Origin: Phycisphaerales bacterium
GTDB taxonomy: Bacteria; Planctomycetota; Phycisphaerae; WQYP01
Direction: 5' to 3'
NCBI GenBank assembly: GCA_027451365.1
Contig: DAIDJN010000054.1
Coordinates: 36,333-100,332, forward strand
DNA length: 64,000 bases
This document shows, one piece after another, positions 1 to 64,000 of the stretch. Below the pieces are notes generated by a model that saw nothing but the letters and a program-made list of their open reading frames with translations, did not search any database and was not told the DNA's origin. A program made the position numbers and the translations under genes. How positions within the stretch are numbered: the first letter of the stretch is position 1; every line of letters begins with the position of its first letter.

Positions 1-87
1 CTCCAATTCCTCGTACAACGGAAAAAAATCAGCCGGGAATTTAAATTTGTACCTTTCCTCTAGGGCTAGCCAATCGGTTATGTTCAT
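1..87 (-). CDS. SMI1/KNR4 (SUKH) family immunity protein, N-terminal part (runs off window)
   Basis: Not in the ORF track. Manual translation from ATG at 87, with AGAGGA RBS upstream, gives MNITDWLALEERYKFKFPADFFPLYEELE. This resembles the 'E..LG..LP.DY..F' start of SUKH proteins, and the gene lies downstream of an RHS toxin tip. Confidence 0.6.
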   Translation of the reverse strand, partial: MNITDWLALEERYKFKFPADFFPLYEELE

Positions 88-231
88 GGGAATAAATGTC
101 CTCTTTGTCACTTGATGGAGCCGCCGGAACTCAAACCGCCGCCAAGGTAGTCTCACAGACGGGATATATTTTTATTATTTTGGCACCTCCTCAATAAATA
201 GCCCCACATCTTCCGCTGGAAGTTAGTCCGC

Positions 232-1446
232 CTAAGGGATTGGAGGGGGCTTCGTTTCTAAAAAAAACTCAATATCTGTTGATCCTGCGTCGATGCCGTC
301 GACGGCCTTCCCCAGAACACCTTCAGACTGCTGGGCTGCGATATCCGCCTGCTGCGCGTTTGACGCGGCGTCCTCATATTGAACGAATTGATCCTCGGTC
401 AGATTCTCAGTCCCCGGAATCTGCCCGGAGCCCGCAATGGCCTGGGCCGCCGCGCCAGACTGCCCCCCTCCGGCTATCTCGCTCCCCGCGTTGTTGAAGG
501 TATTCAACATTTGCTTGAAATCTGGGCTTGGGTCGGTCACCTGTTTAAACACGGACCGCAGAAAATTGCGGATATCCGGGTCATCAGATTTCAAGACGTC
601 ATCTGCGATCGCCTTGGCGTCTTCTTCGCTGAACTCTTTGCACTTCGGGTCGACCTGCGGATGATCTTTAAGCCATTTCTGAATGAGCTTGCGTACGGCC
701 TTGGTGTAATCCGAATGCTCCGTTGAATTTCCGTGACGAGGAGTTGTGCTGCCCGTGACGAACTTTTTGAAAAACTTATAGCCGGGAGAATCGGAATTGA
801 AGAGATTTGGCTCATTATAGATCTTGCCGGGTATGATGTGATGACCAAATGCCAGCCCGCTCGGATCCACCGAATCCACCGGACCGCTGCCCACAAACCG
901 ATGCGTATTGGCCCCATTGACATAGGAAAGCGGATCCTGCGAAATCCATGTCCCCAAACCTGGCAAATAATTCCGGAAGCGTTCGTCATACAGCCCCGTC
1001 ACCGCATCCAGCGTCATGCCTTGATAAAGGTTGATTACCACAGGCTGCGTACCGGCGGGTGGCGTTGACCAATCGGCGTTCAATACGGTGATCGAACCGT
1101 AAGGCGAATAGACATAGCGTTGCGTAACGCCCCAACTACCGGCCGTGCTGTTGAATCCAACAACGGCGGTGGTATTCCAATTCGCATCCTGCAGGTAATA
1201 GACAGGCAATTCCGGAGATGGAAATTGGGAATCGGAAAGGTAAAACCGGTCTTCGCCACGACGACACAAAGACGCAATGCGGTTAATGGCGGATTTTCGA
1301 TGGTTGAAATTCTCACAGGAGGTATTGGAGGAACTGGATGTATCGCGAGGACGACGGGCAGACAGGATGTCCGCACCACAATTCTGCCGCCGGGGGCTTT
1401 GGCTGGCAAGCAAGCATTCCGAAAACATTTCGTCAGGTGCAACCAA
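232..1446 (-). CDS. Mini-RHS toxin (module A): non-RHS leader, RHS-associated core and His-rich putative nuclease tip
   Basis: Core motifs YYLQDANWN, YVYSPYG, YQGMTLDAVTGLY, RNYLPGLGTWISQDP and cleavage motif VDPSG. The tip has GHHIIP...HGNSTEHSDY (HNH/AHH/GHH-like). Start is TTG 1446 or ATG 1428. Confidence 0.85.
   Translation of the reverse strand: MVAPDEMFSECLLASQSPRRQNCGADILSARRPRDTSSSSNTSCENFNHRKSAINRIASLCRRGEDRFYLSDSQFPSPELPVYYLQDANWNTTAVVGFNSTAGSWGVTQRYVYSPYGSITVLNADWSTPPAGTQPVVINLYQGMTLDAVTGLYDERFRNYLPGLGTWISQDPLSYVNGANTHRFVGSGPVDSVDPSGLAFGHHIIPGKIYNEPNLFNSDSPGYKFFKKFVTGSTTPRHGNSTEHSDYTKAVRKLIQKWLKDHPQVDPKCKEFSEEDAKAIADDVLKSDDPDIRNFLRSVFKQVTDPSPDFKQMLNTFNNAGSEIAGGGQSGAAAQAIAGSGQIPGTENLTEDQFVQYEDAASNAQQADIAAQQSEGVLGKAVDGIDAGSTDIEFFLETKPPPIP
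1309..1374 (-). repeat. 66-bp core shared by all four mini-RHS leaders (copy A), starting with hairpin GC(G/A)GACA-TCC-TGTCTGC
   Basis: Near-identical to 3811-3876(-), 61913-61978(+) and 63308-63373(+). Encodes ADILSARRPRDTSSSSNTSCEN. Confidence 0.95.
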
Positions 1447-1480
1447 ACGCGCGATCCCTTTTCAAGCTGTTCCAACTTGG

Positions 1481-1508
1481 ATTATACCCTTGCTCAAATT
1501 CGCGGTAA
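1481..1508 (-). promoter_or_regulatory. Putative sigma70 promoter of module A (TTACCG-N16-TATAAT)
   Basis: Perfect -10 box, conserved in module D. Homology between A and D begins at this element. Confidence 0.55.
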
Positions 1509-1663
1509 ATTCGTGCCACGGCATAAGGCTCCGATTTTGCTCCGCCTTTCGCCATATTTCAATTTTGTCAAGACGCTTTCCGATCATCCGAACGTGCTTT
1601 ATCTTAGAAATCTGCGGTCCTACAATTGCCGGGCCGGGGCAGCCACAACGCGTCTCCTGGTAA

Positions 1664-2425
1664 TCAGCTGCGCTTTCCAAACCTGTGCGCATCCGCCCAG
1701 AAAAGGACAGCCCCAAGACCCGCAGCCAAACCGGGTACCGCGAACAGCGGAACGGGTACCCTCGCAAAAAAGGCCACGTACAGCACAATTGCCACCGCCG
1801 ATGCAGTCCCCGCCAAAAACGCGTAAATCCCTATGTCACCCATTTTCCCGGTCCTTAGGCGGTATGTGACTATCCCCCAGGGCCCACCGGCCACAGACAC
1901 AATCAGAAACATTGGCACGCCAGCCCGGTCCGTCACAAAGCGAGCCGTGAAGAATGCTGCCGCGGCTCCGACCAGGCAGCCCACCGCGCCAGATAAAACC
2001 AGAATCGCCTTTAATTCCGCAACCCACCACCAACGATTCAAAAAGCGAATGATGCGAATTTGCGATCCGGGCACCAGCAGTCTTATTCCGGAATAAGATT
2101 TGGTCACGTCTTTTGCCCCAAGATGAAATCGGCCGACAGGCAACTTCGCTTGCAGCGGTTCTGATACTCCCAGTACATCAATCGCATCGATCCTGGCCAG
2201 CGGCCACTCAAGCGTGGTGCCATAACGATGCGCGACAGAACAGGTTATAATTTTTCCCGGCTGATCGGCGACCAATCTGTGGACAATCCCCAAGGAAACA
2301 ACCGCACCCGATACCAGAAGGAGAGCAACGGGCAGGTAGGCCCAAAGGCCAGCGCTTATTCGTACACAGGCGACACTCATTATCCGCTCGTCCGCCGATT
2401 CCGTCTGCTGCTTTGCCATTGCCAA
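1664..2425 (-). CDS. Multi-pass membrane protein, possible immunity/accessory protein
   Basis: 253-aa ORF with several hydrophobic segments, located between RHS modules B and A. Confidence 0.5.
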   Translation of the reverse strand: MAMAKQQTESADERIMSVACVRISAGLWAYLPVALLLVSGAVVSLGIVHRLVADQPGKIITCSVAHRYGTTLEWPLARIDAIDVLGVSEPLQAKLPVGRFHLGAKDVTKSYSGIRLLVPGSQIRIIRFLNRWWWVAELKAILVLSGAVGCLVGAAAAFFTARFVTDRAGVPMFLIVSVAGGPWGIVTYRLRTGKMGDIGIYAFLAGTASAVAIVLYVAFFARVPVPLFAVPGLAAGLGAVLFWADAHRFGKRS

Positions 2426-2453
2426 CTCCGCAGTGGGGTTTCACAAGTCTCAC

Positions 2454-2822
2454 TCAACTGAAATAGAGGCCGGAACCGATTGCCCAAGCCGGCCCAGCGA
2501 CCCGCACAAAACAGAGCATTAATAGAAAAGCCGCCACAATATGCCATGCCATCCAGGAAACGGCGGCCCCCTTCGCGGCACTTCCTCGAGTCAGAAGCGT
2601 CGCCGCCAATTCGACCGCTTCGCAGGTCGCGAGCACCGCGACGGCACCAACAATTGCCGCCACGACGCATAACAGTTTCTGCGAGAAGGCACCCGGATCT
2701 ACGCCGTCGCCGCCAAGGATTCCTATAACGGAAGCTTCGGAAAGAAAAAAGGCCCCGGCCTCAATCCAAAAGACCGACCGTTGGCTAGTGAGACACTTAC
2801 GCGGCAGGCTGAAAGTTATCAT
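2454..2822 (-). CDS. Small membrane protein, putative immunity protein for module B
   Basis: 122 aa with about 3 hydrophobic helices, directly downstream of the module B toxin. Confidence 0.5.
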   Translation of the reverse strand: MITFSLPRKCLTSQRSVFWIEAGAFFLSEASVIGILGGDGVDPGAFSQKLLCVVAAIVGAVAVLATCEAVELAATLLTRGSAAKGAAVSWMAWHIVAAFLLMLCFVRVAGPAWAIGSGLYFS

Positions 2823-2934
2823 CGTGCTAAGCCTTTCTACTAAGGCCCCGACCGGGCCAAATAAAGATGTCCTTAAACCCTCAGCGTTGCGTCAAGATCC
2901 CCTCGCCCGCTGGTGGCAGTCCGCTGAAAGTAGC

Positions 2935-3987
2935 TCAATAAAATGATTCATCGACCAAGTTGACGTCCGCCGTATAGCCGCCGAAGGTCCCAGCAGGAGC
3001 AACATTCAGCCTCCACTCTGTTCCACCGGGTTGGGAACGGAGTATGGACGCGGGCTGGCCATTTGGCCCGATGTATGCGATGGGGAGGACTGAATTCGGA
3101 TCTTCTGGCGCGGCGGAGCTGCATGCGAAGAGGTCCATCAACGCAATGCCGTATGATATATAGCGATCAGGAGCAACCAGCATGGTTCGCGCGGGATTGC
3201 CGGGTGCCAGGTAGCCGTCGCTGGCACCGTGGCCGAAATAATAGAACTTAAGAAGATCCTTCGCGGCGGAATATTTGTTCAAATCCGAAACGATGCTTTT
3301 GTCAGTAGCCGCCCCGTCGAACGAGACCATATATCCCGCAGCTTTCGCCAAACTCTGTTCGGCAAAAGCTTTGCTTAGGAACAGGCCAGCTATCGACCAA
3401 TAAAGATCAAAACCAGACAACTGATGCCCCAATTCGTCGCGAGTGAGGCTCCACCCGACGTCGATGACGACAGTGTTTGGGACATAATAATCGCAGCCGT
3501 GTGCAGGAGTTGCCCATTTTTTTATTTCAGCGGGGTTGAGGTGCAGCATCTCCGCCAGGGCTATTGGCGTATCGCCTTTTTGCCATTTCGCAAGCGCCGT
3601 CGCGCCACCCTTGCGATCTATCAGCCAAGCGCCCCCCGCATCCACCGCCCCCACCGGTCCACTCTTCACATAGCCATACAAATTTATTCCGCCGTCATAC
3701 CCGATCGGATCACGCTGTGCCCAACGGCCAAGAACGGCGTTGTATGTCCGATTGCGGACGTAATAAAGCTGCGATTCAGGATCAGAGCGGTAGCCGCAGT
3801 AGATTATTTCATTCCCACAGGAGGTATTGGAGGAAATGGAAGTATCGCGAGGACGACGGGCAGACAAGATGTCTGCGGTCCGGTGACCAGGAGATTTATT
3901 AGTTTGCTCAGATTTCCAGCCCGGGCGGCCGCAACTTCGCGGCTTGGTGCCGTGGTGGTGGTCAAATTGTTTATCCAGTGCGACCAT
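2935..3987 (-). CDS. Mini-RHS toxin (module B): leader, truncated RHS core, LysM-like segment and caspase/CPD-like peptidase tip
   Basis: Core NEIIYCGYRSDPESQLYYVRNRTYNAVLGRWAQRDPIGYDGGINLYGYV...VDAGG. The tip has KGDTPIALA...LNPAEI (LysM-like), then YFGHG and DLFACSS (His-Cys dyad pattern). Confidence 0.8.
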   Translation of the reverse strand: MVALDKQFDHHHGTKPRSCGRPGWKSEQTNKSPGHRTADILSARRPRDTSISSNTSCGNEIIYCGYRSDPESQLYYVRNRTYNAVLGRWAQRDPIGYDGGINLYGYVKSGPVGAVDAGGAWLIDRKGGATALAKWQKGDTPIALAEMLHLNPAEIKKWATPAHGCDYYVPNTVVIDVGWSLTRDELGHQLSGFDLYWSIAGLFLSKAFAEQSLAKAAGYMVSFDGAATDKSIVSDLNKYSAAKDLLKFYYFGHGASDGYLAPGNPARTMLVAPDRYISYGIALMDLFACSSAAPEDPNSVLPIAYIGPNGQPASILRSQPGGTEWRLNVAPAGTFGGYTADVNLVDESFY

Positions 3988-4094
3988 AAATTGCCTTGAG
4001 AAAGGCCGACCTTGCTTTGGTGCCTAAATCATAACGTCGCCAGTTGCTGTGTGCCAAGCCAATGCACGTTCCTTGCCGTCTATTATCCGATATC
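3640..4094 (-). repeat. B/C-type leader plus core repeat (~450 bp), inverted homologue of 61694-62155
   Basis: Long near-identical stretches, e.g. GATATCGGATAATAGACGGCAAGGAACGTGCATTGGCTTGGCACACAGCAACTGGCGACGTTATGATTTAGGCACCAAAG, are present in both copies. Confidence 0.95.
3811..3876 (-). repeat. 66-bp shared core (copy B)
   Basis: GCAGACATCTTGTCTGCCCGTCGTCCTCGCGATACTTCCATTTCCTCCAATACCTCCTGTGGGAAT on the - strand. Confidence 0.95.
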
Positions 4095-4562
4095 GTCCGC
4101 TCACCGCCCATCCTTTTCCTGATACCATTTCCGCCGTTGCCACCACCCTTGCGAAGCGGCCGGTGGGAGCCAGGCGATGCCACCGAGCTTTCCGAATGAT
4201 TTAATCAGTGCCACCGGATTCAGGCCGTCCCCGGAGGTGTGGCGGGCTTTCCTCCGGCAAGCCGACGGTCCAAGGGACATCACCACCCTTCGCCGTGCCA
4301 CACAAACGGCAGGCCGCTGGCCGCCGACCGCGCCATATACAAATTCGAGAAACTGGTCGGGCGACGTCTGCGGACACTGCCGCCTGGCAGGCACGAAAAA
4401 GATACAACATGCTGATCCGAAAGAGCACCGCGAAGCGCACACCCCGGATTTATCGGGCGACTGTCTCTGGTAACCATAATATCCGGATACGCTCTGGCCA
4501 CTTGACCGGCTAAGCCGCATCAGGGCCAGTAAAACCGTCATTGCAGAATTGCCGCTATAGGT

Positions 4563-6323
4563 TTACTTTATAAAAAATGCGACGTGTGCCGCCGCCTTAA
4601 TGGCATCGTGCAATCGCCGCGATTCGTGCGTATAGGACAGTTTGAAGAAACTAATTCCCCCATTGGCAAGCAACGTCAGGTCATGGCGTCCCGGCTTCAA
4701 GCCTGATAGTGTCAGCGTATACGCCCGTGCGGCTGGGTTAATATCGGCGGCCATTTTCCGACCATCCAGCAGCACTGTAAAACTTTGCGGTGCCTTACCG
4801 ATGCACGCCCAGCGGACGTTTACCGTTTGTCCGGTCAGCAGCGCATTGCGATGCGGCGCACCGATTGCAACAACCGTGGTTCGTGGCACCTTTTGATGGT
4901 ACAGGTTGATGCACGCGCGCGTCAGATTCAGATAATAAAATCCCCAGCCGCCGCAGCCGCGGTAAGCGCATGCGGTCAGCGAGGTTGGTTCAATATCATT
5001 GTTGAGATGCGTATTGTAGCAATCGACATAATGATTATGCTCATGTCCGTAGCCTTGATCAATCGGTTGGCCGGCAAATTCATTCCATTGGCAGATGTTT
5101 AGGAATCGCGGACGATAACGCAGTGCGGAATTAAATTCATGGATATATGTTAATCCATTGTCTCTCGCCCGTGCCGACCGAGCCAGCCAGCCACCGTTGG
5201 CGAAATAAGCCGGCGTTATGGTCAAATCTTCGCATTGGCCGTGATGATACACCGGAATCGGATGAATGGAACCATCCATCCAGGACCAGTAGCCGGCGCG
5301 CCCGATTTGTGGCGTATTCTGCAATTGTGATGCCATCCAGCGCACGGTGAAATGACGCGTATTGATCGGAGGTTCACCAGATGCCAGTTTGCCCGCTAAA
5401 AACGCCGGACCAACTCCATTGAATATGATAATCAGCGGCTTTTTGTGATCGTGAAGCCACAATCCAGTGAATTTGGGATTCTGAATATAATTCCGGAAAA
5501 TCCACGCCATCTCTCCGTTAACGGCTCGCGTGGTTGTAGGCGGACCATTGATAAGCCCCAGCAGCAGCGTCACCTGAGGAGTGGCAAGGCCGTGCCGTCG
5601 CATTTGCGCGTAGGTTTTTAACAACGCCGTGGTTGCGGATATCAATTGCCTGGCGGTTGACGGGCATTGTCGGAAACGGGTTTTGCCCCAAAGATTGTTG
5701 GACCAGTCAATGACAATATAGTTAATTCCCATCCGGTCCAGCCACAGCGCATGTTGTCGGATAACTACGCGATTGAAAGAAGAATATTTTCCCAGCAGCG
5801 GAACAGCTTCCGCGGTGTTCCAGGTCATATTTAGCGGCGTGAACCACGGTTCATAATCTATTCCCACCAGATGCCGCCGATGCACAGGCATGATAACTTT
5901 TCTCGCCTTCACCGCTACCAAAACGGTATTGGAAGTCAGCGCGCCAAAGGGCTTCGGCCGCCCCACCGGAAAAATTGCCTTGGCCGGCCTGCTTGCCGCC
6001 ACCGTTATGCGGGCCGTTCCCGTCGTCGGCAGTGGAATGATAAACGTCGTATCACCGGACCGGTTGGTTTCGCCGGCGGCGCCCCATTGCTTTCCGTTGA
6101 CGTATGGCCATAGTTTAACCTTAGCGATATGGACGCCGGAATCAGATCTTAAGCGCGTGACCGTGGCCCTGATATCGACCGTTCCGCCTTCAGATATAAC
6201 GGTGCGGTCCGCAACAATGTGCAGGAGCACTGCCCGCGCAACGCTGCAAACGTTCATCATCAGGGCACCGGTAATGATAAATAATCTGACGCTTAAGAGG
6301 GGCCGCAAAGGTATTGAGAACAT
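4563..6323 (-). CDS. Secreted glycoside hydrolase, GH99/GH71-like
   Basis: Signal-peptide-like N-terminus; PLLGKYSS...VIRQHALWLDRMGINYIVIDW and ICQWNEF motifs; C-terminal Ig-like domain. Confidence 0.65.
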   Translation of the reverse strand: MFSIPLRPLLSVRLFIITGALMMNVCSVARAVLLHIVADRTVISEGGTVDIRATVTRLRSDSGVHIAKVKLWPYVNGKQWGAAGETNRSGDTTFIIPLPTTGTARITVAASRPAKAIFPVGRPKPFGALTSNTVLVAVKARKVIMPVHRRHLVGIDYEPWFTPLNMTWNTAEAVPLLGKYSSFNRVVIRQHALWLDRMGINYIVIDWSNNLWGKTRFRQCPSTARQLISATTALLKTYAQMRRHGLATPQVTLLLGLINGPPTTTRAVNGEMAWIFRNYIQNPKFTGLWLHDHKKPLIIIFNGVGPAFLAGKLASGEPPINTRHFTVRWMASQLQNTPQIGRAGYWSWMDGSIHPIPVYHHGQCEDLTITPAYFANGGWLARSARARDNGLTYIHEFNSALRYRPRFLNICQWNEFAGQPIDQGYGHEHNHYVDCYNTHLNNDIEPTSLTACAYRGCGGWGFYYLNLTRACINLYHQKVPRTTVVAIGAPHRNALLTGQTVNVRWACIGKAPQSFTVLLDGRKMAADINPAARAYTLTLSGLKPGRHDLTLLANGGISFFKLSYTHESRRLHDAIKAAAHVAFFIK

Positions 6324-6489
6324 CTTGATTTTCCTTACCGGATTAAACCACGGTACAACTCAATGCAACAGCACGGAGCCATCGCATGTTGTCCAAATCG
6401 GCACGACCCAAACGTATTTAGCCTGAAGCGAGCACCGTCATTCCATACGTTCGGTTGTTGATATGGTTAACGCTTCGCGATTCCCTTTA

Positions 6490-8172
6490 TTACCCGTCTG
6501 GCCAATGCGGAGCATTGGGTTGCTCGGCAAAAAAGGTGTGAATGGCTTTGGCCAGATGACTGTCATTTAATGGGAACGTTTTGCCCACTCTATCGGCATG
6601 CCACCAGCCGGGAAATAGTGCATGGCAGCCATGAGCTACGAATTTTCTCAGATCACTTAACGCCGCATGATAAAGCACTAGACTGTCCGGGGGTTGATTC
6701 GGAGCCGGATGCCACTCGAAAATTCCCCAGTTGTGGCTGTATTGGGCGATCATAGCGGGATTCAGACCGCCAAAACGAGTAATCCCGACATGCCCATTCT
6801 GCGGTAAATAGCCCGACCAGATGGTCGAAGCAGAAGACAAAGCCCGGCGGGCGCCGGCCGGCGCATCCCCCAGTAATTCCGCGGGAATCTGGTGGGCGTA
6901 AAGCAACTCCTTTGGTAAGCCCTGGGCAATAAGCAAACTGGCAACATCCTGAACAAAATGGGCCACTTCACATTCACGGAAACCATACGCCGGACGCGAC
7001 GGATTGCCTGCCGGGAAGGCATTGTTGTCGCCCTGATATGTCCAATCCCATGCCTTCCACCATGGAGAATGATTAATAATGCGCGGCGCGTCAAAACCGC
7101 CGGCGGTAAAACCCTTACCCGAATGTGGCATGGGATTAAAATTCGGATCAGTAATGGGGTCAGCAAATGTGTCTATATCCCAATAGGCCAAGGTCCAGGT
7201 GTGAAAATGTGTACCAAATATGTCGTTAAATGATTTACCCCTTCCGCTGGCGTCATCGGGCGCTGGATCATCATAAAAAGGGCTGACCCGGTGGCCATCA
7301 ACTGAAATAAATGGTCCCGTGATTGACTCCGGTGCGCCCTGTCCGGCATAGCTGGCGCCGGGCGCATAAAGTCCGCGATGTCGCAGCCAGTCACGAAATT
7401 CCGCAATGGCAAATGGGCTGTAGTCGCCGAGATATTCGTTGCTGACCGCGCCGCCGATGGCCAATTCTTCCTCGATGGCAAAATTGATGATGGCAATAAC
7501 TCCGGGATACGCCCGCATAGCCGTTTTAATTTCTTCCGCCCAGCGCGTGGCTTTGCGGCGCATTTCCCCTCGAATTGCCAAAGCGTAACGGGAAGGCGTT
7601 ACAACAAGTGTGTCTCTTCCCTGAGCGGGGCCGGGCATTCCGCGCCACGTTTTTCCATTCAGCCGCCATTGATAATTCCGCAGATCGCCGTCGGGATTAG
7701 TTAATCCCCCGTCATGGGTTTGCATGGCAAAAATCACACCACGATGAATGTTATTTTCGTGAAACACCTTGAGCTGTCGCAAAAGCATCGGCAGATTTCC
7801 CGCAGCATAGATGGATGCGAATCCCAATTTGTTGTAATTATTGCCGGGACCGAATTGCTTTTTCATTTTCGCAATCTGCTCGCGATACTGGTCGTCCGTT
7901 GTGCTCTGGCGATCAAGCCCGCTTTCCCATATTGGCATGATGTAAAAGGAATTGCTGTGATCCGATTTTGGCAGGGCATTGGCGGAGCCAGTCGCATTAT
8001 TTGTCGAAGCCATAATCGCGGTTACCGAATCGGCAGCAGCCCCAGAGCCAAAAGTATTGTTTATCCCGGCCACGGAGGTAAGTATCACTCCGGCCGAAGC
8101 CGCCAGGAGCTGGCGACGCGTCATATCTTGAGCGCCGGTGGTGCCTTGCGTGTTCTTCGTTTCATTCGCCAT
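6490..8172 (-). CDS. Tat-exported glycoside hydrolase-like protein (GH42-like TIM barrel)
   Basis: TRRQLL twin-arginine signal; DYSPFAIAEFRDWLR motif; ATG 8172 preceded by AAGGTGG. Confidence 0.6.
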   Translation of the reverse strand: MANETKNTQGTTGAQDMTRRQLLAASAGVILTSVAGINNTFGSGAAADSVTAIMASTNNATGSANALPKSDHSNSFYIMPIWESGLDRQSTTDDQYREQIAKMKKQFGPGNNYNKLGFASIYAAGNLPMLLRQLKVFHENNIHRGVIFAMQTHDGGLTNPDGDLRNYQWRLNGKTWRGMPGPAQGRDTLVVTPSRYALAIRGEMRRKATRWAEEIKTAMRAYPGVIAIINFAIEEELAIGGAVSNEYLGDYSPFAIAEFRDWLRHRGLYAPGASYAGQGAPESITGPFISVDGHRVSPFYDDPAPDDASGRGKSFNDIFGTHFHTWTLAYWDIDTFADPITDPNFNPMPHSGKGFTAGGFDAPRIINHSPWWKAWDWTYQGDNNAFPAGNPSRPAYGFRECEVAHFVQDVASLLIAQGLPKELLYAHQIPAELLGDAPAGARRALSSASTIWSGYLPQNGHVGITRFGGLNPAMIAQYSHNWGIFEWHPAPNQPPDSLVLYHAALSDLRKFVAHGCHALFPGWWHADRVGKTFPLNDSHLAKAIHTFFAEQPNAPHWPDG

Positions 8173-8249
8173 AAATCGCCACCTTTCTTTTTGAGTATTT
8201 GCGGGCCATGACCAACGCTGCAACCAGCAGGGACAACAATGTGATCAAA

Positions 8250-8966
8250 TCAGGTGGAATATTCATCACCGCTGGAAACAATTTTGTAACGACCGGGTTT
8301 ATGCAGAACAAAGCTGCAACGATTTTCTGGCATATGGTGCACGATGATGGTCTTCCCTTTCAGGGTCACGCCGGTACCCGGAACTGCCATGGTCGCCTGC
8401 ACCGCTTTGGGCAACGTGACGGTCAAGATTTCATGATCCGAAATCTTTCTTACCTTTACCACAAAGGCTCCAGGCGGCGTGTCCGGCGCGCCAATAAGTG
8501 CGGGCGCCCAATCTACAAAATTCCAGTTTGCCTTGAGTTTATTGACAAAGATATGATGCTTATTAAATCCCGATTTCATGTAGCGTAACATGGATAACAG
8601 GAGTGGATGCTGCGATTGAATATATGTGAGAGCGCCGGTGTGCTGATTACCGACGGTAGAGGCCCATAGCCAGGCTGGTGGCTTGCCTGGCACATGGAGC
8701 GGTGCCTTTGGCAGCGGCAGACCGAAGGTTGAACCAACAGTGGGCGGATTCGCTGGCATATCGGGGGTTGCAGATACGAAAGCCCTGAGGCTGCCCTGGG
8801 TTATCAATATCCAGGTCAAAGCAAAAACCGGCATTCGAAGAATATGGATTCGGAAATTCTGTTTGTGACAGATCATGATGATTATCCGCAACGTGAATAC
8901 CAGGATGAAACAATACCGCCTGATCGGAAAAGCGTGTTTTACCTGCCAAGACCCGCGACGGTACAA
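8250..8966 (-). CDS. Hypothetical exported protein (start uncertain)
   Basis: ORF co-oriented with the two hydrolase genes, with a hydrophobic N-terminal segment and a Pro-rich linker. Confidence 0.45.
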   Translation of the reverse strand: MYRRGSWQVKHAFPIRRYCFILVFTLRIIIMICHKQNFRIHILRMPVFALTWILITQGSLRAFVSATPDMPANPPTVGSTFGLPLPKAPLHVPGKPPAWLWASTVGNQHTGALTYIQSQHPLLLSMLRYMKSGFNKHHIFVNKLKANWNFVDWAPALIGAPDTPPGAFVVKVRKISDHEILTVTLPKAVQATMAVPGTGVTLKGKTIIVHHMPENRCSFVLHKPGRYKIVSSGDEYST

Positions 8967-9464
8967 GGTTCAGACAAATACACCGACCAATTGACCTGCC
9001 ATATCCGCTTATATCGCGCCGGAGTTATTCCGGATAGGGCCAAGGTGCAAGCGCGGCAAAACGCCTGTTGGAATCAATCACCGCGTTCTTATGTCTGTTC
9101 GCGATTCACACCATCGTGGTCGTCGTGTTGTGCCGGTACAACTCCCCTTTTGGCGGTCGGTGGCATCTGCGGCGAAACCTTGAAATCAGCGGTCTGTTCC
9201 GGTTGCCTGGGCGGATTTTGCCCTTCCGCACGTCATTCACCCAACGCCCGGCCGGCGCCATTTGCTGGCCGGTGACGCTGTGGGCTGGCCCGGGCCGCGC
9301 TGCGGCGGGCGGAAGGGCCAAGGGTTGCGGCTTGCGGACAATGCGGCGTCGCTTTTATTTATCACCCCCCCGCCGTTACAATAGCCACCAGTCGGTTTGG
9401 CTCCGTGGCGGAAAAGCGGTGATGCGACAATGACGGGTATGGTGAATCATTTACATATATCATT

Positions 9465-10478
9465 GTGTGTTTATATTCGGTATCACGCGGAGTGCCAATA
9501 ACCATCGGGAGCCAGCTTAAATCAACTTCTTTGGATGTGGCGCGCATCGGGCTGGACAAAGCCGGGCGGGCGGCGGCATTCCTGCGCGCTTCGGGCGGCG
9601 GCGTCATGGATCTGATCGCCCATTTCTGGGACCGATTGCCCCAAACGCCCCCACTGGCGCGGAATGATCTGCATTTGCTTGTCGCCTGGCGCCCGACGGA
9701 TGGTTCAAGCCCCCCCGGCGGGCCGGAAATTGATTTTTCAACTGTCTCTGGTGCCATGCTGTATGTCCCCAAAGCACATCGGGCTGATGTGCTGGCATTG
9801 AATACCGAGGCGGCCGAAGCGTTCAGCATGTACCTGTCCGGATGGGAACGACTTTTCAGGGCCAAAGAAGGCAGAACAGAGGGAGCCGCAGGTGGCAACG
9901 CAGACAAATTACCAGATTACTATATTCCAATAAACTATATCGCAGGCGAGGCCACGGGCGTGGAAGCCATGCTGCCCCATCTATTGGCTTTGGTGAACAA
10001 GAAGGCCCCTGCCCGCAAAACCGTGAACGTGGTGATGCAGTTTCCTGCGGAAAACGCAGTTCAGCGAAGCGAACGGGTGCGGCAGGCAAAGAATGGTGAT
10101 GAGGTCGCCCTGAACCGTTGGCGCAAGTTGTACAACCAGGAGCGGGGAATTTTGTTTGATGCCGATGTGGACGCCTGGATCGGTTCGGGAAACGTTTTTG
10201 TGTATGAACTGGACAAGCAGGTGGTCGGCGCGGCAAAATTTGATCTGACTCTACCGAATATGGTTGAAATCGGCGGAGTATTCACCTTTCCAGATTTTCG
10301 AAAACGTGGCATTGGTGCGGAACTGGTGCGCGACCTGGTGGCGCGGATTCGCGCGATGGGAAAGTCGCCTTCGCTTCAGGTAGATGTCACCAATGCAGCC
10401 GCGCTTTCGCTTTATCAGAAGGCAGGTTGGAAAATCGCCGGCAGCATGGCGAGGGTTTGGCTGAGTGAAGCACGATAG
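9465..10478 (+). CDS. GNAT family acetyltransferase (FR47-like C-terminal domain); start may lie downstream (e.g. 9606)
   Basis: EIGGVFTFPDFRKRGIG (motif A) and NAAALSLYQKAGW (motif B). Confidence 0.85.
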   Translation: MCLYSVSRGVPITIGSQLKSTSLDVARIGLDKAGRAAAFLRASGGGVMDLIAHFWDRLPQTPPLARNDLHLLVAWRPTDGSSPPGGPEIDFSTVSGAMLYVPKAHRADVLALNTEAAEAFSMYLSGWERLFRAKEGRTEGAAGGNADKLPDYYIPINYIAGEATGVEAMLPHLLALVNKKAPARKTVNVVMQFPAENAVQRSERVRQAKNGDEVALNRWRKLYNQERGILFDADVDAWIGSGNVFVYELDKQVVGAAKFDLTLPNMVEIGGVFTFPDFRKRGIGAELVRDLVARIRAMGKSPSLQVDVTNAAALSLYQKAGWKIAGSMARVWLSEAR

Positions 10479-10539
10479 GCAAATTATCCAATCTCAATTG
10501 AAAAGATTCGTAATAATGTAACAATATTCTTATTACGGA

Positions 10540-10555
10540 TGTTCCACGTGGAACA
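10540..10555. promoter_or_regulatory. parS centromere site 1
   Basis: Perfect palindrome TGTTCCACGTGGAACA matching the bacterial chromosomal parS consensus. Confidence 0.95.
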
Positions 10556-10971
10556 TATGCGGGCGTTCATTTAAATTTGGTTAATCGGCGGCGAACATTG
10601 GCTTTGATAATCAATTGACAGCTAGCTGCGGATAGCGTACCACTTAATTAAGCCAGCAAAGATATATCGCCGATTGATTATTCATCGACATTCGTTGATC
10701 ACCGCGCGGTCAACGATTTTGCGTTCAATTGTGGCGCAGGACAATTATTAAAGGGGGCGGTCAGCCAAAATAAATCTATCTAAGGGAGCAGAACTTCCCT
10801 TAGCTATCGCCGGCCGCCCAATGGCCGAAGGCTTGCCATGCATCAAATTCTGCTATTAGATATATGCCTATGCAACTTGTGATTTGACAAATAGACACAT
10901 CATTGTTTTATGGCCCCCCTACCAAATTTTTCAACGCACCCGCTTGACCCGACTTCAATAATCAACGACAA

Positions 10972-10987
10972 TGTTCCACGTGGAACA
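10972..10987. promoter_or_regulatory. parS centromere site 2
   Basis: Identical TGTTCCACGTGGAACA, about 80 bp upstream of parB. Confidence 0.95.
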
Positions 10988-11065
10988 TACGCATGTGCAT
11001 TTCCACGACGCCGATAAATTTGGCTTAATTGCAAATGAATTAAATGGCTCAAGGAGGTGCCTTTC

Positions 11066-12034
11066 ATGTCTGGAAACAATAAACCACGCCTTGGCCGCGG
11101 GCTGAACGCTTTGCTTAACAATCGGCCAGCAGCCAAACATCCCCCCATCTCGCACGATTCATCCATTATGACTGTGGATGAAGTACTGGCCGGGCCATCA
11201 AACGCCACCGCCCCCCTAGCGACTATTTTACCTGGAGTCCGGGTGCAAGAAATCGCACTTGAACTGATTGATGCAAGTCCAGATCAACCCCGCACTTCCA
11301 TGGACCCTGCCGCGCTGCGCGACTTGGCCAATTCAATTCAAACCCATGGCGTTTTACAACCGGTGTTACTTAAGCCCGTCGGCAGCCGATATCAATTGCT
11401 CGCTGGCCATCGGCGAACAGAAGCCGCGAAAATAGCTGGCCGCAATACAATTCCGGCTTTGGTACGGACGGATTCAACCAGCGAATCTCAAATTGAATGG
11501 GCACTAATTGAAAATATTCAACGTCAAGACCTAAACGCCATTGAACGCGCCAAGGCCTATCGCGTTTACGTAGATCGGTTTGAATTTACCCATCAACAGG
11601 CGGCTCAGCGTCTTGGGGAAGACCGTGCTACAATATCTAACTACCTAAGAATACTTGACTTACAGCCAGAAACGCAGCAGCTTGTGGCGGGGGGGTTGTT
11701 GTCCGCGGGGCACGCCAAAGTGCTGGCTGGAATCGAAGATGCCGCCTGGCAGGTGAAACTAGCCAATTTGGCCGCCACCGATGGCCTGAGCGTTCGCAAA
11801 CTTGAACAGCTTGCCCAGACCGGTTCGCCGGAATCGGTGACTGTCATTGCCGGTGAAGCAGGGGGGAAAAAAGTTAAAAGCCCGCACATTGTTGAAATGG
11901 AACAGGAACTGTCGCGCAAGCTGGGCACCAAGTTGCGCATCACGCCGGCCCGCCGCAAGGGCGCGGGCAAAATCATCATTCAGTATTTTTCCCTGGATGA
12001 CTTTGACCGCATCGCGGAAAAATTATCGTGTTGA
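11066..12034 (+). CDS. parB: Chromosome partitioning protein ParB/Spo0J
   Basis: LGRGLNALL ParA-interaction peptide; QPR; LAGHRR; ALIENIQRQDLNAIE; HTH DRATISNYLRIL; AAGGAGG RBS before ATG 11066. Confidence 0.97.
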   Translation: MSGNNKPRLGRGLNALLNNRPAAKHPPISHDSSIMTVDEVLAGPSNATAPLATILPGVRVQEIALELIDASPDQPRTSMDPAALRDLANSIQTHGVLQPVLLKPVGSRYQLLAGHRRTEAAKIAGRNTIPALVRTDSTSESQIEWALIENIQRQDLNAIERAKAYRVYVDRFEFTHQQAAQRLGEDRATISNYLRILDLQPETQQLVAGGLLSAGHAKVLAGIEDAAWQVKLANLAATDGLSVRKLEQLAQTGSPESVTVIAGEAGGKKVKSPHIVEMEQELSRKLGTKLRITPARRKGAGKIIIQYFSLDDFDRIAEKLSC

Positions 12035-12035
12035 T

Positions 12036-13040
12036 ATGACTACATATAAAGATAAATATGAAAACAGCGGTGGGGGGCCTGAAGTGCCTCCGCGCGCCGA
12101 AGCCCCCGCGCCCCCGGCCATGACACCCGAACCGCCGGAATCCCCCCAACCCCGGAACCCGGAAGCCGCGGCCGTAACCCGCACCGTCATGGACTGGCTG
12201 CGGTCGGAATACCCAAATGCCAAAAAAGGCACACTGCGCAAATTAATAGAAAATCATGCCGTGATGCTCAACGGCCGCGCAGTCCGGTCTCTTAAGCAAC
12301 CGCTGGCACCGGCGGACAGGCCCACCGTGGGCGGCAGCAACCGTCGCGAGCCGCCTTTCCGCGGCGGTCTGAAAATTATATATCAGGATGCGGATATCCT
12401 GATTATCCGCAAACCCGCCGGACTGCTGACTTCCACCACGGAAGACGAACCGCGACCGACCGTGCTGGCACTTCTGCAGGAACGCATCGCCCGCAAGAAT
12501 CAGAAAATGTCTGTTCATCTGGTGCACAGGCTGGACCGCGACGCTTCAGGTCTGCTGGTGCTGGCCCGCGGCATCCGCCCGCTGGCCAATCTTAAAATGC
12601 AATTCCGCCGCCACACCATCACGCGCGAATATGAACTGGTTGTGCACGGTGTCCCTCAGCCCGCCAAGGGGCGACTGGAACATCGGCTGCTGGAAACTCC
12701 CGCCGCGCGCATGATCGTTTGCGGCCCTGACGAAGGAAAGCCCGCGATTCTGGATTACGAGGTTCTGCAATCACATGGTGGCCGATCCCTCATCCGGTGT
12801 CGCCTGTTCACCGGGCGCAAACATCAGATCCGCGCGCAGTTTGCCGCCATCGGCAACCGCCTTGTGGGCGATCCGGTGTACGGCACGCCGGCGGGCCGCA
12901 AGGGGGGTGAAGGGCGTCTGGCCCTGCACGCCGTGCGGCTGGAACTTAATCACCCGCGGAGTGGAAAGTCTGTGAATTTTACCAGCCCACTGCCGGATGC
13001 GATTGTCGCCCAGCTTAAGGGCGCCGGTCGCCCCGGCTGA
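12036..13040 (+). CDS. RluA/RluD family pseudouridine synthase
   Basis: KPAGL, VHRLDRDASG, TGRKHQIR, GDPVYG and LALHA motifs, with an S4-like N-terminus. Confidence 0.93.
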   Translation: MTTYKDKYENSGGGPEVPPRAEAPAPPAMTPEPPESPQPRNPEAAAVTRTVMDWLRSEYPNAKKGTLRKLIENHAVMLNGRAVRSLKQPLAPADRPTVGGSNRREPPFRGGLKIIYQDADILIIRKPAGLLTSTTEDEPRPTVLALLQERIARKNQKMSVHLVHRLDRDASGLLVLARGIRPLANLKMQFRRHTITREYELVVHGVPQPAKGRLEHRLLETPAARMIVCGPDEGKPAILDYEVLQSHGGRSLIRCRLFTGRKHQIRAQFAAIGNRLVGDPVYGTPAGRKGGEGRLALHAVRLELNHPRSGKSVNFTSPLPDAIVAQLKGAGRPG

Positions 13041-13178
13041 GCGGGAGAGTGCGGGTGCCCTGTCCTTTATAGTTTCGGTGCTGCTTGGTTTTGTAAGGCA
13101 CGGTCGAGAATGCTTCCGGGCGCTTTGCGTCGGAGCCATATTGCTGACCCATTGGCGACGCCCGTGGTGCCATGCGGC

Positions 13179-13860
13179 TTATTTCTGCAGGGATGCGGAC
13201 ATGGACGCCACGATATTGAACGCCCGTTCTACATCAAATCCGGAAAAATCGGCTGCCCGCAGTACAGGTCTCAATTGCGGTTCAACCTGCTGCCGCAGCG
13301 TGGCCAGTCGCATAGCGGAAATGTTGACTGGATCATTTCCTGGTATGGCCAGTTTTTGCCGCACAAGTCCAATCGTATCCGGAGTTTCGGGCTTTATCCC
13401 AAGCTTTTGTACCGCGTAATCAAGGTCGAAAAAATCGCGCACGGCCACTTGTCGCCGTGCCAGCGCGGCCCGAAATTTCTCTGCGAACGCCTCCAGCCGT
13501 GAAATGCGGTTGATGGCCACCGGGGCAATCAGTGAATTGATCGAAATCGGATCTCGCAGGATCGTTCGCACGGAGCCGTTGACGGTGTCAAGAAGCAGCG
13601 GCTCGCGCAAGGCTACTTCAAGTTTGATGGTATCGCTTTGCGATTCCACCAACGGCGTATATCCGATCTGGCAGATAAAGACCCCTGCGCGCCCGCGTCA
13701 TCAGGCCGCCCCTCGCCAGACGGCTCAGGAGTTTGCGTTCATGCTCCGGTTGCATGCGCAGTACCGACGTGGTCAGGTCTCCAGTGCGCAGTGTCCGCAG
13801 TTTGCGCATCTGGATATTCGCAAAAAACTGAGTTTCAAGTGGCCCAAGGTGTCGCTTCGT
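13179..13860 (-). pseudogene. Decayed AbiE-type (type IV) toxin-antitoxin locus: AbiEi N-terminal fragment joined to an AbiEii C-terminal fragment
   Basis: 13860-13660 reads (ACG)KRHLGPLETQFFANIQMRKLRTLRTGDL...LLSRLARGGLMTRARRGLYL (AbiEi-like wHTH, start codon ACG). 13652-13179 reads IKLEVALRE...EAFAEKFRAALARRQVAVRDFFDL (AbiEii-like) and lacks the N-terminal GGT/SxDxD motifs. Confidence 0.75.
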
Positions 13861-14079
13861 AGCCGTATTATATTATCAGGTAAATACCATGGAAAAGCAT
13901 TATCAATAAATACCATACGGGCTTGAAATCCGCTCGAAAGGGGCAGGGAGCGGGCGTTTAAATGTTGAAGTTCCATGACCTGTCCCATTGCTCTAAAGAA
14001 TCTTTCAATCATTATTTCAGTGGTCAAATATGTCCAAACCCATCCATCAACCGTCGTGTGGATGACGTGATCGGGGTCT

Positions 14080-15219
14080 TTAACCGCCGCGCTTTCCGGC
14101 AATTGTTGCCAGATTCTGCGCTGCGGCCTGCGCCCATTGGGGGTCTTTGGCCGCGGCTTGAAAGCTTTGCCGCGCCGCGTCCATTTTGCCCAGATGGACA
14201 TAACAGATGCCCAGGTCCAGCAGTGTCTGGCCGCCAAGAATGCCGCTTTCAAATGAGGGTATTGGTTGCCAGTTTCCGTCCGCGGCCAACCGCAGAATAT
14301 TTTCCAAAGTCCCGGCCGCTTCGGCCAGGCGCCCCTGCTTAAATTGCCAGTTGGCCCGGCGCCACAACAATGGCGGCCAGCGCGGAAACCAGCGGGCCGC
14401 GATCTGATGTAAATGTTCCAATGGCAGGCCTGAATCAAATTCGCCGCGGCTTTGCCGCACCAGAATCGAATCCAGCAGCGGCCCGACCATCGGCTCGGCA
14501 GGGGGGGTGGCTTGTCGCACCTGCCCAAGCACCTGCTCCCAGGCCTGTAAAAGATAGGTTCCGCTACGGGAGTCACCCATTTTCAGGAGCGCCTGTGAAA
14601 GTCGTATCTGATAAAACAGTTGTCCGGGCCGATCAGCCAGTTCCATTTCCATCAGTCGAATGTTGCGCCGCAGTTTGTCCGACTCGTCGGCGGTATTGTA
14701 ACCATCATGAAAGATTCGTATGTTCGCCCGTCTGATTTCCAAGCCCAGTCGGGCTGCGGTTGCCTCCAGCGGCGGCACAAAATGCTCATGCACCCGGCCG
14801 GTCAGCCGAATATCTGGTCCGGCACGAAAAATTCGCGGCAGGGGGGTTGGACTGAATTTTGGAATGCCCTCCGGGCCGGAAACGTCGGTTATATCGCACA
14901 ACCATGACAGCACGTTCGAGTTGCCCAGGCAATGGGCCAATGCCGCCGACGAACCGCTATCCAACCATTCGTCAGCATCCAGCCAGAAAATCCAATCCCC
15001 GGAAGCCCTGCCGAAGGTGGCATTGCGTGCCGCGGAAAAATCCTCCCGCCAGGGATATTCAAAACTCTTCAATAGCGGCACAGGCTTGATGTATTGCAGA
15101 AAATCGAGGCCCGCGGTGGCGGCTATAACGATTTCATCGGCAATTCCGGAAACCGACGCCAATGCCCGCGGCAGTTGTCCCGTCTTCTGCCCCACTATCA
15201 TGCAAACCGATAACCGCAT
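14080..15219 (-). CDS. GT2 glycosyltransferase with C-terminal TPRs
   Basis: LSVCMIV, DFSAARN, WIFWLDADE, GRVHE and HDGY motifs, followed by TPR-like helices. Confidence 0.9.
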   Translation of the reverse strand: MRLSVCMIVGQKTGQLPRALASVSGIADEIVIAATAGLDFLQYIKPVPLLKSFEYPWREDFSAARNATFGRASGDWIFWLDADEWLDSGSSAALAHCLGNSNVLSWLCDITDVSGPEGIPKFSPTPLPRIFRAGPDIRLTGRVHEHFVPPLEATAARLGLEIRRANIRIFHDGYNTADESDKLRRNIRLMEMELADRPGQLFYQIRLSQALLKMGDSRSGTYLLQAWEQVLGQVRQATPPAEPMVGPLLDSILVRQSRGEFDSGLPLEHLHQIAARWFPRWPPLLWRRANWQFKQGRLAEAAGTLENILRLAADGNWQPIPSFESGILGGQTLLDLGICYVHLGKMDAARQSFQAAAKDPQWAQAAAQNLATIAGKRGG

Positions 15220-15375
15220 AAGCCCCGCGCATTTTCAAATGAATCGGTTAGCCCATCCACGGCCATTCGGACAGAGCGCCCGGTCCGACCGCTCGCATCA
15301 GGCCCATTCATATCCATGAGGATAATGTTAAATGACGCCTTGGCAACCAATATGCAGTCCGATGGGGGCATCGCG

Positions 15376-18300
15376 TCAGCGTCCGGCAATTCTCCGTCGT
15401 GCCAGCAGCGCCAACCCACCAACAGCAATAATCGCCAGTGCCGCGGGTTCAGGCGTAGACGCCGGTGTAACCGTGAAACTTGCCTGCGGCGTATTGAATT
15501 CAAGCTGAACGGCAAAGGGATTGGTACCGGGGACGATGTTGCCGATGGAGAACGTCGTCGCACCGCCGCCCGCCAGGCTGCTGAAATCAAACGTGTTGGT
15601 AGAGCCTGCATCGCCGCCGAAACCCGTATATGTGGTACCGTCCACGGTTATCGTCAGGTTGTCATAGCCGGATCGGAACGCATCAATTTTTGTAAACAAT
15701 GCCCCGGATGTCATGGTATAAACCAGCGTTTCCCCGGCCGGATCGATCCAGCTTCCGCTGTAAACGTTGCTGAAACTTTCGCCGCCGTTGCCAAGGGCCG
15801 TGCCTATTTTCGCTGTGCCCGGACTGCCGCCGCCGCCGGGCGTGAATGCGAAGTTGGACAAAATAACTTCGTTGGGCTGACTGGCACCGGGACCATAGCT
15901 GACATTAAAGCTTCCAAAGCCATCAGTCGTTTCCACCGTTCCGCCGGAAATCGCGTTGCTGAAACTGCCGGTGATTCCGCCGGTGGCCTTAATGATGGTG
16001 AAAGAGTCCCCGGATGTGATGGTTTTCTGGAAATTATTAACGAATTGCACACCAAGCTGGCCGCCAGCGGTCATGGTCCCGCCGATCACCAGGTAATCGT
16101 AACCGTTGCTGGCGGTACCCTGGCCGGTACCCCCAATATGGAAATCAGTAGATGCGTTTGAGCTTCCGGAGTAATTATTGACGATAGTAAAAACACCGGC
16201 CACCCCGCTAAGTCCGCCACCGTATTGCGGATTGCCGGGACCAAAACTTCCACCCGTGTTATAAAAGCTTCCGGAAAAACTTCCGCCGTCGCCACCGCCG
16301 AATCCATATCCTCCACCCAGAGTAAAATTGCCGCCAAATAGAACGCCGCCACCACCACCACCACCACCACCGCCACCGCCACCACCGCCAAAATAAGTGA
16401 CGCCCGCAGTTTGGGTGTAATTGGTATGCACGTAAAGCGTCCCGCCGTTGGTCGCCTCCAGCGTACCTGAATTCGTGACCGTGCCGTAAATATTCAGCGT
16501 CTGGCCATTTACATCGGCATCAATCGTGCCGGTGTTGACCAGGCCGACATTGTAATTTCCGGCAGGATCTCCAATCGTGCCGGCACCCTGAATAATACTG
16601 TTGTTGGTCAGTGAATCGGTGCCCTGGAAATCGGCACCCTGCAATAGAGCGGCACTCCCGTTGTTATCATTCAGTTGAAGGACGCCACTGCCGTTCAGCA
16701 CGACATTTCCTGAAATGGACAGTAGTTCACCGCTGTGAAAAATCATGGTGCCGGAATTGTTGATGGTTCCTTTGAGCGTCAGTCCGCCACTGTAGATGCC
16801 GCTGTTTAATGCGTTTAAATTTCCGTTCAGCGTCACTGGCGTCGTGGTTCCATCCAGCGTGCCGGAGTTTGCGTAAATTTGGGAATTTGCATCGGTGGTC
16901 AGCGTTCCGCCCTGCACGATACCGCCATTAAGCGCTACACTTCCGCCGCCGGTGGCCGACAGGCTGCCACCCAGAATCGTGGCCCGGTCAAGATTCAGTA
17001 CCGAGCCGGTGCCGGAGGCCAGAATGTTGCCACTGCTGTTGGCAATCAGACTGCCGCCAAGGTCCAGAGTAGCGCCACCGGTGGCCTCAAGCGTGCCGGA
17101 ATTGGTAATACCGCTGTTTCCGCCATTGGAATAGATGTAAAGGGTTGCACCGCTGACATTTGCATTGACCGTGCCGGAATTATTTAACAGGAAGCTGTTG
17201 GAAAAGCCGACGATACGGCCCGCTCCGGAAATAGTCGCTTGGTTGGTAAGCGTACTGTTAGAATCGTACCCTTCCAAATAACTTCCCGAAGCCATGATTA
17301 TACCGCCTGAGCCGGAAAGCGTCGTGGCACCGCGAAAATCAACGGTGCCCGCGCCATAACCGCCGCCAGCCGGGAGCGTGGAAAGCGATCCATCAAGCGT
17401 GATATTTCCGGAAAGATCGAGTGTGTCCGACGGGTTGACGGAAAAATTCGATGCCAGCGTCAGAGGCGAAACCGACCCATCGAATCGCGTCGTCTGATAG
17501 TGGCCCGAACCAAAAATCTTAATGACACCACCCGCCACCTCGTTTAACGTTCCCCCCTGCACTTGTGACCCGTTCAATGCCACAACCGAGCCGGTGCCGC
17601 TGGCCAGTATGGTGCCACCCCCATCGCCGATAATGGCGTTGGAGGCAAATGCCAACGTGCCGCCGTTAGTCGCCTCGAGTGTGCCGGTGTTGGTGAAACT
17701 GTTCGCCCCACCCAGCAGGAGTGTCTTGCCGGTAGCGTTGGCATCCACGGTGCCGGAATTCGCGAAACTGTTAAGATCAAAATTCGTCGCGCTGGAATTT
17801 CCCACCGTGCCCGAACCTTGAACTGTTCCTTGATTAATCAGCGAATCACTGATGTTTGTTGGGCTGCCACCCAGAAAAGCCGTATTTCCGCCATTGTCGG
17901 CCAGGGTAATCGTTCCCTTGCCGGCAATGGTCGTAGGCCCGTTGATGTACAGCCAGGTGGCGTCACCGGTGCTGGTAATGTTGATCTGCCCGTTATTGGT
18001 AATAGTTCCCTGCAGCGTCAGCGAATACGCCGCCGTGGCGGATCCGCTGTCGGCCACATTAATTGTTGAGTTATTCGTCAGCCCGCCGGTGGGCGTGCCA
18101 TCCAGAGTGGCCGAGGTAGCCACGAAGGACCCATTGCCCGCCAGGGAACCTCCGCCAACCGTAATGGCGAACAACTGAACCGTTGTGCCCGAATCGGCCT
18201 GAATTGTGCCGCCACCGTTGGCCAGCGGCCCTGTCCCGGTAAATTCCAGTGAACCATTTTGCACTTCCACCAATCCGGCATTGGTTAAATCGGCGGCATA

Positions 18301-19923
18301 AAGAAAACTGCTGCCTGTGGTGTTCATATGGCCGCCAGTCAGGATGTCAATGGAATCGTTGAGATTTGAGGCGGCATTCTGATTTAATGTTCCGCCGGCG
18401 TACACGGTGATGGTTCCACCATACAGATCTGCATTGGTGGTCAGGGTTAATGTACCGGTGCCAGCAGCGCCGGTCGCGGTGCCGCCGACAAAAATGGACT
18501 TTGCACTTATAGTCCCATCAGAAGTTACATTTCCGTTAGAACCGGCTTGCGCGCCGATAAACATTTGATTGATTGCGACATCGGCCCCGGTACCTAAAGT
18601 CAGACTGCCGCTGCCGGTATTCCCGACAATCAGATTATTGTTGGGGACATCCAGAGTTTGTCCAGACCCCAGCGAAAGACTTGTCCCCAGCGGACCGCCG
18701 GTGTCAATGATCAGGTCTGAATTGGTGATGCTTAATTTACCACCGGTGAACACAATAGTTCCGCCACCGTTGGTCAGGGCACCGGTATCCAGTTCGCCGC
18801 CGGAAATGGTCAATGAAGCTCCAGTGGCGACATTTGTGGTGCCGGAAATGGTCAATATCTGGCCGGGAACGGTTTGCGGGGTCGCGCCGGTATATGGAAC
18901 GTATGTAGTGGAATTCAGCGTGACCGCCGAGCCGAGCAGTCCGCCTCCGCCAACGGTTAAATTGCTGTTGGTTAAATCCAGTGTGCCGCCGGCAAAATTC
19001 AGCGTGCCGGAATTGATGATCGATGCGGTCCTTAGTTCTCCACTGTTTAAAGTGACCGTGGATCCGCTGTAAATGGTGGTCGCACCGGTGACCTGTACGC
19101 CATAGGAGCTGCTTCCATACAGGCCATTGCTGCCGTTAATAAGCAATGTGCCCGCACCACCGCCGCCGATGGAGCTGCCGCCCACATACAGATTTCCGGT
19201 CACATTTAGGCCCGATGCGCTTCCGCCGCCACTGCATCCTCCGACATTGCTCATTTCAATATCTACTTTGCCAATCGAACCGGTCAGCGCGGCAATATCC
19301 ACATCTCCACCGACGCTGGCGTAACCCGAGTTAACGGTTAAGGTGCCATTGCCGCCATAGCCGACAGCCATCGATCCGGAAAGCCGCAAGGCGTTACCGC
19401 CAAAACTGGTGCCCGGGTTGCCAATGTTCATAACGCCCACACTGCCGCTGCTTTCGCCAATGGTGGCGTTCACGCCGGAAACCGGTTCAAATCCGCTGGT
19501 TCCCAGGGTTAAGGTTGCCGCAGTGTCGGTGGCACTATCGCCGACAACAAGCGATTCATTTCCTGAACCGATTCCACCTGTTCCACTCAGGGTGTAAATA
19601 TATCCACCGGACGCGAGGCTGACGGTGTTGTTATCCACAAGCATCTGGCTGGAATAGGTGGCGGCACCAAGCGATACGGTATAGGCGCTTCCCGTACCAA
19701 GATCGAACACCGCGATATTCGCCGCCGTCGGCACGCTGCCCGTGCTCCAGTTGCCGGTGGTTTGAAACATGCCATTGCCCGCATTGCCGGTCCAGTTATC
19801 GGGTGTCGACGGCGTCACCGACGAGGCGATGGCCGGTCCGGAAATTGCAATTGCGGCGGCGAGGCTTAATAAACCAAGGCGACGGCCGGAAATTTCGGAT
19901 TTAAACGACAAGTCGGTTCGCAT
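15376..19923 (-). CDS. Large Gly/Thr/Ser/Asn-rich beta-repeat surface protein with PEP-CTERM sorting signal
   Basis: Signal peptide; repeated NSGTLEATNGGTL and autotransporter-passenger-like strands; C-terminus TPEPAALAIIAVGGLALLARRR. Confidence 0.9.
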   Translation of the reverse strand: MRTDLSFKSEISGRRLGLLSLAAAIAISGPAIASSVTPSTPDNWTGNAGNGMFQTTGNWSTGSVPTAANIAVFDLGTGSAYTVSLGAATYSSQMLVDNNTVSLASGGYIYTLSGTGGIGSGNESLVVGDSATDTAATLTLGTSGFEPVSGVNATIGESSGSVGVMNIGNPGTSFGGNALRLSGSMAVGYGGNGTLTVNSGYASVGGDVDIAALTGSIGKVDIEMSNVGGCSGGGSASGLNVTGNLYVGGSSIGGGGAGTLLINGSNGLYGSSSYGVQVTGATTIYSGSTVTLNSGELRTASIINSGTLNFAGGTLDLTNSNLTVGGGGLLGSAVTLNSTTYVPYTGATPQTVPGQILTISGTTNVATGASLTISGGELDTGALTNGGGTIVFTGGKLSITNSDLIIDTGGPLGTSLSLGSGQTLDVPNNNLIVGNTGSGSLTLGTGADVAINQMFIGAQAGSNGNVTSDGTISAKSIFVGGTATGAAGTGTLTLTTNADLYGGTITVYAGGTLNQNAASNLNDSIDILTGGHMNTTGSSFLYAADLTNAGLVEVQNGSLEFTGTGPLANGGGTIQADSGTTVQLFAITVGGGSLAGNGSFVATSATLDGTPTGGLTNNSTINVADSGSATAAYSLTLQGTITNNGQINITSTGDATWLYINGPTTIAGKGTITLADNGGNTAFLGGSPTNISDSLINQGTVQGSGTVGNSSATNFDLNSFANSGTVDANATGKTLLLGGANSFTNTGTLEATNGGTLAFASNAIIGDGGGTILASGTGSVVALNGSQVQGGTLNEVAGGVIKIFGSGHYQTTRFDGSVSPLTLASNFSVNPSDTLDLSGNITLDGSLSTLPAGGGYGAGTVDFRGATTLSGSGGIIMASGSYLEGYDSNSTLTNQATISGAGRIVGFSNSFLLNNSGTVNANVSGATLYIYSNGGNSGITNSGTLEATGGATLDLGGSLIANSSGNILASGTGSVLNLDRATILGGSLSATGGGSVALNGGIVQGGTLTTDANSQIYANSGTLDGTTTPVTLNGNLNALNSGIYSGGLTLKGTINNSGTMIFHSGELLSISGNVVLNGSGVLQLNDNNGSAALLQGADFQGTDSLTNNSIIQGAGTIGDPAGNYNVGLVNTGTIDADVNGQTLNIYGTVTNSGTLEATNGGTLYVHTNYTQTAGVTYFGGGGGGGGGGGGGGGVLFGGNFTLGGGYGFGGGDGGSFSGSFYNTGGSFGPGNPQYGGGLSGVAGVFTIVNNYSGSSNASTDFHIGGTGQGTASNGYDYLVIGGTMTAGGQLGVQFVNNFQKTITSGDSFTIIKATGGITGSFSNAISGGTVETTDGFGSFNVSYGPGASQPNEVILSNFAFTPGGGGSPGTAKIGTALGNGGESFSNVYSGSWIDPAGETLVYTMTSGALFTKIDAFRSGYDNLTITVDGTTYTGFGGDAGSTNTFDFSSLAGGGATTFSIGNIVPGTNPFAVQLEFNTPQASFTVTPASTPEPAALAIIAVGGLALLARRRIAGR
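16345..16389 (-). repeat. Poly-glycine trinucleotide tract (15 GGY codons)
   Basis: gccgccaccaccaccaccaccaccaccgccaccgccaccaccgcc on the + strand. Confidence 0.9.
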
Positions 19924-20734
19924 GATGGCTCCTTTGCGTACAAGCGGTTGGATTGTAAAGCCCGATTGTTCACAATCAGGCAGTAAATATATCTGTAATA
20001 GTCAATAGTTTCTCTTCGCGCCCGCGTGATTGCCCTGATTTCCGATGGGCATCTGATTGCCGGCAAGGAGCCGTATGATGCTGGTTAAAAATCAGGGTGA
20101 ATCGTTCCAGGCAATTTCGGGTCAGTTGCGGCCATACAGGCAGATCTGCGGAGTTCCGCCGAGGTGAATGCCAGGCCCACGACACAAACCGCGGGGCCGC
20201 CGATTTGCACGGGCCATTGCCCGAACATTCTGTGCGATCAGACAGGAACCAACCTGTGCCGGCGGCAAACATCACTGCTGCTCTCCAAGGTCATTGCGGG
20301 AGTCGCAACCGGGTTTCGACCGTACCATTCCGTGGCAGATATGACGAATTGATTTTGAGATAACTGCTCTCAACACCCATTATTCTCATATTTCCAATGT
20401 TCCGCGTGTTTCCGGTTGCACCAAATACCGCAACGAACTGTGGCCAGTTTAACCCTCACCGCAGACTTTGTCAAAAACAATCCTAGATAACTGGATGGCT
20501 TCAGATATTTGACCGCTTGCCTGCGGCCCATTTTGGGGCGATTCGCCACGCCCCCGACGGCTTGCCGGCACACCGGGCGGATTCGGAATCTGGCAAGGTC
20601 ACCGTTGGGCGTGCGGAAGTATGCCCTGGCTGGAAACCGCCGAGGTCCGGAAGGCCGCAATTGACCGATGGTACGCAGACCGGGGGCGGCCAGTTTTGCG
20701 GGCCGCAGCCCGTCTGGTAAACTGAAAAGCGAAA

Positions 20735-21406
20735 ATGACCGACCGATCGCCTGCTGCTGAATTCCATGCAATCAAACCCGTCATAGGTTTGACCGGCGGA
20801 ATCGGCGCGGGAAAGTCTGCCGTGGCCCAGGCATTTGGCCAGATTGGCTGTGCGATTATTGATTCGGACCGTCTGGCCCATGAAGCAATTGATGAGCCAA
20901 TAAATATTGCGCAATTGCGAAACTGGTGGGGAGATGCCATTTTGACGACCGGCGGGCGGGTAAACCGTGCGGCGGTCGGACGAATTGTATTTGCCGACCA
21001 TGCGCAATTGCAACGATTAAACGGACTGTTGCACCCGGTGGTGCTGGAGAAGAGAAAAATTCTTGTGCGAAAATACCAGTTGCAGTCGCAAATTCAGGCG
21101 ATCATAATGGATACGCCATTGCTTTTGGAAAATGGCCTGCAAACTGAATGCGACGCAGTTGTTTTCGTAAATGCGTCAGATAGTGTTCGATTCAGTCGTG
21201 TGCAGGCGGCCCGCGGCTGGAATGCCGAGCAGTTGCGGGCACGGGAAAAAAATCAACTGTCGCTGGACATAAAACGCAAAATGGCGCAATATGTTATTGA
21301 AAATGATGGTGATCCGTCGGCCACCCTCATCCAAGTCCGCCAGACGCTTGATCAGATTTTATCCAGGTTTAAGCGGTTGCGGATTTCGCCTGAAACGTTG
21401 CACTGA
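20735..21406 (+). CDS. coaE: Dephospho-CoA kinase
   Basis: IGLTGGIGAGKS, IDSD, LLHP and DTPLLLE motifs. Confidence 0.95.
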   Translation: MTDRSPAAEFHAIKPVIGLTGGIGAGKSAVAQAFGQIGCAIIDSDRLAHEAIDEPINIAQLRNWWGDAILTTGGRVNRAAVGRIVFADHAQLQRLNGLLHPVVLEKRKILVRKYQLQSQIQAIIMDTPLLLENGLQTECDAVVFVNASDSVRFSRVQAARGWNAEQLRAREKNQLSLDIKRKMAQYVIENDGDPSATLIQVRQTLDQILSRFKRLRISPETLH

Positions 21407-21927
21407 TTCCAATTGAAATGGTGGTAACGCGAGAAAACAGTTGGGCTGAAACATTTCAGCGGAAATGCGAAAAGTCGTTTTGCATATGCAGGTGACCGTC
21501 GACAGCCAGCGGCTGCGGTATTAAGTGGTTGTCGATACTGCAAAACGTGCTCTTGCCAATTGGTGAATGGTTTGCTACTATACTGCACGGGTTGAGCGAG
21601 AACCAAGCCATGCAGCCCTTGGGTTTCCCAAAATGTATCGGTAAAGAATTCATTTGAAGTTCTATTTGAGTTCTAAAGGGTTTGCCCGGTTTTGACCGAT
21701 AATTGAGTCAGGTGAAGCAACCCTTTGTTTGACTCCAGACGGCCACAGCGGCCGAAAAGGCGTTATTCAGCAGCAATCACACTTGTCACATAAACATTCC
21801 CAGGTCGAAGGCACTGTGCAATTGACCTGTCTTATTGGATTCCCGGACGGTTGTTTCACTTTTCCGCCGGGTGAATGGGTTTTCCCCATAACATTTGCCG
21901 CAAAAGTATTTAACAGGAGGCCATATC

Positions 21928-23472
21928 ATGGCACGTACCACAAAAAAGAAAGCAGCTCCCGCACCCGTTGAGGAAGCACCAGCCAGCGCGACCGAAGTGC
22001 TTGAAGCCCCCGATTCCGCACAAACCGCCGTCGAAGAACCTGCCGCTAAAGCCGAAGCGGCTGCGACACCCGCGGCTGAAGTTGACGGCAACCGAATCCC
22101 CGGCATGATGGATGAAGCCCTGATCGGCTCGGCGATGGTCGGTGCCGGACCGATAGAGGAAGATGAGATCATCTACGATGAAGAGACACATCAGAAATAT
22201 GAACAGGTGAAACGCAGCGAATTGCACCTGATTGACCTGCAGAAGATGACGGTTTCCGAGTTGCACGAAATTTGCAAAAAGGAAGTCATTGAAGACTATA
22301 TTGGTCTTAAAAAACAGGACCTTATCTTCAAGATTCTTAAGAAACGCATCACCGATAACGGCATGATGGTGGGTGAAGGCGTTCTGGAAATTCTGCCCGA
22401 CGGCTTCGGCTTTCTGCGGTCGCCGGAATACAACTATATCCCGTGCCCGGATGATATTTACGTATCTCCTTCACAGATCCGCCGCTTTGGTCTGCGGAAC
22501 GGCAACATAATTACCGGGCAGATCCGTCCTCCCAAGGAATCGGAACGTTATTTCGCGCTTCTGCGGGTGGAAGCCATCAATTTTGAAGACCCCAATATGC
22601 TCACCGAAAAGGTGAACTTTGAAGACTTAACGCCACTGCACCCCAACAAACGGTTTTTCCTGGAAACGACGCCGGAAGAAATCAACATGCGCATTGTGGA
22701 TATTGTCACACCTATCGGCAAAGGCCAGCGCATGCTGATTGTCGCGCCACCGCGGACAGGCAAAACTGTGCTGCTGCAGAAAATCGCCAATGCCATCAGC
22801 ACCAATCATCCGGAAGTTTATCTTATTATATTGCTGATCGACGAACGGCCTGAAGAAGTGACCGAAATGCAACGCGCCACCAAGGCGGAAGTGGTCAGCT
22901 CCACGTTTGATGAACCGGCCAGCCGCCATGTCAGCGTGGCGGAAACCGTTATTGAAAAAGCCAAGCGGCTGGTGGAATATGGCCGCGATGTGGTGATTCT
23001 GCTGGACTCGATTACCCGTCTGGCCCGCGCGTACAACACGGAAGTGCCTCATTCAGGTAAAATCCTGACCGGTGGCGTGGACGCCAACGCCTTGCAGAAA
23101 CCGAAGCGATTTTTCGGTGCGGCCCGCAATATTGAAGAAGGCGGTTCGCTTACCATTATCGGCACCGCTCTGGTGGACACCGGTTCAAAAATGGACGAAG
23201 TCATCTTTGAAGAATTCAAAGGTACCGGCAACAGCGAACTGCATCTGGATCGCCGCCTCGTCGAACGGCGTACCTATCCGGCCATCAATATCGCGGCAAG
23301 CGGAACCCGTAAAGAGGAACTGCTGCTGGATAAACGAGAACTGGAGCTGATTTACCGTCTGCGCAAAGTCCTTTCGGACATGAACGCGATTGAAGCGGTT
23401 GAACTGCTGAAAAACCGGTTGGAGAAAAAAGGCACCAACCGCGAATTTCTGCTTACGATGAATCTGGATTAA
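21928..23472 (+). CDS. rho: Transcription termination factor Rho
   Basis: [39 protein letters not shown] and EEFKGTGN motifs; AGGAGG RBS before ATG 21928. Confidence 0.99.
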
Positions 23473-23557
23473 CCGCTACGCGGCATTGACGGCGTGGCGA
23501 ATATTTTCGGGAAGTCAGGGTATTATTTAGCGGCTGGCAAAAAGCGGCAGATTTGCG

Positions 23558-24754
23558 ATGATGACCAAAGCGAACACCCAATCGCCGCCTGTTTACAGCG
23601 CCGCACCCGGTCGCACGGGTAAGCCCGTTGTCCTTTGGCTTCAGCCCGGCCCCGAACACTATTTTGTGGCCATGCTGGACAAACTCAACACCATGTCGGG
23701 ATCGGTTCGCTTTCACGCGCTTTACCTGAACGATGAAAAGCCAAATTCAGCTCCGCAACTCGTGCTGAAACATACGCCTGCCACTTTTGTCGGATCGCGG
23801 AGGGCGTCAAACGGAATCGCCGCCCGGTCCGTGCTGGACGCAATCAGTTTTGATGCCGCCATTGTTGGCGGATACAACACCGCCTTTCGCCGCGCGGCAA
23901 TTCGATATTGCGGTACCCGTGGACTGCCCGTGGTCATGTTTGCCGACAGCAATTTGCGATCCGACCGGGGAACCGCAATAAAAACAAAACTCAAACGGCT
24001 GGTCAAGCATCTTTACCTGCGGCGACTCTGCCGTTCTTTGGATGCGATTGTGCCATGCAACCGGCTCGGAATTGCTTATTGGCGCTATTATGGCGCCCAA
24101 CCGCGGCAGATTCACAGAAGTACCTATTTCTGCAGCCTGCCGGATCTTGCCGCTGCCGAACAGACCAGTCGCGCCCGCGTACTGGAACGCTATCAGATTC
24201 CCATCAACAGTCGCGTGCTGTTTACCGCCGCGCGGCTGGTGCCGGTGAAGGCCTTGCATCTGATGATTCAGGCATTTACCGAAGCGAAGTTCGGAGATAA
24301 AGGCTGGATTTGGTTGATCGCCGGTTCCGGGCCATTGCGCGATGAACTGACAGCCGCCGCAAAAAGGGCGGCCGGAGACCGCATACGCTTTCTGGGATTT
24401 GTACCACCCGAGGATGTCAAGGCCCTGGCGCGGCACAGCGAGCTTTTCGTACTGCCATCCATTTATGAGCCTCACGGAATTGTCGTACCCGAAGCGCTGG
24501 CCGTGGGAACTCCAGTGATTGCATCCGACATATGCGGTGCGGCACATGATCTGGTGGAGGAAGGAAAGACCGGCTGGATTTTCAAAAACGGATCGGTGCA
24601 AAGCCTTCGCGAAAAACTGGTGCTCGCAACAGATAATCTGGAGGGGTTGGCCGCGATGCGGCCCGCGTGCCGTGCCAGGTTTCTGGCCTGGTACGAACGC
24701 TTCGGCCCCGAGCATGTCTTCCCCGAACTTCTGCGTCGGCTTCTAATCCGTTAG
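23558..24754 (+). CDS. GT4 family glycosyltransferase
   Basis: ARLVPVK, AGSGPLR and FVLPSIYEPHGIVVPEALAVGTPVIAS motifs. Confidence 0.92.
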   Translation: MMTKANTQSPPVYSAAPGRTGKPVVLWLQPGPEHYFVAMLDKLNTMSGSVRFHALYLNDEKPNSAPQLVLKHTPATFVGSRRASNGIAARSVLDAISFDAAIVGGYNTAFRRAAIRYCGTRGLPVVMFADSNLRSDRGTAIKTKLKRLVKHLYLRRLCRSLDAIVPCNRLGIAYWRYYGAQPRQIHRSTYFCSLPDLAAAEQTSRARVLERYQIPINSRVLFTAARLVPVKALHLMIQAFTEAKFGDKGWIWLIAGSGPLRDELTAAAKRAAGDRIRFLGFVPPEDVKALARHSELFVLPSIYEPHGIVVPEALAVGTPVIASDICGAAHDLVEEGKTGWIFKNGSVQSLREKLVLATDNLEGLAAMRPACRARFLAWYERFGPEHVFPELLRRLLIR

Positions 24755-24815
24755 CCACAACCGATGCAATTGGCCCAACCGGGCCGCCTGCCAAACCCAA
24801 TCTGTCGCGTGTCGG

Positions 24816-27116
24816 CTATTTCGCCGTCAGTCGGACAAACAGTCGGCCGTTGGTGGCTGTTGGCGAAATCACACCGCGCTGACGGACATCCGGAACAGGA
24901 ATGGCCCGCCGCACATCCGGAACAAACAGTCGGGTCAGTCGAATATGAAAAATGCCGGTGGTGCGGTTAAAGGTTTCAGAAAATACGCGGCACATTCTGG
25001 CCGCCAGGACTTTCGGCTTGCTTTTGGCATACCCGCTGAGGGTCACACTGGTCTCCTGCGGTGCGGTATTCACCAGAACATCCATGGCCTGTTTGCCGGA
25101 ATGAACCATGGCGATGCGTTGTTGACTCATGGAGGCAAACAACGATGTATCGCCCAGCAACGCGATCCCGCAGGGCAACACCGGCGATATAACATCATAT
25201 TGCCATCCCGAACGCTTCAGTTGTTCGCGAATCTGAAGACCACCCGCGGCCAAATGCCCTGTCTGCTTAAACCAGTTGTAGACAAAAACCGGCCCGGTAC
25301 CCGGCAGTTGAACCGGACAGGTCGCACCGTCTGATTTTCGTCGATACATAAATAGATAATAAACCCTGTCTCCGGCATCGGAATATGTGGTTGCAACCAG
25401 CGGAAGGTGTTTATCCGCGGCATCCGCCAGAATGGTTTGGTCGGTCACCACCAGTGGCATATCGGGTTTCACGATCAGGCCGTCGGGCAGCACAGCGCGG
25501 AGCACGTTTTTTCTGGAGGATTTTCCAATGGGGTCTCCCACGCCCACCGGCCCTCCGGACAGCACTGCCAACAGCATGTTGCCGGTTTGCGGACTGTTAA
25601 ATACATCCACCCATGGCCAAATGCCCAGCGCCCTGGCATAGGCGGAAGTGTAAAGGTCATGACTCCACCGCGCCGGCATAAAATGGTCGTCGCTGACCCG
25701 GATGGAAGTCAGATTTGCATAACGCGCCCCCTGCAGAAAGAAACGGGCCGTGGGCATGCAATACTGCATGTCGATGCCCTGTTTTGCCATGGCGGCCGCC
25801 ATGTAACCGGTGAATGCGTCGCCGGCCCATAACGTATTGCCGAGTTTCGGAGAGGCCTTGTAAATATCGTTCAGCCAGTCCTGTTCAAATAAATGTACGC
25901 CGTTTCTATGCAGATATGCGGCCACATGATTCCAATAGCGCGGATCGATCGCCGCAATTCCCGATATTTTATAAATCCGATGGTAAGGACTCCGATGCGC
26001 AATCCAGCGGCAATGCACGCCCAGCGGAGTTCTGTCAATGGATCGGTCAAACCCGGCCAAACCCTGGGGAAAAAGCTCCTTTGCGGCATGATAACGGTAG
26101 ATGCCTCCATACACATTCCAGCTTTGCGCCGGCAGCCGCGGATTCATCGCCCGCAATTTTCCCCCATTGAAATAATGGTCTGATTTCGGGTACCACCAAC
26201 TGTCCAGTTGCATGTAATGCAGGGGAACGATATGTTTTTTGAAATAAGTGTACACCTTGTCCAGCGTGCCGGTGTAGCCGATCTTTGTATCATAATTATA
26301 GTAATACGTTGCGCCGTTGTCGGTCCAATAGCCAAAATATTTCAGGAAGACATCCGCCTGATTCCCCGGCCGTTTGACGCCGCGGATTTTATTCAGGTCC
26401 CGTCCCCATTTATCCAGTGTGTTTTCAATGCCGTGGCCGGCCACCAGAAGCGTGCGATGTTTAAAGCCCGCCGGCACTGTTTTAATGCCGGGGTTTAATT
26501 CATCCGCCGCCAGTTTGATGCCGTTTCCGGTCATTTGCGAAACCATATCGCAAGAACCGGGCGACATGATCCATGTCATACGTTTCGCGTTAAAAAATAT
26601 CCAAGGCGTACTGGTCTGGGCCAGTTGAAAAGTATGCGGCGTCATGACGCGGTTGGCGTAGCTGAAATGGTATTTCATGACCGGCAGGCGGGTCAGTTGC
26701 GGAAAAATGGCATTCACCGCGGGTGTCGGGGTGCTGGTTCGCACCGAGAAAAGCACGCAGGGATTGCCTTTATAACTACGAATGGAACCGAACAGAGTGG
26801 CCGCATTCTGATGCCATTGAAATGTGGTGGACCGGTATTGGCCCAGACCATCGGAGCCGGTGGCAACAGCCACGTGCTCGGCCGGGCCTGGCAACGTCCC
26901 GCCAAAGACCATATCCGCATCCGGAAACCGGATGGTATAGGTTCCGGTTGCAGCCTGAATGCGGACGTGCGCGCCAGCCGCGGGGGCCGCCTGAACCGGA
27001 TGAATGGCGCCCGCAAAACAGGCCATAATTGCCAGAACACCGGCGCGGCTGATTTGCGGAATGCCGTTGCGTTGTGCGCCAGCCGAATGCTTCCACCTGA
27101 GAATCGCCATGGTCAT
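24816..27116 (-). CDS. Secreted glycoside hydrolase (clan GH-D/raffinose-synthase-like)
   Basis: Signal peptide; GYWTDNG, YMQLDSWWY, FEQDWL, QYCMP, IRVSDDH and LSGGPVGVGD motifs. Confidence 0.65.
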   Translation of the reverse strand: MTMAILRWKHSAGAQRNGIPQISRAGVLAIMACFAGAIHPVQAAPAAGAHVRIQAATGTYTIRFPDADMVFGGTLPGPAEHVAVATGSDGLGQYRSTTFQWHQNAATLFGSIRSYKGNPCVLFSVRTSTPTPAVNAIFPQLTRLPVMKYHFSYANRVMTPHTFQLAQTSTPWIFFNAKRMTWIMSPGSCDMVSQMTGNGIKLAADELNPGIKTVPAGFKHRTLLVAGHGIENTLDKWGRDLNKIRGVKRPGNQADVFLKYFGYWTDNGATYYYNYDTKIGYTGTLDKVYTYFKKHIVPLHYMQLDSWWYPKSDHYFNGGKLRAMNPRLPAQSWNVYGGIYRYHAAKELFPQGLAGFDRSIDRTPLGVHCRWIAHRSPYHRIYKISGIAAIDPRYWNHVAAYLHRNGVHLFEQDWLNDIYKASPKLGNTLWAGDAFTGYMAAAMAKQGIDMQYCMPTARFFLQGARYANLTSIRVSDDHFMPARWSHDLYTSAYARALGIWPWVDVFNSPQTGNMLLAVLSGGPVGVGDPIGKSSRKNVLRAVLPDGLIVKPDMPLVVTDQTILADAADKHLPLVATTYSDAGDRVYYLFMYRRKSDGATCPVQLPGTGPVFVYNWFKQTGHLAAGGLQIREQLKRSGWQYDVISPVLPCGIALLGDTSLFASMSQQRIAMVHSGKQAMDVLVNTAPQETSVTLSGYAKSKPKVLAARMCRVFSETFNRTTGIFHIRLTRLFVPDVRRAIPVPDVRQRGVISPTATNGRLFVRLTAK

Positions 27117-27297
27117 CCGCCCTTTTTCTTCTGATGTTTATATCCGACTGTGGTCAGAACGGATATAAATCGTAAACGGGATTGAATTTGCGGGCAAACC
27201 AGCACAGACCGGGCGGGCGGGCGAATATCTGGCTCGGCACGCGAATGCCATTTGTGACGGATCGGTCGACCGTCCCGATGCGGCAATGCAATCCGCC

Positions 27298-30200
27298 TTA
27301 CGCAGCTGTTGTGTGTGCGTCGGCGGCCGCCGGTGTCGCCGAACGGTTGTCAAACCGCACGGCCACGCGCTTGCTGACACCTTGTTCCTGCATGGTGACG
27401 CCATACAACAGATTGGCCACCGCCATCATCCGTTTGTTGTGGGTAATAACCACAAACTGGCTGTGTGCGTTGAATTCCTGAACAATGGCGGCAAAGCGGC
27501 CGGTGTTGGATTCATCCAGGGGTGCGTCGACTTCGTCCAGAATACAGAATGGCGATGGTTTGCTTTTGAAAATGGACATGACCAGGGCAATCGCGGTCAT
27601 TGCTTTTTCACCACCGGACAGAAGGCTGATGGATTGCAATTCCTTGCCCGGAGGCCGCGCCATGATATCAATGCCCGATTCCAGAATATCCTCCGGATTT
27701 TCCAGCACCACATCCGCTTTGCCACCACCAAACAGCTTGCGGAACATTTCCTGGAATTCCGCTCGGATGGCGTTAAATGTTTCCTGGAAGCGGCTGCGGG
27801 AATCGTCATCAATTTTGCCGATCAGTTCCTCAAGTTGCCGCTTGGCCTCCACAATATCCGCGATCTGGGCCGTCAGGAATTTCTGCCGTTCTTCCAACTG
27901 TCCCAGTTCATTGATCGCATCTAGATTCACATTCCCCAGCCGGGCCATGCGGCCGCGCAAATCATCAATTTCCGCCGCCATGGCCGCAAAATCAACATTT
28001 TCCGGCGGCGTGTAATCCTTGTGCAATTCCACCAGGTTTACGCCGGTTTCCTCAGCGGACCGTTCCACCAGCGTCTCCAGCCGCACGCTTAATTCATTTT
28101 CGGATAATGACAAGGCATGTTCCTGCTGGGCCAGCGCGTCAACTTCCTTTTGTCGATCGCCCAGATCCTGATTGATTTGTTGATGGTCCTGCCGCAGCGC
28201 GGCAAGACGCTGTGAATTTTCCCGCACATTCTCCTGCGCGGTTTCCAGCAGGCCCGCGGCATGGGCGGCCTTTTCCTGATGGCTTTGCGCGGCGCGCTGC
28301 GCCTCGCCGATTCTGTTTTCCACGGCGGCCATATCATCGGTCAGGCGCGTCAACTGCGATTGTGCGTCACGGTGTATCTGTTGCACCTGTGCCAGTTCGC
28401 GCGCGGTGGCCGCCCGCTGTTCCTGGGCCTGCCCCAGCGATACGCGCAACTTTGTGGTCTGTTCGGAAAGTTCCGCCAGAGCTTCGCGGCGGCGCTGCAG
28501 CTCGCCAAGGCGTTCCTGCACGGATTGCTCAAGTGTCTTAAGAGCCTGTTCGCTCCCCGTGGTCTCATTCCTGAGGGTTTCGATGGCCTGGTCACACAGA
28601 GCGGCCTGCTTGTGCAGATGCTGCGTTTCATTCTGAATCAGCGGCTGTTCGCCACGAAGTTTATCGATCTGTCCGCTGGTCTGCTGCCACTGGGCGTTGG
28701 CCTGCGCGTGGGCGGTCTGAGTGTGGAACAGTTCGTCGCGCAACGTCTGCTGTCTGGCGCCAAGCTGCTGCGACTGCTGGTCACATTCGGCACCGCGCCC
28801 GGTAAGTTCTGTAATCTGGGCCTCGGTATCGGCTATTTCCGCGGCCAGGCGGGTTAATTCACCGCGGCGGGTAATGGTGCCGACTTTGCGCGATCCATCT
28901 CCCAGCTCCAGAGATCCGTCCGTGTTCAGCACCTCGCCGGCACGGGTGACATAGCGGTAATGCCGTGGCCCACTGCGTTGTGCGGTCAGCGCCTGTTCCA
29001 GTGTATCCACCACCAGCGTGCGGCCCAGCAGCCGCAAAACCAGCGGCGCAACGGCGGGTTGATAACGAATAAGATCAATTGCCCGCACGCCAGCCAGATT
29101 TGCCGCCGTATCATCGGCGTCTTCGCGGTAGGGTGCCAGTTGATCCAGACAAATCACGCGCGTGCGACCGGCAATTTGCCGCCAGGCACCTGATTCCGCG
29201 CACAACTGGTCGGCGGATTCAACCATGATCGCGGTCAGCATATCGCCGAGTGCCGCTTCAATTAGCGGGGCGGTCTGCACGTCGGCGTCAATTAAATCTC
29301 CGACCATGCCTTTGACACATGCAAAACCCTGCCCGGCATCGCGCCGTTTGAATATTTCCTGCACCGGCTGGGCCACGCCCTCGCGCCGGCGTTCCAGATC
29401 GCGCAGCAGATTCTGGCGGCTGATCAGGGCACTGCGGTTTTCGCGCTGCCGCCCGAGTTGTTCCATCAGCTCGGCCATGCGCTGGTTGTTCGCCTGCTGT
29501 CGGGTGCGAATATCCTCTATCTCCCGCTGTTTTGCACCGGCGGTGGCGGCCAGTTCGTCGCGCTGGGCGGCCAGCTCCGCCACACGCGCTTCCTGCTGGG
29601 CCAACTGGGCTTGAAGTTCCGCGACACGCGCATCCAGCCGTTCAATCTGTTTATCTATGTTCTGGCGGGTAACGGTCTGGGCGTTCAGTTGGCTCTGGGC
29701 GCGGGCAATCTGCCGCATCAGATCCACCGCACGGGATTTGTCCTGTTCCACTTCGCGGTTAAGTTCCGCCATCTGCCGCGCTGCCTGTTCCTGCTGCCGC
29801 GCCTGACCGGCCAGCGCTTCCTGGCACTGGGCCGTATGTTGTTCCGCCGCGGCTTGCGCGGCGGTTTTCTGGCTTATCTGTTCCGTGGCCGCCGCCAGAC
29901 GCGCGGTCATTTCTCCGTGCCGCTGCTGGATTAATTCGCGCTGCTGGGCAAGCTGCTGGCCCTGTTCTCCCGCAAAGGCGGCCTGCTGCCGCAGCGATTG
30001 AAGCTGAGCCTGCAAGGCTGCCAGCTCGCGTTCAGCTTCGCGGGCGGTCTGCCCAACGGCATCTATTTCCAGTTGCAGTTCCTGCTGCCGCTGACGCGAT
30101 TCATCCAGCAGACGCCGCTGGTGCCCCAGTGTATCGGCGGCGTCTGCCCGCTGGGCACCCACGCGGGAAAGCTTTCCATGAAGCTGGTGATATTCATAAA

Positions 30201-30891
30201 GGCTGTGGCTGCGCCGCAAATCCGCAAGTTTTTCCGCATATTCCTGATAGCTGCGTGCCCGCCCGGCCTGCACCTTCACCGATCGCAATTGCCGTTCCAC
30301 TTCATCCAATACCAACTGGCTCTGCGCCAGATTCTGATCTGTCTTTTCCAGTTTGCGCAGAGTCTCTTTTTTCCGGGCTTTAAAACGTGAAACGCCGGCG
30401 GCTTCTTCGAAAATCTCCCGCCGCTCCTGGCTGTTGGAATCCAGCAATGCCGAAACGCGACCCTGTTCAATCAGCGAATAAGCATCCACACCAATGCCAG
30501 TGTCTAAAAACAGTTCGCGAATGTCTTTCAGTCGGGCCATCTGATTGTTCACCAGATATTCCGAGGTCAAGTCGCGGTACAGCCGCCGCGTTATTTTGAC
30601 TTCGTCGGCATCAATCGGCAAACGGCGGTCTTCGTTGCCAAACAGCAGCGAAACTTCGGCCATGCCCATCGGCTTTCGATTGCCCGAACCGTTGAAAATA
30701 ACATCCAGCATGGCCTCGCCGCGCAAGGACTTGGCTGACATTTCACCGAGTACCCATTTTACCGCGTCCACCACGTTGGATTTGCCGCAGCCGTTGGGAC
30801 CGACAATGCCTGTAATGCCCGAATCAAATTTGAATTCCGTAGGTTCAGCAAATGATTTGAACCCGGCAAGCTCCAGAGAAAGGAGTTTCAT
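27298..30891 (-). CDS. smc: Chromosome segregation protein SMC
   Basis: GFKSFA, GPNGCGKSN, coiled coils, hinge, LLSGGE and ILDEVDAPLD; GGAGG RBS before ATG 30891. Confidence 0.98.
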   Translation of the reverse strand: MKLLSLELAGFKSFAEPTEFKFDSGITGIVGPNGCGKSNVVDAVKWVLGEMSAKSLRGEAMLDVIFNGSGNRKPMGMAEVSLLFGNEDRRLPIDADEVKITRRLYRDLTSEYLVNNQMARLKDIRELFLDTGIGVDAYSLIEQGRVSALLDSNSQERREIFEEAAGVSRFKARKKETLRKLEKTDQNLAQSQLVLDEVERQLRSVKVQAGRARSYQEYAEKLADLRRSHSLYEYHQLHGKLSRVGAQRADAADTLGHQRRLLDESRQRQQELQLEIDAVGQTAREAERELAALQAQLQSLRQQAAFAGEQGQQLAQQRELIQQRHGEMTARLAAATEQISQKTAAQAAAEQHTAQCQEALAGQARQQEQAARQMAELNREVEQDKSRAVDLMRQIARAQSQLNAQTVTRQNIDKQIERLDARVAELQAQLAQQEARVAELAAQRDELAATAGAKQREIEDIRTRQQANNQRMAELMEQLGRQRENRSALISRQNLLRDLERRREGVAQPVQEIFKRRDAGQGFACVKGMVGDLIDADVQTAPLIEAALGDMLTAIMVESADQLCAESGAWRQIAGRTRVICLDQLAPYREDADDTAANLAGVRAIDLIRYQPAVAPLVLRLLGRTLVVDTLEQALTAQRSGPRHYRYVTRAGEVLNTDGSLELGDGSRKVGTITRRGELTRLAAEIADTEAQITELTGRGAECDQQSQQLGARQQTLRDELFHTQTAHAQANAQWQQTSGQIDKLRGEQPLIQNETQHLHKQAALCDQAIETLRNETTGSEQALKTLEQSVQERLGELQRRREALAELSEQTTKLRVSLGQAQEQRAATARELAQVQQIHRDAQSQLTRLTDDMAAVENRIGEAQRAAQSHQEKAAHAAGLLETAQENVRENSQRLAALRQDHQQINQDLGDRQKEVDALAQQEHALSLSENELSVRLETLVERSAEETGVNLVELHKDYTPPENVDFAAMAAEIDDLRGRMARLGNVNLDAINELGQLEERQKFLTAQIADIVEAKRQLEELIGKIDDDSRSRFQETFNAIRAEFQEMFRKLFGGGKADVVLENPEDILESGIDIMARPPGKELQSISLLSGGEKAMTAIALVMSIFKSKPSPFCILDEVDAPLDESNTGRFAAIVQEFNAHSQFVVITHNKRMMAVANLLYGVTMQEQGVSKRVAVRFDNRSATPAAADAHTTAA

Positions 30892-31172
30892 GGGCCGGAC
30901 CTCCTTGCGGCAGTGGACATCCTTGAACTGCGAATTGGCTGTCGGGCTTTGTTGAAACCAATATATGAAGCCAGACATTCGCCAACGGCTTTACACAAGC
31001 CATTGAAACTACTGCCCGCAATAATACCAGATATAGCGCCGCGACTGCAAATAGGCCGCGTTTATTCGGCGCGCCAATTCCCAATGACAACGTCCGCGCG
31101 CCACCGGACGCCAAACGTTGTCTACGCGGCCGTCGGTTTAAAATTAATTTCGTCCAAAAGTGCTGCCGTATG

Positions 31173-31203
31173 GGAATAGGAGCATATTAGGAATAGGAGC
31201 ATA
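31173..31203. repeat. Direct repeat GGAATAGGAGCATA x2 (17-bp period) in the smc/trpG divergent intergenic region
   Basis: Copies at 31173-31186 and 31190-31203. Confidence 0.7.
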
Positions 31204-31839
31204 AATGAAATCCAGTTGATAGTTAACGGGAGAAGTTTTTAGAAAAATCAGGAGAAAACCATAGACGTTTCGCACAGACCACCATGGGCCGCCAGACAGG
31301 TGTATTGGTCCTATTGCTGCAATGTGAACCACCTGGAGAAACTGACCGGCGGCAATTCTGTGATGTTGGCGCTGCTCTGGCTGGCAGCCATTGGCGGAGG
31401 TTGTGGGGAATGGCGGTCAGGCCGGGCTTTTTGGAACTTTATGGTTTCCACAATTCCAGCGGTTTTATAGCTTGCTATCGCCGTTCGGCCGCGGCAGATA
31501 TGCCCTTTATGTACCCTGACAATCGCACAGCAATAGCCAACAGCGCAAAGTGAAAATCGGCATTTTGTAGTGCCGGTCTCCAAACCTGCCCGCATAAGGT
31601 CCGGCGCATCACTTTGGCTCGCCCAATTTCCTAAATATGTTGAGCAATTTCACTCAATAGAATGGTTGAAATCAATTCACGCCGGTTCAGTCCGCCTTTC
31701 GCGACTACCTGAATGCTTCGGCGGCCTGATGGCGGATATCCTGTCGAATTTAATCGGGAAATGATTCAGTCGATCCGCCTTGATCCTGGATGCGCCGCAC
31801 CCGCTTCACCCCCGGCCAATCGCGGGTATAATCCCTGCC

Positions 31840-32439
31840 ATGATTTTGCTGATCGACAACTACGATTCGTTTACTTACAACCTCGTGCAGCGCATCGGCG
31901 AGATTGCCGCGGATATTCCCATCCGGGTTATTCGCAATGACAAAATCACCATTCCGGAAATTGAAGCCCTTCATCCGGCAAAAATTATTATTTCACCCGG
32001 TCCGTGCACACCGCGCCAAGCCGGCATAAGCAATGACATTCTGCCGCATTTTGCGCCGCGCATTCCCATTCTGGGTGTCTGCCTGGGCCACCAGTGCATT
32101 GGGCATGCGTTTGGCGCAGTGGTGGAGCGCAACTGGCGGCTCATGCACGGCAAAACATCGCCCGTGTTTCATGACAATCTTGGCGTGTTCGCCGGCCTGA
32201 CCAATCCGTTCCAGGCGGCCCGTTACCACAGTCTGGTCATCCGGCCCGGAACGCTTTCACCAGACTTTATCGTATCCGCGTGGACTCAAGAAAACGAAAT
32301 TATGGGAGTGCGGCATAAATTCTGGCCGCTGCACGGCGTGCAGTTCCATCCGGAGAGTTTTTTAACTCCGGAAGGCTATACCCTGCTGGATAATTTTTTG
32401 AAAATGCCGACTCCCGCGGTCGCCACGGCGGCGGTTTGA
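31840..32439 (+). CDS. trpG: Anthranilate/aminodeoxychorismate synthase component II (glutamine amidotransferase)
   Basis: IDNYDSFTYN, SPGP, GVCLGHQ, RYHSL and QFHPES motifs. Cannot be distinguished from pabA. Confidence 0.9.
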   Translation: MILLIDNYDSFTYNLVQRIGEIAADIPIRVIRNDKITIPEIEALHPAKIIISPGPCTPRQAGISNDILPHFAPRIPILGVCLGHQCIGHAFGAVVERNWRLMHGKTSPVFHDNLGVFAGLTNPFQAARYHSLVIRPGTLSPDFIVSAWTQENEIMGVRHKFWPLHGVQFHPESFLTPEGYTLLDNFLKMPTPAVATAAV

Positions 32440-32496
32440 ACCGCTGGCGTGAAGCGGCCTTCCAAACTCAACCGCCTTCTGAAAGTTGTTTTGACC

Positions 32497-33405
32497 ATGA
32501 TTCCCGACCGAAGCCATATCCACACAGAGCAACGCAATCCGGAATCCGACCAATTGGACCGTCTTTCCACGCGCGATGCGGTGCTTCTGATGAACCGCGC
32601 CGATCAGCAGGCCGTCGCCGCAGTCGCTGAACAGGCCGACCAAATTGCGATAGCCGTTGATTTTGCCGCGACTGCCCTGGCCCGTGGCGGCCGATTGATA
32701 TATGTCGGTGCCGGCACCAGCGGACGGCTTGGCGTGCTGGATGCCGCCGAATGCCCGCCTACATTTTCACTTGAACCTGGCCGGGTGGTCGCCATTATTG
32801 CCGGTGGTGCGGCGGCGCTGACCACTTCAATTGAAAATGTGGAGGATGAAGCGGCCCGCGGCCAGCGAGCCATTCTGGATCAGCAGACCGGCCCGGATGA
32901 TGTGGTCTTGGGAATTGCCGCGGGGGGCACCACGCCGTTTGTTCATGGTGCCATTGCGCAGGGCCGCCAGAGCGGCGCAAAAACAATCTTCCTGGCCTGC
33001 ACCGACCGCCAGCACATCACCGCCGAGGCGGATCTGTATATCTGCCTTGCGACCGGTCCGGAAGTCATTACCGGTTCCACACGGCTGAAAGCGGGCACCG
33101 CAACCAAGCTTGTGCTGAATACCATTTCCACGCTGGCCATGGTGAAACTCGGGAAAGTTTTCGGCAATCTGATGGTGGATCTGGACGCATCCAAAAATAC
33201 CAAACTCCGCGACCGCGCCGCGCGGATTATCCAACACATTACCCGTCTGGAACGCAATGAATCGCTGGAATTGCTGCAGGCTGCCGGGGGAAAGGTCAAA
33301 CGCGGTCTGGTCATGCACCTGCGCGGTGTGACCGCGGACGAAGCGGATAAAATTCTGATCGCCGCCCATGGGCGGCTTTCCAGTATTATTGTCGCCAAAT
33401 CATGA
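32497..33405 (+). CDS. murQ: N-acetylmuramic acid 6-phosphate etherase
   Basis: TEQRNP, GAGTSGRLGVLDAAECPPTF, GPEVITGSTRLKAGTATK and GNLMVD motifs. Confidence 0.97.
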   Translation: MIPDRSHIHTEQRNPESDQLDRLSTRDAVLLMNRADQQAVAAVAEQADQIAIAVDFAATALARGGRLIYVGAGTSGRLGVLDAAECPPTFSLEPGRVVAIIAGGAAALTTSIENVEDEAARGQRAILDQQTGPDDVVLGIAAGGTTPFVHGAIAQGRQSGAKTIFLACTDRQHITAEADLYICLATGPEVITGSTRLKAGTATKLVLNTISTLAMVKLGKVFGNLMVDLDASKNTKLRDRAARIIQHITRLERNESLELLQAAGGKVKRGLVMHLRGVTADEADKILIAAHGRLSSIIVAKS

Positions 33406-33538
33406 TGGGGGTCGCATTCCGGTGGCAGGTCTGGCCGAGCCACACTGGCCCAAGTTATCGCAATTCCGGTAAACTGCCATTTTGAGCGGCCCGTCCGTCG
33501 GGGCCTGGCAAAATGTTTCTTTCGTGTGGAGCCTGGCG

Positions 33539-34051
33539 ATGTCGAACCATCTGTTCTGGAATATTCTGATGCGCTGGACGCATATTTCTTCAGCCATTCT
33601 GCTGATTGGTGCCGTTGCGTTCATGCGGTTTTTCCTTGTGCCGGCGATGGCCTCGATGCCCGCGGATCAGCAGCGGGAATTGTGGAACCGAATCAACAAA
33701 CCGTGGCGGATGGCGCTGGGCATTGCCATTCTTGCGCAGATCGGGTCTGGAATCTACTGGCTGCTGGCAGTCATTGACACACCGGACAAAACATCGGTCT
33801 GGCAGATGGTGTTTGGCATTAAAATGCTTGCGGCCTTCTTCTTTTTCTTCCTTATTTCCGTCCTCGCCGGCCGTGCGCCGATGTTCGATCGCTTCCGCCA
33901 GGAAAATCGCCGCTGGCTTAGCGTGACGCTGATTCTTGGGGCCATGATTGTGGCCTGTGCCGCAGCCCTTTACCTGATGCCCGATCGTGCCAACACGTTG
34001 CCTGCGGTGCATGGCAGCGCGACCATTCCGCTGCCCGCCGGCGGTGCGTAA
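33539..34051 (+). CDS. Four-TM membrane protein (CopD/DUF4149-like)
   Basis: RWTHI...LIGA..F...P pattern, FGIKML, four hydrophobic helices. Confidence 0.65.
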   Translation: MSNHLFWNILMRWTHISSAILLIGAVAFMRFFLVPAMASMPADQQRELWNRINKPWRMALGIAILAQIGSGIYWLLAVIDTPDKTSVWQMVFGIKMLAAFFFFFLISVLAGRAPMFDRFRQENRRWLSVTLILGAMIVACAAALYLMPDRANTLPAVHGSATIPLPAGGA

Positions 34052-34617
34052 AAGTCCGGCCACATCGGGTTCTGACGGTGCCCGCCGATTGTGCTGGTGA
34101 CTTTCGACCCAGTCTGGCGGCCACAGAGACGAGCCTTATGTCAGGCGCGAATGCTTTTTTCGGCCTTTTACAGGTATGAATATGGCACGTCGTGGGCCGC
34201 GCAAACCGCGTTTCCAACCCGATGGCCAGGACTGGCCGGCAGAGCCACAGGCCACCGGCAGGTCCGAAAACCGCCCGAAATTTCCGGAATCCGGTCTTCT
34301 GCCTTTTGACACTAGCGGCCGCTGGTCTATAATCCGGCTTTTGGAGCGGGAGCCGGTTGCCGGCGCGCCCGGGGGCGGGTCAGCCCTTGGCGGCCATTTT
34401 GGTTGGTTCCGCGGCGCGTTTCGCCGGGGGTTGGCGGTAACCCATGAACATGCGATAATACCGTCCCGGCGGGATGCTGGCGGGCAGGACAGGCTTGGGC
34501 CTGATCGATATGTTGCATACAACCCGTTAAGCCGTGGCGGTCTCCACGGGCTGCGTCTCGGACGTTTGACGGCGTGGTTGGTAGGATCATTTTTCTCTCA
34601 CCCTTTCGGAGGCGTCT

Positions 34618-36921
34618 ATGGTATTCAGATGTTCCCGGTGGCCGGTTGCAACACGTGCTCTGGCGGATGGCGTTCCCCATTTGACGGATTCATCCCGCAC
34701 ACCATCGCGAACCGGCCTCCGGCAGTCGGTGGGCGCGGCGCTCATTGCGGCGGTGGTTTCATCGGCGGCGCTTTTTGGCGGACTTTCATCTAACGCGTTC
34801 GGTCAGGCCGACCCGCTGGCTGGTCAGCAGGCCTCGCATAAGCTGATCAATCAGGCTGATCTGTTCATGCATTATTCCCTTATGGGCAATCAGACCCTCG
34901 CCCACGATTTTGGTGCCGCGGTGCTGCAGGCTGGTCCCACGCCGGTACAAACGCTGCGAGCTTTTGAAAGAGCCGCCAACGGCCGCCATATCATGGAAAT
35001 AATTCTGGCCGATGAGCAGAATCCAAAACTCAAAAGCGTGGCCATGAAACTCGGCAAGCTGATCAATCAGGGCTACATCGCTCTGGCTAGAGACCCATTC
35101 CGCATTCGCCAGGCGATATTGGCCATGGGCAAAAGCCCGCAGGCCTATGTCGTTTCCCGTTCGCGTTTACGCGCTGCGGGCGAATTTGCCGGTCCCTACT
35201 TTTTTCATTTCCTGGGCCGACCCGCCGACAAGGACATGCAGCCATATCTTGTTCAGATGATGAGTGATCTGGGTAAGCCTCTGGTCAATCCGCTTGTGCA
35301 GGAATTGCAGGTAACTCCGGTTGCGGAAAAAGTTCAGATTATTCAGGTGCTGGGCAACATTGGTTACCCGCAGGCGATGGCCTATATCAAACAACTCCTT
35401 GAATCGCCATCCAGCCCCATTGCCGTCAAGGATGCCGCCCGTGCGGCCCTGGCGAAACTGGACCCGACCGGTCAATTCGCCTCCATGACTCCGGCCCAAT
35501 TGTATATGCGGCTGGCCTGGTCGTATTTCCATAACGAACCGTCGGTATCGCCCAATCAGCCGGATGAAGCGACCAACCCCGTCTGGTATTTTGACCCGGC
35601 ACTGCAAAACGTCACCGGCGTGGAAGTTCCCACCCCGATCTGGAAAGATATCCAAACCATGCGTGCCTGCGAGGCCGCTCTGCAACTGGATCCTCACAAC
35701 AGTCAGGCCATCAGCCTCTGGATTACCGCCAACCTGCGGCGCGAAGTCAATTTACCCTCGGGTCAGATCGACCCAACCCGCAAGGCGGGCGCTCCAGATG
35801 CGGGCTACTACGCCGTTGCCGCCGGGCCGCGGTACCTTAACTCGGCGCTGACTTATGCACTGCAGGAAGAAAACAGCGCCCTGATCCTCAAGGTTATCGC
35901 CGCACTTGCCCAAACTGGGGGCGTGCAGGGGCTGGTCGGCTCTGGCCGGCACACCACCCCATTGCTTGATGCCATGACCTATCCCGATCCGCTGGTCCGT
36001 TTCGCGGCCGCTTCGGCTTTAGCCAAGGCTAATCCGGCGGCCACCTTCAATGGTGCGTACCGTGTTGTGCCCGTGCTGTCCGAGGCCATTGCCCAGTCCA
36101 GCAAACCGACTCTGCTGCTGGTCAATCCCAGCAATCAGATACGCAATCAGGTGAAGGGTGAGCTTCGCGCCCAGTTCCATGTCATTGACGGCTCGACTGT
36201 CGCACAAGCAATGAATCAGGCTCGTGATGTTCCCTATCTTGGTCTGGTGATTGTGCCAGGCGGAGTCCAGGCCAATCAGCTTATAAGCCTGGCGGCCACC
36301 GACGACCGGCTGCGTTACACGCCGGTTCTGGTTACCGGAAGTGCCTCTGAATTAACCAAAGCCCATCTGGATTATGTTCAATTCCGTACGTTTGGTGTCG
36401 TGCCGAATGGGGCGGGTGAACAGACCATTATTTCGCGTTACCATGCCATTCTCAAACGGCTTGGCAGCATGACGCCATCGTCTGGTCAGGCCATGCGGCT
36501 AAGCATTGCCGCCGCCGATCTGCTTAAGAGCATGGCCCAAAACCGGGCCAGCATATTCAATGTGAACGTGGCACTGCCCGCACTGAATCAGGCGTTGCAC
36601 AATCAGCACAACCGGGTTGTGGTTGCGGCCGCCGCTGTGCTCGGCTATGTACGGAACCCCAAGGCACAGCTGATGCTGGCGCGTGCATCGCTCAACAGTT
36701 CCTCGGCCCCCGCGGCCGTGCAGCAGCGACTGTTTAATGATTTGGCCACATCGGCCCGCAACGTCGGGAATCATCTGAATTCCGCCCAGGTGAACAGTCT
36801 GATTCAGGTGGTCGCCACCGAATCAGACCCGAAAGTCCAGATTGCCGCCGCCGCCGCGCTGGGCGCACTGAATGTGCCGAGCAACCAGGCTTCCAAATTG
36901 ATTCGTGGACAAATCCGCTGA
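34618..36921 (+). CDS. Exported HEAT-repeat protein
   Basis: N-terminal hydrophobic segment; HEAT-like repeats (DPLVRFAAASALA, DPKVQIAAAAALG); GGAGG RBS. Confidence 0.75.
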   Translation: MVFRCSRWPVATRALADGVPHLTDSSRTPSRTGLRQSVGAALIAAVVSSAALFGGLSSNAFGQADPLAGQQASHKLINQADLFMHYSLMGNQTLAHDFGAAVLQAGPTPVQTLRAFERAANGRHIMEIILADEQNPKLKSVAMKLGKLINQGYIALARDPFRIRQAILAMGKSPQAYVVSRSRLRAAGEFAGPYFFHFLGRPADKDMQPYLVQMMSDLGKPLVNPLVQELQVTPVAEKVQIIQVLGNIGYPQAMAYIKQLLESPSSPIAVKDAARAALAKLDPTGQFASMTPAQLYMRLAWSYFHNEPSVSPNQPDEATNPVWYFDPALQNVTGVEVPTPIWKDIQTMRACEAALQLDPHNSQAISLWITANLRREVNLPSGQIDPTRKAGAPDAGYYAVAAGPRYLNSALTYALQEENSALILKVIAALAQTGGVQGLVGSGRHTTPLLDAMTYPDPLVRFAAASALAKANPAATFNGAYRVVPVLSEAIAQSSKPTLLLVNPSNQIRNQVKGELRAQFHVIDGSTVAQAMNQARDVPYLGLVIVPGGVQANQLISLAATDDRLRYTPVLVTGSASELTKAHLDYVQFRTFGVVPNGAGEQTIISRYHAILKRLGSMTPSSGQAMRLSIAAADLLKSMAQNRASIFNVNVALPALNQALHNQHNRVVVAAAAVLGYVRNPKAQLMLARASLNSSSAPAAVQQRLFNDLATSARNVGNHLNSAQVNSLIQVVATESDPKVQIAAAAALGALNVPSNQASKLIRGQIR

Positions 36922-36968
36922 ATAATTCCGGCGGAAGGTCGACCCGCCGAATGATTCTTAACGTATGC

Positions 36969-37006
36969 CCGCCGCACCATTCCTGATGGTGCGGCGGCTT
37001 TTTTTT
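36969..37006 (+). terminator. Rho-independent terminator
   Basis: 12-bp stem CCGCCGCACCAT / ATGGTGCGGCGG with a 5-nt loop, followed by C and T8, after the HEAT gene. Confidence 0.9.
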
Positions 37007-37115
37007 ACCCGTCGGGCACGGCCGACCCGCAATGGCCGCGGAAAGATTTTACGGAAATAATTTCTGATCGCGCCGCCGTCTGCGGCTTCATTCGACCGGC
37101 CGCGTCCGCGATGGC

Positions 37116-37619
37116 TCAGGTGTCGTTGAACATATCCGACTGGCTGGGATCTTCTGTGCGGGCCTTTTCGATGACATTCTGGGCTTCGTTCATCAATTCG
37201 CCGAGGTCTTTAAACTGGCGATACACGGAGGCGAATCGTACATAGGCAATCTGGTCCGTCTGGCGCAGAAATTCCATCACCTTTTCCCCGATAAAGCTGC
37301 TGGGGACTTCCCGCTGGAATTCCCGCGCGATAGTCTCTTCCACCGAATCGACAAGTCGGGCAATGATCTCCGCGGATACCGGCCGTTTGTAACAGGCTTT
37401 CTGAATTCCATCGGCAATCGCATTGCGGTTAAATGGCACACGCGATCCATCCTTTTTCACAACCGTCAGCCGGACGGTTTCCTCTATTCGCTCATAGGTG
37501 GTGTATCGTCGGTTGCAGTGATCACAGGCGCGCCGGCGACGGATTGCATCGCCGCCCTCCACCGGACGGGAATCTATCACACGGTCTTCATCAGTGTTGT
37601 GGCAGAATGGACAACGCAC
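37116..37619 (-). CDS. nrdR: Transcriptional repressor NrdR
   Basis: CPFC, VIDSR, IRRRRAC..C, ATP cone and AYVRFASVY. Confidence 0.97.
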   Translation of the reverse strand: MRCPFCHNTDEDRVIDSRPVEGGDAIRRRRACDHCNRRYTTYERIEETVRLTVVKKDGSRVPFNRNAIADGIQKACYKRPVSAEIIARLVDSVEETIAREFQREVPSSFIGEKVMEFLRQTDQIAYVRFASVYRQFKDLGELMNEAQNVIEKARTEDPSQSDMFNDT

Positions 37620-37836
37620 GCAAAATTCCGGAAAAACAGGACATAATCCCGCCGTACCGCGCGGCGGTGATCCGCAGAAACCTGAAGATTACGCGCACGG
37701 ACCGCATGCGTCAATTCCATGGCACCGCACGCTGGTTCAAAGTCCGTGGCCACGATGAATTGTTATCCTGCCTGCCGGGCATATAATCGGTGCGAATGCG
37801 GCATGTTCTGGCGAAACTTTTTGGAGGAAATCACTC

Positions 37837-38865
37837 ATGAAGGCTCTCATCAAGCCCTGTGCGGCGGTGGGTCTGGAACTGACGGATCAGCCAATGCCGA
37901 CGTGCGGCACCCATGATGTTTTAATAAAGGTCTTGAAAACCGGCATCTGCGGGACAGACCTGCATATTTACAATTGGGATGCCTGGGCGGCACGCACCAT
38001 TCACGCGCCCATGGTCATTGGCCATGAATTTGTCGGCCGCATTGTCGCGGTGGGTTCGCAGGTTCACGATTTTACAATTGGCGAACTGGTCAGCGGCGAA
38101 GGACACGTGGTGTGCGGCCGCTGCAGAAACTGTCTGGCAGGCCGCCGGCATCTGTGCAAAAGCACCAGCGGCATCGGGGTAAACCGACCGGGTGCCTTTG
38201 CCGAATATATTTCCGTTCCGGTCAGCAATGTCTGGGCACATGATCCCGCGGTCCCGCTGGATATCGCCGCCATTTTTGACCCGTTTGGAAACGCTGTTCA
38301 CACCGCCCTGTGTTTTGACGTGCTGGGCGAGGACGTGCTGATCACCGGGGCCGGACCGATCGGTCTGATGGCCGCCGCCGTGGTGCGTCATGCCGGCGCG
38401 CGGCATGTGGTGGTGACGGATGTCAACCCGTTCCGCCTGGCGATGGCGGCGCGCATGGGCGCGATTCCGTTGGATGTCCGCACGGAAAACCTGGCTGAAT
38501 GTCAGCGGCGACTCGGTATGAAGGAAGGGTTCGATGTCGGCCTGGAAATGTCGGGGAATCCGCAGGCATTTCGCGATATGCTGACGAACATGTGTCACGG
38601 CGGAAAAATTGCCATGCTGGGCATTCCCGAAAAGGAAATGGCCATCGACTGGAACATCGTGATTTTCAACATGCTTACCATTCACGGAATTTATGGCCGG
38701 GAAATGTACGAAACCTGGTACAAAATGACCACCATGCTGCAATCCGGCCTGGATATTTCGCCGGTGATCACGCACCGCCTGCATTACACAGATTTTGAAC
38801 AGGGTTTCGCAGCCATGCGCGCCGGCCAGAGCGGCAAAGTCATTCTTACCTGGGCGGAAGATTGA
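37837..38865 (+). CDS. tdh: L-threonine 3-dehydrogenase
   Basis: [36 protein letters not shown] and GREMYETWY motifs. Confidence 0.97.
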
Positions 38866-38887
38866 ATTGACTATTCCGGAGCTTCCC

Positions 38888-40075
38888 ATGATGCCACAAC
38901 CCTTTGAAACCCATTTGGCCCGGCGGCTGGATGAACTGCGCGGCCAGGGTCTGGAAAAACTTGAGCTGCCTCTGGAAACGCCGCAGGGTAAGGATGTCAC
39001 AATTCCCGGCCATGCGGATATGCTGAACCTGTGCGCCAATAATTATCTTGGTCTGGCGAACCATCCGGATATTATTGCCGCGGCATCTGCGGCGTTGCAT
39101 CGCTGGGGGTATGGCACCGCGTCGGTGCGGTTTATCTGCGGGACGCAGCAGATTCACCAGGAACTCGAAGCGGCGGTCAGCGGGTTTCTTCATACGGACG
39201 CCACGATTCTGTATTCATCCTGCTTTGACGCCAACGGCGGTCTGTTTGAAACGCTGCTGGATTCCCAGGATGCCATCATCAGTGATGAACTGAATCACGC
39301 ATCCATTATCGATGGCATTCGCCTGTGCAAGGCCCAGCGCTACCGTTACCGCAACAATGACATGACAGAACTCGAGACCCGGCTGCGCGAAGCCGCGGCG
39401 GCGGGTGCCAGATTTATACTGATCGCGACCGACGGCGTGTTTTCCATGGATGGCCGCATCGCCGATCTTGGGGCCATTTGCGATCTTGCCCAGCGGCACA
39501 ATGCCATCGTGATGGTGGATGATTCCCACGCGGTCGGCTTTATGGGGGCGGGTGGCCGGGGAACGCACGAATACCACAACGTGATGGATCGGGTGGATAT
39601 TCTGACGGGAACCTTTGGTAAAGCTCTGGGCGGAGGTGGCGGAGGTTATGTCAGCGGAAAGCGGCGGATTATTGATATTCTGCGGCAACGTTCGCGGCCT
39701 TACCTGTTCAGCAATTCCATATTGCCGGCTGTGGCTGCGGCAAGTCTGGCCGCGCTGCGCCTCGTTGAAACATCCGCGGAATGGCGGCGGCGACTTTGGG
39801 AAAATACCGCGTTTTTTCGCGAGGCGATGGCGGCGGCCGGTTTTGATGTTATTCCCGGTACGCATCCGATTGTGCCCATTATGTTCGGCGATGCGCAAAT
39901 TGCCACGCGCATGGCGCGGGAAGTTATCCAATGCGGTGTTCTGGTAACCGCGTTCAGCTTTCCGGTGGTTCCACAGGGAAAGGCCCGTATCCGCACTCAG
40001 GTTTCCGCCGCACACAGCCAACCGGATCTGCAGCGCGCCGTGAATGCGTTTATCGCGGCGCGCAGTCGAATCTGA
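38888..40075 (+). CDS. kbl: Glycine C-acetyltransferase (2-amino-3-ketobutyrate CoA ligase)
   Basis: [39 protein letters not shown] and RPYLFSNS; follows tdh. Confidence 0.97.
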
Positions 40076-40127
40076 AATTGCAATGCCGCCAGGGCGTTTC
40101 AGACCGTCGCCCGCGGGCACTGCGATA

Positions 40128-41285
40128 TCAGCCGCCCGTGACGACGGCAAACTGTTTCAAAGCGGATCCGCGCCATAGTTCTATAGACATATGTGTTCCT
40201 GGTGCTGAAAATTCAATTCGGTTGCGCAGCTGGGCCACCCGATGAATCTTTCGCCCATTTAATGCGACTATCACATCTCCCGTACGCAAACCCGCGTTCC
40301 ATGCCGGCGAGTTCTTGGTTACCTGTACCACCCGCAGTCCGGTCAACAGCGTGGTGACGCCGGGTTTGGGATTCTGGATGGTCACCTCCTGAATGCGGCA
40401 GCCCAAACGGCCATGTTTCACATGGCCCGTGTGAATCAGTTGCGCCGTCACGAAGCGGACCTCGGCGGCGGGAATCACGAATCCAATGCCGTTAAAACCG
40501 CCCCCGCCGCCGGATTTAATGGACTCATTAATTCCAATCACCTGCCCGCGCATATTCACCAGCGCGCCGCCGGAACTGCCGGGGTCGGTGGGGGCGTCGG
40601 TCTGTATGAAGTTTTCATGAGACATAAGTTTAATCTGCGGGTCATCCGCCGATGTGACCCGATTGTTGCGCCGATGCAGGGCGGAAATAATACCGTGTGT
40701 CATGCTTTGCGTCAGGCGGAAAGGAGACCCGAAATCCAGCACGCGCTGGCCAGGTTGAAGCTGGCTGGAATGCCCCAGTCGGGCGGGCTTCAAATGGGGT
40801 GCGTCGATTTGAATCACGGCCAGATCCGCCACCGGGTCTGTGCCGACAATTTTCGCCTGATACGTCCGCCGGTCCGCCAGTACCACTTGAATGCTGGTCG
40901 CGTCGTAGACCACGTGGGCATTCGTGACAATGCAGCCCGCGGTGTTCAGAATAACGCCGCTGCCCACATTGCTGGTGCGCACTTTGGTGGTCACGGTTTT
41001 TTCCACGGTACGGCCGATTGGTTGCGGATGTCCCAACAGCTTTTTGGTGGTGGTGGTGATGACCTTTCGCACAATGGTTTTCAGGGCCAGCGCGCGAATT
41101 TCCACCACGCTTTCGCGGACGTTCCGGCAGACCGTTTCATAGTTTGATGAATAGTCCGAACCGGATGAAGGCGGATTGGCCGCCACGCGCGCCGGCGCGG
41201 GTTGAATGGCAACCCAAAGCGCTCCGCACAAAATGCCGATAGCCGACGCCCGGAGCCATGGGAAACGTTCCAAAACCAGTCTCAT
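40128..41285 (-). CDS. HtrA/DegP-family serine protease with one PDZ domain
   Basis: GSGVI, TNAHVV, DLAVI and IQTDAPTDPGSSGG, followed by a PDZ domain (SPAWNAGLRTGDVI). Confidence 0.92.
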   Translation of the reverse strand: MRLVLERFPWLRASAIGILCGALWVAIQPAPARVAANPPSSGSDYSSNYETVCRNVRESVVEIRALALKTIVRKVITTTTKKLLGHPQPIGRTVEKTVTTKVRTSNVGSGVILNTAGCIVTNAHVVYDATSIQVVLADRRTYQAKIVGTDPVADLAVIQIDAPHLKPARLGHSSQLQPGQRVLDFGSPFRLTQSMTHGIISALHRRNNRVTSADDPQIKLMSHENFIQTDAPTDPGSSGGALVNMRGQVIGINESIKSGGGGGFNGIGFVIPAAEVRFVTAQLIHTGHVKHGRLGCRIQEVTIQNPKPGVTTLLTGLRVVQVTKNSPAWNAGLRTGDVIVALNGRKIHRVAQLRNRIEFSAPGTHMSIELWRGSALKQFAVVTGG

Positions 41286-41553
41286 GTAGAACTCCTGACA
41301 TATGCTCGTCAAAGCAGCCCGTTTATACAGGCCAAAACGCCGTGCGCAAATTGTATAAATGCGGCGATAATTCAGTGCCGCGCAGACCGCAGCCCCACTA
41401 ACGTTGCCGCTGGTACGGTTTATCCTTCAACTTTTTTTAAAAAGCGGATCGTCCGGCCGGTGGCTGGCATCGGGCCTCTTTGGTGGCCGGGTGTCGGGCG
41501 CGTTGCAACGCCCGTCGTTTGCCGTCAATCGTCCAGTCAGAGCCTGGTCGCCA

Positions 41554-44481
41554 TCAGCCCGTTTTCCCGGTCAGTTGCCGGACCACCGCCGCATCGCGCG
41601 CGGAAAGGTCTGGGTATTGGGCATCCGTCCCCACGTCCGGCCGGCGTTTCCACGACCGCGCACAACTGGCAAATCGTTCCCGTGTATCATGAATCGTGAT
41701 GTTCCAGATTTCACCATGCTCCACCCGATGGAAGCCGACGCCTAACGCGTCTTCCACTTCCGGGCCATACGCTCCGATGGCCGATTCCAGGCTATGGCCC
41801 GGCGGCACCACCAGTACGGCCATGGCATCCAGCGGATTGCCAAGCCCGACGGTCCGCTTCAGATTATCCAATTGTTTTAATCCGCTTTCCACCAGTGGCA
41901 TCAGAACCTGCCATGCCGCCAGAAGGGTCCGATCCGGCGCGGCAGGGGGATCGGTAAATATCTGTTCATGAATGCGCGTACCCGCGTATGCGGCCATGCC
42001 CGGCAGTTTTACGGTCGCCTGCCATGCTTCGTCGGCGGTGAAACACAAAATCGGTGCGGTCAACTGCAGAAGTTGAAGCAGTATGTGGTGGCACACGGTT
42101 TGCGATGCGCGCCGCCGCGGGCCGCTGGGCAGATCGCAATACAGGCGATCTTTGATGGCTTTGGCGTAAACCGCTGAAATATCCACATTGCAAAATTCGT
42201 ATACTGTGCGAAACACGCGATGAAAGTCGTAACTGTTATAGGCGCTGCGCACTTCCGCCGTGACGGCCGCAAGACGGCCGAGCATCCACGTATCAATGGA
42301 TTCCGGCAGCGGTGTCGCGGCGTGCTCCTGAAAGTTAAAGTCGTACAAATTGCCCAGCAGATAGCGGATCGTGTTGCGAATTTTTCGATAGGCTTCTCCG
42401 GTTCGCGCGAAAAGCTCACGCGAGCAGGGCATGTCGTTCTGGTAATCCACACTGCTGACCCACAATCGAAGGATATCCGCACCGTTTTCCTTCAGTGCGT
42501 CGGTTACTTTTATGTCGTTGCCTTCGCTTTTGGACATTTTGCGGCCATTGGCATCCACAATAAAACCGTGGGTAAGAATTTCCTTGAAGGGTGGGCCATC
42601 CCGGTAACCGGCGGCCTCAAGCAACGACGCTTGAAACCATCCTCTATGCTGATCAGACCCTTCCAGATACATATTGGCCGGATAGCCGAGTTCGGGATGT
42701 GTACCCGAAAGCACGGCCCGATGCGATGCGCCGGATTCAAACCAGACATCCAGAATATCCGCCCCTTTGCGAAGGTTCGCGGTATTCACACGATCAGCTT
42801 TTATTTGTCCGTCGGTGGTGGTGAAATCATCTTCCCATTCCTCAGCACCCAGAATGGTCCGGGGGGAATCCGTGAACCAACTGTCGGCACCGCGGGTGCG
42901 CACATAATCGGCCACATGGCGGACGGATTTTTCCGTCAGAAGAATCCGGCCATCCGGCAGAAAAAAGGAGGGAATCGGCACGCCCCAGAACCGCTGACGG
43001 GAAATGCACCAGTCGGGACGGGTTTCAAGCATTCCGGCAATGCGATTTTTGCCCCATTCCGGAATCCATTGCGTTTTTTCCACAAATTGTCTGGCGGTAT
43101 GCACCAACGGGCTGGTACTGCCGGCACGTACAAACCATTGTTCGGTCGCGCGAAGAATAGTCGGTTTACGGCAACGCCAGCAATGCGGGTAGCTGTGGTC
43201 AAAATTCTGCTTAAAAAACAACAGCCCTGTTTCGGCGAGCTTCTCTACCACTTCCTGATTGGCGTTCCAGATGGTCTGGCCGCGCAGAAATTCGGGAACG
43301 GTCTGGTCGTAGCGGCCGTCGGGCAGCACGGGACAGTAGACCTCCAGGCCGGCGCGGCGGCCGGTTAAATAATCTTCGGCGCCATGACCCGGCGCGGTAT
43401 GCACCAGGCCGGTGCCATCTTCCAGCGTAACGTAATCCGCCAACACGACCGGTGCCAGCCGGTTTATTTCCAGCGGGTGATGGTATTGCGGGTGCATGGC
43501 GCACCATTCCGCGCCGGTAATGCCGCCGGAAATCTGATAGTCAGCAATGCCGGCACGGGTCATGACCGGTTCGACGAGTTTGCGGGCCACTATGACCGCT
43601 TTCGGACCGGCCTGTTCAAAGCGAACGCAAACATATTCATGTTCCGGATGGATCGCGACGGCGCGGTTGGCGGGCAGCGTCCAGGGCGTGGTGGTCCAGA
43701 TCAGTACACTGGCGGGATTTTCCATCGCCGTCGGCGATCCCCAGGCGTCCGGCCACGCGCCCGGCACCAGATTAAATCTTACAAAAATAGACGTATCATT
43801 CCGATTGGCATATTCAAGTTCCGCCTCGGCCAGAGCGGTTTGGTCAAATGTGCACCAGTGCACCGGTTTGCGCTGGCGGAACACCAGCCCCTTGTTTAGC
43901 AAGTCCGCAAGAACATCCAGCACGCCGGCTTCATAGCGCGGGTCCAGTGTCAGATATGGCCGGTCAAACGACCCCATCACCCCCAGCCGTTCAAACGATT
44001 CGCTTTGCTGCGCGACAAATTTCAACGCATAGTCGCGGCAGCGGTGGCGAATATCGTCCGGGGAAAGTTCGCGCATTTTTGGACCTAATTGCTTTTGGAT
44101 CGCGCTTTCTATCGGCAGGCCGTGGCAGTCCCAGCCGGGCACAAAGGGAGCGTCATATCCTTCCATGGTGCGGAACTTGACCACAATATCCTTAAGCACC
44201 TTGTTGATCAGGTGGCCCATGTGAATATCGCCATTGGCGTACGGTGGCCCGTCATGCAGAACCCATTTTCCCAGCCGGTGCGGCCGGTTGCGAATCCGCT
44301 GATACAGATGTTCCGCTTTCCATGTCGCCAGTATGGCCGGTTCGCGCGCGGTGAGGTTGGCTTTCATATCAAAGGCGGTCTGTGGCAGGTTTAAGGTGGC
44401 CTTGTAATCGGCCGGTTTGGCTGCCGCCAATGGAGTTTGGCCGGGAATTGGTTGAGCGGGTTGATGTTGCGAATCGGTCAT
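41554..44481 (-). CDS. ileS: Isoleucine-tRNA ligase
   Basis: DGPPYANG, HMGH, WDCHGLP, WTTTPWT, EGSDQHRGWF and KMSKS motifs. Confidence 0.99.
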   Translation of the reverse strand: MTDSQHQPAQPIPGQTPLAAAKPADYKATLNLPQTAFDMKANLTAREPAILATWKAEHLYQRIRNRPHRLGKWVLHDGPPYANGDIHMGHLINKVLKDIVVKFRTMEGYDAPFVPGWDCHGLPIESAIQKQLGPKMRELSPDDIRHRCRDYALKFVAQQSESFERLGVMGSFDRPYLTLDPRYEAGVLDVLADLLNKGLVFRQRKPVHWCTFDQTALAEAELEYANRNDTSIFVRFNLVPGAWPDAWGSPTAMENPASVLIWTTTPWTLPANRAVAIHPEHEYVCVRFEQAGPKAVIVARKLVEPVMTRAGIADYQISGGITGAEWCAMHPQYHHPLEINRLAPVVLADYVTLEDGTGLVHTAPGHGAEDYLTGRRAGLEVYCPVLPDGRYDQTVPEFLRGQTIWNANQEVVEKLAETGLLFFKQNFDHSYPHCWRCRKPTILRATEQWFVRAGSTSPLVHTARQFVEKTQWIPEWGKNRIAGMLETRPDWCISRQRFWGVPIPSFFLPDGRILLTEKSVRHVADYVRTRGADSWFTDSPRTILGAEEWEDDFTTTDGQIKADRVNTANLRKGADILDVWFESGASHRAVLSGTHPELGYPANMYLEGSDQHRGWFQASLLEAAGYRDGPPFKEILTHGFIVDANGRKMSKSEGNDIKVTDALKENGADILRLWVSSVDYQNDMPCSRELFARTGEAYRKIRNTIRYLLGNLYDFNFQEHAATPLPESIDTWMLGRLAAVTAEVRSAYNSYDFHRVFRTVYEFCNVDISAVYAKAIKDRLYCDLPSGPRRRASQTVCHHILLQLLQLTAPILCFTADEAWQATVKLPGMAAYAGTRIHEQIFTDPPAAPDRTLLAAWQVLMPLVESGLKQLDNLKRTVGLGNPLDAMAVLVVPPGHSLESAIGAYGPEVEDALGVGFHRVEHGEIWNITIHDTRERFASCARSWKRRPDVGTDAQYPDLSARDAAVVRQLTGKTG

Positions 44482-44721
44482 AAGGAGTCGGTTGCCTCTC
44501 CAGCGGGCGCTGCACGCTGGTCATGTGAATCAGTCGGGTCGGCGGACAATCCACCGGCAGGCATGCATTGTAGCCGCCGGAGTTGTCCGCTGGCCAGTGC
44601 ATAATAATCTGCCGCCAATGGCGGTACCTTTAAATCCCCAAATTGTAAAGCAGGTCTCCAGATGGGCATCCTTCAGATGTGCAGAGCAGTTCCGGTGTAT
44701 GGGCATGCAAAAAGGCCGCGA

Positions 44722-45444
44722 TCAGTCGGTTTTCTTGAAGATCAGCAGATAATTAAATCCGCGAAGGAAAAAATTCCCTTCAATCGCGGCACTGTGCCAG
44801 TGGCTGCGGCCCAGTTTATTGTTGTGCCGCACGACGGCCACGATGTCGACCGGTTCGGCCAGGGGGCGAAGCAGGCCGAATAATTCAAAGCCGATGGGCA
44901 TGAAGGGACGGCCTTTTTTAAAGGAATCGCTCACGTACACCGCCATGTACCGGCGTGGTTTAAGAACGCGGACGCACTCGCCGAAGACCTGCTTCATGGC
45001 CATGAAGTAAGCATTTTGTCCGGACGGTTTTGGGGATTTTTCGTTGGCATCCAGTTTGCCAATGCAGCGGGGGTCGTCGGAATAATCCACATGGGTCGAA
45101 TAGGGGGGGTCTATAAACACAAAATCCACGGTGGCCGCTGCCAGCGGAATCTGCCGGCTGTCCGCCTGCTTGATATCTGCGCGGCGCGGCACCAAGTCAA
45201 ACCCCAAGCCCTTTCGCTCCAGTTCGTGTGCCACATCCAGAGTGGTGCCGCTGCCGCACATTGGGTCCATGACCGTATCATTTTCCCGGGTATAACGCTG
45301 CAGAAGGTTCCAGATGACCCATGCCGGCGTGGCACCGATATAGTCCTTGTCCCCATGCGGCTGGCGACCATAATCCTGCGAGGGATACTCCCAAAGCGTG
45401 GTGGTCTGCAGCCGGACAGGGGGTTTGGACTGGAATTTATTCAT
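44722..45444 (-). CDS. Orphan N4/N6 DNA (or RNA) methyltransferase
   Basis: DPMCGSGTT SAM-binding motif followed by IDPPY catalytic motif; no restriction gene adjacent. Confidence 0.85.
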   Translation of the reverse strand: MNKFQSKPPVRLQTTTLWEYPSQDYGRQPHGDKDYIGATPAWVIWNLLQRYTRENDTVMDPMCGSGTTLDVAHELERKGLGFDLVPRRADIKQADSRQIPLAAATVDFVFIDPPYSTHVDYSDDPRCIGKLDANEKSPKPSGQNAYFMAMKQVFGECVRVLKPRRYMAVYVSDSFKKGRPFMPIGFELFGLLRPLAEPVDIVAVVRHNNKLGRSHWHSAAIEGNFFLRGFNYLLIFKKTD

Positions 45445-45751
45445 GCGCTGAATTTTAATGCTTTATTCATCCCACGTCATCCGCCGCAGGGGGCGCGGAA
45501 ATCTGGATGTGTGTGGCAATGGTCGAAATCTGAGCTGGTGGGTCTGAATATTCAACGAACCACCCAATACCTGCATTGTTCACTGCGGAACAATTCATCA
45601 TCGCCCGAGAGACTTCCTACGAAGGTATGGCCGCCGCACGCGCCAAAACAGCCGTATACCATGCCCATGATCGGCCGGTCTTGCCCGCCCTCTGACGTAT
45701 TTGCAAACGACCCGATTAGCTTAATCCGGAGGGAACTCCGGTTCAATTTCC

Positions 45752-48700
45752 TCAATCAGGTTGGATATAGATCATGCCCTCTTGGCGTAGGAACTTCGAA
45801 ACAAGTTTTGTTTCGGAATCGCCCATATTATCCATGAGTAATGTGGCGTTGCGCAACGGCGAACCCTTGCTCATTGCGACCAGCAGGTTCCGCCGGTCCT
45901 TTTGCTCAAGGTCTGAGAATCTGTCGTAGCAGCGAAGATGCCCCGAGCCCAAAGCGATAGCCGCAGCAAGAGAGACAGACCTAATCCTATGTACCTCAAG
46001 CAGGTGCCTTAGCGAACACGATTTCAGCGCATGAATTAATTTCTCGTCATCGAGGAATAGGCATCCGGCTTCCCAGCCGATACCGGTCCCATCGCAACTG
46101 TCACATTTCGTGTAGCGGAAACCGTCTTTAAGGCGAGCCCGAAAAGGTTCTTTAATGGCCCCGAAAACCTCATAAACAGAATCATGTATGCCCCTCCATA
46201 AATAATGGTCCTGCACACGATCAATTCGTTTAGCCAGCGGCTTCGAAAACCGACGCCACGGAATTCCGTGCTCAAACATTCTCCTAGTGCGCCGGTCCAT
46301 TAGCTCCAAGGGCTGAAGAAAATTCGCCACGAGCTGCGAAGCGTAGAACTTTGCCTCTGGTATGAGTCGGACATGACGTAAAGCGCGTATTGCAGCCAAT
46401 ACCTCTGGTTGCCAAAACCGATCGTCATCAATGGTCTTTCCTGCATCAGCTACGACCAGCCCAATTGGATAGGTTGCCAGCATTCCGTTACCATGGCAAA
46501 CCGAACAGCGGCCATTTATGGAACGGCAGTCGCCAATGTGCGCATCATTAAATTGAACGCCGAACGCACCGCCCTCCTCATTTGTCTGCAAAAATCGGGT
46601 GCTGATCACGCGACCCTCGTCGGGGCCCTCGAACAGTCGGGTGACGCCTTGGCTCCAACGCAATGCAATCTGCCGAGTTGCAGAACTTGCTCTAGACGAA
46701 CAAACAACCCAACCATTAAAAATCACGGCCTGGGAATTAAGCAGTGACCTGAATCGTTTTAACGGGTGGGTCCGGCCTTGAAACCAAACCAACTCAAGCC
46801 CGCATCGGAGGAGTCGGCGGGCCGCTTCTGCCCAATCGCTCGGCGTGGCTAGGCCCAGTCGCCGTTGGAGCGAAACTGGTGAAAAGCCGAACGATCGACC
46901 ATCTAATTCCCTCTCGACGTCGCTCATGTGCGCGACGGCAACGATCTCATCTGGCAATTTAGGCTGGACGAGTGGCCGGATGGCGGGAAGTAGGTCGAGT
47001 AACTCAACCACGCGGGTGTCCGCAGGCACGCGGTCAGTGTGTACCGCGATGGCAGGTAAGAGCGGCCGGTGAATATCATCGTCGGCGGTGAGCTCGGAAA
47101 GTCCGATTAATTTCTCAAAGGCGGTGGCTTGAGAAGCCCAATTCAGACCACGATCAATCTTACCGGCGACGGTCGGCGGCGTCCTCCTTATTTTACTTGC
47201 CTTAGCGTCGGTGATCTCTCCGCGCAGCAATTGCGCTGTCGGTGTGTCTGCTCGCGGCAATTCCTCAGGCGGACCCTGGAAAATCACTTTCCCTCCCTTA
47301 GCGCCGCCGGCGGGGCCAAACTCGATTATCCAATCGGATTCCCTGATAAGGTCAATTTTATGCTCGATTGCAACTAATGTATGGCCGGCCGATGCGGCGT
47401 GCCGAGATAATCGTCGAAATACCCATTGGGCGTCAATTGCACTTAGCCCCGCGGTCGGCTCGTCTAGCACGAGTAATCCGGCCCCTATCTCACCACTGAC
47501 CCTGCCTAGGTACCTGACCAGCCCCAACCGTTGCCGCTCGCCTGCAGAGAGAGTTGGAGTCGCCCGAGATAATTGAAGGTAACCCAGTCCAAGATCGACG
47601 GCTATTCGCAGGAGCGACAAGGCGGCAGAATTGATGGCTATGTGACCGCGACTCGCAAGGTCGGAAATAGTCTTGTCCAACAATTCAGCAATGGAGTCGT
47701 TCCCCAAACGAATCAATTGTGAACGCTCTGAAAGACGCCTTCCCGCACAGGCGTGGCAAGTCTCGTCGAGATCGTTTCCAAAACCATCTCTGGCGACGCC
47801 CGCCCCTTCGCAGGCAGGACATGCGCCGCGAGAATTAAATGAAAAATCCGACGCTCCGAGGCCGATCGCTTCACAAGCATCCTGAGAAGCAAATCGATTT
47901 CGAATCGCATCAAGTATTCCCAAGTGAGTAGCAACAACGCTGCGACGAGACTTGCTCCCCAATTTCTGCGCGACGACCTCCACAAAATGCAACGACCTTG
48001 GAATATGCAACCGCCCGTTATGCCATTCGACACCATCGATTAATGCCTTTGTTGCCGGAACAAGTCCGCCGAGAATGGCCGATGACTTCCCCGCGCCCGA
48101 CACTCCGACAACTAGGGTTAACCGATTCATCGGTATCTGGAACGTGGCACGCTTCACGTTGTTTACCGTTAACCCAGAAAGCCTAATCCATTGCCCATTG
48201 GGTTTAAGGGGTTCGACTGCCCGCGACCCAAGAAGCTTGGCGGGGGTACCGTGGCTTTCTGAACGCGGGGGGCCTTGGTAGACTACGCTACCGCCCCCGT
48301 CGCCACCGCACGGTCCCATGTCGACAAGCTCATCCACGGACTTCAATAGCAGCGGATGGTGCTCGACCATTAACACCGTGTTACGCTCCGCCAGTCGCCC
48401 AATAGCCGTGGCCAGCTGTCGAACATCTTTTGTGTGGAGAGCACGAGATGGCTCGTCAAGGAGATAACAGCAATCTTGTAAATCAACTGCCATAGCGACG
48501 GCCAATCGAATACGTTGCGCCTCACCACCGCTCAATGAGCTGGTAGTTCGCCCTAGCGTCAAATATCCGAGATTTAGGTCAACACAGGTGTGGACCAGTG
48601 AACCAACGGCTGCTAGGGCTGCTAGCTCTTTCCCACGCGATGTTGCCTTCCACCTTGCGACATTATCACACAATTCACTTAAGGCAGTTTTCAGCAAGAT

Positions 48701-49990
48701 GCCCGAGATGTTGATGCCGCGATAATAGCATGCGCGGGCGGATCGGTTAAGCCGGGTTCCGCCGCACTCCGGGCAATTCGCTTCGTTTACAAGCCCGGAA
48801 AGGGCGTCCCTCGCTGCACCAGCCGAAGCCACCCTAGCCTTGACCAACTCAACCAGGCCAGCAAACGGTCGTCTCGCCGGTCGCAGACGGTCATCTGAAG
48901 CGTGAAGTTCGGGGACGGGATCTTGCCCGGATCCATATAGAATTATGTTCCGAACCCCTTGGGGGATCGCCCGCCAGGCTGCGTCCAAGGGGAGATTATT
49001 GACACGCAATAGGCCGCGCAATACACAATCAAGCGAGGCTAGATGCCTAAAACGCCCCTCCGATTTGGGCAAGTTTAATCCATCATTAAGAATCGGGCGG
49101 TCTAAATGGCGAATAATTGATTGCTCGCTGACCCCCATTCGCACCCCCATACCCTCACAGCTTCGACAGCGCCCAGTCCCAATTGCCAGCGAATTGAAGG
49201 AAAGCAACCTAGGGCTCAAGGGGAGGTAAGAATAAGGCACGTCAGGAGCAACCTGATTGAACCCGCCCTCCAAAAAAATATGACCATCAATAATCCAAAG
49301 CAAACCACCGCTAGCTCGCCCAACGATTTTGCGCGCACTCGCCAAGTTTCGAATCTCGACAGACTTCTTGACGCTCGCGACCCAGAGCCTAGCCGGCAAA
49401 TCTTTTTGGGGGATGGCCTCATCGGGTGCTGCCCTCCAAAATCCGTTTCGCTCGCGGTAAAACATGGCTTTTGGGGGGAGAAGTTGACGGGGGTGCCTTA
49501 TCTCTGCGTCAGGATGCACTTCTGCGATCGAGACGGTCGAGCCCTTGTAATGACGCACCAGCCATGCGGCCATATCGATCCGGTCAGGTGAAACGATGGC
49601 CTCACCCCCCGGCGATAGCATAATCCCGTGCTGACAGACCAGTTGCGCGAGGGCGTCCATGACGCCCGAATAGGTCGCGACGGTAGAACGGCTCTGGCCG
49701 CGCAGAGGTTCCTGTTGAACGTCAATGCAGGTGGGCAAATTCGCGATCCCACATACGTCCGGCCCATACGCACGGGCGAGGCTCGATGGCAATAATCGCA
49801 ACCGCCCCAGTCTCCGCGCGCCAACTGCTCCGATCACATGGTGGACTAACGACGACTTTCCCGAACCGGATGCTCCGGCAATGCCAACCAATCGGTGCAG
49901 AGGAAGATTCAGAGAAACGCTTTTCAGGTTATTTTGCGACGCGCATTCGATGCGAATTGCCTGGTCCGCCTTGTCTACTGCTCCGCCCAT
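45752..49990 (-). CDS. Divergent, extended UvrA-like ABC ATPase (two ABC modules plus a degenerate third Zn-finger module)
   Basis: NBD1: GASGSGKSS, LSGGE, LLDEPS, VEHH. NBD2: GVSGAGKSS, LSAGE, VLDEPT, IEHK. CxxC pairs CRSC, CPEC, CPAC and CHAC, plus C-terminal CSVC and CDSC. GAGGAG RBS before ATG 49990. Confidence 0.88.
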   Translation of the reverse strand: MGGAVDKADQAIRIECASQNNLKSVSLNLPLHRLVGIAGASGSGKSSLVHHVIGAVGARRLGRLRLLPSSLARAYGPDVCGIANLPTCIDVQQEPLRGQSRSTVATYSGVMDALAQLVCQHGIMLSPGGEAIVSPDRIDMAAWLVRHYKGSTVSIAEVHPDAEIRHPRQLLPPKAMFYRERNGFWRAAPDEAIPQKDLPARLWVASVKKSVEIRNLASARKIVGRASGGLLWIIDGHIFLEGGFNQVAPDVPYSYLPLSPRLLSFNSLAIGTGRCRSCEGMGVRMGVSEQSIIRHLDRPILNDGLNLPKSEGRFRHLASLDCVLRGLLRVNNLPLDAAWRAIPQGVRNIILYGSGQDPVPELHASDDRLRPARRPFAGLVELVKARVASAGAARDALSGLVNEANCPECGGTRLNRSARACYYRGINISGILLKTALSELCDNVARWKATSRGKELAALAAVGSLVHTCVDLNLGYLTLGRTTSSLSGGEAQRIRLAVAMAVDLQDCCYLLDEPSRALHTKDVRQLATAIGRLAERNTVLMVEHHPLLLKSVDELVDMGPCGGDGGGSVVYQGPPRSESHGTPAKLLGSRAVEPLKPNGQWIRLSGLTVNNVKRATFQIPMNRLTLVVGVSGAGKSSAILGGLVPATKALIDGVEWHNGRLHIPRSLHFVEVVAQKLGSKSRRSVVATHLGILDAIRNRFASQDACEAIGLGASDFSFNSRGACPACEGAGVARDGFGNDLDETCHACAGRRLSERSQLIRLGNDSIAELLDKTISDLASRGHIAINSAALSLLRIAVDLGLGYLQLSRATPTLSAGERQRLGLVRYLGRVSGEIGAGLLVLDEPTAGLSAIDAQWVFRRLSRHAASAGHTLVAIEHKIDLIRESDWIIEFGPAGGAKGGKVIFQGPPEELPRADTPTAQLLRGEITDAKASKIRRTPPTVAGKIDRGLNWASQATAFEKLIGLSELTADDDIHRPLLPAIAVHTDRVPADTRVVELLDLLPAIRPLVQPKLPDEIVAVAHMSDVERELDGRSFGFSPVSLQRRLGLATPSDWAEAARRLLRCGLELVWFQGRTHPLKRFRSLLNSQAVIFNGWVVCSSRASSATRQIALRWSQGVTRLFEGPDEGRVISTRFLQTNEEGGAFGVQFNDAHIGDCRSINGRCSVCHGNGMLATYPIGLVVADAGKTIDDDRFWQPEVLAAIRALRHVRLIPEAKFYASQLVANFLQPLELMDRRTRRMFEHGIPWRRFSKPLAKRIDRVQDHYLWRGIHDSVYEVFGAIKEPFRARLKDGFRYTKCDSCDGTGIGWEAGCLFLDDEKLIHALKSCSLRHLLEVHRIRSVSLAAAIALGSGHLRCYDRFSDLEQKDRRNLLVAMSKGSPLRNATLLMDNMGDSETKLVSKFLRQEGMIYIQPD

Positions 49991-50091
49991 TTTCTCCTCA
50001 CGATCTATCAAGTTTTATTCTGGCTGCCTCCGCAGGCGCTTCGCAAACCAAATTCGTATATGTACGCAACAGGTCGCCCAATGGGCACGAT

Positions 50092-50817
50092 TTACCTTGT
50101 TCGATGTTCGCCCTCAGTCGCGGCGCGCCATTCCGAGTCCCGCCGAAAATAAAAAAGCATTTTATGATCGTGGGTAGTATGCACGAGACGTGACAAACTC
50201 TGCGCACGACGAGGCGTGAACTCTGGATGATAGATGTTGAAATAATCAACCGGTAACCTTTTAAGCCCGACCTCAAAGCCAGCATCGTAGAATATTTTTG
50301 CAACCTCATCGAGTGACCGGTCGTGAACGCGACAGCCTTCTTTAATCAGAAGCTCGCGTCGATGCGGCCACAGCGGATTTTCAATATGGCATCCCATCGT
50401 GGCGTAATACTCGCCCTTCTCCTTCATGACCCTGTACATCGTACCCGCTAGGGAATGCAGATCTTCAATCATCCAGAAAACCTCCTGGCTAAAAGCCAGA
50501 TCGAAGAACTCAGATAGGCCAGCAAGGGCGGACGGATAATCGTATTCGATTGGCTCGTCATTCCTTCGATTCGTTTTCGCCTGTTCAATTAGGTCGGGCG
50601 CGATGTCTACCCCGAGCCCGCGACGAAACGGACGCATACTGTGAAAAAGGCGAAGAAATGCCCCGTTCCCGCATCCATAATCGAGAACAACTTCATTTCC
50701 CGTGTGAGGTGGAATTACCTCTCGAACCATCGCGGTCCAAAAGGTGATATTTCCCCCAGCAATGCCGATGTCGTAGGCTTGGTATAAGTGCCAATCTGGC
50801 CGCATAGTCCCTGACAT
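50092..50817 (-). CDS. Class I SAM-dependent methyltransferase
   Basis: VLDYGCGNG, GVDIA, FDLAFSQEV and GCHIENPLW motifs; AGGA RBS before ATG 50817. Confidence 0.92.
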   Translation of the reverse strand: MSGTMRPDWHLYQAYDIGIAGGNITFWTAMVREVIPPHTGNEVVLDYGCGNGAFLRLFHSMRPFRRGLGVDIAPDLIEQAKTNRRNDEPIEYDYPSALAGLSEFFDLAFSQEVFWMIEDLHSLAGTMYRVMKEKGEYYATMGCHIENPLWPHRRELLIKEGCRVHDRSLDEVAKIFYDAGFEVGLKRLPVDYFNIYHPEFTPRRAQSLSRLVHTTHDHKMLFYFRRDSEWRAATEGEHRTR

Positions 50818-50830
50818 ATAACGTCCTGTT

Positions 50831-51682
50831 TCAGTGCGCGAATGCAAAAAGCATTTGTCGTCCTACGGTGGTCCCGTCTAGGAATACTTCGACGCTGCAA
50901 CGATCCCTGCCATGTACGACTCGGTGGTTGTTCAGGATTGTTACGCAGCCTGCCGCTATTGGTAATATGTTCACGTTTTCTCGAGTCAATCGCTCGAATA
51001 TTCGCATAGTTGCGGATTGTTCGGTACTCGGCGGTCGGCCTCGGTGCTTGAAACCCTGCGCGATCCTAGACCGATGATACCGAACTAGAACTCCGCCGTC
51101 GACTGTGGGGGTGATGATAGGGCTCTCAAACACCTCAATTTCGTCCTTAATATTTCTGGCGGCGAAGGGAAGGACAACGGTTTTAAACTTCACAACATCG
51201 TCGGAGCTTTCCAATCCGAAGCAAATGGACTCGACATCAGAAACGACGAGCGAACCGAGGTTGGCATAGCTATCCGACCGCAGGCACAGTGACATTGTCA
51301 ATCTTGGGGGGCGAGCAATCATGCTGTAATCGGTGTGAAGGGGAAGGGAACGAATTTGATTGCCCATTAGGTGCTGCCCTGGGCGAACGCGAGCGGGGAT
51401 TACCGCCCCTGCCTCCGATGGATCGATCAATACGGATCCCAGAAGCGTCACGAGCCCCAAGAACAATGTCTCCAAATGCGATGGCGGAAACCCGGAAATT
51501 TGAATAAAACCCTGCTCATCAAGGATGGCTTGTGCCACCTCGGACACGACACAGAGCGGCCGGCAGGATTCAGCCGCTTGGCGGACGGCGTCGAGCTCAA
51601 GGGCGCTTTTTGGAAAATTAGAAACCAGATAATTTGCAGCCGAATAAAGGGCACCACGAAGATCTTCGCCAATTAGAAGCAT
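50831..51682 (-). CDS. TauD/TfdA (clavaminate synthase-like) Fe(II)/2-oxoglutarate dioxygenase
   Basis: PLHTD (HxD) and ILNNHRVVHGR facial-triad motifs. Confidence 0.88.
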   Translation of the reverse strand: MLLIGEDLRGALYSAANYLVSNFPKSALELDAVRQAAESCRPLCVVSEVAQAILDEQGFIQISGFPPSHLETLFLGLVTLLGSVLIDPSEAGAVIPARVRPGQHLMGNQIRSLPLHTDYSMIARPPRLTMSLCLRSDSYANLGSLVVSDVESICFGLESSDDVVKFKTVVLPFAARNIKDEIEVFESPIITPTVDGGVLVRYHRSRIAQGFKHRGRPPSTEQSATMRIFERLTRENVNILPIAAGCVTILNNHRVVHGRDRCSVEVFLDGTTVGRQMLFAFAH

Positions 51683-51706
51683 TTCTCAGTTCTCGTCATC
51701 GGGTGG

Positions 51707-52123
51707 TCAGCGGCAATCCTTCGTTGAGCATCTGTGAGCGGGGCCGATCATCGGTTCACCGAATTCGCGCAGCCAAAGAGCTTTGGTCTGTTCCCAGCCA
51801 TCTTGGTTAGCCTTTCGGTCTTCATCGCCCTTCAAACCGAAATAGGGATCATGGTGCAAATAGCTGCCGAACAGTCGATTGCAGTCCTCGATGTACTTCC
51901 GAGTGTCCAAAATGTGGTAATGCCAAACCAGATCGACCATTGCACTCGGTACGAGAACTGCGGAAGGATTTCGCTGCCGCAGCGTCAAAAATTGTCGGTA
52001 GACGCGTTCGGCCACGTCGTAGTCGATCAACTCACCGCCGAGCATCTCGTTTTCGCTTTTCATCTTGAAGAAAATCGGGGATAGATCTACCTCGACGAGA
52101 GCGACAGCGGGTTGCAAAAGCAT
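51707..52123 (-). CDS. GRDP/DUF1399-like ('glycine-rich domain-containing') small protein with Cys-containing C-terminal tail
   Basis: YRQFL.L, VPSAMVDLVWHYHILDTRKY..DC...FG.YLHHDP motif; tail HRCSTKDCR; GGAGG RBS. Confidence 0.8.
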   Translation of the reverse strand: MLLQPAVALVEVDLSPIFFKMKSENEMLGGELIDYDVAERVYRQFLTLRQRNPSAVLVPSAMVDLVWHYHILDTRKYIEDCNRLFGSYLHHDPYFGLKGDEDRKANQDGWEQTKALWLREFGEPMIGPAHRCSTKDCR

Positions 52124-52678
52124 AGTAACCTCCAGCGTTCAACGACCATCGGGAAATCTGTCGAACCTACGAAAAATTTCCTGCCGATAATCTCATTTTC
52201 TGCATTGTATTACTACGAGAGTCGGCGGTCAAGATATCGATAATCGGCCCGAGAAGGAAAAATCCACCCAGGACCACGTCGATTGCTTGAAGTTTAATAT
52301 CCACATTTGTGCGTTTCTCGTGCGGTGCCGCGCGACTAGCTGCTTTTTCATCGAATTCCTCTGGCGCGGTGCGAGTGCTAATCTTAACCCACATTTATTT
52401 TTGCCCCAGCCTCCCCCTGCGTTCTCTGCGGCGAATAAAACTTCGCCAATAGATGAATACTTGGGGCAATAGCCTGTTAAATCAGGGGTGTGCGGTGCGT
52501 TGTGCCCTTGCGGATTAGCCTATTGAGTCCTTTCGCGGCTTGCCGGTTGGCGCAGTGCGGTGAAGGGAAGGAAAATCCTTGGGATCGTCGGCTGCCGGAG
52601 GAAGGCCCGCCACGGCTCGGGGCCGGTCGAAATCTGTTGATGCTGGTTAAATCCCTTGAAAAAGGCGACCGGTGACCT

Positions 52679-52707
52679 TCCCCGGATATTCAGTCCCCGG
52701 ATATTCA
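52679..52707. repeat. Tandem direct repeat TCCCCGGATATTCA x2 (1-bp spacer)
   Basis: Copies at 52679-52692 and 52694-52707. Confidence 0.8.
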
Positions 52708-52767
52708 AGCGTGTATTGTCTTGGACCCGCTGGAAAATATCGGATTCCAGTTGCGGTTGATTCTGGT

Positions 52768-53163
52768 TCACGGATTGACCACGGCTGCGGCAATCTGCTC
52801 AATAACAGTGATGTTCCTTACGAGTTCCGGCATCAAGCCATAGCGGTCCCGAAGATACTCCGTGCTGTTGTAGCTCACCCGTGTGCTCCCATACTCATCT
52901 TCCGCGACAAGTATTTTTAATGGAAGATCGATTGCACAGTCAGGAGAAGCGATCATCAGCGGCGTGCCCGCCTTCGGGTTGCCGAAGATGACCAGTTTGG
53001 TATCGCGCATATGGATGCCAACTTTGGCTGCTTCGCCGCTATGGTCAACGACGGCAATCACGGTTACGGCCTTCGCCCGCAGGATCGATAGCAGACGCTC
53101 CAGCACCTCGCTGACGCTGCGCGTGCTGCTTAAATGCACGATTCCATTACTCCCTGTCGACAT
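52768..53163 (-). CDS. DUF302 domain protein
   Basis: VDHSGEA, LVIFGNPKAGTPLM and DLPLKILV motifs. Confidence 0.9.
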   Translation of the reverse strand: MSTGSNGIVHLSSTRSVSEVLERLLSILRAKAVTVIAVVDHSGEAAKVGIHMRDTKLVIFGNPKAGTPLMIASPDCAIDLPLKILVAEDEYGSTRVSYNSTEYLRDRYGLMPELVRNITVIEQIAAAVVNP

Positions 53164-53385
53164 GTTCTTTTCCTCTATTGATTCAATGATCGCTGGACGA
53201 GCAATTCAGCCATATGGTCGGGCTGCGCAGCTTCGCGAAGAACGACACAGTATTGCGGCGGTAACCCTGCTGGATACATTCGTCTCAACATAGACGTTTA
53301 CCACGTGATAATCCTATCACAATCCGCCGGGAGGCGGAAGCGCAGAGGCAATGGAATGTAACCATTTGACCATTATTCATAGGCA

Positions 53386-53844
53386 TTGAGCTATATACAA
53401 CCACATATTATATGCATAAGCGTCGGCGGCTGGTTCGGCGAGTTTGCGGCAGAATCCGATGGCCAGTGGCACCCGAATCGGCGGATCGGTCAATTGAATC
53501 TGCCCGAGCGTTTCCCGGCAACGTCTTTGGATATGGATCCAGCATGTCTGACGATTGCAGGCGTTACAGCCGTCGGTTACCAGAGCGCTGTCAAATTCAT
53601 GGCCCAAGAGATGCGCCGCGCGATCGTCCGTCATCGCGTAGTGGCACTGCGCGGGATACTGATGATCGTGAAACGCCATCCTCATCCGGATGGTGGACTT
53701 TCATTCCAAATTTGGCCATTCGTGCTTTTAAGAGACAATCAAAACCCGGCAGCACCACTATGCGTCGGCTCATGGCTTGAAAATCTCATATACCAGAACA
53801 CCCTGACGCTTGATTCCACTCCCCACAACATTGATTTCGCATGA
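53386..53844 (+). CDS. Hypothetical protein
   Basis: Longest ORF in the gap; no recognisable motif. Confidence 0.3.
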   Translation: MSYIQPHIICISVGGWFGEFAAESDGQWHPNRRIGQLNLPERFPATSLDMDPACLTIAGVTAVGYQSAVKFMAQEMRRAIVRHRVVALRGILMIVKRHPHPDGGLSFQIWPFVLLRDNQNPAAPLCVGSWLENLIYQNTLTLDSTPHNIDFA

Positions 53845-54182
53845 CCGTTGGATAACCGCCGGGCCAACCGTTAATAAAATCATGCGGATACTCACAATTC
53901 GCCGGGGCGCTCCAGAGTTCGGTCACAACAGTTATGGGAGGGTCGGCAAAGAATCTTGATGTTTCCAGGCATATCTTTCGCGAGGTAATCTTCCTGAAAT
54001 GTTGCTGTGGCAAAGCACAGGTGACAATTTCGATGAATACTGGAAAACTTCCGCAATCCCACGGCTTATATCGGCCGGGATATGGTAACGATTGAACACC
54101 CTGCGGCGCGGGCGGACAAAATCGGCTGGTACCCTCCGCCGGCGATCGGGCAGTGGTTCTGATTGTGTTGTAACGCCAGCGA

Positions 54183-57140
54183 TTACTTGGCATCCAGCCA
54201 GTTGTCGGCCCAGCCCATTTCCACTTTAATCGGAACGGACAGGGTAATTGCCGTTTCCATCTGGTGCGCGACGGTTGCGGCATATTGTTCAACAAGGTTG
54301 CGGCGGCATTCAAAGACCAGTTCATCGTGCACCTGCATAATCAGGCGAATGTCATCGCGCTTGCCGCTCAGTGCACGATCAATATTGACCATAGCTTGTT
54401 TAATAAGATCGGCCGCGGAGCCTTGAACAACAGTATTCACCGCGGCGCGCTGGCCAAACTGCCGCACGGATTGATTGGTGGAATGAATTTCCGGAATATT
54501 CCTCTGGCGGCCCAGAATGGTTTTGACAAATCCGTGCAGCATGGCGTCTTGAACGCACTGCTGTGAAAACGCGTCGATTCTGGGAAAGCGGGCCTTGTAG
54601 GCATTAATAAACACCTCGGCTTCGTGCCGGGGAATTTTTAATACCTGGGCCAGACCAAATGCGGTTTGCCCGTAAATAATGCCAAAATTCACAGTTTTGG
54701 CCAGACGCCGCATGTCGGATGTGACATCTTGAGGATTGACGTGGTAAATCTGCGTGGCCACGAACTGGTGAATGTCCTGGTCGGCGGCGAATGCCGCAAG
54801 CAGGGCCGGCTCCTGACAGAAATGGGCAAATACGCGAAGTTCAATCTGGGAATAATCGGCCGCCAGCAAAACCCAGTCCGCATTTTGCGCCACAAACGCC
54901 CGGCGGATTTCCCGGCCCATGGCGGTGCGTATCGGAATATTCTGCAGGTTCGGGTCGCTGCTGGAAAGCCGCCCGGTTTCCGCCACCGTCTGGTTAAAAC
55001 TGGTATGCACACGTCCTGTGCGCGGCGACACCTGATGTGCAAGTGCATCTATATAAGTGCTTTTTAACTTTCCCATCTGCCGGTATTCCAGAATCAGCGC
55101 TGGTACCGGATGTTTGTCCGCCAAAGCTTCCAGAACATCCACATCCGTACTGGGACCGGTTTTTGTTTTCTTAATGACCGGCAAACCCAGCTTCGTGAAA
55201 AGAATCACCGCCAGTTGCCTGGGGGAATCCGGATTGAACGTTTCGCCGGCAGCGGAAAGAATCTGCCCATGAAGGGCCACCAGCCGGGCTTCCACTTCTT
55301 TGGCAAGGGCGCCCAGCAGGCCGGTATCCACTTTAACACCAAAAAATTCCATATCCGCCAGAATCGCCATGATCGGCATTTCAAGTTCAAAATAAAGCTT
55401 GTCGAATTTCTGTTCGCTTATCCGCGGAAGCAGGTATCTGGCCAGGCGAAAAGTGACGTCGGCATCTTCCGCTGAATAGCTGGCGGCCATAGGAAGAGGC
55501 ACCTGCGAAAAACTGAGCTGATTGGCGCCTTTTCCGATTAAATCAGATATGGGAATGGGGCGCAAGCCCAGGAAATCCGCGGCCATGGCATCCATGGAAT
55601 GGCTTCGCCGCGCCGCATCCAGCACATAACCGGCCACCATCGTATCCAACAGGGGACCAGCCAATTCAATGCCGCAGTTGCGCAGAACGTTCAGATCATA
55701 TTTGAGATTCTGACCTACTTTAATAATGCTTTGGTCAGCCAGAATCGGCCCAAGTGCCGTTCGCACCTGGGCGATGGTCAGGCAATCACCAAGCCCTGCA
55801 ACGGGCAGATACCAGGCAAGCCCCTCCCGGGCGCAAAGGGAAATGCCGCAGAGATTCGATCGCATCGCTCCCAGGGCGTCGGTTTCCGTATCCACGGCCA
55901 GCCAGCGGTCCGGTGAATCAGCCAGAATTCTCTGCAAATCGTTCACCATTTCCGTCAGAAGTTGCGGCGTGTTGATCAGCCGATAGTCGCCCTGCACAGG
56001 CAGCAGGTCAGCCGCGGGCCCGGAGGGCGCGGCTGCCGGCGCTGCCATCGGCGCGGGTGCCGTTGAAACCGCGGAAATATCCGCCTTTAACGGCAAACCT
56101 CGCGCTTCGGCCGGTGGCGACAGGCTGTCTTCGGTGGGCTGATTGAATAAATTAAATCCGCCATCCGACGGGGCCTTATCGCCCGCTATGTGCCCGGGTG
56201 CGGCGGACGCAGGGGCTGCCGTGACCGCGGAAAGCGGCGCAAGAGAACGGTCCAAAGCCTGGGCAACCTGCGGCAGCAGGGGCTGCAGACGGTTGAAATC
56301 CAGTTCTTGAAACACCGGTGCAAGGCACTGGAGCCGGCGGGCCTGCGGCCGCATTTTTTCCAGCGGCACATCCAGGGGCAGGTCATCAAGCAGGCGAACC
56401 AGTTGACGGGACTTTGCCAGCACCGGCAGGTTGTCGCGCAGGGCTTGGCCCACCTTGCCGGGAATGTCAGCCGCGTGCGCCAGCAGGTTATCCAGATTGC
56501 CATACTGGCTGATCCATTTGGCGGCGGTTTTCGGTCCCACACCGGGGATGCCGGGAATATTGTCCGCGGTGTCACCGGTCAGGGCCAGCACATCGCAGGC
56601 CTGCCGCGGAGAATAGCCCTTTTTCTGCAACAGGGCGGCGGCATCCACGGTTTCAGCGGTCTGAATGTCATACAGGAACACATGGTCGCAAATAAGCTGA
56701 TCCAGGTCTTTATCACGTGAACAAATGTATATATTTATTTTTGAATTGCCGGTTCCGGCCGCATCGGCGGTGAGCCTCCGGACCAGCGTGGCAATCACGT
56801 CATCCGCTTCGCAGCCATCTATGCGCAGAATGGGAATTTCCAGAATCGACACGATCTGGCAGATGCGCTCAATCTGTCGGGGCATGTCTTCGGGCATCGG
56901 CTTGCGCTGGGCTTTGTACTGGGAATCAATCTGATCGCGATTGGAACTCCCCGCGTCCATAGCCAGAGCAATATAATCCGGCCGGCGGTTTTGCAGCAGT
57001 TTGAACAGGGCGGAAACGAATCCAAAAGTCGCGTTGGTCGGTTCACCCGTGCGGCTGGTCAGTCCGCTCATGGCGTGATACGCACGGTAAATCTGGGCAT
57101 GTCCGTCGATTACATATAGATTCTGGACCATGGCGGACAT
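54183..57140 (-). CDS. polA: DNA polymerase I
   Basis: 5'-3' exonuclease (IDGH, EADD, GDTADNIPG), 3'-5' exonuclease (VDTET, NLKYD) and polymerase motifs (TGRLSSSDPNLQNIP, DYSQIELR, QVHDELVFE). Confidence 0.99.
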   Translation of the reverse strand: MSAMVQNLYVIDGHAQIYRAYHAMSGLTSRTGEPTNATFGFVSALFKLLQNRRPDYIALAMDAGSSNRDQIDSQYKAQRKPMPEDMPRQIERICQIVSILEIPILRIDGCEADDVIATLVRRLTADAAGTGNSKINIYICSRDKDLDQLICDHVFLYDIQTAETVDAAALLQKKGYSPRQACDVLALTGDTADNIPGIPGVGPKTAAKWISQYGNLDNLLAHAADIPGKVGQALRDNLPVLAKSRQLVRLLDDLPLDVPLEKMRPQARRLQCLAPVFQELDFNRLQPLLPQVAQALDRSLAPLSAVTAAPASAAPGHIAGDKAPSDGGFNLFNQPTEDSLSPPAEARGLPLKADISAVSTAPAPMAAPAAAPSGPAADLLPVQGDYRLINTPQLLTEMVNDLQRILADSPDRWLAVDTETDALGAMRSNLCGISLCAREGLAWYLPVAGLGDCLTIAQVRTALGPILADQSIIKVGQNLKYDLNVLRNCGIELAGPLLDTMVAGYVLDAARRSHSMDAMAADFLGLRPIPISDLIGKGANQLSFSQVPLPMAASYSAEDADVTFRLARYLLPRISEQKFDKLYFELEMPIMAILADMEFFGVKVDTGLLGALAKEVEARLVALHGQILSAAGETFNPDSPRQLAVILFTKLGLPVIKKTKTGPSTDVDVLEALADKHPVPALILEYRQMGKLKSTYIDALAHQVSPRTGRVHTSFNQTVAETGRLSSSDPNLQNIPIRTAMGREIRRAFVAQNADWVLLAADYSQIELRVFAHFCQEPALLAAFAADQDIHQFVATQIYHVNPQDVTSDMRRLAKTVNFGIIYGQTAFGLAQVLKIPRHEAEVFINAYKARFPRIDAFSQQCVQDAMLHGFVKTILGRQRNIPEIHSTNQSVRQFGQRAAVNTVVQGSAADLIKQAMVNIDRALSGKRDDIRLIMQVHDELVFECRRNLVEQYAATVAHQMETAITLSVPIKVEMGWADNWLDAK

Positions 57141-57283
57141 TGTACCGCAAGGCCGGATTTTGCGCCCCCTTAAATGGCGGAAATAGCGGGGCCGCCGCTC
57201 TGAACTTCCGGCGCTGTACGTAAAATCGCCGTGCCGCGGACGCTCCGACGCATTTTCAGCCAGGACACCCGCTCCCCGGATGT

Positions 57284-58018
57284 TTAACCGATCGTGGCTC
57301 GATCAGTGGTATATCGCCGCTCCAGAAACGCAAAAGCAATGCGCGCCACACCAAGCAGGCAGAGTACCAATCCTACTCCCAGCAACGCCAATCCGGCGTT
57401 TTGCCGCACCATCACATCGTGCATATGTCGGATATAGTACGGCGGACCGAACGGGCGGCCACGATCAGGCCGCATCCCGGGTCGGTTTGGCCACGGCGGA
57501 TTTCCGGGCCGCGGGCCGAGGCGCATGTCGCGCGGCCAACCGTCCGCACCATTGCGCGGCCCGTTCCACCGCGGGCCGACTATCGAAGGCGGATTGCCGG
57601 CTGCTGGCGGCACACGCTGTGCGGAAGGGTTGCTCAGGACCGATTCGGGCCGGGTTGTCGGAACTTGCAGATTGCCTGTGCGGGAAGTCGGCGCGTCCGC
57701 AGGTGCCGCATGGCCTGTCGCCGGACCGGCCATCTGATGGCCGGGCGCGGCGGGAATTGTGCCCGCCATCCGCAAGGTTAAACCGCCCACGATGAGCGGT
57801 GCCAGCCCCGCCACCAGCACCAATACCCCCTGCCGCAATGACAGCAGCCAGATCGGCAGCCCCAGTGGAAGGCTGTTCATGCCTTTTTCAATCGCCATTT
57901 TCAGGAGCGAAAATCGCTGGCGATCATTTTGCCATTTGACCCATAATGCAGGCAATACCACCACCACCACACACACAATTAACACAATCGGCCATATTCC
58001 GGGGTGTGGTTGGGGCAT
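57284..58018 (-). CDS. Membrane protein (DUF6249-like) with Pro-rich loop, divergent from the ECF sigma gene
   Basis: N-terminal TM, KMAIEKG motif, two further TMs. Confidence 0.6.
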   Translation of the reverse strand: MPQPHPGIWPIVLIVCVVVVVLPALWVKWQNDRQRFSLLKMAIEKGMNSLPLGLPIWLLSLRQGVLVLVAGLAPLIVGGLTLRMAGTIPAAPGHQMAGPATGHAAPADAPTSRTGNLQVPTTRPESVLSNPSAQRVPPAAGNPPSIVGPRWNGPRNGADGWPRDMRLGPRPGNPPWPNRPGMRPDRGRPFGPPYYIRHMHDVMVRQNAGLALLGVGLVLCLLGVARIAFAFLERRYTTDRATIG

Positions 58019-58253
58019 GGAGAAATCTCCTTATAATACAACAGGCCAGATTGCGGCCAAGCCAACATAAGGGCCGGCCGGATACTGCACCGCGCATACC
58101 GACGGTATGTTTGCCGCCGCATACGGCTGCTGCTGTTTAGTGGCAGGCGGCGGCGGAACGGTTTTGGAATGCGGTTCTGCGACAAATTAAAACCGGTCGC
58201 CATTGGCGCGGCACTAAACCATTGCGTGGCAATGGAGGTCGCTTAAGCAGGCG

Positions 58254-58820
58254 GTGCTGGAGCAAGCCTTGGAACAGATTCCGAATGGCACAACCCCACC
58301 ACCGGAAATGCCCCCCGATTTTGCCAGCCTGCTGCGCCAATATGAACGCCGGGTCACGGGGCTTTGCCAGGCCATGGGGCTTGCCGGAGCGGATATTGAT
58401 GAAGCCGCCGCCGACGTATTCAGCCAGGTCTATGAATCTTTTGGAAGTTTTGACCACCGGTCGGCCATCGGAACGTGGATTTACACCATCGCATTCAGAA
58501 CCATATTGCGCTATCGCCAGAAACTGCGGCGGCGACCGACACAATCACTGGACCGTGAACTGAAGGTCATACCCGCGGATTCAGCCTTGGCCCATCCGCA
58601 GGAACTTGAACGGCGCGAACAGAATGAAATAATCTGGCATGCCGTTGCGCGACTGCCCCCGGAACAGGCACTGGCCGTACAAATGCACTATCGCGACGGA
58701 TTGTCGATGAATGATCTGGCGATCATTATGGGCCGGCCGATCGGCACGGTGAAAACTATTTTGTTGCGGGCCCGCCACCGGCTGTCGGAAATGTTGATTG
58801 CAAAAGGAATAGAGCCATGA
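58254..58820 (+). CDS. ECF RNA polymerase sigma factor
   Basis: Region 2 (DVFSQVY...TWIYTIA) and region 4 (LPPEQ...GLSMNDLA...PIGTVKTILLRAR). Confidence 0.92.
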   Translation: MLEQALEQIPNGTTPPPEMPPDFASLLRQYERRVTGLCQAMGLAGADIDEAAADVFSQVYESFGSFDHRSAIGTWIYTIAFRTILRYRQKLRRRPTQSLDRELKVIPADSALAHPQELERREQNEIIWHAVARLPPEQALAVQMHYRDGLSMNDLAIIMGRPIGTVKTILLRARHRLSEMLIAKGIEP

Positions 58821-59323
58821 AGGACCAGACCCCAATCCGAAAAAAAGATTCGGGCTTGATATCCATGGATTATAACTGGGTTGAAAAGCCGCTCCGACAG
58901 GCGCTGGCGGACCGCCCGGCGCATCAGCCTGCGGTCAGCATTGCAACTTTGGCCATGGCGCAATGGCGCAACCGCCACCTGCGGATGCAGGCCAACGCCC
59001 TGAAACTGGTGCGCCTGCGCATATTGCTGGGGGGTGTGACCTTTCTGGCCGCCGGCATGATTGCCGCGATTGTCTGGCGGGCGGTGGCATCCATTGAAAG
59101 CGTGCTGCAATCGGCGTCTGTCAGCACGACCTCCGGGACAACTGCATCGACCACCCTTACCGCGGTACAACAGGGTTCCGGCACAACCAGCACCCTGACG
59201 CTTTTAGCCGCATGGACACCGACGGTGGCCGCCCTGCTGATGCTGGCCGGTCTGCTGCTGGTATTGCACCGGCTATTTTCGCCAGATTCATTTAACCCGG
59301 CGCGGCCCGCGGCCTGGTTTTAA
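58817..59323 (+). CDS. Putative membrane anti-sigma factor
   Basis: ATGA overlap with the sigma stop codon; two TM helices. Confidence 0.65.
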   Translation: MKDQTPIRKKDSGLISMDYNWVEKPLRQALADRPAHQPAVSIATLAMAQWRNRHLRMQANALKLVRLRILLGGVTFLAAGMIAAIVWRAVASIESVLQSASVSTTSGTTASTTLTAVQQGSGTTSTLTLLAAWTPTVAALLMLAGLLLVLHRLFSPDSFNPARPAAWF

Positions 59324-59375
59324 GAGAATCAAGCTGCATTGACCTTGGCGTGCAGGCACGGCATGATGATAGACC

Positions 59376-59981
59376 ATGGCTGATCCATCGAAAGACCCAG
59401 ATTATGATTCCTGCGCCGGGGCGGTCCGGACCGATCCGGCGCTGCGAAATATCTCGCCCGTGAGTTTTTCATGGAAGGTTCGGCGGCTGATCTGGAGCAT
59501 GGTTCAGGGAACGGTTTACCGATATTCATTTCACACGCAGTCCGCGTGGCGGGCCTTTCTGCTGCGATGTTTCGGTGCCAAAATCGGACGCCAATGTACC
59601 GTGCGGCGCACCAGCCGCGTGTATTATCCATGGCTGCTGGAACTTGGTGATCTGGCCTGTCTCGGAGATGACTGCACCGTCTATAATCTGGGAAAAATCA
59701 CCATTGGCACCCGGGCGTCCATCAGTCAGGAAGCCTATCTGTGCGCCGGCACGCATGACTACCGTGATATTTCCTTACCGCTGATCACCGCGCCGGTGAC
59801 GATTGGTGCCGACGTTTGGATTTGTGCCCGTGCATTTATCGGGCCGGGACGCACCGTGGGTGAGGGTGCCGTGGTGGCGGCCTGCGCAGTGGTGGTGCGG
59901 GATGTTCCGCCGTGGACCATTGTGGGCGGCAACCCGGCCAAGCCAATCGGCCATCGCGAACTCCGCGGCCGCAACGTCTGA
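59376..59981 (+). CDS. WcaF-like hexapeptide O-acetyltransferase
   Basis: LLRCFGAKIG, YYPWLLELGD, SQEAYLCAGTHDY and GGNPAK motifs. Confidence 0.9.
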   Translation: MADPSKDPDYDSCAGAVRTDPALRNISPVSFSWKVRRLIWSMVQGTVYRYSFHTQSAWRAFLLRCFGAKIGRQCTVRRTSRVYYPWLLELGDLACLGDDCTVYNLGKITIGTRASISQEAYLCAGTHDYRDISLPLITAPVTIGADVWICARAFIGPGRTVGEGAVVAACAVVVRDVPPWTIVGGNPAKPIGHRELRGRNV

Positions 59982-60015
59982 TCGCAATTCGCGGCCACGG
60001 TCTTGGCCGACCGGA

Positions 60016-61296
60016 TCAACCACCGCCCTTGTCTGACGGGCGGGCTTTGCGGGCATCGGCCGAAATAAACAAATTGCTTAAAATTGTTTCGCTGCTGACT
60101 TCTTCGCCGCTTAAGGCCATGGCCAGGAGTTCTCCGCCCAGCACATCGGGCGCGATAATCAGGTCCGGCCCCACCCGCCGCACGCGCGTCAAATTTTTGC
60201 TGTTCTTCACCGCCGCTACGGTGCGGGCCGTACCGCCGAGTTCCTTGGCGGCCAGCACAATAAAGGCGTTTTCACTGTCATCAACCCGCAGGGCCAGAAT
60301 GGCCAGCGCATCTTTGCAACCCGCGGCGCGCAACACTTCAACATCGGATGGATCGCCCACCATCAGGTCCGCGGGATCCATCCAGGAATTTTCCGGCGGC
60401 GCGGGCATGATGACAGTCACCATCATTTTTCGATTCTTAAGTTCCCGATAGGAATTCTGGGCCAGGGCATTGTCGCCCGCGATAATGTAATGGTTCTTTC
60501 TCATACGTTTTTTTTCTCCTGCCAGCAGGCGCTGCATGCGGCCGTTGACCAGCGGCACAATCACCGCGGAAATGGATGTGGCAAAAACCGTGATGCCCAG
60601 CACAATAATCGACATGACAAACAGCCGGGCGTCATCGCTTTTGGGAACAATATCCCCGTAACCGACGGTAGACAGTGTGACAACGGAAAAATAGAGCGCC
60701 GTCGCCAGATGCTTGATAGGTGGATTGAACCCCTGGCCCAGCACATAGGAACCAAAGACGGCATAACCCATCAGAAGAATGACGCTTACCGCGCTGAACA
60801 ATGTGCCCGCCGCCACGCTGGACCGTGAAAACGCCCGATGAAATACCAGAAGACTGACCAGAAGAATCGCGTTAAAGCAGGTCAGCAGCCCCCAACTCAA
60901 ATGGCTCTGGTGGAGCAGCAGCGCCAGTGTCGCGCCCGACAGCAGCAGCGCCACCGCCCAGGCGAAACGGGATCGGAATGCCAGCCCGAAGGACATGATC
61001 AAAATCATGACGCCGGCCAGCGCCTGCGGAATTCCCGTTAGCCCATGCAGGAGTGGCAGTTGCCCGACATGCAGTACCGGCTTGATGTGCATGAGCGCCG
61101 GGATGCCGGGCAGCACGCGACCAAGACCATCAAGAAGATTCCAGAGTCCCAGCAGGCCGACCGCCAGAGCTACGGGAATTTGTGGAAACCAGCGGTCTGA
61201 TCGGAAGCGTTTGCGGGCGCTGCGGAACCATGGGGCAAGGGTGCCCCATATTGACGGGCTGGAATCCGCGTTCTGGTTGTCGAAAATTCGCGGCAT
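60016..61296 (-). CDS. kch: Voltage-gated potassium channel (Kch-like) with RCK/TrkA-N domain
   Basis: YFSVVTLSTVGYGD selectivity filter; RCK motif DDSENAFIVLAAKE. Start at 61296 is inferred. Confidence 0.88.
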   Translation of the reverse strand: MPRIFDNQNADSSPSIWGTLAPWFRSARKRFRSDRWFPQIPVALAVGLLGLWNLLDGLGRVLPGIPALMHIKPVLHVGQLPLLHGLTGIPQALAGVMILIMSFGLAFRSRFAWAVALLLSGATLALLLHQSHLSWGLLTCFNAILLVSLLVFHRAFSRSSVAAGTLFSAVSVILLMGYAVFGSYVLGQGFNPPIKHLATALYFSVVTLSTVGYGDIVPKSDDARLFVMSIIVLGITVFATSISAVIVPLVNGRMQRLLAGEKKRMRKNHYIIAGDNALAQNSYRELKNRKMMVTVIMPAPPENSWMDPADLMVGDPSDVEVLRAAGCKDALAILALRVDDSENAFIVLAAKELGGTARTVAAVKNSKNLTRVRRVGPDLIIAPDVLGGELLAMALSGEEVSSETILSNLFISADARKARPSDKGGG

Positions 61297-61693
61297 CTTG
61301 GCCTGTTCCGGAATACGCGCTTTGCTGCAAACTAATCCCGTGGCCAGGCAGCGACTGGCGAACCGCCAACAGAGCGGCAATCCATAGGTACCAGAAACCA
61401 CCAAACTTGCAACAGCGAAAACTTCACAACTCATCGCCTGAATTGGGTATTCAATAGACTCAACCGGCCTGCCGGGGTTGGTTTGACGGGGTCTGGGTAA
61501 CATCAGGATATTACGGCACAGGTGCCGTAACGCAATAGGGGGCATTTCTTATTCGCGGGAGCGATTTTAGAAATATTTTGGAAATCTTAGCATTCTGGCA
61601 ATCTTGCCCGCCTTGAACGAACCGCTTCACTTGAATACTAGGGCTCGGTGCTTCAAGTTTTTCTTCCGTATAGGCTGCGGGCAGACGGAATCG

Positions 61694-62155
61694 GATATCG
61701 GATAATAGACGGCAAGGAACGTGCATTGGCTTGGCACACAGCAACTGGCGACGTTATGATTTAGGCACCAAAGTAAGGTCGGCCTTTTTCAAGGCAGGTT
61801 TATGGTCGCACTGGATAAACAATTTGACCACCACCACGGCACCAAGCCGCGAAGTTGCGGCCGCTGGCGCGATGAGTCTTGGCAGACGGGAAAATCTCCT
61901 GGTCACCGGACCGCAGACATCCTGTCTGCCCGTCGTCACCGCGATATGTTCAATTCCTCCAATACCTCCTGTGCGAATGAAATAATCTATTGCGGCTACC
62001 GCCTTGATCCTGAATCGCAGGTTTATTACGTCCGCAATCGGACATACAACGCCGTTCTTGGCCGTTGGGCACAGCGTGATCCGATCGGGTATGACGGCGA
62101 AATAAATTTGTATCAGTACGTCGAACCCTCACCGGTGGGTAAGGTTGATCCAAGC
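61694..62155 (+). repeat. B/C-type leader plus core repeat (copy C), including the 66-bp core at 61913-61978
   Basis: Inverted homologue of 3640-4094. Confidence 0.95.
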
Positions 62156-62434
62156 GGCGAATTGACTATTGGGGCTGTTATAAAATGGTTTATTGCAACC
62201 TACCGCCAGGCGGTTCCTGACGGCGAATTCGTGGATGCGACCTACGCCGTACCATCAATTATGCGGCTTTGGTTAAACAAGGAGGCGGCCAACCGCATGA
62301 TTTATGATTTGGACCATTGCATTGCTTGGGAGAAGGACCCCTTGTACAAAGGATTGCTGAATATGTCACAAGGGCAACCGCTGACGCCCGCCGAACACGG
62401 GGCGGTCCAAGACATGCTCGAGCAGCGTAAATAG
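61802..62434 (+). CDS. Mini-RHS toxin (module C) with uncharacterised helical tip
   Basis: Same N-terminus as module B (MVALDKQFDHHHGTKPRSCGR); RHS core up to VDPSG; tip of about 90 aa. Confidence 0.8.
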   Translation: MVALDKQFDHHHGTKPRSCGRWRDESWQTGKSPGHRTADILSARRHRDMFNSSNTSCANEIIYCGYRLDPESQVYYVRNRTYNAVLGRWAQRDPIGYDGEINLYQYVEPSPVGKVDPSGELTIGAVIKWFIATYRQAVPDGEFVDATYAVPSIMRLWLNKEAANRMIYDLDHCIAWEKDPLYKGLLNMSQGQPLTPAEHGAVQDMLEQRK

Positions 62435-62539
62435 AAAACCGGCGTAAACGGTCCGGGCGCTCAGCGTGTCGTCATCGGTCAAGGCGGCGAGGTCTATTAC
62501 ACGCCCGACCACTATCAAACTTTCATTCAAGTGAAGTAA
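62435..62539 (+). pseudogene. C-terminal remnant of a barnase/RNase Sa-type ribonuclease toxin
   Basis: Manual translation KTGVNGPGAQRVVIGQGGEVYYTPDHYQTFIQVK* has the R...YYT.DHY.TF signature. It lies in frame directly after the TAG of module C. Confidence 0.8.
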
Positions 62540-62555
62540 AGGGAGACGATCCATT

Positions 62556-62939
62556 ATGACTGATATATCAGCATTTTCATTCGACACGAGTTCCCTGAAC
62601 CTAGACCCAAAGGCTGACTTCATTGCCAAGGTGCCGACAGGAATAAGTGATCGAAAAGCCTTCCTCGAAGTGATGCGCATGATACTGCAATTCCCCGTCT
62701 ATTTTGGCAATAATTGGGATGCCTTAGCGGATTTCCTCAGGGATTTGTCATGGATTCAACAGCGTCGCGTTGTTATCCTGCATGATGATATCCCACCGTT
62801 GGATTCGAGCTCTATCTCCACGTATTTGGACGTCCTCGCTGATTGCGTGCGCGACTGGAAGCCGGGCGAGGACCATGAGTTAGTAGTAGTATTTCCTTCG
62901 GGGGCTCGTGATGCCATAAGCAAAATTGTTAGAAATTAA
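62556..62939 (+). CDS. Barstar family ribonuclease inhibitor (immunity)
   Basis: LQFPVYFGNNWDALADFLRDLSW motif; GGGAG RBS. Confidence 0.92.
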   Translation: MTDISAFSFDTSSLNLDPKADFIAKVPTGISDRKAFLEVMRMILQFPVYFGNNWDALADFLRDLSWIQQRRVVILHDDIPPLDSSSISTYLDVLADCVRDWKPGEDHELVVVFPSGARDAISKIVRN

Positions 62940-63171
62940 CCGCCGCTATAGCGGCTGTCCCGGCCCAGGTGTGCCGTGCAAAGGCGAGGTGTCCCAGCGA
63001 GTGCAAGACTCACCCCGGTAAAGGTCGTTGCGACCGGGAAGCTGTCCCAGCGGCGGCGAAAGCAAAATCCATCTTCCGCAGTCGGCTGATTACCCCAGTT
63101 TGCCGACTGTTGCGCAATCTGGATTTTTTTGGCAACAGGCGACAAATTTTCGGTACCCGGTCCGAGAAAAT

Positions 63172-63495
63172 ATTTGCCGCGAATTTGATCAAAGGTATAA
63201 TCGAAGTTGGAACAGCTTGAAAAGGGATCGCTCGTTTGGTTGCAACTGACGAAATGCTTTCGGAATGCTTGCTTGCCAGCCAAAGCCCCCGGCGGCAGAA
63301 TTGTGGTGCAGACATCTTGTCTGCCCGTCGTCACCGCGATATGTCCAGTTCCTCCAATACCTCCTGTGAGAATTTCAATCATCGAAAGGCCTCCTTCACT
63401 GGCGTTGAGTCTTCGTGTAGTCGCGGCGAAGACCGGTTTTTCACTCCCGGTTCGCAACTTTCATCTTCTGACTTGCCAGTTTATTACTTGCAGGA
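63172..63495 (+). repeat. A/D-type leader repeat (copy D), including the 66-bp core at 63308-63373
   Basis: Inverted homologue of 1190-1510. Confidence 0.9.
63174..63201 (+). promoter_or_regulatory. Putative sigma70 promoter of module D (TTGCCG-N16-TATAAT)
   Basis: Near-consensus -35/-10 boxes, conserved with module A. Confidence 0.6.
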
Positions 63496-64000
63496 TGCGG
63501 ACTGGAATGTAACGGCCCTGATCACATTCGACAGCGGCACGAATACCTGGGCGGTTTCTGAACGGTTTGTCTTCGATAGCTATGGGCAGGTCCAGACCTT
63601 CAATGCCAGTTGGCAGGCAGCGACTGATACGCTTGGTTGGCAGGTATTGGCGCAGGGCCGATTCCGCGATTCGACCACGGGATTGGACGATGGCCGGGCC
63701 AGAATTTATTTCGCCAGTCTTGGCCGTTGGATTAGCGAGGACCCTGCGGGTTATATCGATGGTGCCAGCACCTATCAATATGAGGTTGGCGGACCCGTGG
63801 GTTCGGTGGATCCGATGGGTCAGAGTTGGAATCCAATGAGTTGGGGCTGGGTACAGACGACCGTCGGAGCGGTTTCTGGGGCGGCTACCCACAGCTATTA
63901 TTACGTCAAATCTCTGCCATCGGCGTATTGGCAAACAGCCTCTGATGGCGAACAGATTAGCTCGGCCACCGGCTACGTAGACAGCCTGACGAACGCGGTA
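63236..64000 (+). CDS. Mini-RHS toxin (module D), runs off window
   Basis: Not in the ORF track (no stop in the window). Manual translation from TTG 63236 / ATG 63254 gives MLSECLLASQSPRRQNCGADILSARR...VYYLQDADWN...FDSYG...LGRWISEDPAGYIDGASTYQY...VDPMG plus a tip. Confidence 0.88.
   Translation, partial: MVATDEMLSECLLASQSPRRQNCGADILSARRHRDMSSSSNTSCENFNHRKASFTGVESSCSRGEDRFFTPGSQLSSSDLPVYYLQDADWNVTALITFDSGTNTWAVSERFVFDSYGQVQTFNASWQAATDTLGWQVLAQGRFRDSTTGLDDGRARIYFASLGRWISEDPAGYIDGASTYQYEVGGPVGSVDPMGQSWNPMSWGWVQTTVGAVSGAATHSYYYVKSLPSAYWQTASDGEQISSATGYVDSLTNAV

Follow-up and report, generated by a model that had tools for sequence, protein, structure and literature searches.

The window studied here, a 64,000-nucleotide stretch of DNA from a Phycisphaerales bacterium, contains orphan Rhs tip-immunity modules that, in the reading we narrowly favour, carry a portable expression leader by which their immunity genes are kept on. 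Unlike the usual silent remnants, the dozens of cut-down cassettes found in members of one planctomycete family each have a promoter-like site, a ribosome-binding site and a conserved start of six residues. This suggests that such remnants remain active, most probably for the production of immunity proteins. The analysis shows the anatomy of the leader, selection on its frame and on residues 2-6, and the swapping of tips between leaders. How unloaded orphan polymorphic-toxin modules persist is a standing question (PMC3150448; PMC7043789).

Results

Four Rhs cassettes in the window

The four Rhs ORFs named in an initial annotation of the window were recovered (A, 232-1446, minus strand; B, 2935-3987, minus; C, 61802-62434, plus; D, 63236->64000, plus). 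The Rhs core scores above the TIGR03696 cut-off in 4/4. The leaders pair as described, A with D (87% over 337 nt) and B with C (92% over 395 nt). A box of ~66 nt is common to all four ORFs, and all four leader frames are open, with the peptide ADILSARRxRDxxxSSNTSCxN in each. The features are as follows.

1..87, minus: 5' end of partner A (putative immunity protein, 380 aa), an ORF in L212 that extends left of the window
232..855, minus: tip A, 207 aa; AHH match at E 0.028, below cut-off
856..1203, minus: Rhs core remnant A (A lineage); TIGR03696, and tblastn to longer Rhs in relatives
1309..1374, minus: shared ~66-nt box A (ADILSARR..NTSC), leader/core crossover point; 27 genome copies, chimeras
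1429..1446, minus: TTG start codon and hexapeptide A (M-V-A-P-D-E)
1481..1509, minus: promoter-like site A, TTTACC-N17-TATAAT; 10/12 match
1664..2425, minus: 253-aa ORF within the array; no Pfam match
2454..2822, minus: tip B partner (122 aa) with two hydrophobic segments
2881..3630, minus: tip B; premature stop at 2935-2937, homology runs on to 2881
3628..3813, minus: Rhs core remnant B, ~60 aa (B lineage); TIGR03696
3811..3876, minus: shared box B
3970..3987, minus: start codon and hexapeptide B (M-V-A-L-D-K); omega 0.03 over 18 B-type copies
4028..4057, minus: promoter-like site B, TTGGCA-N18-TATGAT; 10/12 match
4350..4463, no strand assigned: 114-bp element; second copy (89%, same orientation) ~1.2 kb left of the window
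61731..61760, plus: promoter-like site C, TTGGCA-N18-TATGAT; 10/12 match
61802..61819, plus: start codon and hexapeptide C (M-V-A-L-D-K)
61913..61978, plus: shared box C
61976..62158, plus: Rhs core remnant C; TIGR03696
62159..62434, plus: tip C, 91 aa; similar-length homologs in relatives
62435..62540, plus: barnase-like C-terminal scrap, 35 codons, past the stop of C; PF00545 at E 1.2e-4, just below cut-off with the stop read as X
62556..62939, plus: barstar-family immunity gene, intact, without an intact RNase upstream; PF01337 at E 5.8e-18
62961..63173, plus: repeated spacer upstream of A-type leaders
63174..63201, plus: promoter-like site D, TTGCCG-N16-TATAAT; 10/12 match
63236..63253, plus: TTG start codon and hexapeptide D (M-V-A-T-D-E)
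63308..63373, plus: shared box D
63470..64000, plus: Rhs core remnant D, then the beginning of tip D; ends at contig end

The -10-like TATAAT assigned to A and D in the initial annotation stands, and the GATAAT assigned to B and C gives way to the TATGAT listed above, ~50 nt farther downstream. Homology does begin at the -10 element within each pair; other copies share up to several hundred bases more upstream. The two leader types described grow to at least six in this genome (G000).

Tip A is probably an HNH/AHH-type nuclease, judging from its sequence matches. Its atlas leads (Tox-GHH2/SHH/AHH) score below 0.9 and serve as leads only, and its partner has weak matches to SMI1/KNR4 (E 0.002, below cut-off) and to TPR. 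The 253-aa ORF is possibly an orphan immunity gene. Tip B ends 18 codons early relative to a 96%-identical copy in another assembly. Its atlas lead is DUF6345, at 0.91; caspase-like folds were weak, none at E<=0.001, and a fold search with mini-protein B gave no match at E<=0.001. The B-A array is bracketed by a direct repeat, since the second 114-bp copy sits to the left of the window.

Promoter-like site and conserved start

The leader consists of a sigma-70-like promoter, then a UTR of 22-46 nt that includes an SD-like site, and finally the start M-V-A-[LI]-[ND]-[EKD], which is in frame. A promoter score of at least 9/12 was found in 22/27 copies, which are not mutually independent, compared with a rate of 1.7% in random windows and of 7.1% in sequence preceding long ORFs. 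The start motif recurs behind 27 diverged UTR families, with the -10 box and spacing retained too. When starts were picked by the -10 box alone, V occupied position 2 in 58/79 and A position 3 in 47/79, against backgrounds of 6% (V) and 1.2% (VA). Tolerated hexapeptide variants include MVRNAD, MAMSCE and MVTPAE.

A hairpin masking the start codon was rejected, as UTR pairing was no better than in shuffled UTRs (mean z -0.2, 15/27 families). An Rfam search of the window and L194 returned 0 matches. The leader is not the native N-terminus of full-length Rhs proteins either; those start MSKCPQ, MSYQPN, MAANLN, MSYYYS or MVQAKAK. A classical, ClpS-type N-degron is likewise unsupported: in E. coli a protein is destabilised when its first residue is one of FLWYRK, and acidic residues next to these have a stabilising effect (PMC12258705).

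Selection on the frame and on residues 2-6

The start [AT]TG-GTN-GCN lies in the Rhs frame in 47/88 family cassettes, compared with 3 and 1 for the remaining two frames; in other families it was found in the Rhs frame in 1/16. Leader-first Rhs fusions are in frame in 71/73 cases, over 16 remnant-length bins, and in 21/22 cases in an unbiased sample. The open leader frames emphasised in the initial annotation are, at the level of stops, not beyond chance (2 stop-creating substitutions in B-type copies vs 2.6 expected), and the evidence for the frame comes instead from indels and junctions, where it is kept. Box indels occur in 6/27 copies and every one is a multiple of 3, whereas 5/6 upstream non-coding indels are not. 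Nine-base box indels may stem from slippage on a nine-base repeat. Antisense leader frames were discarded (omega 0.71-0.82, stops present).

Selection within the leader falls on the N-terminal hexapeptide, a stretch that the earlier reading had not picked out. The dN/dS computation that it called for gives purifying selection at codons 2-6 (omega 0.03, 18 B-type copies); in the remaining leader, codons 7-37 have omega 0.60 (B) and 1.09 (A). Constraint on the rest of the leader and on the ADILSARR peptide is weak at most. With an omega of 0.41, a lineage-limited distribution, and leaders and cores that swap across the box, this peptide is rejected as a conserved one and unsupported as the signal it had been taken for; the box acts like a crossover point at the DNA level. 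Purifying selection still acts on the Rhs cores (omega 0.14, 27 copies). Tip-vs-tip omega is 0.17-0.31 for the 6/19 unsaturated pairs, a divergence too old to place selection in the orphan state.

Distribution of leaders

In G000, frames no longer than 687 aa contain 38/39 Rhs cores, spread over 26 loci, and arrays mix both core lineages within one locus. There are ~49 leader copies of six types, and genome-wide mapping found Rhs sequence behind 37/49 leader matches; family-wide, Rhs follows 22/28 leader-first matches. The promoter scores and this leader-Rhs association support, on sequence grounds, the proposal of dispersed toxin-immunity cassettes with putative expression signals of their own. 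The accompanying idea that the leader replaced the cage was overstated: relatives carry ordinary orphan arrays behind full-length rhs, with remnants of ~20 to 500 aa, and in G053 and G056 such classical arrays lie downstream of full-length rhs. For the B lineage, an N-terminal half of full-length Rhs was detected in only 8/45 family genomes and was not found in G000, G001, G006, G018, G020 and G049, all of them leader-rich and incomplete. The A-lineage counterpart in G000 is just a 77-aa scrap. Full-length donors may be unassembled, because the genomes are 62-97% complete.

The promoter-plus-start pattern gave 133 matches in 20/45 family genomes, compared with 6 for a reversed control. Outside the family it gave 19 matches vs 20 control matches (130 genomes, 20 other families). 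The conserved start is confined to one Phycisphaerae family. Two leader-like matches were seen in G086 and G064. Dead-end leaders number 18/91; in G001 they make up about 13/21 matches by inspection, and leaders there are also fused directly to non-Rhs ORFs, one of them lipoprotein-like.

The conserved start does not track VgrG or eCIS tubes. VgrG was found in 22/45 genomes and is absent in 5/5 g2 genomes, 3/3 g7 genomes, G053 and G012. The absence of VgrG and PAAR noted for the window holds: the only VgrG match of the genome is on another contig, and PAAR was unmatched genome-wide (93% complete). The eCIS tube gene PF06841 was detected in 1/45 genomes, that one not leader-bearing, with a profile that likewise gave no match in 14 control genomes. 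T6SS cargo with an N-terminal delivery domain was rejected, since VgrG does not co-occur (leader-rich g2 0/5, G053, G012), as was eCIS cargo with an N-terminal signal, the tube gene not being detected in leader-bearing genomes.

Cores, tips and partners

The cores are truncated, with the DPxG..DxxG motif but not a full cage. Both putative catalytic Asp residues are retained in 86/87 true cassettes (85/88 as scored, with a false core among the misses and, when inspected, an Asp still present in another). Testable tips are at full length in 14/16 cases, with premature stops in tips B and C26, and 1/31 tips has a relevant Pfam match. The same tip can occur under different leaders: the C53 tip is 99.6% identical to P0069 and the C56 tip 98.6% to P0078. 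Membrane or signal segments are present in 26/32 partners (32 downstream ORFs for 33 listed cores), compared with a 35% background, and 6/32 have no hydrophobic segments. Partner matches include barstar, Sel1, RDD and, weakly, SMI1/KNR4. The barstar of cassette C is kept though no intact RNase precedes it.

A REP-like palindrome lies 1.5-3.2 kb downstream of 9 arrays, and also at ~15 other places. No HUH transposase (PF01797) was found in G000, and an IS4-type composite element was rejected, as the array-end repeat is a non-coding tandem unit without transposase. At contig level, metagenome assemblies from four runs of one study leave tip A and its partner uncovered with the flanks covered. 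Many metagenome contigs diverge immediately behind core B, and one joins core B to the region behind the partner of A.

Discussion

We propose that these are orphan Rhs tip-immunity modules, belonging to the C-terminal-displacement type, with an attached leader of promoter, SD-like site and start. This leader would drive transcription and translation of the remnant-tip ORF and thereby maintain expression of the downstream immunity gene, through translational coupling and the avoidance of polarity. The cell would gain a library of immunity genes, scattered over the genome, that protects against Rhs tips delivered by community members. Homologous recombination in the core (100-200 bp) and the shared box may transfer tips together with their leaders, and circles inserting at shared repeats may bring arrays to new sites. 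For the hexapeptide the likeliest role, and this is a guess, is to set initiation and the N-terminal fate of the fusion. The omega of 0.03 at codons 2-6 is unexplained by this proposal, because avoiding polarity needs an open frame and not specific residues. Asp retention, selection on the core and intact tips also exceed the needs of an immunity library; continual replacement from a donor pool could account for them.

It is possible that the six conserved residues are an export or partner-binding tag. The fusion could then be an active, cage-less effector, with M-V-A-[LI]-[ND]-E acting as an export, chaperone or vesicle tag and the remnant as a self-cleavage site. We consider this unlikely, and marginally more so that the tag and a lineage-specific partner export cage-less Rhs tips as a second arsenal beyond the YD cage and T6SS. 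Envelope-type partners suit toxins acting from outside, but no carrier co-occurs with the leader (VgrG is missing in g2, g7, G053 and G012; the eCIS tube occurs in 1/45). Residue-level conservation over 27 UTR families while everything else diverges would fit a tag, yet an export signal of just six residues would be very short, and variants of it are tolerated. Asp retention, mostly intact tips and the survival of 6-64 cores in genomes where no full-length donor was detected agree with active effectors. Against them, leader and remnant are low-confidence in an AF2 model (pLDDT <55), and some remnants keep ~35 aa of the plug domain, which is ~95 aa as described (PMC8636562).

Two further explanations appear improbable, to a similar degree. 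An intracellular type II toxin-antitoxin acting by addiction or growth control, as with Salmonella rhs-CT/rhsI, has a precedent in an internal promoter and start that give toxic products (PMC7043789), and the weak matches of cassette A resemble a cytoplasmic nuclease with a SMI1/KNR4 partner. The 26/32 membrane or exported partners would not, however, neutralise a cytoplasmic product, cassette C keeps a barstar without its RNase, and tips B and C26 have premature stops. The cassettes could also form a silent reservoir for recombination or a selfish family of repeats, their promoter-like sites and starts being passengers homogenised by gene conversion. Such passengers should not keep the frame at many independent junctions, nor the -10 box, spacing and hexapeptide over 27 diverged UTR families, and the pattern outnumbers its reversed control (133 vs 6); the near-neutral codons 7-37 (0.60 in B, 1.09 in A), the neutral stop counts, the many dead-end leaders (18/91; about 13/21 in G001), and, within leaders, the REP-like repeats together with a single YD-repeat remnant (E 0.001-0.006) are what a silent reservoir would leave.

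Orphan rhs-CT/rhsI and cdiA-CT/cdiI arrays, as described, likewise consist of strings of a variable core remnant, polymorphic tip and partner, behind a full-length gene in relatives; core recombination swaps their tips and orphan immunity can be expressed, as proposed here (PMC2935791; PMC3150448). According to the same accounts, orphan cdiA-CT and Serratia fragments are generally without starts (one Serratia fragment had one), whereas most cassettes here carry a dedicated start (PMC2935791; PMC3150448). The usual state of orphan fragments, lacking translation starts, thus differs from the conserved in-frame start and promoter-like site seen here. The arrays also differ in being dispersed over 26 loci, with two core lineages mixed and no detected full-length donor. 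In Salmonella rhs-CT/rhsI, the orphan tip is expressed independently of the cage (Starsta 2020, PMC7043789). The P2 promoter and CTG start are reported there inside the core, 89 nt before DPxGL, whereas here they sit in a separate non-Rhs leader, at many junctions (PMC7043789). This leader places promoter and start 50-120 codons upstream, compared with the Salmonella-type location inside the core, and most partners here are envelope proteins.

Rhs-linked poly-immunity arrays are reportedly the subject of Martinkus 2026 Curr Biol. PIX, WHIX and RIX are domains of tens to hundreds of residues that are tied to T6SS. They likewise place a conserved N-terminus on polymorphic toxins (10.1101/2023.07.16.549128; PMC12135965); unlike these delivery domains, the element here is six residues without VgrG co-occurrence. 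Poly-immunity arrays behind rhs are strings of immunity genes, some with putative promoters, that give broad protection (10.64898/2026.07.13.738213). They are T6SS-linked single clusters in Proteobacteria, and the available account does not describe a conserved translated leader (10.64898/2026.07.13.738213); the cassettes here are dispersed and have a conserved leader with a predicted start. A literature search, mainly outside subscription journals, found no description of such leaders. What appears to be new here is a putative dedicated promoter, SD-like site and in-frame conserved start on orphan modules.

Across the whole family, most orphans have their own predicted expression signals, with the frame and six residues selected over hundreds of cassettes. 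An immunity library, an internal toxin-antitoxin and cage-free export can be separated with simple leader mutants. The cassettes also expose a large set of tips and immunity proteins, a relevant Pfam match being rare among the tips. Should the hexapeptide prove to be an export tag, an undescribed delivery route in Planctomycetota would be indicated.

Leaders and Rhs cassettes in the window and its genome

All four Rhs core and tip ORFs of the initial annotation were found, at 232-1446 (A), 2935-3987 (B), 61802-62434 (C) and from 63236 onward (D, truncated by the contig end, to which the window, positions 36333-100332 of contig C54, runs), and each scores above the cut-off of the Rhs-associated core model (TIGR03696). 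The pairing of their leaders (A with D, B with C) was confirmed, and a ~66-nt box is common to all four. The -10 element of B and C had been misread as GATAAT and is TATGAT. The best sigma-70-like scores per scanned region (10/12) include the sites directly before the cassettes.

Sigma-70-like sites in the window (each a 10/12 match)
1509-1481, directly before cassette A
4057-4028, directly before cassette B
61731-61760, directly before cassette C
63174-63201, directly before cassette D
842-814, further site within tip A

A score of at least 9 is reached by 22/27 leader copies, which are paralogs, compared with 1.7% of the background. The named relatives are Phycisphaerae/Planctomycetota MAGs, and the metagenome runs containing window DNA come from mine drainage in a single study. 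Two ORFs of ~580 aa adjoin cassette B, at 4563-6323 (-), with a weak Ig-like match, and at 6490-8223 (-), for which a family search gave no match. A 1515-aa protein at 15376-19923 (-) has a C-terminal PEP-CTERM motif, beyond which the family search gave nothing.

The source genome (G000) has 39 TIGR03696 matches. For 38 of them the frame measures 165-687 aa, and these fall into 26 loci across 24 contigs (hand count from the table). The remaining match is a giant Rhs of a different lineage (>4994 aa; C82:79293-94277, locus L001). By inspection, this gene carries many Ig/cadherin-like repeats, is truncated by the contig end and adjoins an integrase-core transposase-like ORF. The 27 box copies all lie inside leaders (18 B-type, 9 A-type). 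Chimeras join an A leader to a B core (C26, C62) or a B leader to an A linker (C56, C67). The proposal of two conserved leader types holds for the A/D and B/C pairs; the genome has four more (MVRNAD, MVAFAQ, MVALSD, MAMSCE). An Rhs sequence does not always follow: it comes next in 37 of 49 leader matches, 5 meet a contig end and 7 have no Rhs behind, two of these being 28-35-nt fragments. A T6SS-like cluster (C41:74936-101548) has a single VgrG and neighbours that by inspection resemble TssC, TssF and ClpV; a genome-wide search for PAAR found none. At C42:78943-79845 there is a CRISPR-like array whose repeat measures 36 nt.

Occurrence in the family

At the DNA level, the B leader was found only in G001, a congener. 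Short Rhs ORFs of other genera in this Phycisphaerae family start alike (MVAINE, MVALNE, MVAIDE, MVALDE). Among 88 family cassettes with sufficient upstream DNA, [AT]TG-GTN-GCN occurs in the Rhs frame in 47 and in the other two frames in 3 and 1, versus 1 of 16 control cassettes from other families. With starts picked by the -10 box alone, position 2 is Val in 58/79, with all four Val codons in use, and position 3 is Ala in 47/79. The pattern of a -10 box, 22-46 nt and MVA[LI][ND][ED] gave 133 matches in 20/45 family genomes, some starts being double-counted. The reversed control gave 6 matches, and among 130 genomes from other families the pattern is no commoner than chance (19 versus 20). 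Leader-like matches outside the family lie at G086:C116:21413-21465 and G064:C9:14524-14585.

A leader-first search returned 28 distinct matches, 22 followed by Rhs (21 in frame). Over all fetched loci, Rhs follows 73/91 leaders (71 of the 73 in frame, across 16 remnant-length bins); the 73/91 is biased by fetching mostly via the core. The UTRs group into 27 families (65% identity), and a strict form of the motif begins 62/120 database homologs of ORF B. Near-identical arrays within genus g3 (G056:C4, L251; G003:C35, L252) and leader UTRs identical between genera g2 and g6 (G018, G020) suggest, at the sequence level, recent array transfer. At two G001 loci (L027 on C58, L035 on C33), the leader is joined in frame straight to a non-Rhs ORF that has signal-like segments, as a deletion of remnant and tip would leave it.

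Selection, tips and array ends

The dN/dS analysis suggested for the leader (Nei-Gojobori; copies are non-independent paralogs) revealed strong constraint at codons 2-6 of the 18 B-type copies (pN 0.010, pS 0.291, omega 0.03). The rest of the leader is at most weakly constrained (codons 7-37, omega 0.60, no codon-position bias; ADILSARR codons, 0.41), and the B-type-like constraint was not seen in codons 2-6 of the nine A-type copies (0.67). Omega of the Rhs core is 0.14. One of 27 leader copies contains a stop (C31), and stop counts equal the neutral expectation. The box deviates in length in 6/27 copies, and every difference is divisible by three; of the indels in non-coding DNA upstream of the leader frame, 5/6 are not. 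Among the family-wide starts, residue 6 is encoded by GAA 26 times and by GAG never, so there is also a constraint on the bases of the kind usual in initiation regions.

Only 1/31 tips has a relevant Pfam match (an RNase scrap of C). Putative immunity partners match Sel1, RDD, WD40, barstar and, weakly, SMI1/KNR4; 26/32 contain a hydrophobic 19-mer, compared with 35% of long frames. Premature stops occur in 2/16 tips with usable homologs (window B, C26), and additional cassettes are decayed (C84, C39:59126, C62:46884, C31). In the AF2 model of B, the leader is disordered, the remnant of low confidence and residues 119-253 confident, with weak, caspase-like fold matches.

A 114-bp direct repeat flanks the B-A array (window 4350-4463; C54:35021-35134), a single case compatible with circle integration; more copies lie at array ends on C6, C16, C56 and C57. 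At their 3' side, 10 Rhs arrays end in a tandem run of 1-5 copies of a ~340-bp non-coding unit, in each case on the opposite strand; the unit also occurs at 4 places elsewhere. It gave zero Rfam matches and contains a REP-like palindrome, and this palindrome is found 12 times in G020, several of them at array ends.

Examples of the ~340-bp unit (others exist)
C19:74378-76058 (L194)
C83:31283-32569
C56:34152-34988
C68:26277-27154

One B-type promoter class is directly preceded by YD-repeat remnants of the Rhs body (E 0.001-0.006) and may thus have arisen within Rhs coding sequence.

YD-repeat remnants upstream of the promoter
C16:21190-21405
G001, L027 and L029

A single GxxExxY gene (C59:67516-67866) lies between short repeats like those in several leaders, presumably a family resemblance.

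Discussion

The leader is a real feature, not an artefact, and is wider than initially noticed. In G053 and G056, a full-length rhs (2100-4300 aa) and its partner are followed by tandem leader-remnant-tip-partner units, often finishing with an empty leader; G049:C119 has five consecutive units. This is the displacement architecture of known systems, whose orphan fragments, however, usually lack translation starts in the excerpts consulted (PMC2935791; PMC3150448). A Salmonella exception, in the excerpt consulted, has its promoter inside the core (PMC7043789). The N-termini of full-length Rhs are unrelated to the leader. The N-terminal half of full-length B-lineage Rhs was found in 8/45 genomes, and an A-lineage full-length-like segment in G053, G056, G003, G046, G047 and partly G012. 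No donor of either lineage was found in the incomplete genomes G000, G001, G006, G020 and G049, and only pieces in G018, also incomplete. Other assemblies carry near-identical tips beneath different leaders.

The simplest account of these sequences is an expressed orphan library. Such a library would explain the frame, the promoter, the envelope partners, the dead-end leaders and the orphan barstar. The tight hold on residues 2-6 is left unexplained, and the largely intact cores and tips are explained only in part. These two observations keep alive the idea, to which we give a low probability, that the hexapeptide is a tag for cage-free export or partner binding, although neither VgrG nor an eCIS tube co-varies with the leader in the family genomes. 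An RNA hairpin over the start and an N-terminal ClpS degron were also looked for and were unsupported.

Such leaders are not described in the literature searched, where one directly relevant 2026 paper is represented by its citation. They mark a new variety of orphan Rhs arrays, confined to one Phycisphaerae family, with a dedicated leader that is under selection and predicted to be translated. In the expressed orphan library, the leader would provide promoter and start, the open frame would lead ribosomes on to the partner gene, and tips would be swapped via core and box. The cell would thereby be shielded from many Rhs tips of its community, even without a full-length donor.

Follow-up and report, generated by a model that had tools for sequence, protein, structure and literature searches.

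Among the described systems closest to the locus considered here are the Ecm16, DrrC and UvrA2 proteins, which are likewise extra UvrA paralogues standing beside tailoring enzymes. Double-length UvrA proteins (PRK00635 type) carry an internal duplication of the UvrA unit, and such forms, of about 1,800-1,900 aa, are seen in the phylum of our host. On the peptide side, borosins and BURP-domain cyclases are self-modifying or fused-precursor RiPPs; together with the TIGR04222 proteins, which have been proposed as MNIO substrates (PMC12452194), they share a Cys-rich candidate core that is joined to the C-terminal side of a folded domain. For Ecm16, it is the insertion domain that sets drug specificity (PMC10192343). 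The Lanthiphage clusters are presented as sources of intracellular anti-phage lanthipeptides that lie near defence systems and usually have no exporter (bioRxiv 10.1101/2024.06.26.600839).

The locus analysed here, part of a 64,000-nucleotide stretch of DNA from a Phycisphaerales bacterium (the window), encodes a GRDP-like protein, a TauD-family oxygenase, a methyltransferase (MTase) and a UvrA-like ATPase, and its list of parts is similar to that of a tailoring cluster to which a UvrA-like protein has been added. Two intact ABC sites, Zn modules 2 and 3, an insertion domain and the loss of Zn module 1 are common to its ATPase and to Ecm16, DrrC and UvrA2, but no NRPS or PKS is found near the cassette. 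The analogy with DrrC and Ecm16 that the first-pass annotation had drawn is a partial one, the cassette ATPase keeping a region of the length of the UvrB-binding domain and carrying a third module of 480 aa. We rejected an assignment to the Ecm16/DrrC-type UvrA2 proteins, which lack the UvrB-binding domain and measure about 750-850 aa, since the ATPase is collinear with full-length UvrA and 1412 aa long; it may nevertheless work like Ecm16, though it is not of the Ecm16 type. Like the double-length proteins, it contains an internal duplication, but only of the first half and without Walker A/B, and it falls in a clade apart from the double-UvrA halves. The GRDP protein shares with borosins, BURP-domain cyclases and TIGR04222 proteins the folded domain followed by a Cys-rich candidate core, but the domain is a different one, there is no MNIO gene, and the partners are TauD, MTase and UvrA-like proteins. 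It is not a TIGR04222 Cys-tailed membrane protein, as it matches none of the NCBIfam families at E 0.01, its top 19-residue hydropathy is 1.5 and it has no strongly hydrophobic segment. The cassette as read below would resemble the Lanthiphage clusters in being a small intracellular peptide-modification cluster; it differs by having no LanB or LanC, a folded-domain precursor candidate and a predicted DNA-scanning ATPase. We found no description of the GRDP and UvrA combination, of the 1.5x UvrA or of UCP032817 in the main texts of the open-access literature, and the papers listed for DUF1399/PF07173 concern, by title, plants, fungi and plant-microbe relations (soybean in the case of PF07173), with no bacterial biochemistry. 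The candidate precursor type appears to be undescribed, and so does the architecture of the UvrA-like ATPase.

Gene content and boundaries of the insertion

The four ORFs are intact and co-oriented on the minus strand (Table 1), and the identities read from their translations in the first pass are supported by Pfam. The same annotation had described a tight operon with gaps of 24, 13 and about 100 bp and three clear ribosome-binding sites, which agrees well with what we measured: the intergenic gaps are 24, 13 and 101 bp, and RBS-like motifs precede the genes for GRDP (GGAGG), MTase (AGGA) and the UvrA-like ATPase (GAGGAG), with no clear RBS-like site upstream of the TauD gene. Six sigma70-like sites were found against 4.4 expected by chance, the best of which is listed in Table 1. 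The impression of a CTAG-rich segment unlike the host was also borne out, the 6,372-bp segment containing 18 CTAG tetramers against a mean of 1.45 in genome windows of equal size. This count is reached by one of 1,215 genome windows (which include the cassette region), and no window is as atypical as the cassette segment when scored with an order-3 Markov model; the GC content of 0.54 is unremarkable next to 0.55 for the genome. The four cassette genes are foreign to the host.

Table 1. Features of the cassette and of the insertion that carries it, in positions of the window
Feature	Coordinates	Strand	Evidence
GRDP-like/UCP032817-like protein, 138 aa	51707..52123	-	PF07173
TauD-family Fe(II)/2-oxoglutarate oxygenase, 283 aa, H116-x-D118...H257	50831..51682	-	PF02668
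Class I SAM-dependent methyltransferase (MTase), 241 aa	50092..50817	-	class I methyltransferase Pfam families
UvrA-like ATPase ("1.5x UvrA"), 1412 aa	45752..49990	-	ABC and UvrA DNA-binding domains (Pfam)
Sigma70-like promoter candidate	52204..52232	-	10 of 12 consensus positions, spacer of 17 nt; identified by consensus alone
Direct repeat of 12 bp at the left boundary of the insertion	45521..45532	.	metagenome junction contigs; identical 12-mer
Right 12-bp direct repeat bounding the insertion	52625..52636	.	metagenome junction contigs; identical 12-mer
Degenerate repeat, right end	52460..52624	.	recurs elsewhere in the genome at about 70% identity

The true element extends from 45521 to 52636, the inserted DNA measuring 7,104 bp and having the 12-bp direct repeat at either end. 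When positions 43500-55500 were compared with four public metagenome runs from a single study, contigs from three of the four joined 45520 directly to 52625, with 12 letters at the junction that fit both sides, and one run contained this empty form together with low-depth pieces of the cassette. A close GRDP match was detected in none of 60 relatives, among them 36 of the same family (one weak match occurs in another family), and the neighbouring DNA-methylase gene is present in the four relatives tested, so that this flanking gene is host DNA. Taken together, the empty site, the lack of a close GRDP protein in relatives and the host origin of the methylase flank favour gain over loss. We found no integrase inside the 7,104-bp insertion, no terminal inverted repeats at its ends and no tRNA in the window, and none of 12 other loci that we checked contains the 12-mer; the degenerate repeat at the right end is possibly a decayed mobile-element remnant. 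In one further genome (G001) the left flank is kept, and its contig gives no right flank.

Conservation of the gene set and of the cysteine tail

Scans with the GRDP alignment yielded 133 loci, 21 of which have the Cx4C-R tail, a class enriched by design because one of the two scan patterns included the tail. All 10 of these with more than 4 kb of downstream sequence encode TauD, MTase and UvrA-like proteins, nine in the gene order of the cassette and one as a set of six genes that also includes PhyH and another MTase. In the 11 on short contigs an oxygenase gene comes next in 10 and the last contig ends 14 bp past GRDP. As L056/L057 and L005/L059/L060 are close kin, these loci represent about seven independent cases. 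Among the named hosts are Gemmatales, Thermogutta, Chthoniobacterales and Achromatium; in the genome of the last, the long ATPase is encoded at the beginning of a different contig. The cultured Azospirillum ramasamyi carries a six-gene version on plasmid NZ_CP029836.1, made up of GRDP, MTase, TauD, a 1397-aa UvrA-like gene, MTase and PhyH; L064 and L146 are the loci with an additional PhyH and second MTase. At L107, where the Cys tail is different, GRDP and TauD are accompanied by a radical SAM/SPASM protein instead of the MTase and by a 1198-aa UvrA-like gene. Indirect support comes from a by-eye comparison in which 9 of 13 UvrA-like database matches apparently share an assembly with a TauD match. 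The kinase, pentapeptide and PhyH genes of related loci are absent from the window. The first-pass annotation had treated the four genes as one unit, and the set does occur together in several lineages: it is a conserved mobile cassette. Among the 112 GRDP loci with other tails, many of them on short contigs, one has a UvrA-like gene; since most GRDP loci are without it, the link to DNA is specific to the Cx4C-R branch.

The GRDP protein matches PF07173 at 29.3 bits (cut-off 22.7) and has a precomputed match to PF27765 (UCP032817-like). Its model is a helical domain that is confident over residues 4-130 (mean pLDDT 86), with low values for the last six residues. In 43 homologues gathered without any tail pattern, D64, W67, H68, H70, D73, H90 and H91 are invariant, as is the tail C132-x3-D136-C137-R138 (43 of 43), whereas the linker before it varies; in A. 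ramasamyi the terminal Arg is replaced by Pro. A Foldseek search with the model gave no matches at E 0.001, VIA-align reached a best Z of 3.3 over 48,161 chains, and the GRDP profile had no match among PDB sequences, but such empty searches do not make the fold new.

Beyond these close homologues, GRDP proteins have a constant domain and a variable tail. Of 123 distinct GRDP ORFs, 116 retain the His/Asp motif, tail-less ones included, and at least two Cys lie within the last 30 residues of 86 of the 123. Tails of the CWHxC type pair with another TauD clade, which is the upstream neighbour in 28 loci and is fused to GRDP in two; L100 has repeated short Cys cores, and in L080 the GRDP domain and tail are fused to a Hint-like domain. 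Two plasmid loci encode a free Cys peptide of 42-44 aa, followed by a tail-less GRDP and a membrane protein (MATE-like in one of them), and the two peptides have a Cys-containing end in common; upstream of the cassette GRDPs, no small peptide ORF is conserved. Throughout the GRDP family, the type of tail goes with the set of partner enzymes, as in RiPP pathways, and we read the family-wide variation of these sequences as the probable logic of a precursor and its enzymes. The candidate RiPP precursor of the cassette is the folded 138-aa domain with its invariant tail, which adjoins the tailoring enzymes. Some counter-points should be mentioned: the invariant Cys could simply bind a metal in a stable protein, L107 and A. 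ramasamyi have deviating tails, and MTase relatives exist without GRDP.

The UvrA-like ATPase and the tailoring enzymes

The host has a canonical uvrA of its own on contig C5 and uvrB on C73, so that the cassette gene is not the only uvrA of the genome. With TIGR00630 the cassette ATPase scores 495 bits, below the cut-off of 729.8, compared with 1347 for the C5 protein. PF17760 was detected neither in the whole ATPase nor in its residues of about 110-250, although the C5 control gave it at E 5e-35, and Zn module 1 is lost, its cysteines being replaced; on these grounds we rejected a canonical UvrA identity. Over residues 12-923 the protein can be aligned collinearly with full-length UvrA, and this part retains both Walker A/B sets as well as Zn modules 2 and 3; both ABC sites and these two Zn modules are invariant in 48 family members. 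The third module (residues of about 931-1412, some 480 aa) is homologous to the N-terminal half (hhalign 96.9%, E 1.5e-10) and degenerate: its Cys pairs are conserved and it contains an insertion domain, the second of the protein, but it lacks Walker A/B and an intact signature. Judged from its motifs, the ATPase is a full-length UvrA with a putatively dead third module and a second, predicted DNA-binding insertion domain.

When 1.84 billion representatives were searched with a profile, 150 proteins (clusters at 50% identity) were listed, 60 of which have the 1.5x layout as assigned by a motif rule, and among these listed matches Zn module 1 is lacking in 49 of the 60. The 11 cassette ATPases form one clade (SH-aLRT 100) apart from the canonical, the double-UvrA and the 750-800 aa plasmid UvrA2-type rows in a quick tree of 39 rows, a placement that is tentative because of long branches. 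The cassette protein thus does not group with canonical UvrA in this tree, in keeping with the divergence claimed for it at first reading. The tree was built from a first version of 46 rows by dropping 11 that were mis-split or redundant and adding four, and Ecm16 and DrrC are not among its rows. Searches for new 1.5x UvrA proteins that did not use GRDP as bait gave none in 400 genomes of the host phylum and none in three 400-genome samples, two of them overlapping, in which two candidates were scored per genome. Among third-module queries of a plasmid collection, two had no match and the third matched only itself.

The oxygenase matches PF02668 at 35.3 bits (cut-off 27), and H116 and D118 of its HxD...H triad are invariant, with H257 conserved in more than 90% of sequences. 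At E 0.1, no PDB entry matches its sequence; its model (pLDDT 94; best Foldseek matches at E 4e-16) is closest in fold to clavaminate synthase, AsnO, KDO1, OrfP and VioC (TM about 0.7-0.8). The fold and triad are common to it and the clavaminate synthase, AsnO and VioC hydroxylases, from which it differs in sequence (14-19% identity). Clavaminate-synthase-like oxygenases act mostly on free amino acids or small molecules, and the predicted fold fits hydroxylation of Asp, Asn or Arg and, equally well, a free amino acid as substrate. A complex prediction for TauD, GRDP and iron returned a score of 0.01 ("no answer") and counts neither way. The MTase is the most conserved cassette gene, with 65-74% identity in close loci; its Pfam matches are to class I families acting on small molecules, with none to a DNA methylase, and relatives at 35% identity occur without GRDP, near iron or nickel uptake genes in two of four plasmid loci that we read.

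Possible functions of the cassette

The explanation that we place first, though tentatively, is that the cassette is an intracellular RiPP-like, DNA-directed defence pathway. The oxygenase and MTase would modify the Cys-x3-Asp-Cys-Arg tail of GRDP, whose His-rich domain may be a metal-binding scaffold or a self-modifying enzyme carrying its own core peptide. The oxygenase would hydroxylate a tail residue, with Asp136 or Arg138 as the obvious candidates, and the MTase would then methylate it. The product may bind or lesion DNA, its most plausible role being to defend the cell chemically against phages and other mobile DNA. Its dedicated partner would be the 1.5x UvrA, scanning DNA in a probably UvrB-independent manner and using the two insertion domains to recognize DNA with bound product, which it would clear from the host chromosome. 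The suggestion of a RiPP-like cluster made in the first pass thus survives in part: the invariant Cys tail, the correlation of tails with partners and the TauD-GRDP fusions speak for it, but no exporter or protease, of the kind that is common though not universal in RiPP clusters, is encoded among the four insertion genes or conserved among the neighbours, and an intracellular product therefore fits better than a secreted antibiotic. The Lanthiphage lanthipeptides are a precedent for such a product. Defence-type neighbours are present in four of nine contexts scanned (L002, L060, L062 and L146) and absent from the other five (L001, L003, L056, L059 and L107), these being raw counts.

It is tempting to go further and to regard GRDP/DUF1399 as an unrecognised metal-dependent enzyme that modifies peptides, either its own Cys tail or a Cys peptide encoded separately, with the cassette as its DNA-targeting branch, a new RiPP class serving as an intracellular chemical immunity that is read or cleared by a new three-module UvrA class, but we consider this reading unlikely. 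The cassette is a compact four-gene entry point to two unexplained protein families, the GRDP/DUF1399 domain and the three-module UvrA. If the intracellular RiPP-like reading is true, it would add a precursor type missed by current mining rules and tie peptide modification to DNA surveillance; the plasmid carrier A. ramasamyi (NZ_CP029836.1) and the natural empty-site population give direct experimental access.

Alternatively, and in our view somewhat improbably, the cassette may serve a small-molecule pathway in which GRDP is a metalloenzyme with the Cys tail as metal ligand or lid, the oxygenase and MTase help to turn a free amino acid (Arg, Asn or Asp) into a metabolite that is genotoxic or binds metal, and self-resistance comes from the 1.5x UvrA. 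The modelled oxygenase fold, nearest to free amino-acid hydroxylases, would suit such a pathway, as would the His/Asp motif kept even in tail-less GRDPs and the MTase relatives near metallophore and metal ABC genes; uvrA-like genes are, moreover, said to mark DNA-intercalator clusters (PMC10413001). Against it, the tail looks more like a substrate than like a ligand loop, changing with the partner set, repeating in tandem and existing as a separate peptide gene, and the missing exporter is a further difficulty.

It is likewise unlikely that the cassette makes no product and serves for protection alone. Here the ATPase would detect bulky DNA adducts or binders made elsewhere, the oxygenase and MTase would inactivate the agent, and GRDP would be a metal or redox sensor. 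The mobile and patchy cassette, its lack of exporter and protease and the abundance of stand-alone UvrA-like genes on plasmids (788 records match the N-terminal part) are consistent with this, but the invariant tail, the swap of MTase for radical SAM/SPASM and the pairing of tails with enzymes are left unexplained. Least probable is a DNA-modification defence, with the ATPase scanning for phage DNA that lacks a mark placed on host DNA by the oxygenase and MTase. Although restriction-modification or other defence genes neighbour the four contexts named above and a convergent Ser/Thr kinase follows the cassette in three independent loci, the best structural matches of the oxygenase are not of the TET or AlkB types, the MTase is of no DNA-methylase family, no nuclease is encoded, and the PADLOC matches to mad2, mad3 and mad8 are non-specific, a housekeeping UvrA scoring higher (E 2.5e-100 against 8.7e-49) and unrelated MTases matching alike. 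The MADS anti-phage system itself was rejected as an identity, as these matches are partial and the cassette has four genes against an eight-gene operon. Elsewhere, three distant GRDP matches lie in viral contigs, and the GRDP/DUF1399 domain, which has no solved fold, ranges from bacteria to plants.

Host DNA next to the insertion

The orphan N6/N4 DNA-methylase-family gene next to the cassette-bearing insertion is a host gene located beyond it, and is found at 72-83% identity in 4/4 relatives. On the other side, the stretch that separates the insertion from polA also occurs in metagenome contigs lacking the insertion; apart from its DUF302 gene, it comprises ~1 kb in which no gene is evident and whose sequence is mildly atypical.

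Features in the window and in related GRDP loci (L-numbers) of other genomes and plasmids
Locus	Coordinates	Feature
Window	44722-45444	Orphan N6/N4 DNA-methylase-family gene, adjoins ileS
Window	52637-54180	Insertion-to-polA stretch
Window	52768-53163	DUF302 gene
L080	56-970	Hint-like autoprocessing domain (weak Pfam matches) fused to GRDP domain and Cys tail
L100	48-1660	Two GRDP ORFs; many short tandem Cys-containing repeats
L145	5733-7721	Tail-less GRDP, upstream 42-44 aa peptide, downstream membrane protein
L147	4894-8613	As L145
L002	16197-17060	286-aa Ser/Thr kinase gene, convergent with cassette 3' end
L003	15588-16448	As L002
L056	16290-17150	As L002
L005	429-2177	Pentapeptide-repeat gene flanking cassette
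L059	7716-9476	As L005
L062	7940-9823	As L005
L064	8427-8879	As L005

Variant GRDP architectures

Autoprocessing by the Hint-like domain of L080 would release the C-terminus of the Cys tail. The repeats of L100 resemble multi-core precursors. Four further loci (L072, L074, L075, L077) encode tandem GRDP-tail-GRDP-tail proteins with two differing Cys tails, adjoined by TauD in three. The plasmid arrangement of L145 and L147 is a candidate separate RiPP cluster with GRDP working in trans. Its peptide, which was found again on 8 Pseudomonas plasmid records, ends in a Gly-rich His-Cys-Gln...Trp sequence in both loci. The L147 membrane protein weakly matches MATE, and luxR/luxI genes precede the Halomonas copy.

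Cassette neighbours and MADS profiles

The convergent kinase loci represent three independent cases; the 64-kb window lacks this gene. Pentapeptide repeats, a repeat type that can mimic DNA, are encoded beside four cassettes. Although labelled Comamonadaceae, L005 carries a cassette almost identical to those of L059 and L060, possibly through misbinning or recent transfer; sulfatase-like genes surround the latter two. Finally, the PADLOC profiles PDLC04135 (mad3; E 2.5e-100) and PDLC04140 (mad8; E 8e-37) strongly match housekeeping UvrA and can therefore yield false signals of MADS, an anti-phage system.

Follow-up and report, generated by a model that had tools for sequence, protein, structure and literature searches.

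A four-gene bacterial unit headed by a cysteine-tailed GRDP protein, a candidate self-modifying maturase

In borosins, an N-methyltransferase domain and the core peptide are carried in one chain. Burpitide cyclases have a His-containing, metal-dependent domain and occur in fused and split pathways with repeated cores, according to the available part of one account (PMC11253845), and the accessible portion of another describes a burpitide pathway in which the cyclase is joined by two further enzymes, an Fe/2-oxoglutarate enzyme and a SAM methyltransferase (PMC12871766). TIGR04222 proteins and MNIO substrates, as presented in the portion of their report drawn on here, are folded proteins with C-terminal Cys-rich tails that are proposed modification substrates (PMC12452194); a search of that article for GRDP gave 0 occurrences.

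The GRDP/DUF1399 literature, judged by its titles, concerns plant, fungal and animal genes, such as AtGRDP1/2 (PMC4299439), and gave no molecular activity in the portions available to us. Plant GRDP genes are reported there to affect growth and stress tolerance. UvrA-like genes, in turn, are described in the parts of two reports used here as markers of DNA-intercalator clusters and as a source of self-resistance, the class IIa proteins Ecm16/DrrC/MtrX being examples (PMC9328131, PMC10413001).

Here we analyse a GRDP gene and its neighbours in a 64,000-nucleotide stretch (the window) of a Phycisphaerales bacterium contig (DAIDJN010000054.1, positions 36,333 to 100,332). The four-gene GRDP unit is real and conserved and, as far as searched, undescribed, and is of a fused-precursor type with an unrelated candidate enzyme. 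No account of a bacterial GRDP function or of a GRDP/TauD/methyltransferase/UvrA operon was found in the open literature, a scope that leaves subscription journals and supplements outside; genome-mining supplementary tables could list such clusters.

The GRDP protein and its operon partners

The preliminary description had noted a GRDP-like ORF with WHYHILDT and HHDP motifs and a C-x4-C tail, which it took to be the first gene of an operon with a strong GGAGG ribosome-binding site. All of these elements were present in the ORF listed first in Table 1, which heads four co-oriented, closely spaced genes and has the GGAGG at the spacing given there. The sigma-70-like promoter match (10/12) lay ~80 nt upstream of the GRDP ATG, one site being found against a mean of 1.3 in shuffled sequence.

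Table 1. Positions of the features discussed, in window coordinates or, where a locus handle is given, at other loci
Feature	Location	Strand	Description
GRDP-like/UCP032817 protein	51707..52123	minus	138 aa, ATG start; five-helix domain at residues ~10-121 plus Cys tail
D64-x2-W-H68-x-H70-I-L-D73-T motif	51902..51934	minus	On helix 61-72; contains WHYHILDT (residues 67-74)
H90-H91-D-P93 loop (HHDP, residues 90-93)	51845..51856	minus	H91 a candidate third metal ligand
Tail, residues 127-138, GPAHRCSTKDCR	51710..51745	minus	C132-x4-C137-R; candidate core peptide
GGAGG ribosome-binding site of GRDP gene	52129..52133	minus	5 nt before ATG
Sigma-70-like promoter match TTGACC-17-TACAAT upstream of GRDP gene	52204..52232	minus	Not above chance
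TauD/TfdA-family Fe(II)/2-oxoglutarate oxygenase	50831..51682	minus	283 aa
Class I SAM methyltransferase	50092..50817	minus	241 aa from ATG 50817; frame open from TTG at 50847
UvrA-derived ATPase	45752..50011	minus	1,412-1,419 aa; likely start ATG 49990 with GAGGAG
CKxGQHC-tail loci	L017, L020, L031, L040, L056, L076, L115, L129, L147, L158		Beside fused TfuA-YcaO, radical SAM and SagB-type dehydrogenase
Three-gene split units	L212:5530-7622, L213:5632-7613		Plasmids; 42-44-aa HCQGGG-x-W peptide, tail-less GRDP, ~440-aa membrane protein
Orphan methyltransferase relatives	L254:6980-7654, L255:6968-7669, L256:6099-6779		Rhizobial plasmids, including Sinorhizobium pSymA

The protein belongs to the GRDP-like family of Pfam (PF07173; 29.3 bits against a cut-off of 22.7), PF27765 (UCP032817-like) was also recorded for it, and a search of NCBIfam returned no match. 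Its predicted structure consists of five helices with a mean pLDDT of 88.6, the last eight residues having 55. Searched with this model, Foldseek gave no PDB match at E ≤ 0.001, and a wide fold search gave at best a Z of 3.2 (rmsd 4.7, 86 aligned), while a profile search of PDB sequences gave nothing below E 0.89; finding no solved relative in these searches is evidence neither for a new fold nor for a difference from known folds. Giant-virus proteins annotated as glycine-rich domain-containing matched the model by fold.

Of the three partners, the TauD product scored 35.3 bits against a Pfam cut-off of 27 and has an intact H-x-D...H triad; H116, D118, H257, R259 and R275 were invariant in 21 operon TauD copies, and the nearest solved relatives of its profile were mostly small-molecule hydroxylases. 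The fold search with the methyltransferase recovered generic class I enzymes only. The UvrA derivative, a fixed member of the GRDP/TauD/methyltransferase unit that the preliminary description did not mention, contains two intact ABC ATPase modules, whose Walker and signature motifs are conserved, and a C-terminal third module that is UvrA-like (E 3e-13; Atlas lead 0.85), with zinc-finger cysteines and no Walker A. It is ~31% identical to a canonical 953-aa UvrA encoded on another contig of the same genome. Neither a peptidase nor an exporter was found among the conserved genes of 30 operon loci; these could be supplied from elsewhere.

The methyltransferase also has relatives outside the unit. 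Three from rhizobial plasmids (34-36% identical) grouped with an operon methyltransferase at a support of 0.97, and within 7 kb of them no GRDP, TauD or UvrA-like gene was found (3/3 inspected, from 27 plasmid records matched), so that members of this methyltransferase family can do without a GRDP tail. Two of these orphans adjoin iron ABC transporter genes. Separately, at three loci the UvrA-like gene is directly preceded by a second methyltransferase paralogue (L006:10892-11602, L007:9954-10730, L091:3199-3909), whose SAM-binding motif is degenerate; going by that motif, the paralogue is possibly a non-catalytic partner.

Tail types, enzyme sets and split forms

Tails were compared with neighbouring genes at 160 GRDP loci drawn from genome contigs (best 80 of 105) and metagenomes (best 80 of 189), many of them short and several near-duplicates. 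A single-sequence pattern scan of the genome contigs gave nothing; an alignment-based scan recovered loci. The C-x4-C-R class comprised 31 loci, 29 of them assigned by script and two (L002, L088) added, with L086 assigned by hand from its matches. TauD/methyltransferase/UvrA-like/PhyH genes were downstream in 30 of these 31, the exception (L085) stopping at the contig end, and in none of the 129 loci with other tails.

We distinguished three operon types. One is the four-gene form of the window; another has a second methyltransferase, its SAM motif degenerate, and optionally PhyH; the third includes a pentapeptide-repeat gene whose product is membrane-anchored. For this pentapeptide-repeat product, identity as a Qnr-like gyrase protector was rejected for now, as scores fell far below the cut-off and the N-termini are hydrophobic. 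A fourth form, ending C-x4-C-P, is complete on a plasmid (NZ_CP029836.1) of Azospirillum ramasamyi M2T2B2, a cultured soil bacterium. Among 18 full operons (the window and 19 other loci, two of which were dropped as duplicates), all four protein trees gave the same three clades, and pairwise identities were correlated (Spearman 0.60-0.94). Around the operon, a Ser/Thr kinase gene converges on it from downstream in L002, L003 and L083/L084, while L005, L086 and L089 have a divergent pentapeptide-repeat gene of ~590 aa upstream of it.

Other tails were accompanied by other enzymes. TfuA-YcaO, SagB and radical SAM proteins are textbook peptide-modifying enzymes, and a TfuA-YcaO/SagB cluster member was present in 10 of the 12 loci with a CKxGQHC tail, several of which also had a radical SAM gene; from this gene content, these loci are candidate thioamide/azole clusters with GRDP as the precursor. 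CWHDC tails had a small TauD-like gene directly upstream in 22 loci (Pfam-checked for one), this TauD differing from the operon type, and two proteins fuse a small TauD-like domain to GRDP. At five loci with a CxGHxCH tail (L124, L133, L136, L143, L149), GRDP stood directly before a prokaryotic viperin, which in L133 (L133:1431-2393), the only locus checked against NCBIfam, matched NF038283 with 261 bits against a cut-off of 180. A nucleotide kinase follows the viperin in the CxGHxCH loci, as does a 5'-nucleotidase in L133. Distant GRDP proteins ending C-x-P-C-H-P-G were noted in Streptomyces plasmid units (L222:3351-5096, L227:3339-4622), where they lie behind an HTH regulator with a different methyltransferase, and L222 also has a GNAT gene. 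Some other-tail loci were without any partner enzyme.

The pairing of different tails with complete-looking enzyme sets (TfuA-YcaO, radical SAM, SagB) would suit a GRDP domain that has no catalytic part and acts as a structured leader or recognition element, with neighbouring enzymes doing all of the chemistry. TauD-GRDP fusions fit this too, and GRDP of the split form described below could act as a stand-alone recognition element. We nonetheless consider a passive role improbable, given the residues and split units considered below.

Within the unit, the tail varied little. The preliminary description had suggested checking whether it is hypervariable but Cys-conserved in TauD-linked copies; it is conserved, as 47 of 57 homologues ended in C-x4-C-R, and the other 10 were fragments or distant relatives with other tails. 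It is across the GRDP family (5,967 clusters at 50% identity, with tails scored from the best 150) that tails were hypervariable, Cys-rich and often repeated. Among the 145 scorable divergent representatives of those best 150 clusters, 135 had tail cysteines and 17 had at least three repeats of an A-x-[C/S]-x unit; one member of the family had four Cys repeats at its N-terminus and no C-terminal tail. In some repeats (AYSGR, AFSWA, AMSN) Ser replaces Cys, which suggests modification of a nucleophilic side chain more than a metal ligand.

The same substitutions bear on a reading in which GRDP handles metal or acts on small molecules and its tail binds metal only, while a metabolite would be made or detoxified by TauD and the methyltransferase and DNA would be protected from it by the UvrA derivative. 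In favour of this reading, metal sinks typically have low-complexity tails rich in Cys, TauD and the methyltransferase resemble small-molecule enzymes, and orphan methyltransferases exist. However, Ser in place of Cys is better suited to a modification substrate than to a metal ligand, and tail type is strictly paired with enzyme set, and we regard this metabolite reading as quite unlikely.

Five multi-core members adjoin a CHASE-domain sensor gene and had no maturase among the neighbours scanned; therefore, the domain itself, or a gene located elsewhere in the genome, would have to supply any chemistry. Two further arrangements were observed. In L022/L139:7911-8918, L142 and P0114 a Hint (intein-like) domain is fused directly after the GRDP Cys tail, which it might, from its position, release or expose, and L119, L125 and L128 have a tandem pair of GRDP domains with a different Cys tail on each.

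Other GRDP members have no tail and lie beside a separate Cys peptide. An SD+ATG Cys-peptide ORF was directly upstream in 11 of 20 tail-less members vs 13 of the 130 that have a tail (Fisher P 1e-5, with kin not independent), and in shifted controls the counts were 2/20 and 5/112, respectively. The filter was tightened after inspection, a looser version having given 15/23 tail-less vs 43/127 tailed; under the SD+ATG filter 9 of the 20 tail-less members had no upstream peptide, and one of the 11 positives (L250) looks spurious. The clearest cases, on two plasmids of different genera, encode peptides that share a C-terminal HCQGGG-x-W core and have unrelated N-termini, with a homologous membrane protein downstream of the GRDP gene. 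The Halomonas plasmid copy of this split unit (NZ_CP130702.1), which encodes a 42-aa peptide, adjoins a LuxI/LuxR pair. In a second clear group, C-x3-C-x2-G-x-C peptides lie beside tail-less members. Core placement is thus like that of burpitides, with cores fused to the GRDP domain, repeated, or encoded by a separate gene beside it.

These results bear in two directions on the preliminary proposal that the protein is a fused precursor or a self-modifying enzyme. The tail tracks the enzyme set, tails are core-like, and split peptide genes exist, all of which favour it, while the conservation of the tail in the unit and the want of a peptidase or exporter speak against it.

A candidate metal site and the possible use of the unit

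In 136 divergent GRDP sequences that were not chosen by motif (134 of 149 representatives plus two, with 15 fused or truncated representatives left out), D64, W67, H68, H70 and P93 were invariant, and H90, H91, D73 and the first tail Cys were each present in at least 90%. D64, H68, Y77 and H91 were also kept in all 150 non-redundant GRDP cores, 20 of them tail-less and 130 tailed. Since loci L001-L160 were retrieved with His-containing patterns, His conservation among them is partly circular; the 136-sequence alignment and the genome-search/plasmid loci are free of that bias. The two-His-one-carboxylate arrangement is a metal-site motif, and in the predicted structure D64 and H68 lie on successive turns of their helix (i, i+4), a spacing from which we place D64, H68 and H91 as a candidate site of this kind.

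The best reading of this pattern is that the GRDP domain acts as a candidate catalyst, its Asp/His side chains being invariant with or without a tail. A structured leader, one of the options raised in the preliminary description, fits less well because the same Asp/His set persists in tail-less members and where no other enzyme is nearby, and invariant side chains of this sort would be unusual in a leader. Moreover, the three-gene split units of peptide, GRDP and membrane protein, as well as the enzyme-less multi-core members beside sensors, would have no catalyst other than GRDP.

In the reading that we prefer, the GRDP protein would likely be enzyme and substrate in one chain, a metal-dependent maturase whose predicted Asp64/His68/His91 site modifies C132 and C137 of its own tail in cis, after which further tailoring would fall to the co-inherited TauD oxygenase and SAM methyltransferase. 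For metal binding, catalysis and tailoring jointly, we stop a little short of calling this probable; a metal-binding or redox motif would also look like the short, conserved tail that is single-copy in the unit. Because the unit is without an exporter or peptidase, the modified product would likely stay in the cell, where it may act on DNA. The likeliest role of the UvrA derivative would be host-DNA protection, because self-resistance is what UvrA-like genes provide in the DNA-intercalator clusters that they mark; here it might scan DNA and shield the host chromosome from the tail-derived product, and the net use of the four genes could be conflict or defence. That the whole chain holds, including an intracellular DNA-directed product and self-protection by the UvrA derivative, we think unlikely; against it stand the build of the UvrA derivative, which is not that of class IIa, the resemblance of TauD and the methyltransferase to small-molecule enzymes, and the orphan rhizobial methyltransferases. 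Possible, if on the doubtful side, is a broader proposal in which GRDP/DUF1399 would be a class-defining metalloenzyme with a new fold, active in cis or in trans on peptides with Cys (or Ser) in bacteria, giant viruses and plants, with the operon tail becoming an oxidised, methylated intracellular DNA-directed compound or cofactor that is paired with a one-and-a-half-length UvrA as chemical defence.

The four-gene unit is accessory and sporadically spread. GRDP was found in 0 of 36 same-family genomes, with one distant, membrane-bound relative among 60 relatives, and the operon methyltransferase in 0 of 400 genomes of the phylum at E ≤ 1e-40. In a genome of the same genus, the neighbouring ileS/methylase genes are present and the unit is missing from the stretch examined. 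The GC3 of the three downstream genes (0.53-0.56) is lower than that of ileS and polA (0.62-0.63), GRDP itself having 0.62. Phage genomes yielded three weak matches. Elsewhere in the window (61802-62939, plus strand), a 210-aa ORF with an Rhs-core-like end precedes a 127-aa ORF that presumably resembles a barstar-type immunity protein. A short sequence is duplicated at about 61750-61990 and 63250-63460.

Such sporadic spread would also suit an intracellular anti-phage or anti-plasmid system. In it, sensing of DNA that is foreign or damaged would be the task of the UvrA derivative, the tail would serve as a metal ligand or redox switch, or would carry a modification without being released, and TauD and the methyltransferase would mark a nucleotide, protein or DNA. 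Consistent with this, the unit has no exporter, the Azospirillum plasmid copy lies directly behind Dcm methylase, DUF2357 and Vsr genes, and other tail classes have similar defence-type neighbours, with GRDP directly before viperin and a nucleotide kinase in one of them. Defence-type genes flanked 5 of 15 operon loci vs 1 of 15 control windows, an enrichment that is not significant (two-sided Fisher P 0.17) and that compares unequal thresholds (1e-6 vs 1e-10) with controls from five genomes of one class. Mobile islands of any sort, however, attract such neighbours, and PADLOC-DB 2.0 (2023) gave no match for GRDP or TauD and only partial methyltransferase and ABC-ATPase matches, none of them specific. 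A defence system would also leave the multi-core and split forms unexplained, and we hold it to be a serious rival, though a rather doubtful explanation when taken by itself; a defence role is compatible, at the level of purpose, with a self-modifying maturase.

Self-modification of the GRDP tail, if true, would be an undescribed kind of peptide-modifying system. The family is large and reaches plants, and neither a solved relative nor an activity was found for it; a modified tail, if true, would represent a new class of peptide modification as well as a biochemical lead for the plant GRDPs. A 138-residue protein that carries its own candidate substrate is about the simplest possible test case, and its constant association with an unusual UvrA derivative raises the further possibility of a new DNA-directed product or defence system.

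Comparison with described systems

The plant proteins AtGRDP1/2 belong to the same domain family, as far as the portion of their description used here shows (PMC4299439), and the domain in the window differs in being free-standing, with a tail of 12 residues, and in being encoded in a bacterial operon of enzymes. With the class IIa UvrA proteins, as characterised in the available part of their account, the unit has in common a second, non-housekeeping UvrA inside an enzyme cluster. Class IIa proteins lack the UvrB-binding domain and the first zinc finger, whereas the UvrA derivative of the window has a ~140-residue insert there (PMC9328131, in the part consulted). This insert is of about canonical length and weakly matches the canonical UvrB-binding domain (9.6 bits), and the first zinc finger is degenerate in the window's copy and apparently intact in that of L041. 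The derivative is also longer, at ~1,410 aa with a third, ATPase-less module vs 812 aa in the solved class IIa chain 7SH1, and its extra C-terminal UvrA-like module sets it apart from the class IIa build of a single unit with two ATPase modules only.

TIGR04222 proteins and MNIO substrates, in the portion of their report at hand, resemble the GRDP protein in being folded proteins with a C-terminal Cys tail. A link to them was rejected, as there was no TIGR04222 match in the GRDP protein or 20 relatives and no MNIO among the conserved annotated neighbours. Borosins share the placement of enzyme and core in one chain, but there the fused domain is the methyltransferase, here encoded as a separate ORF, and identity as a borosin was rejected on this basis.

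At the level of sequence, membership of the GRDP protein in the BURP family was likewise rejected, with no Pfam BURP match at E ≤ 0.1 and no CH dipeptide in the sequence. As far as the accessible parts of the burpitide accounts go, the likeness lies in the fused/split logic, the repeated cores and the trio of activities, and the differences in that the GRDP cores centre on Cys rather than on Tyr/Trp cross-links, and that the GRDP unit is bacterial, its activity a predicted one. The likeness between GRDP and the burpitides is, then, one of analogy and not of homology.
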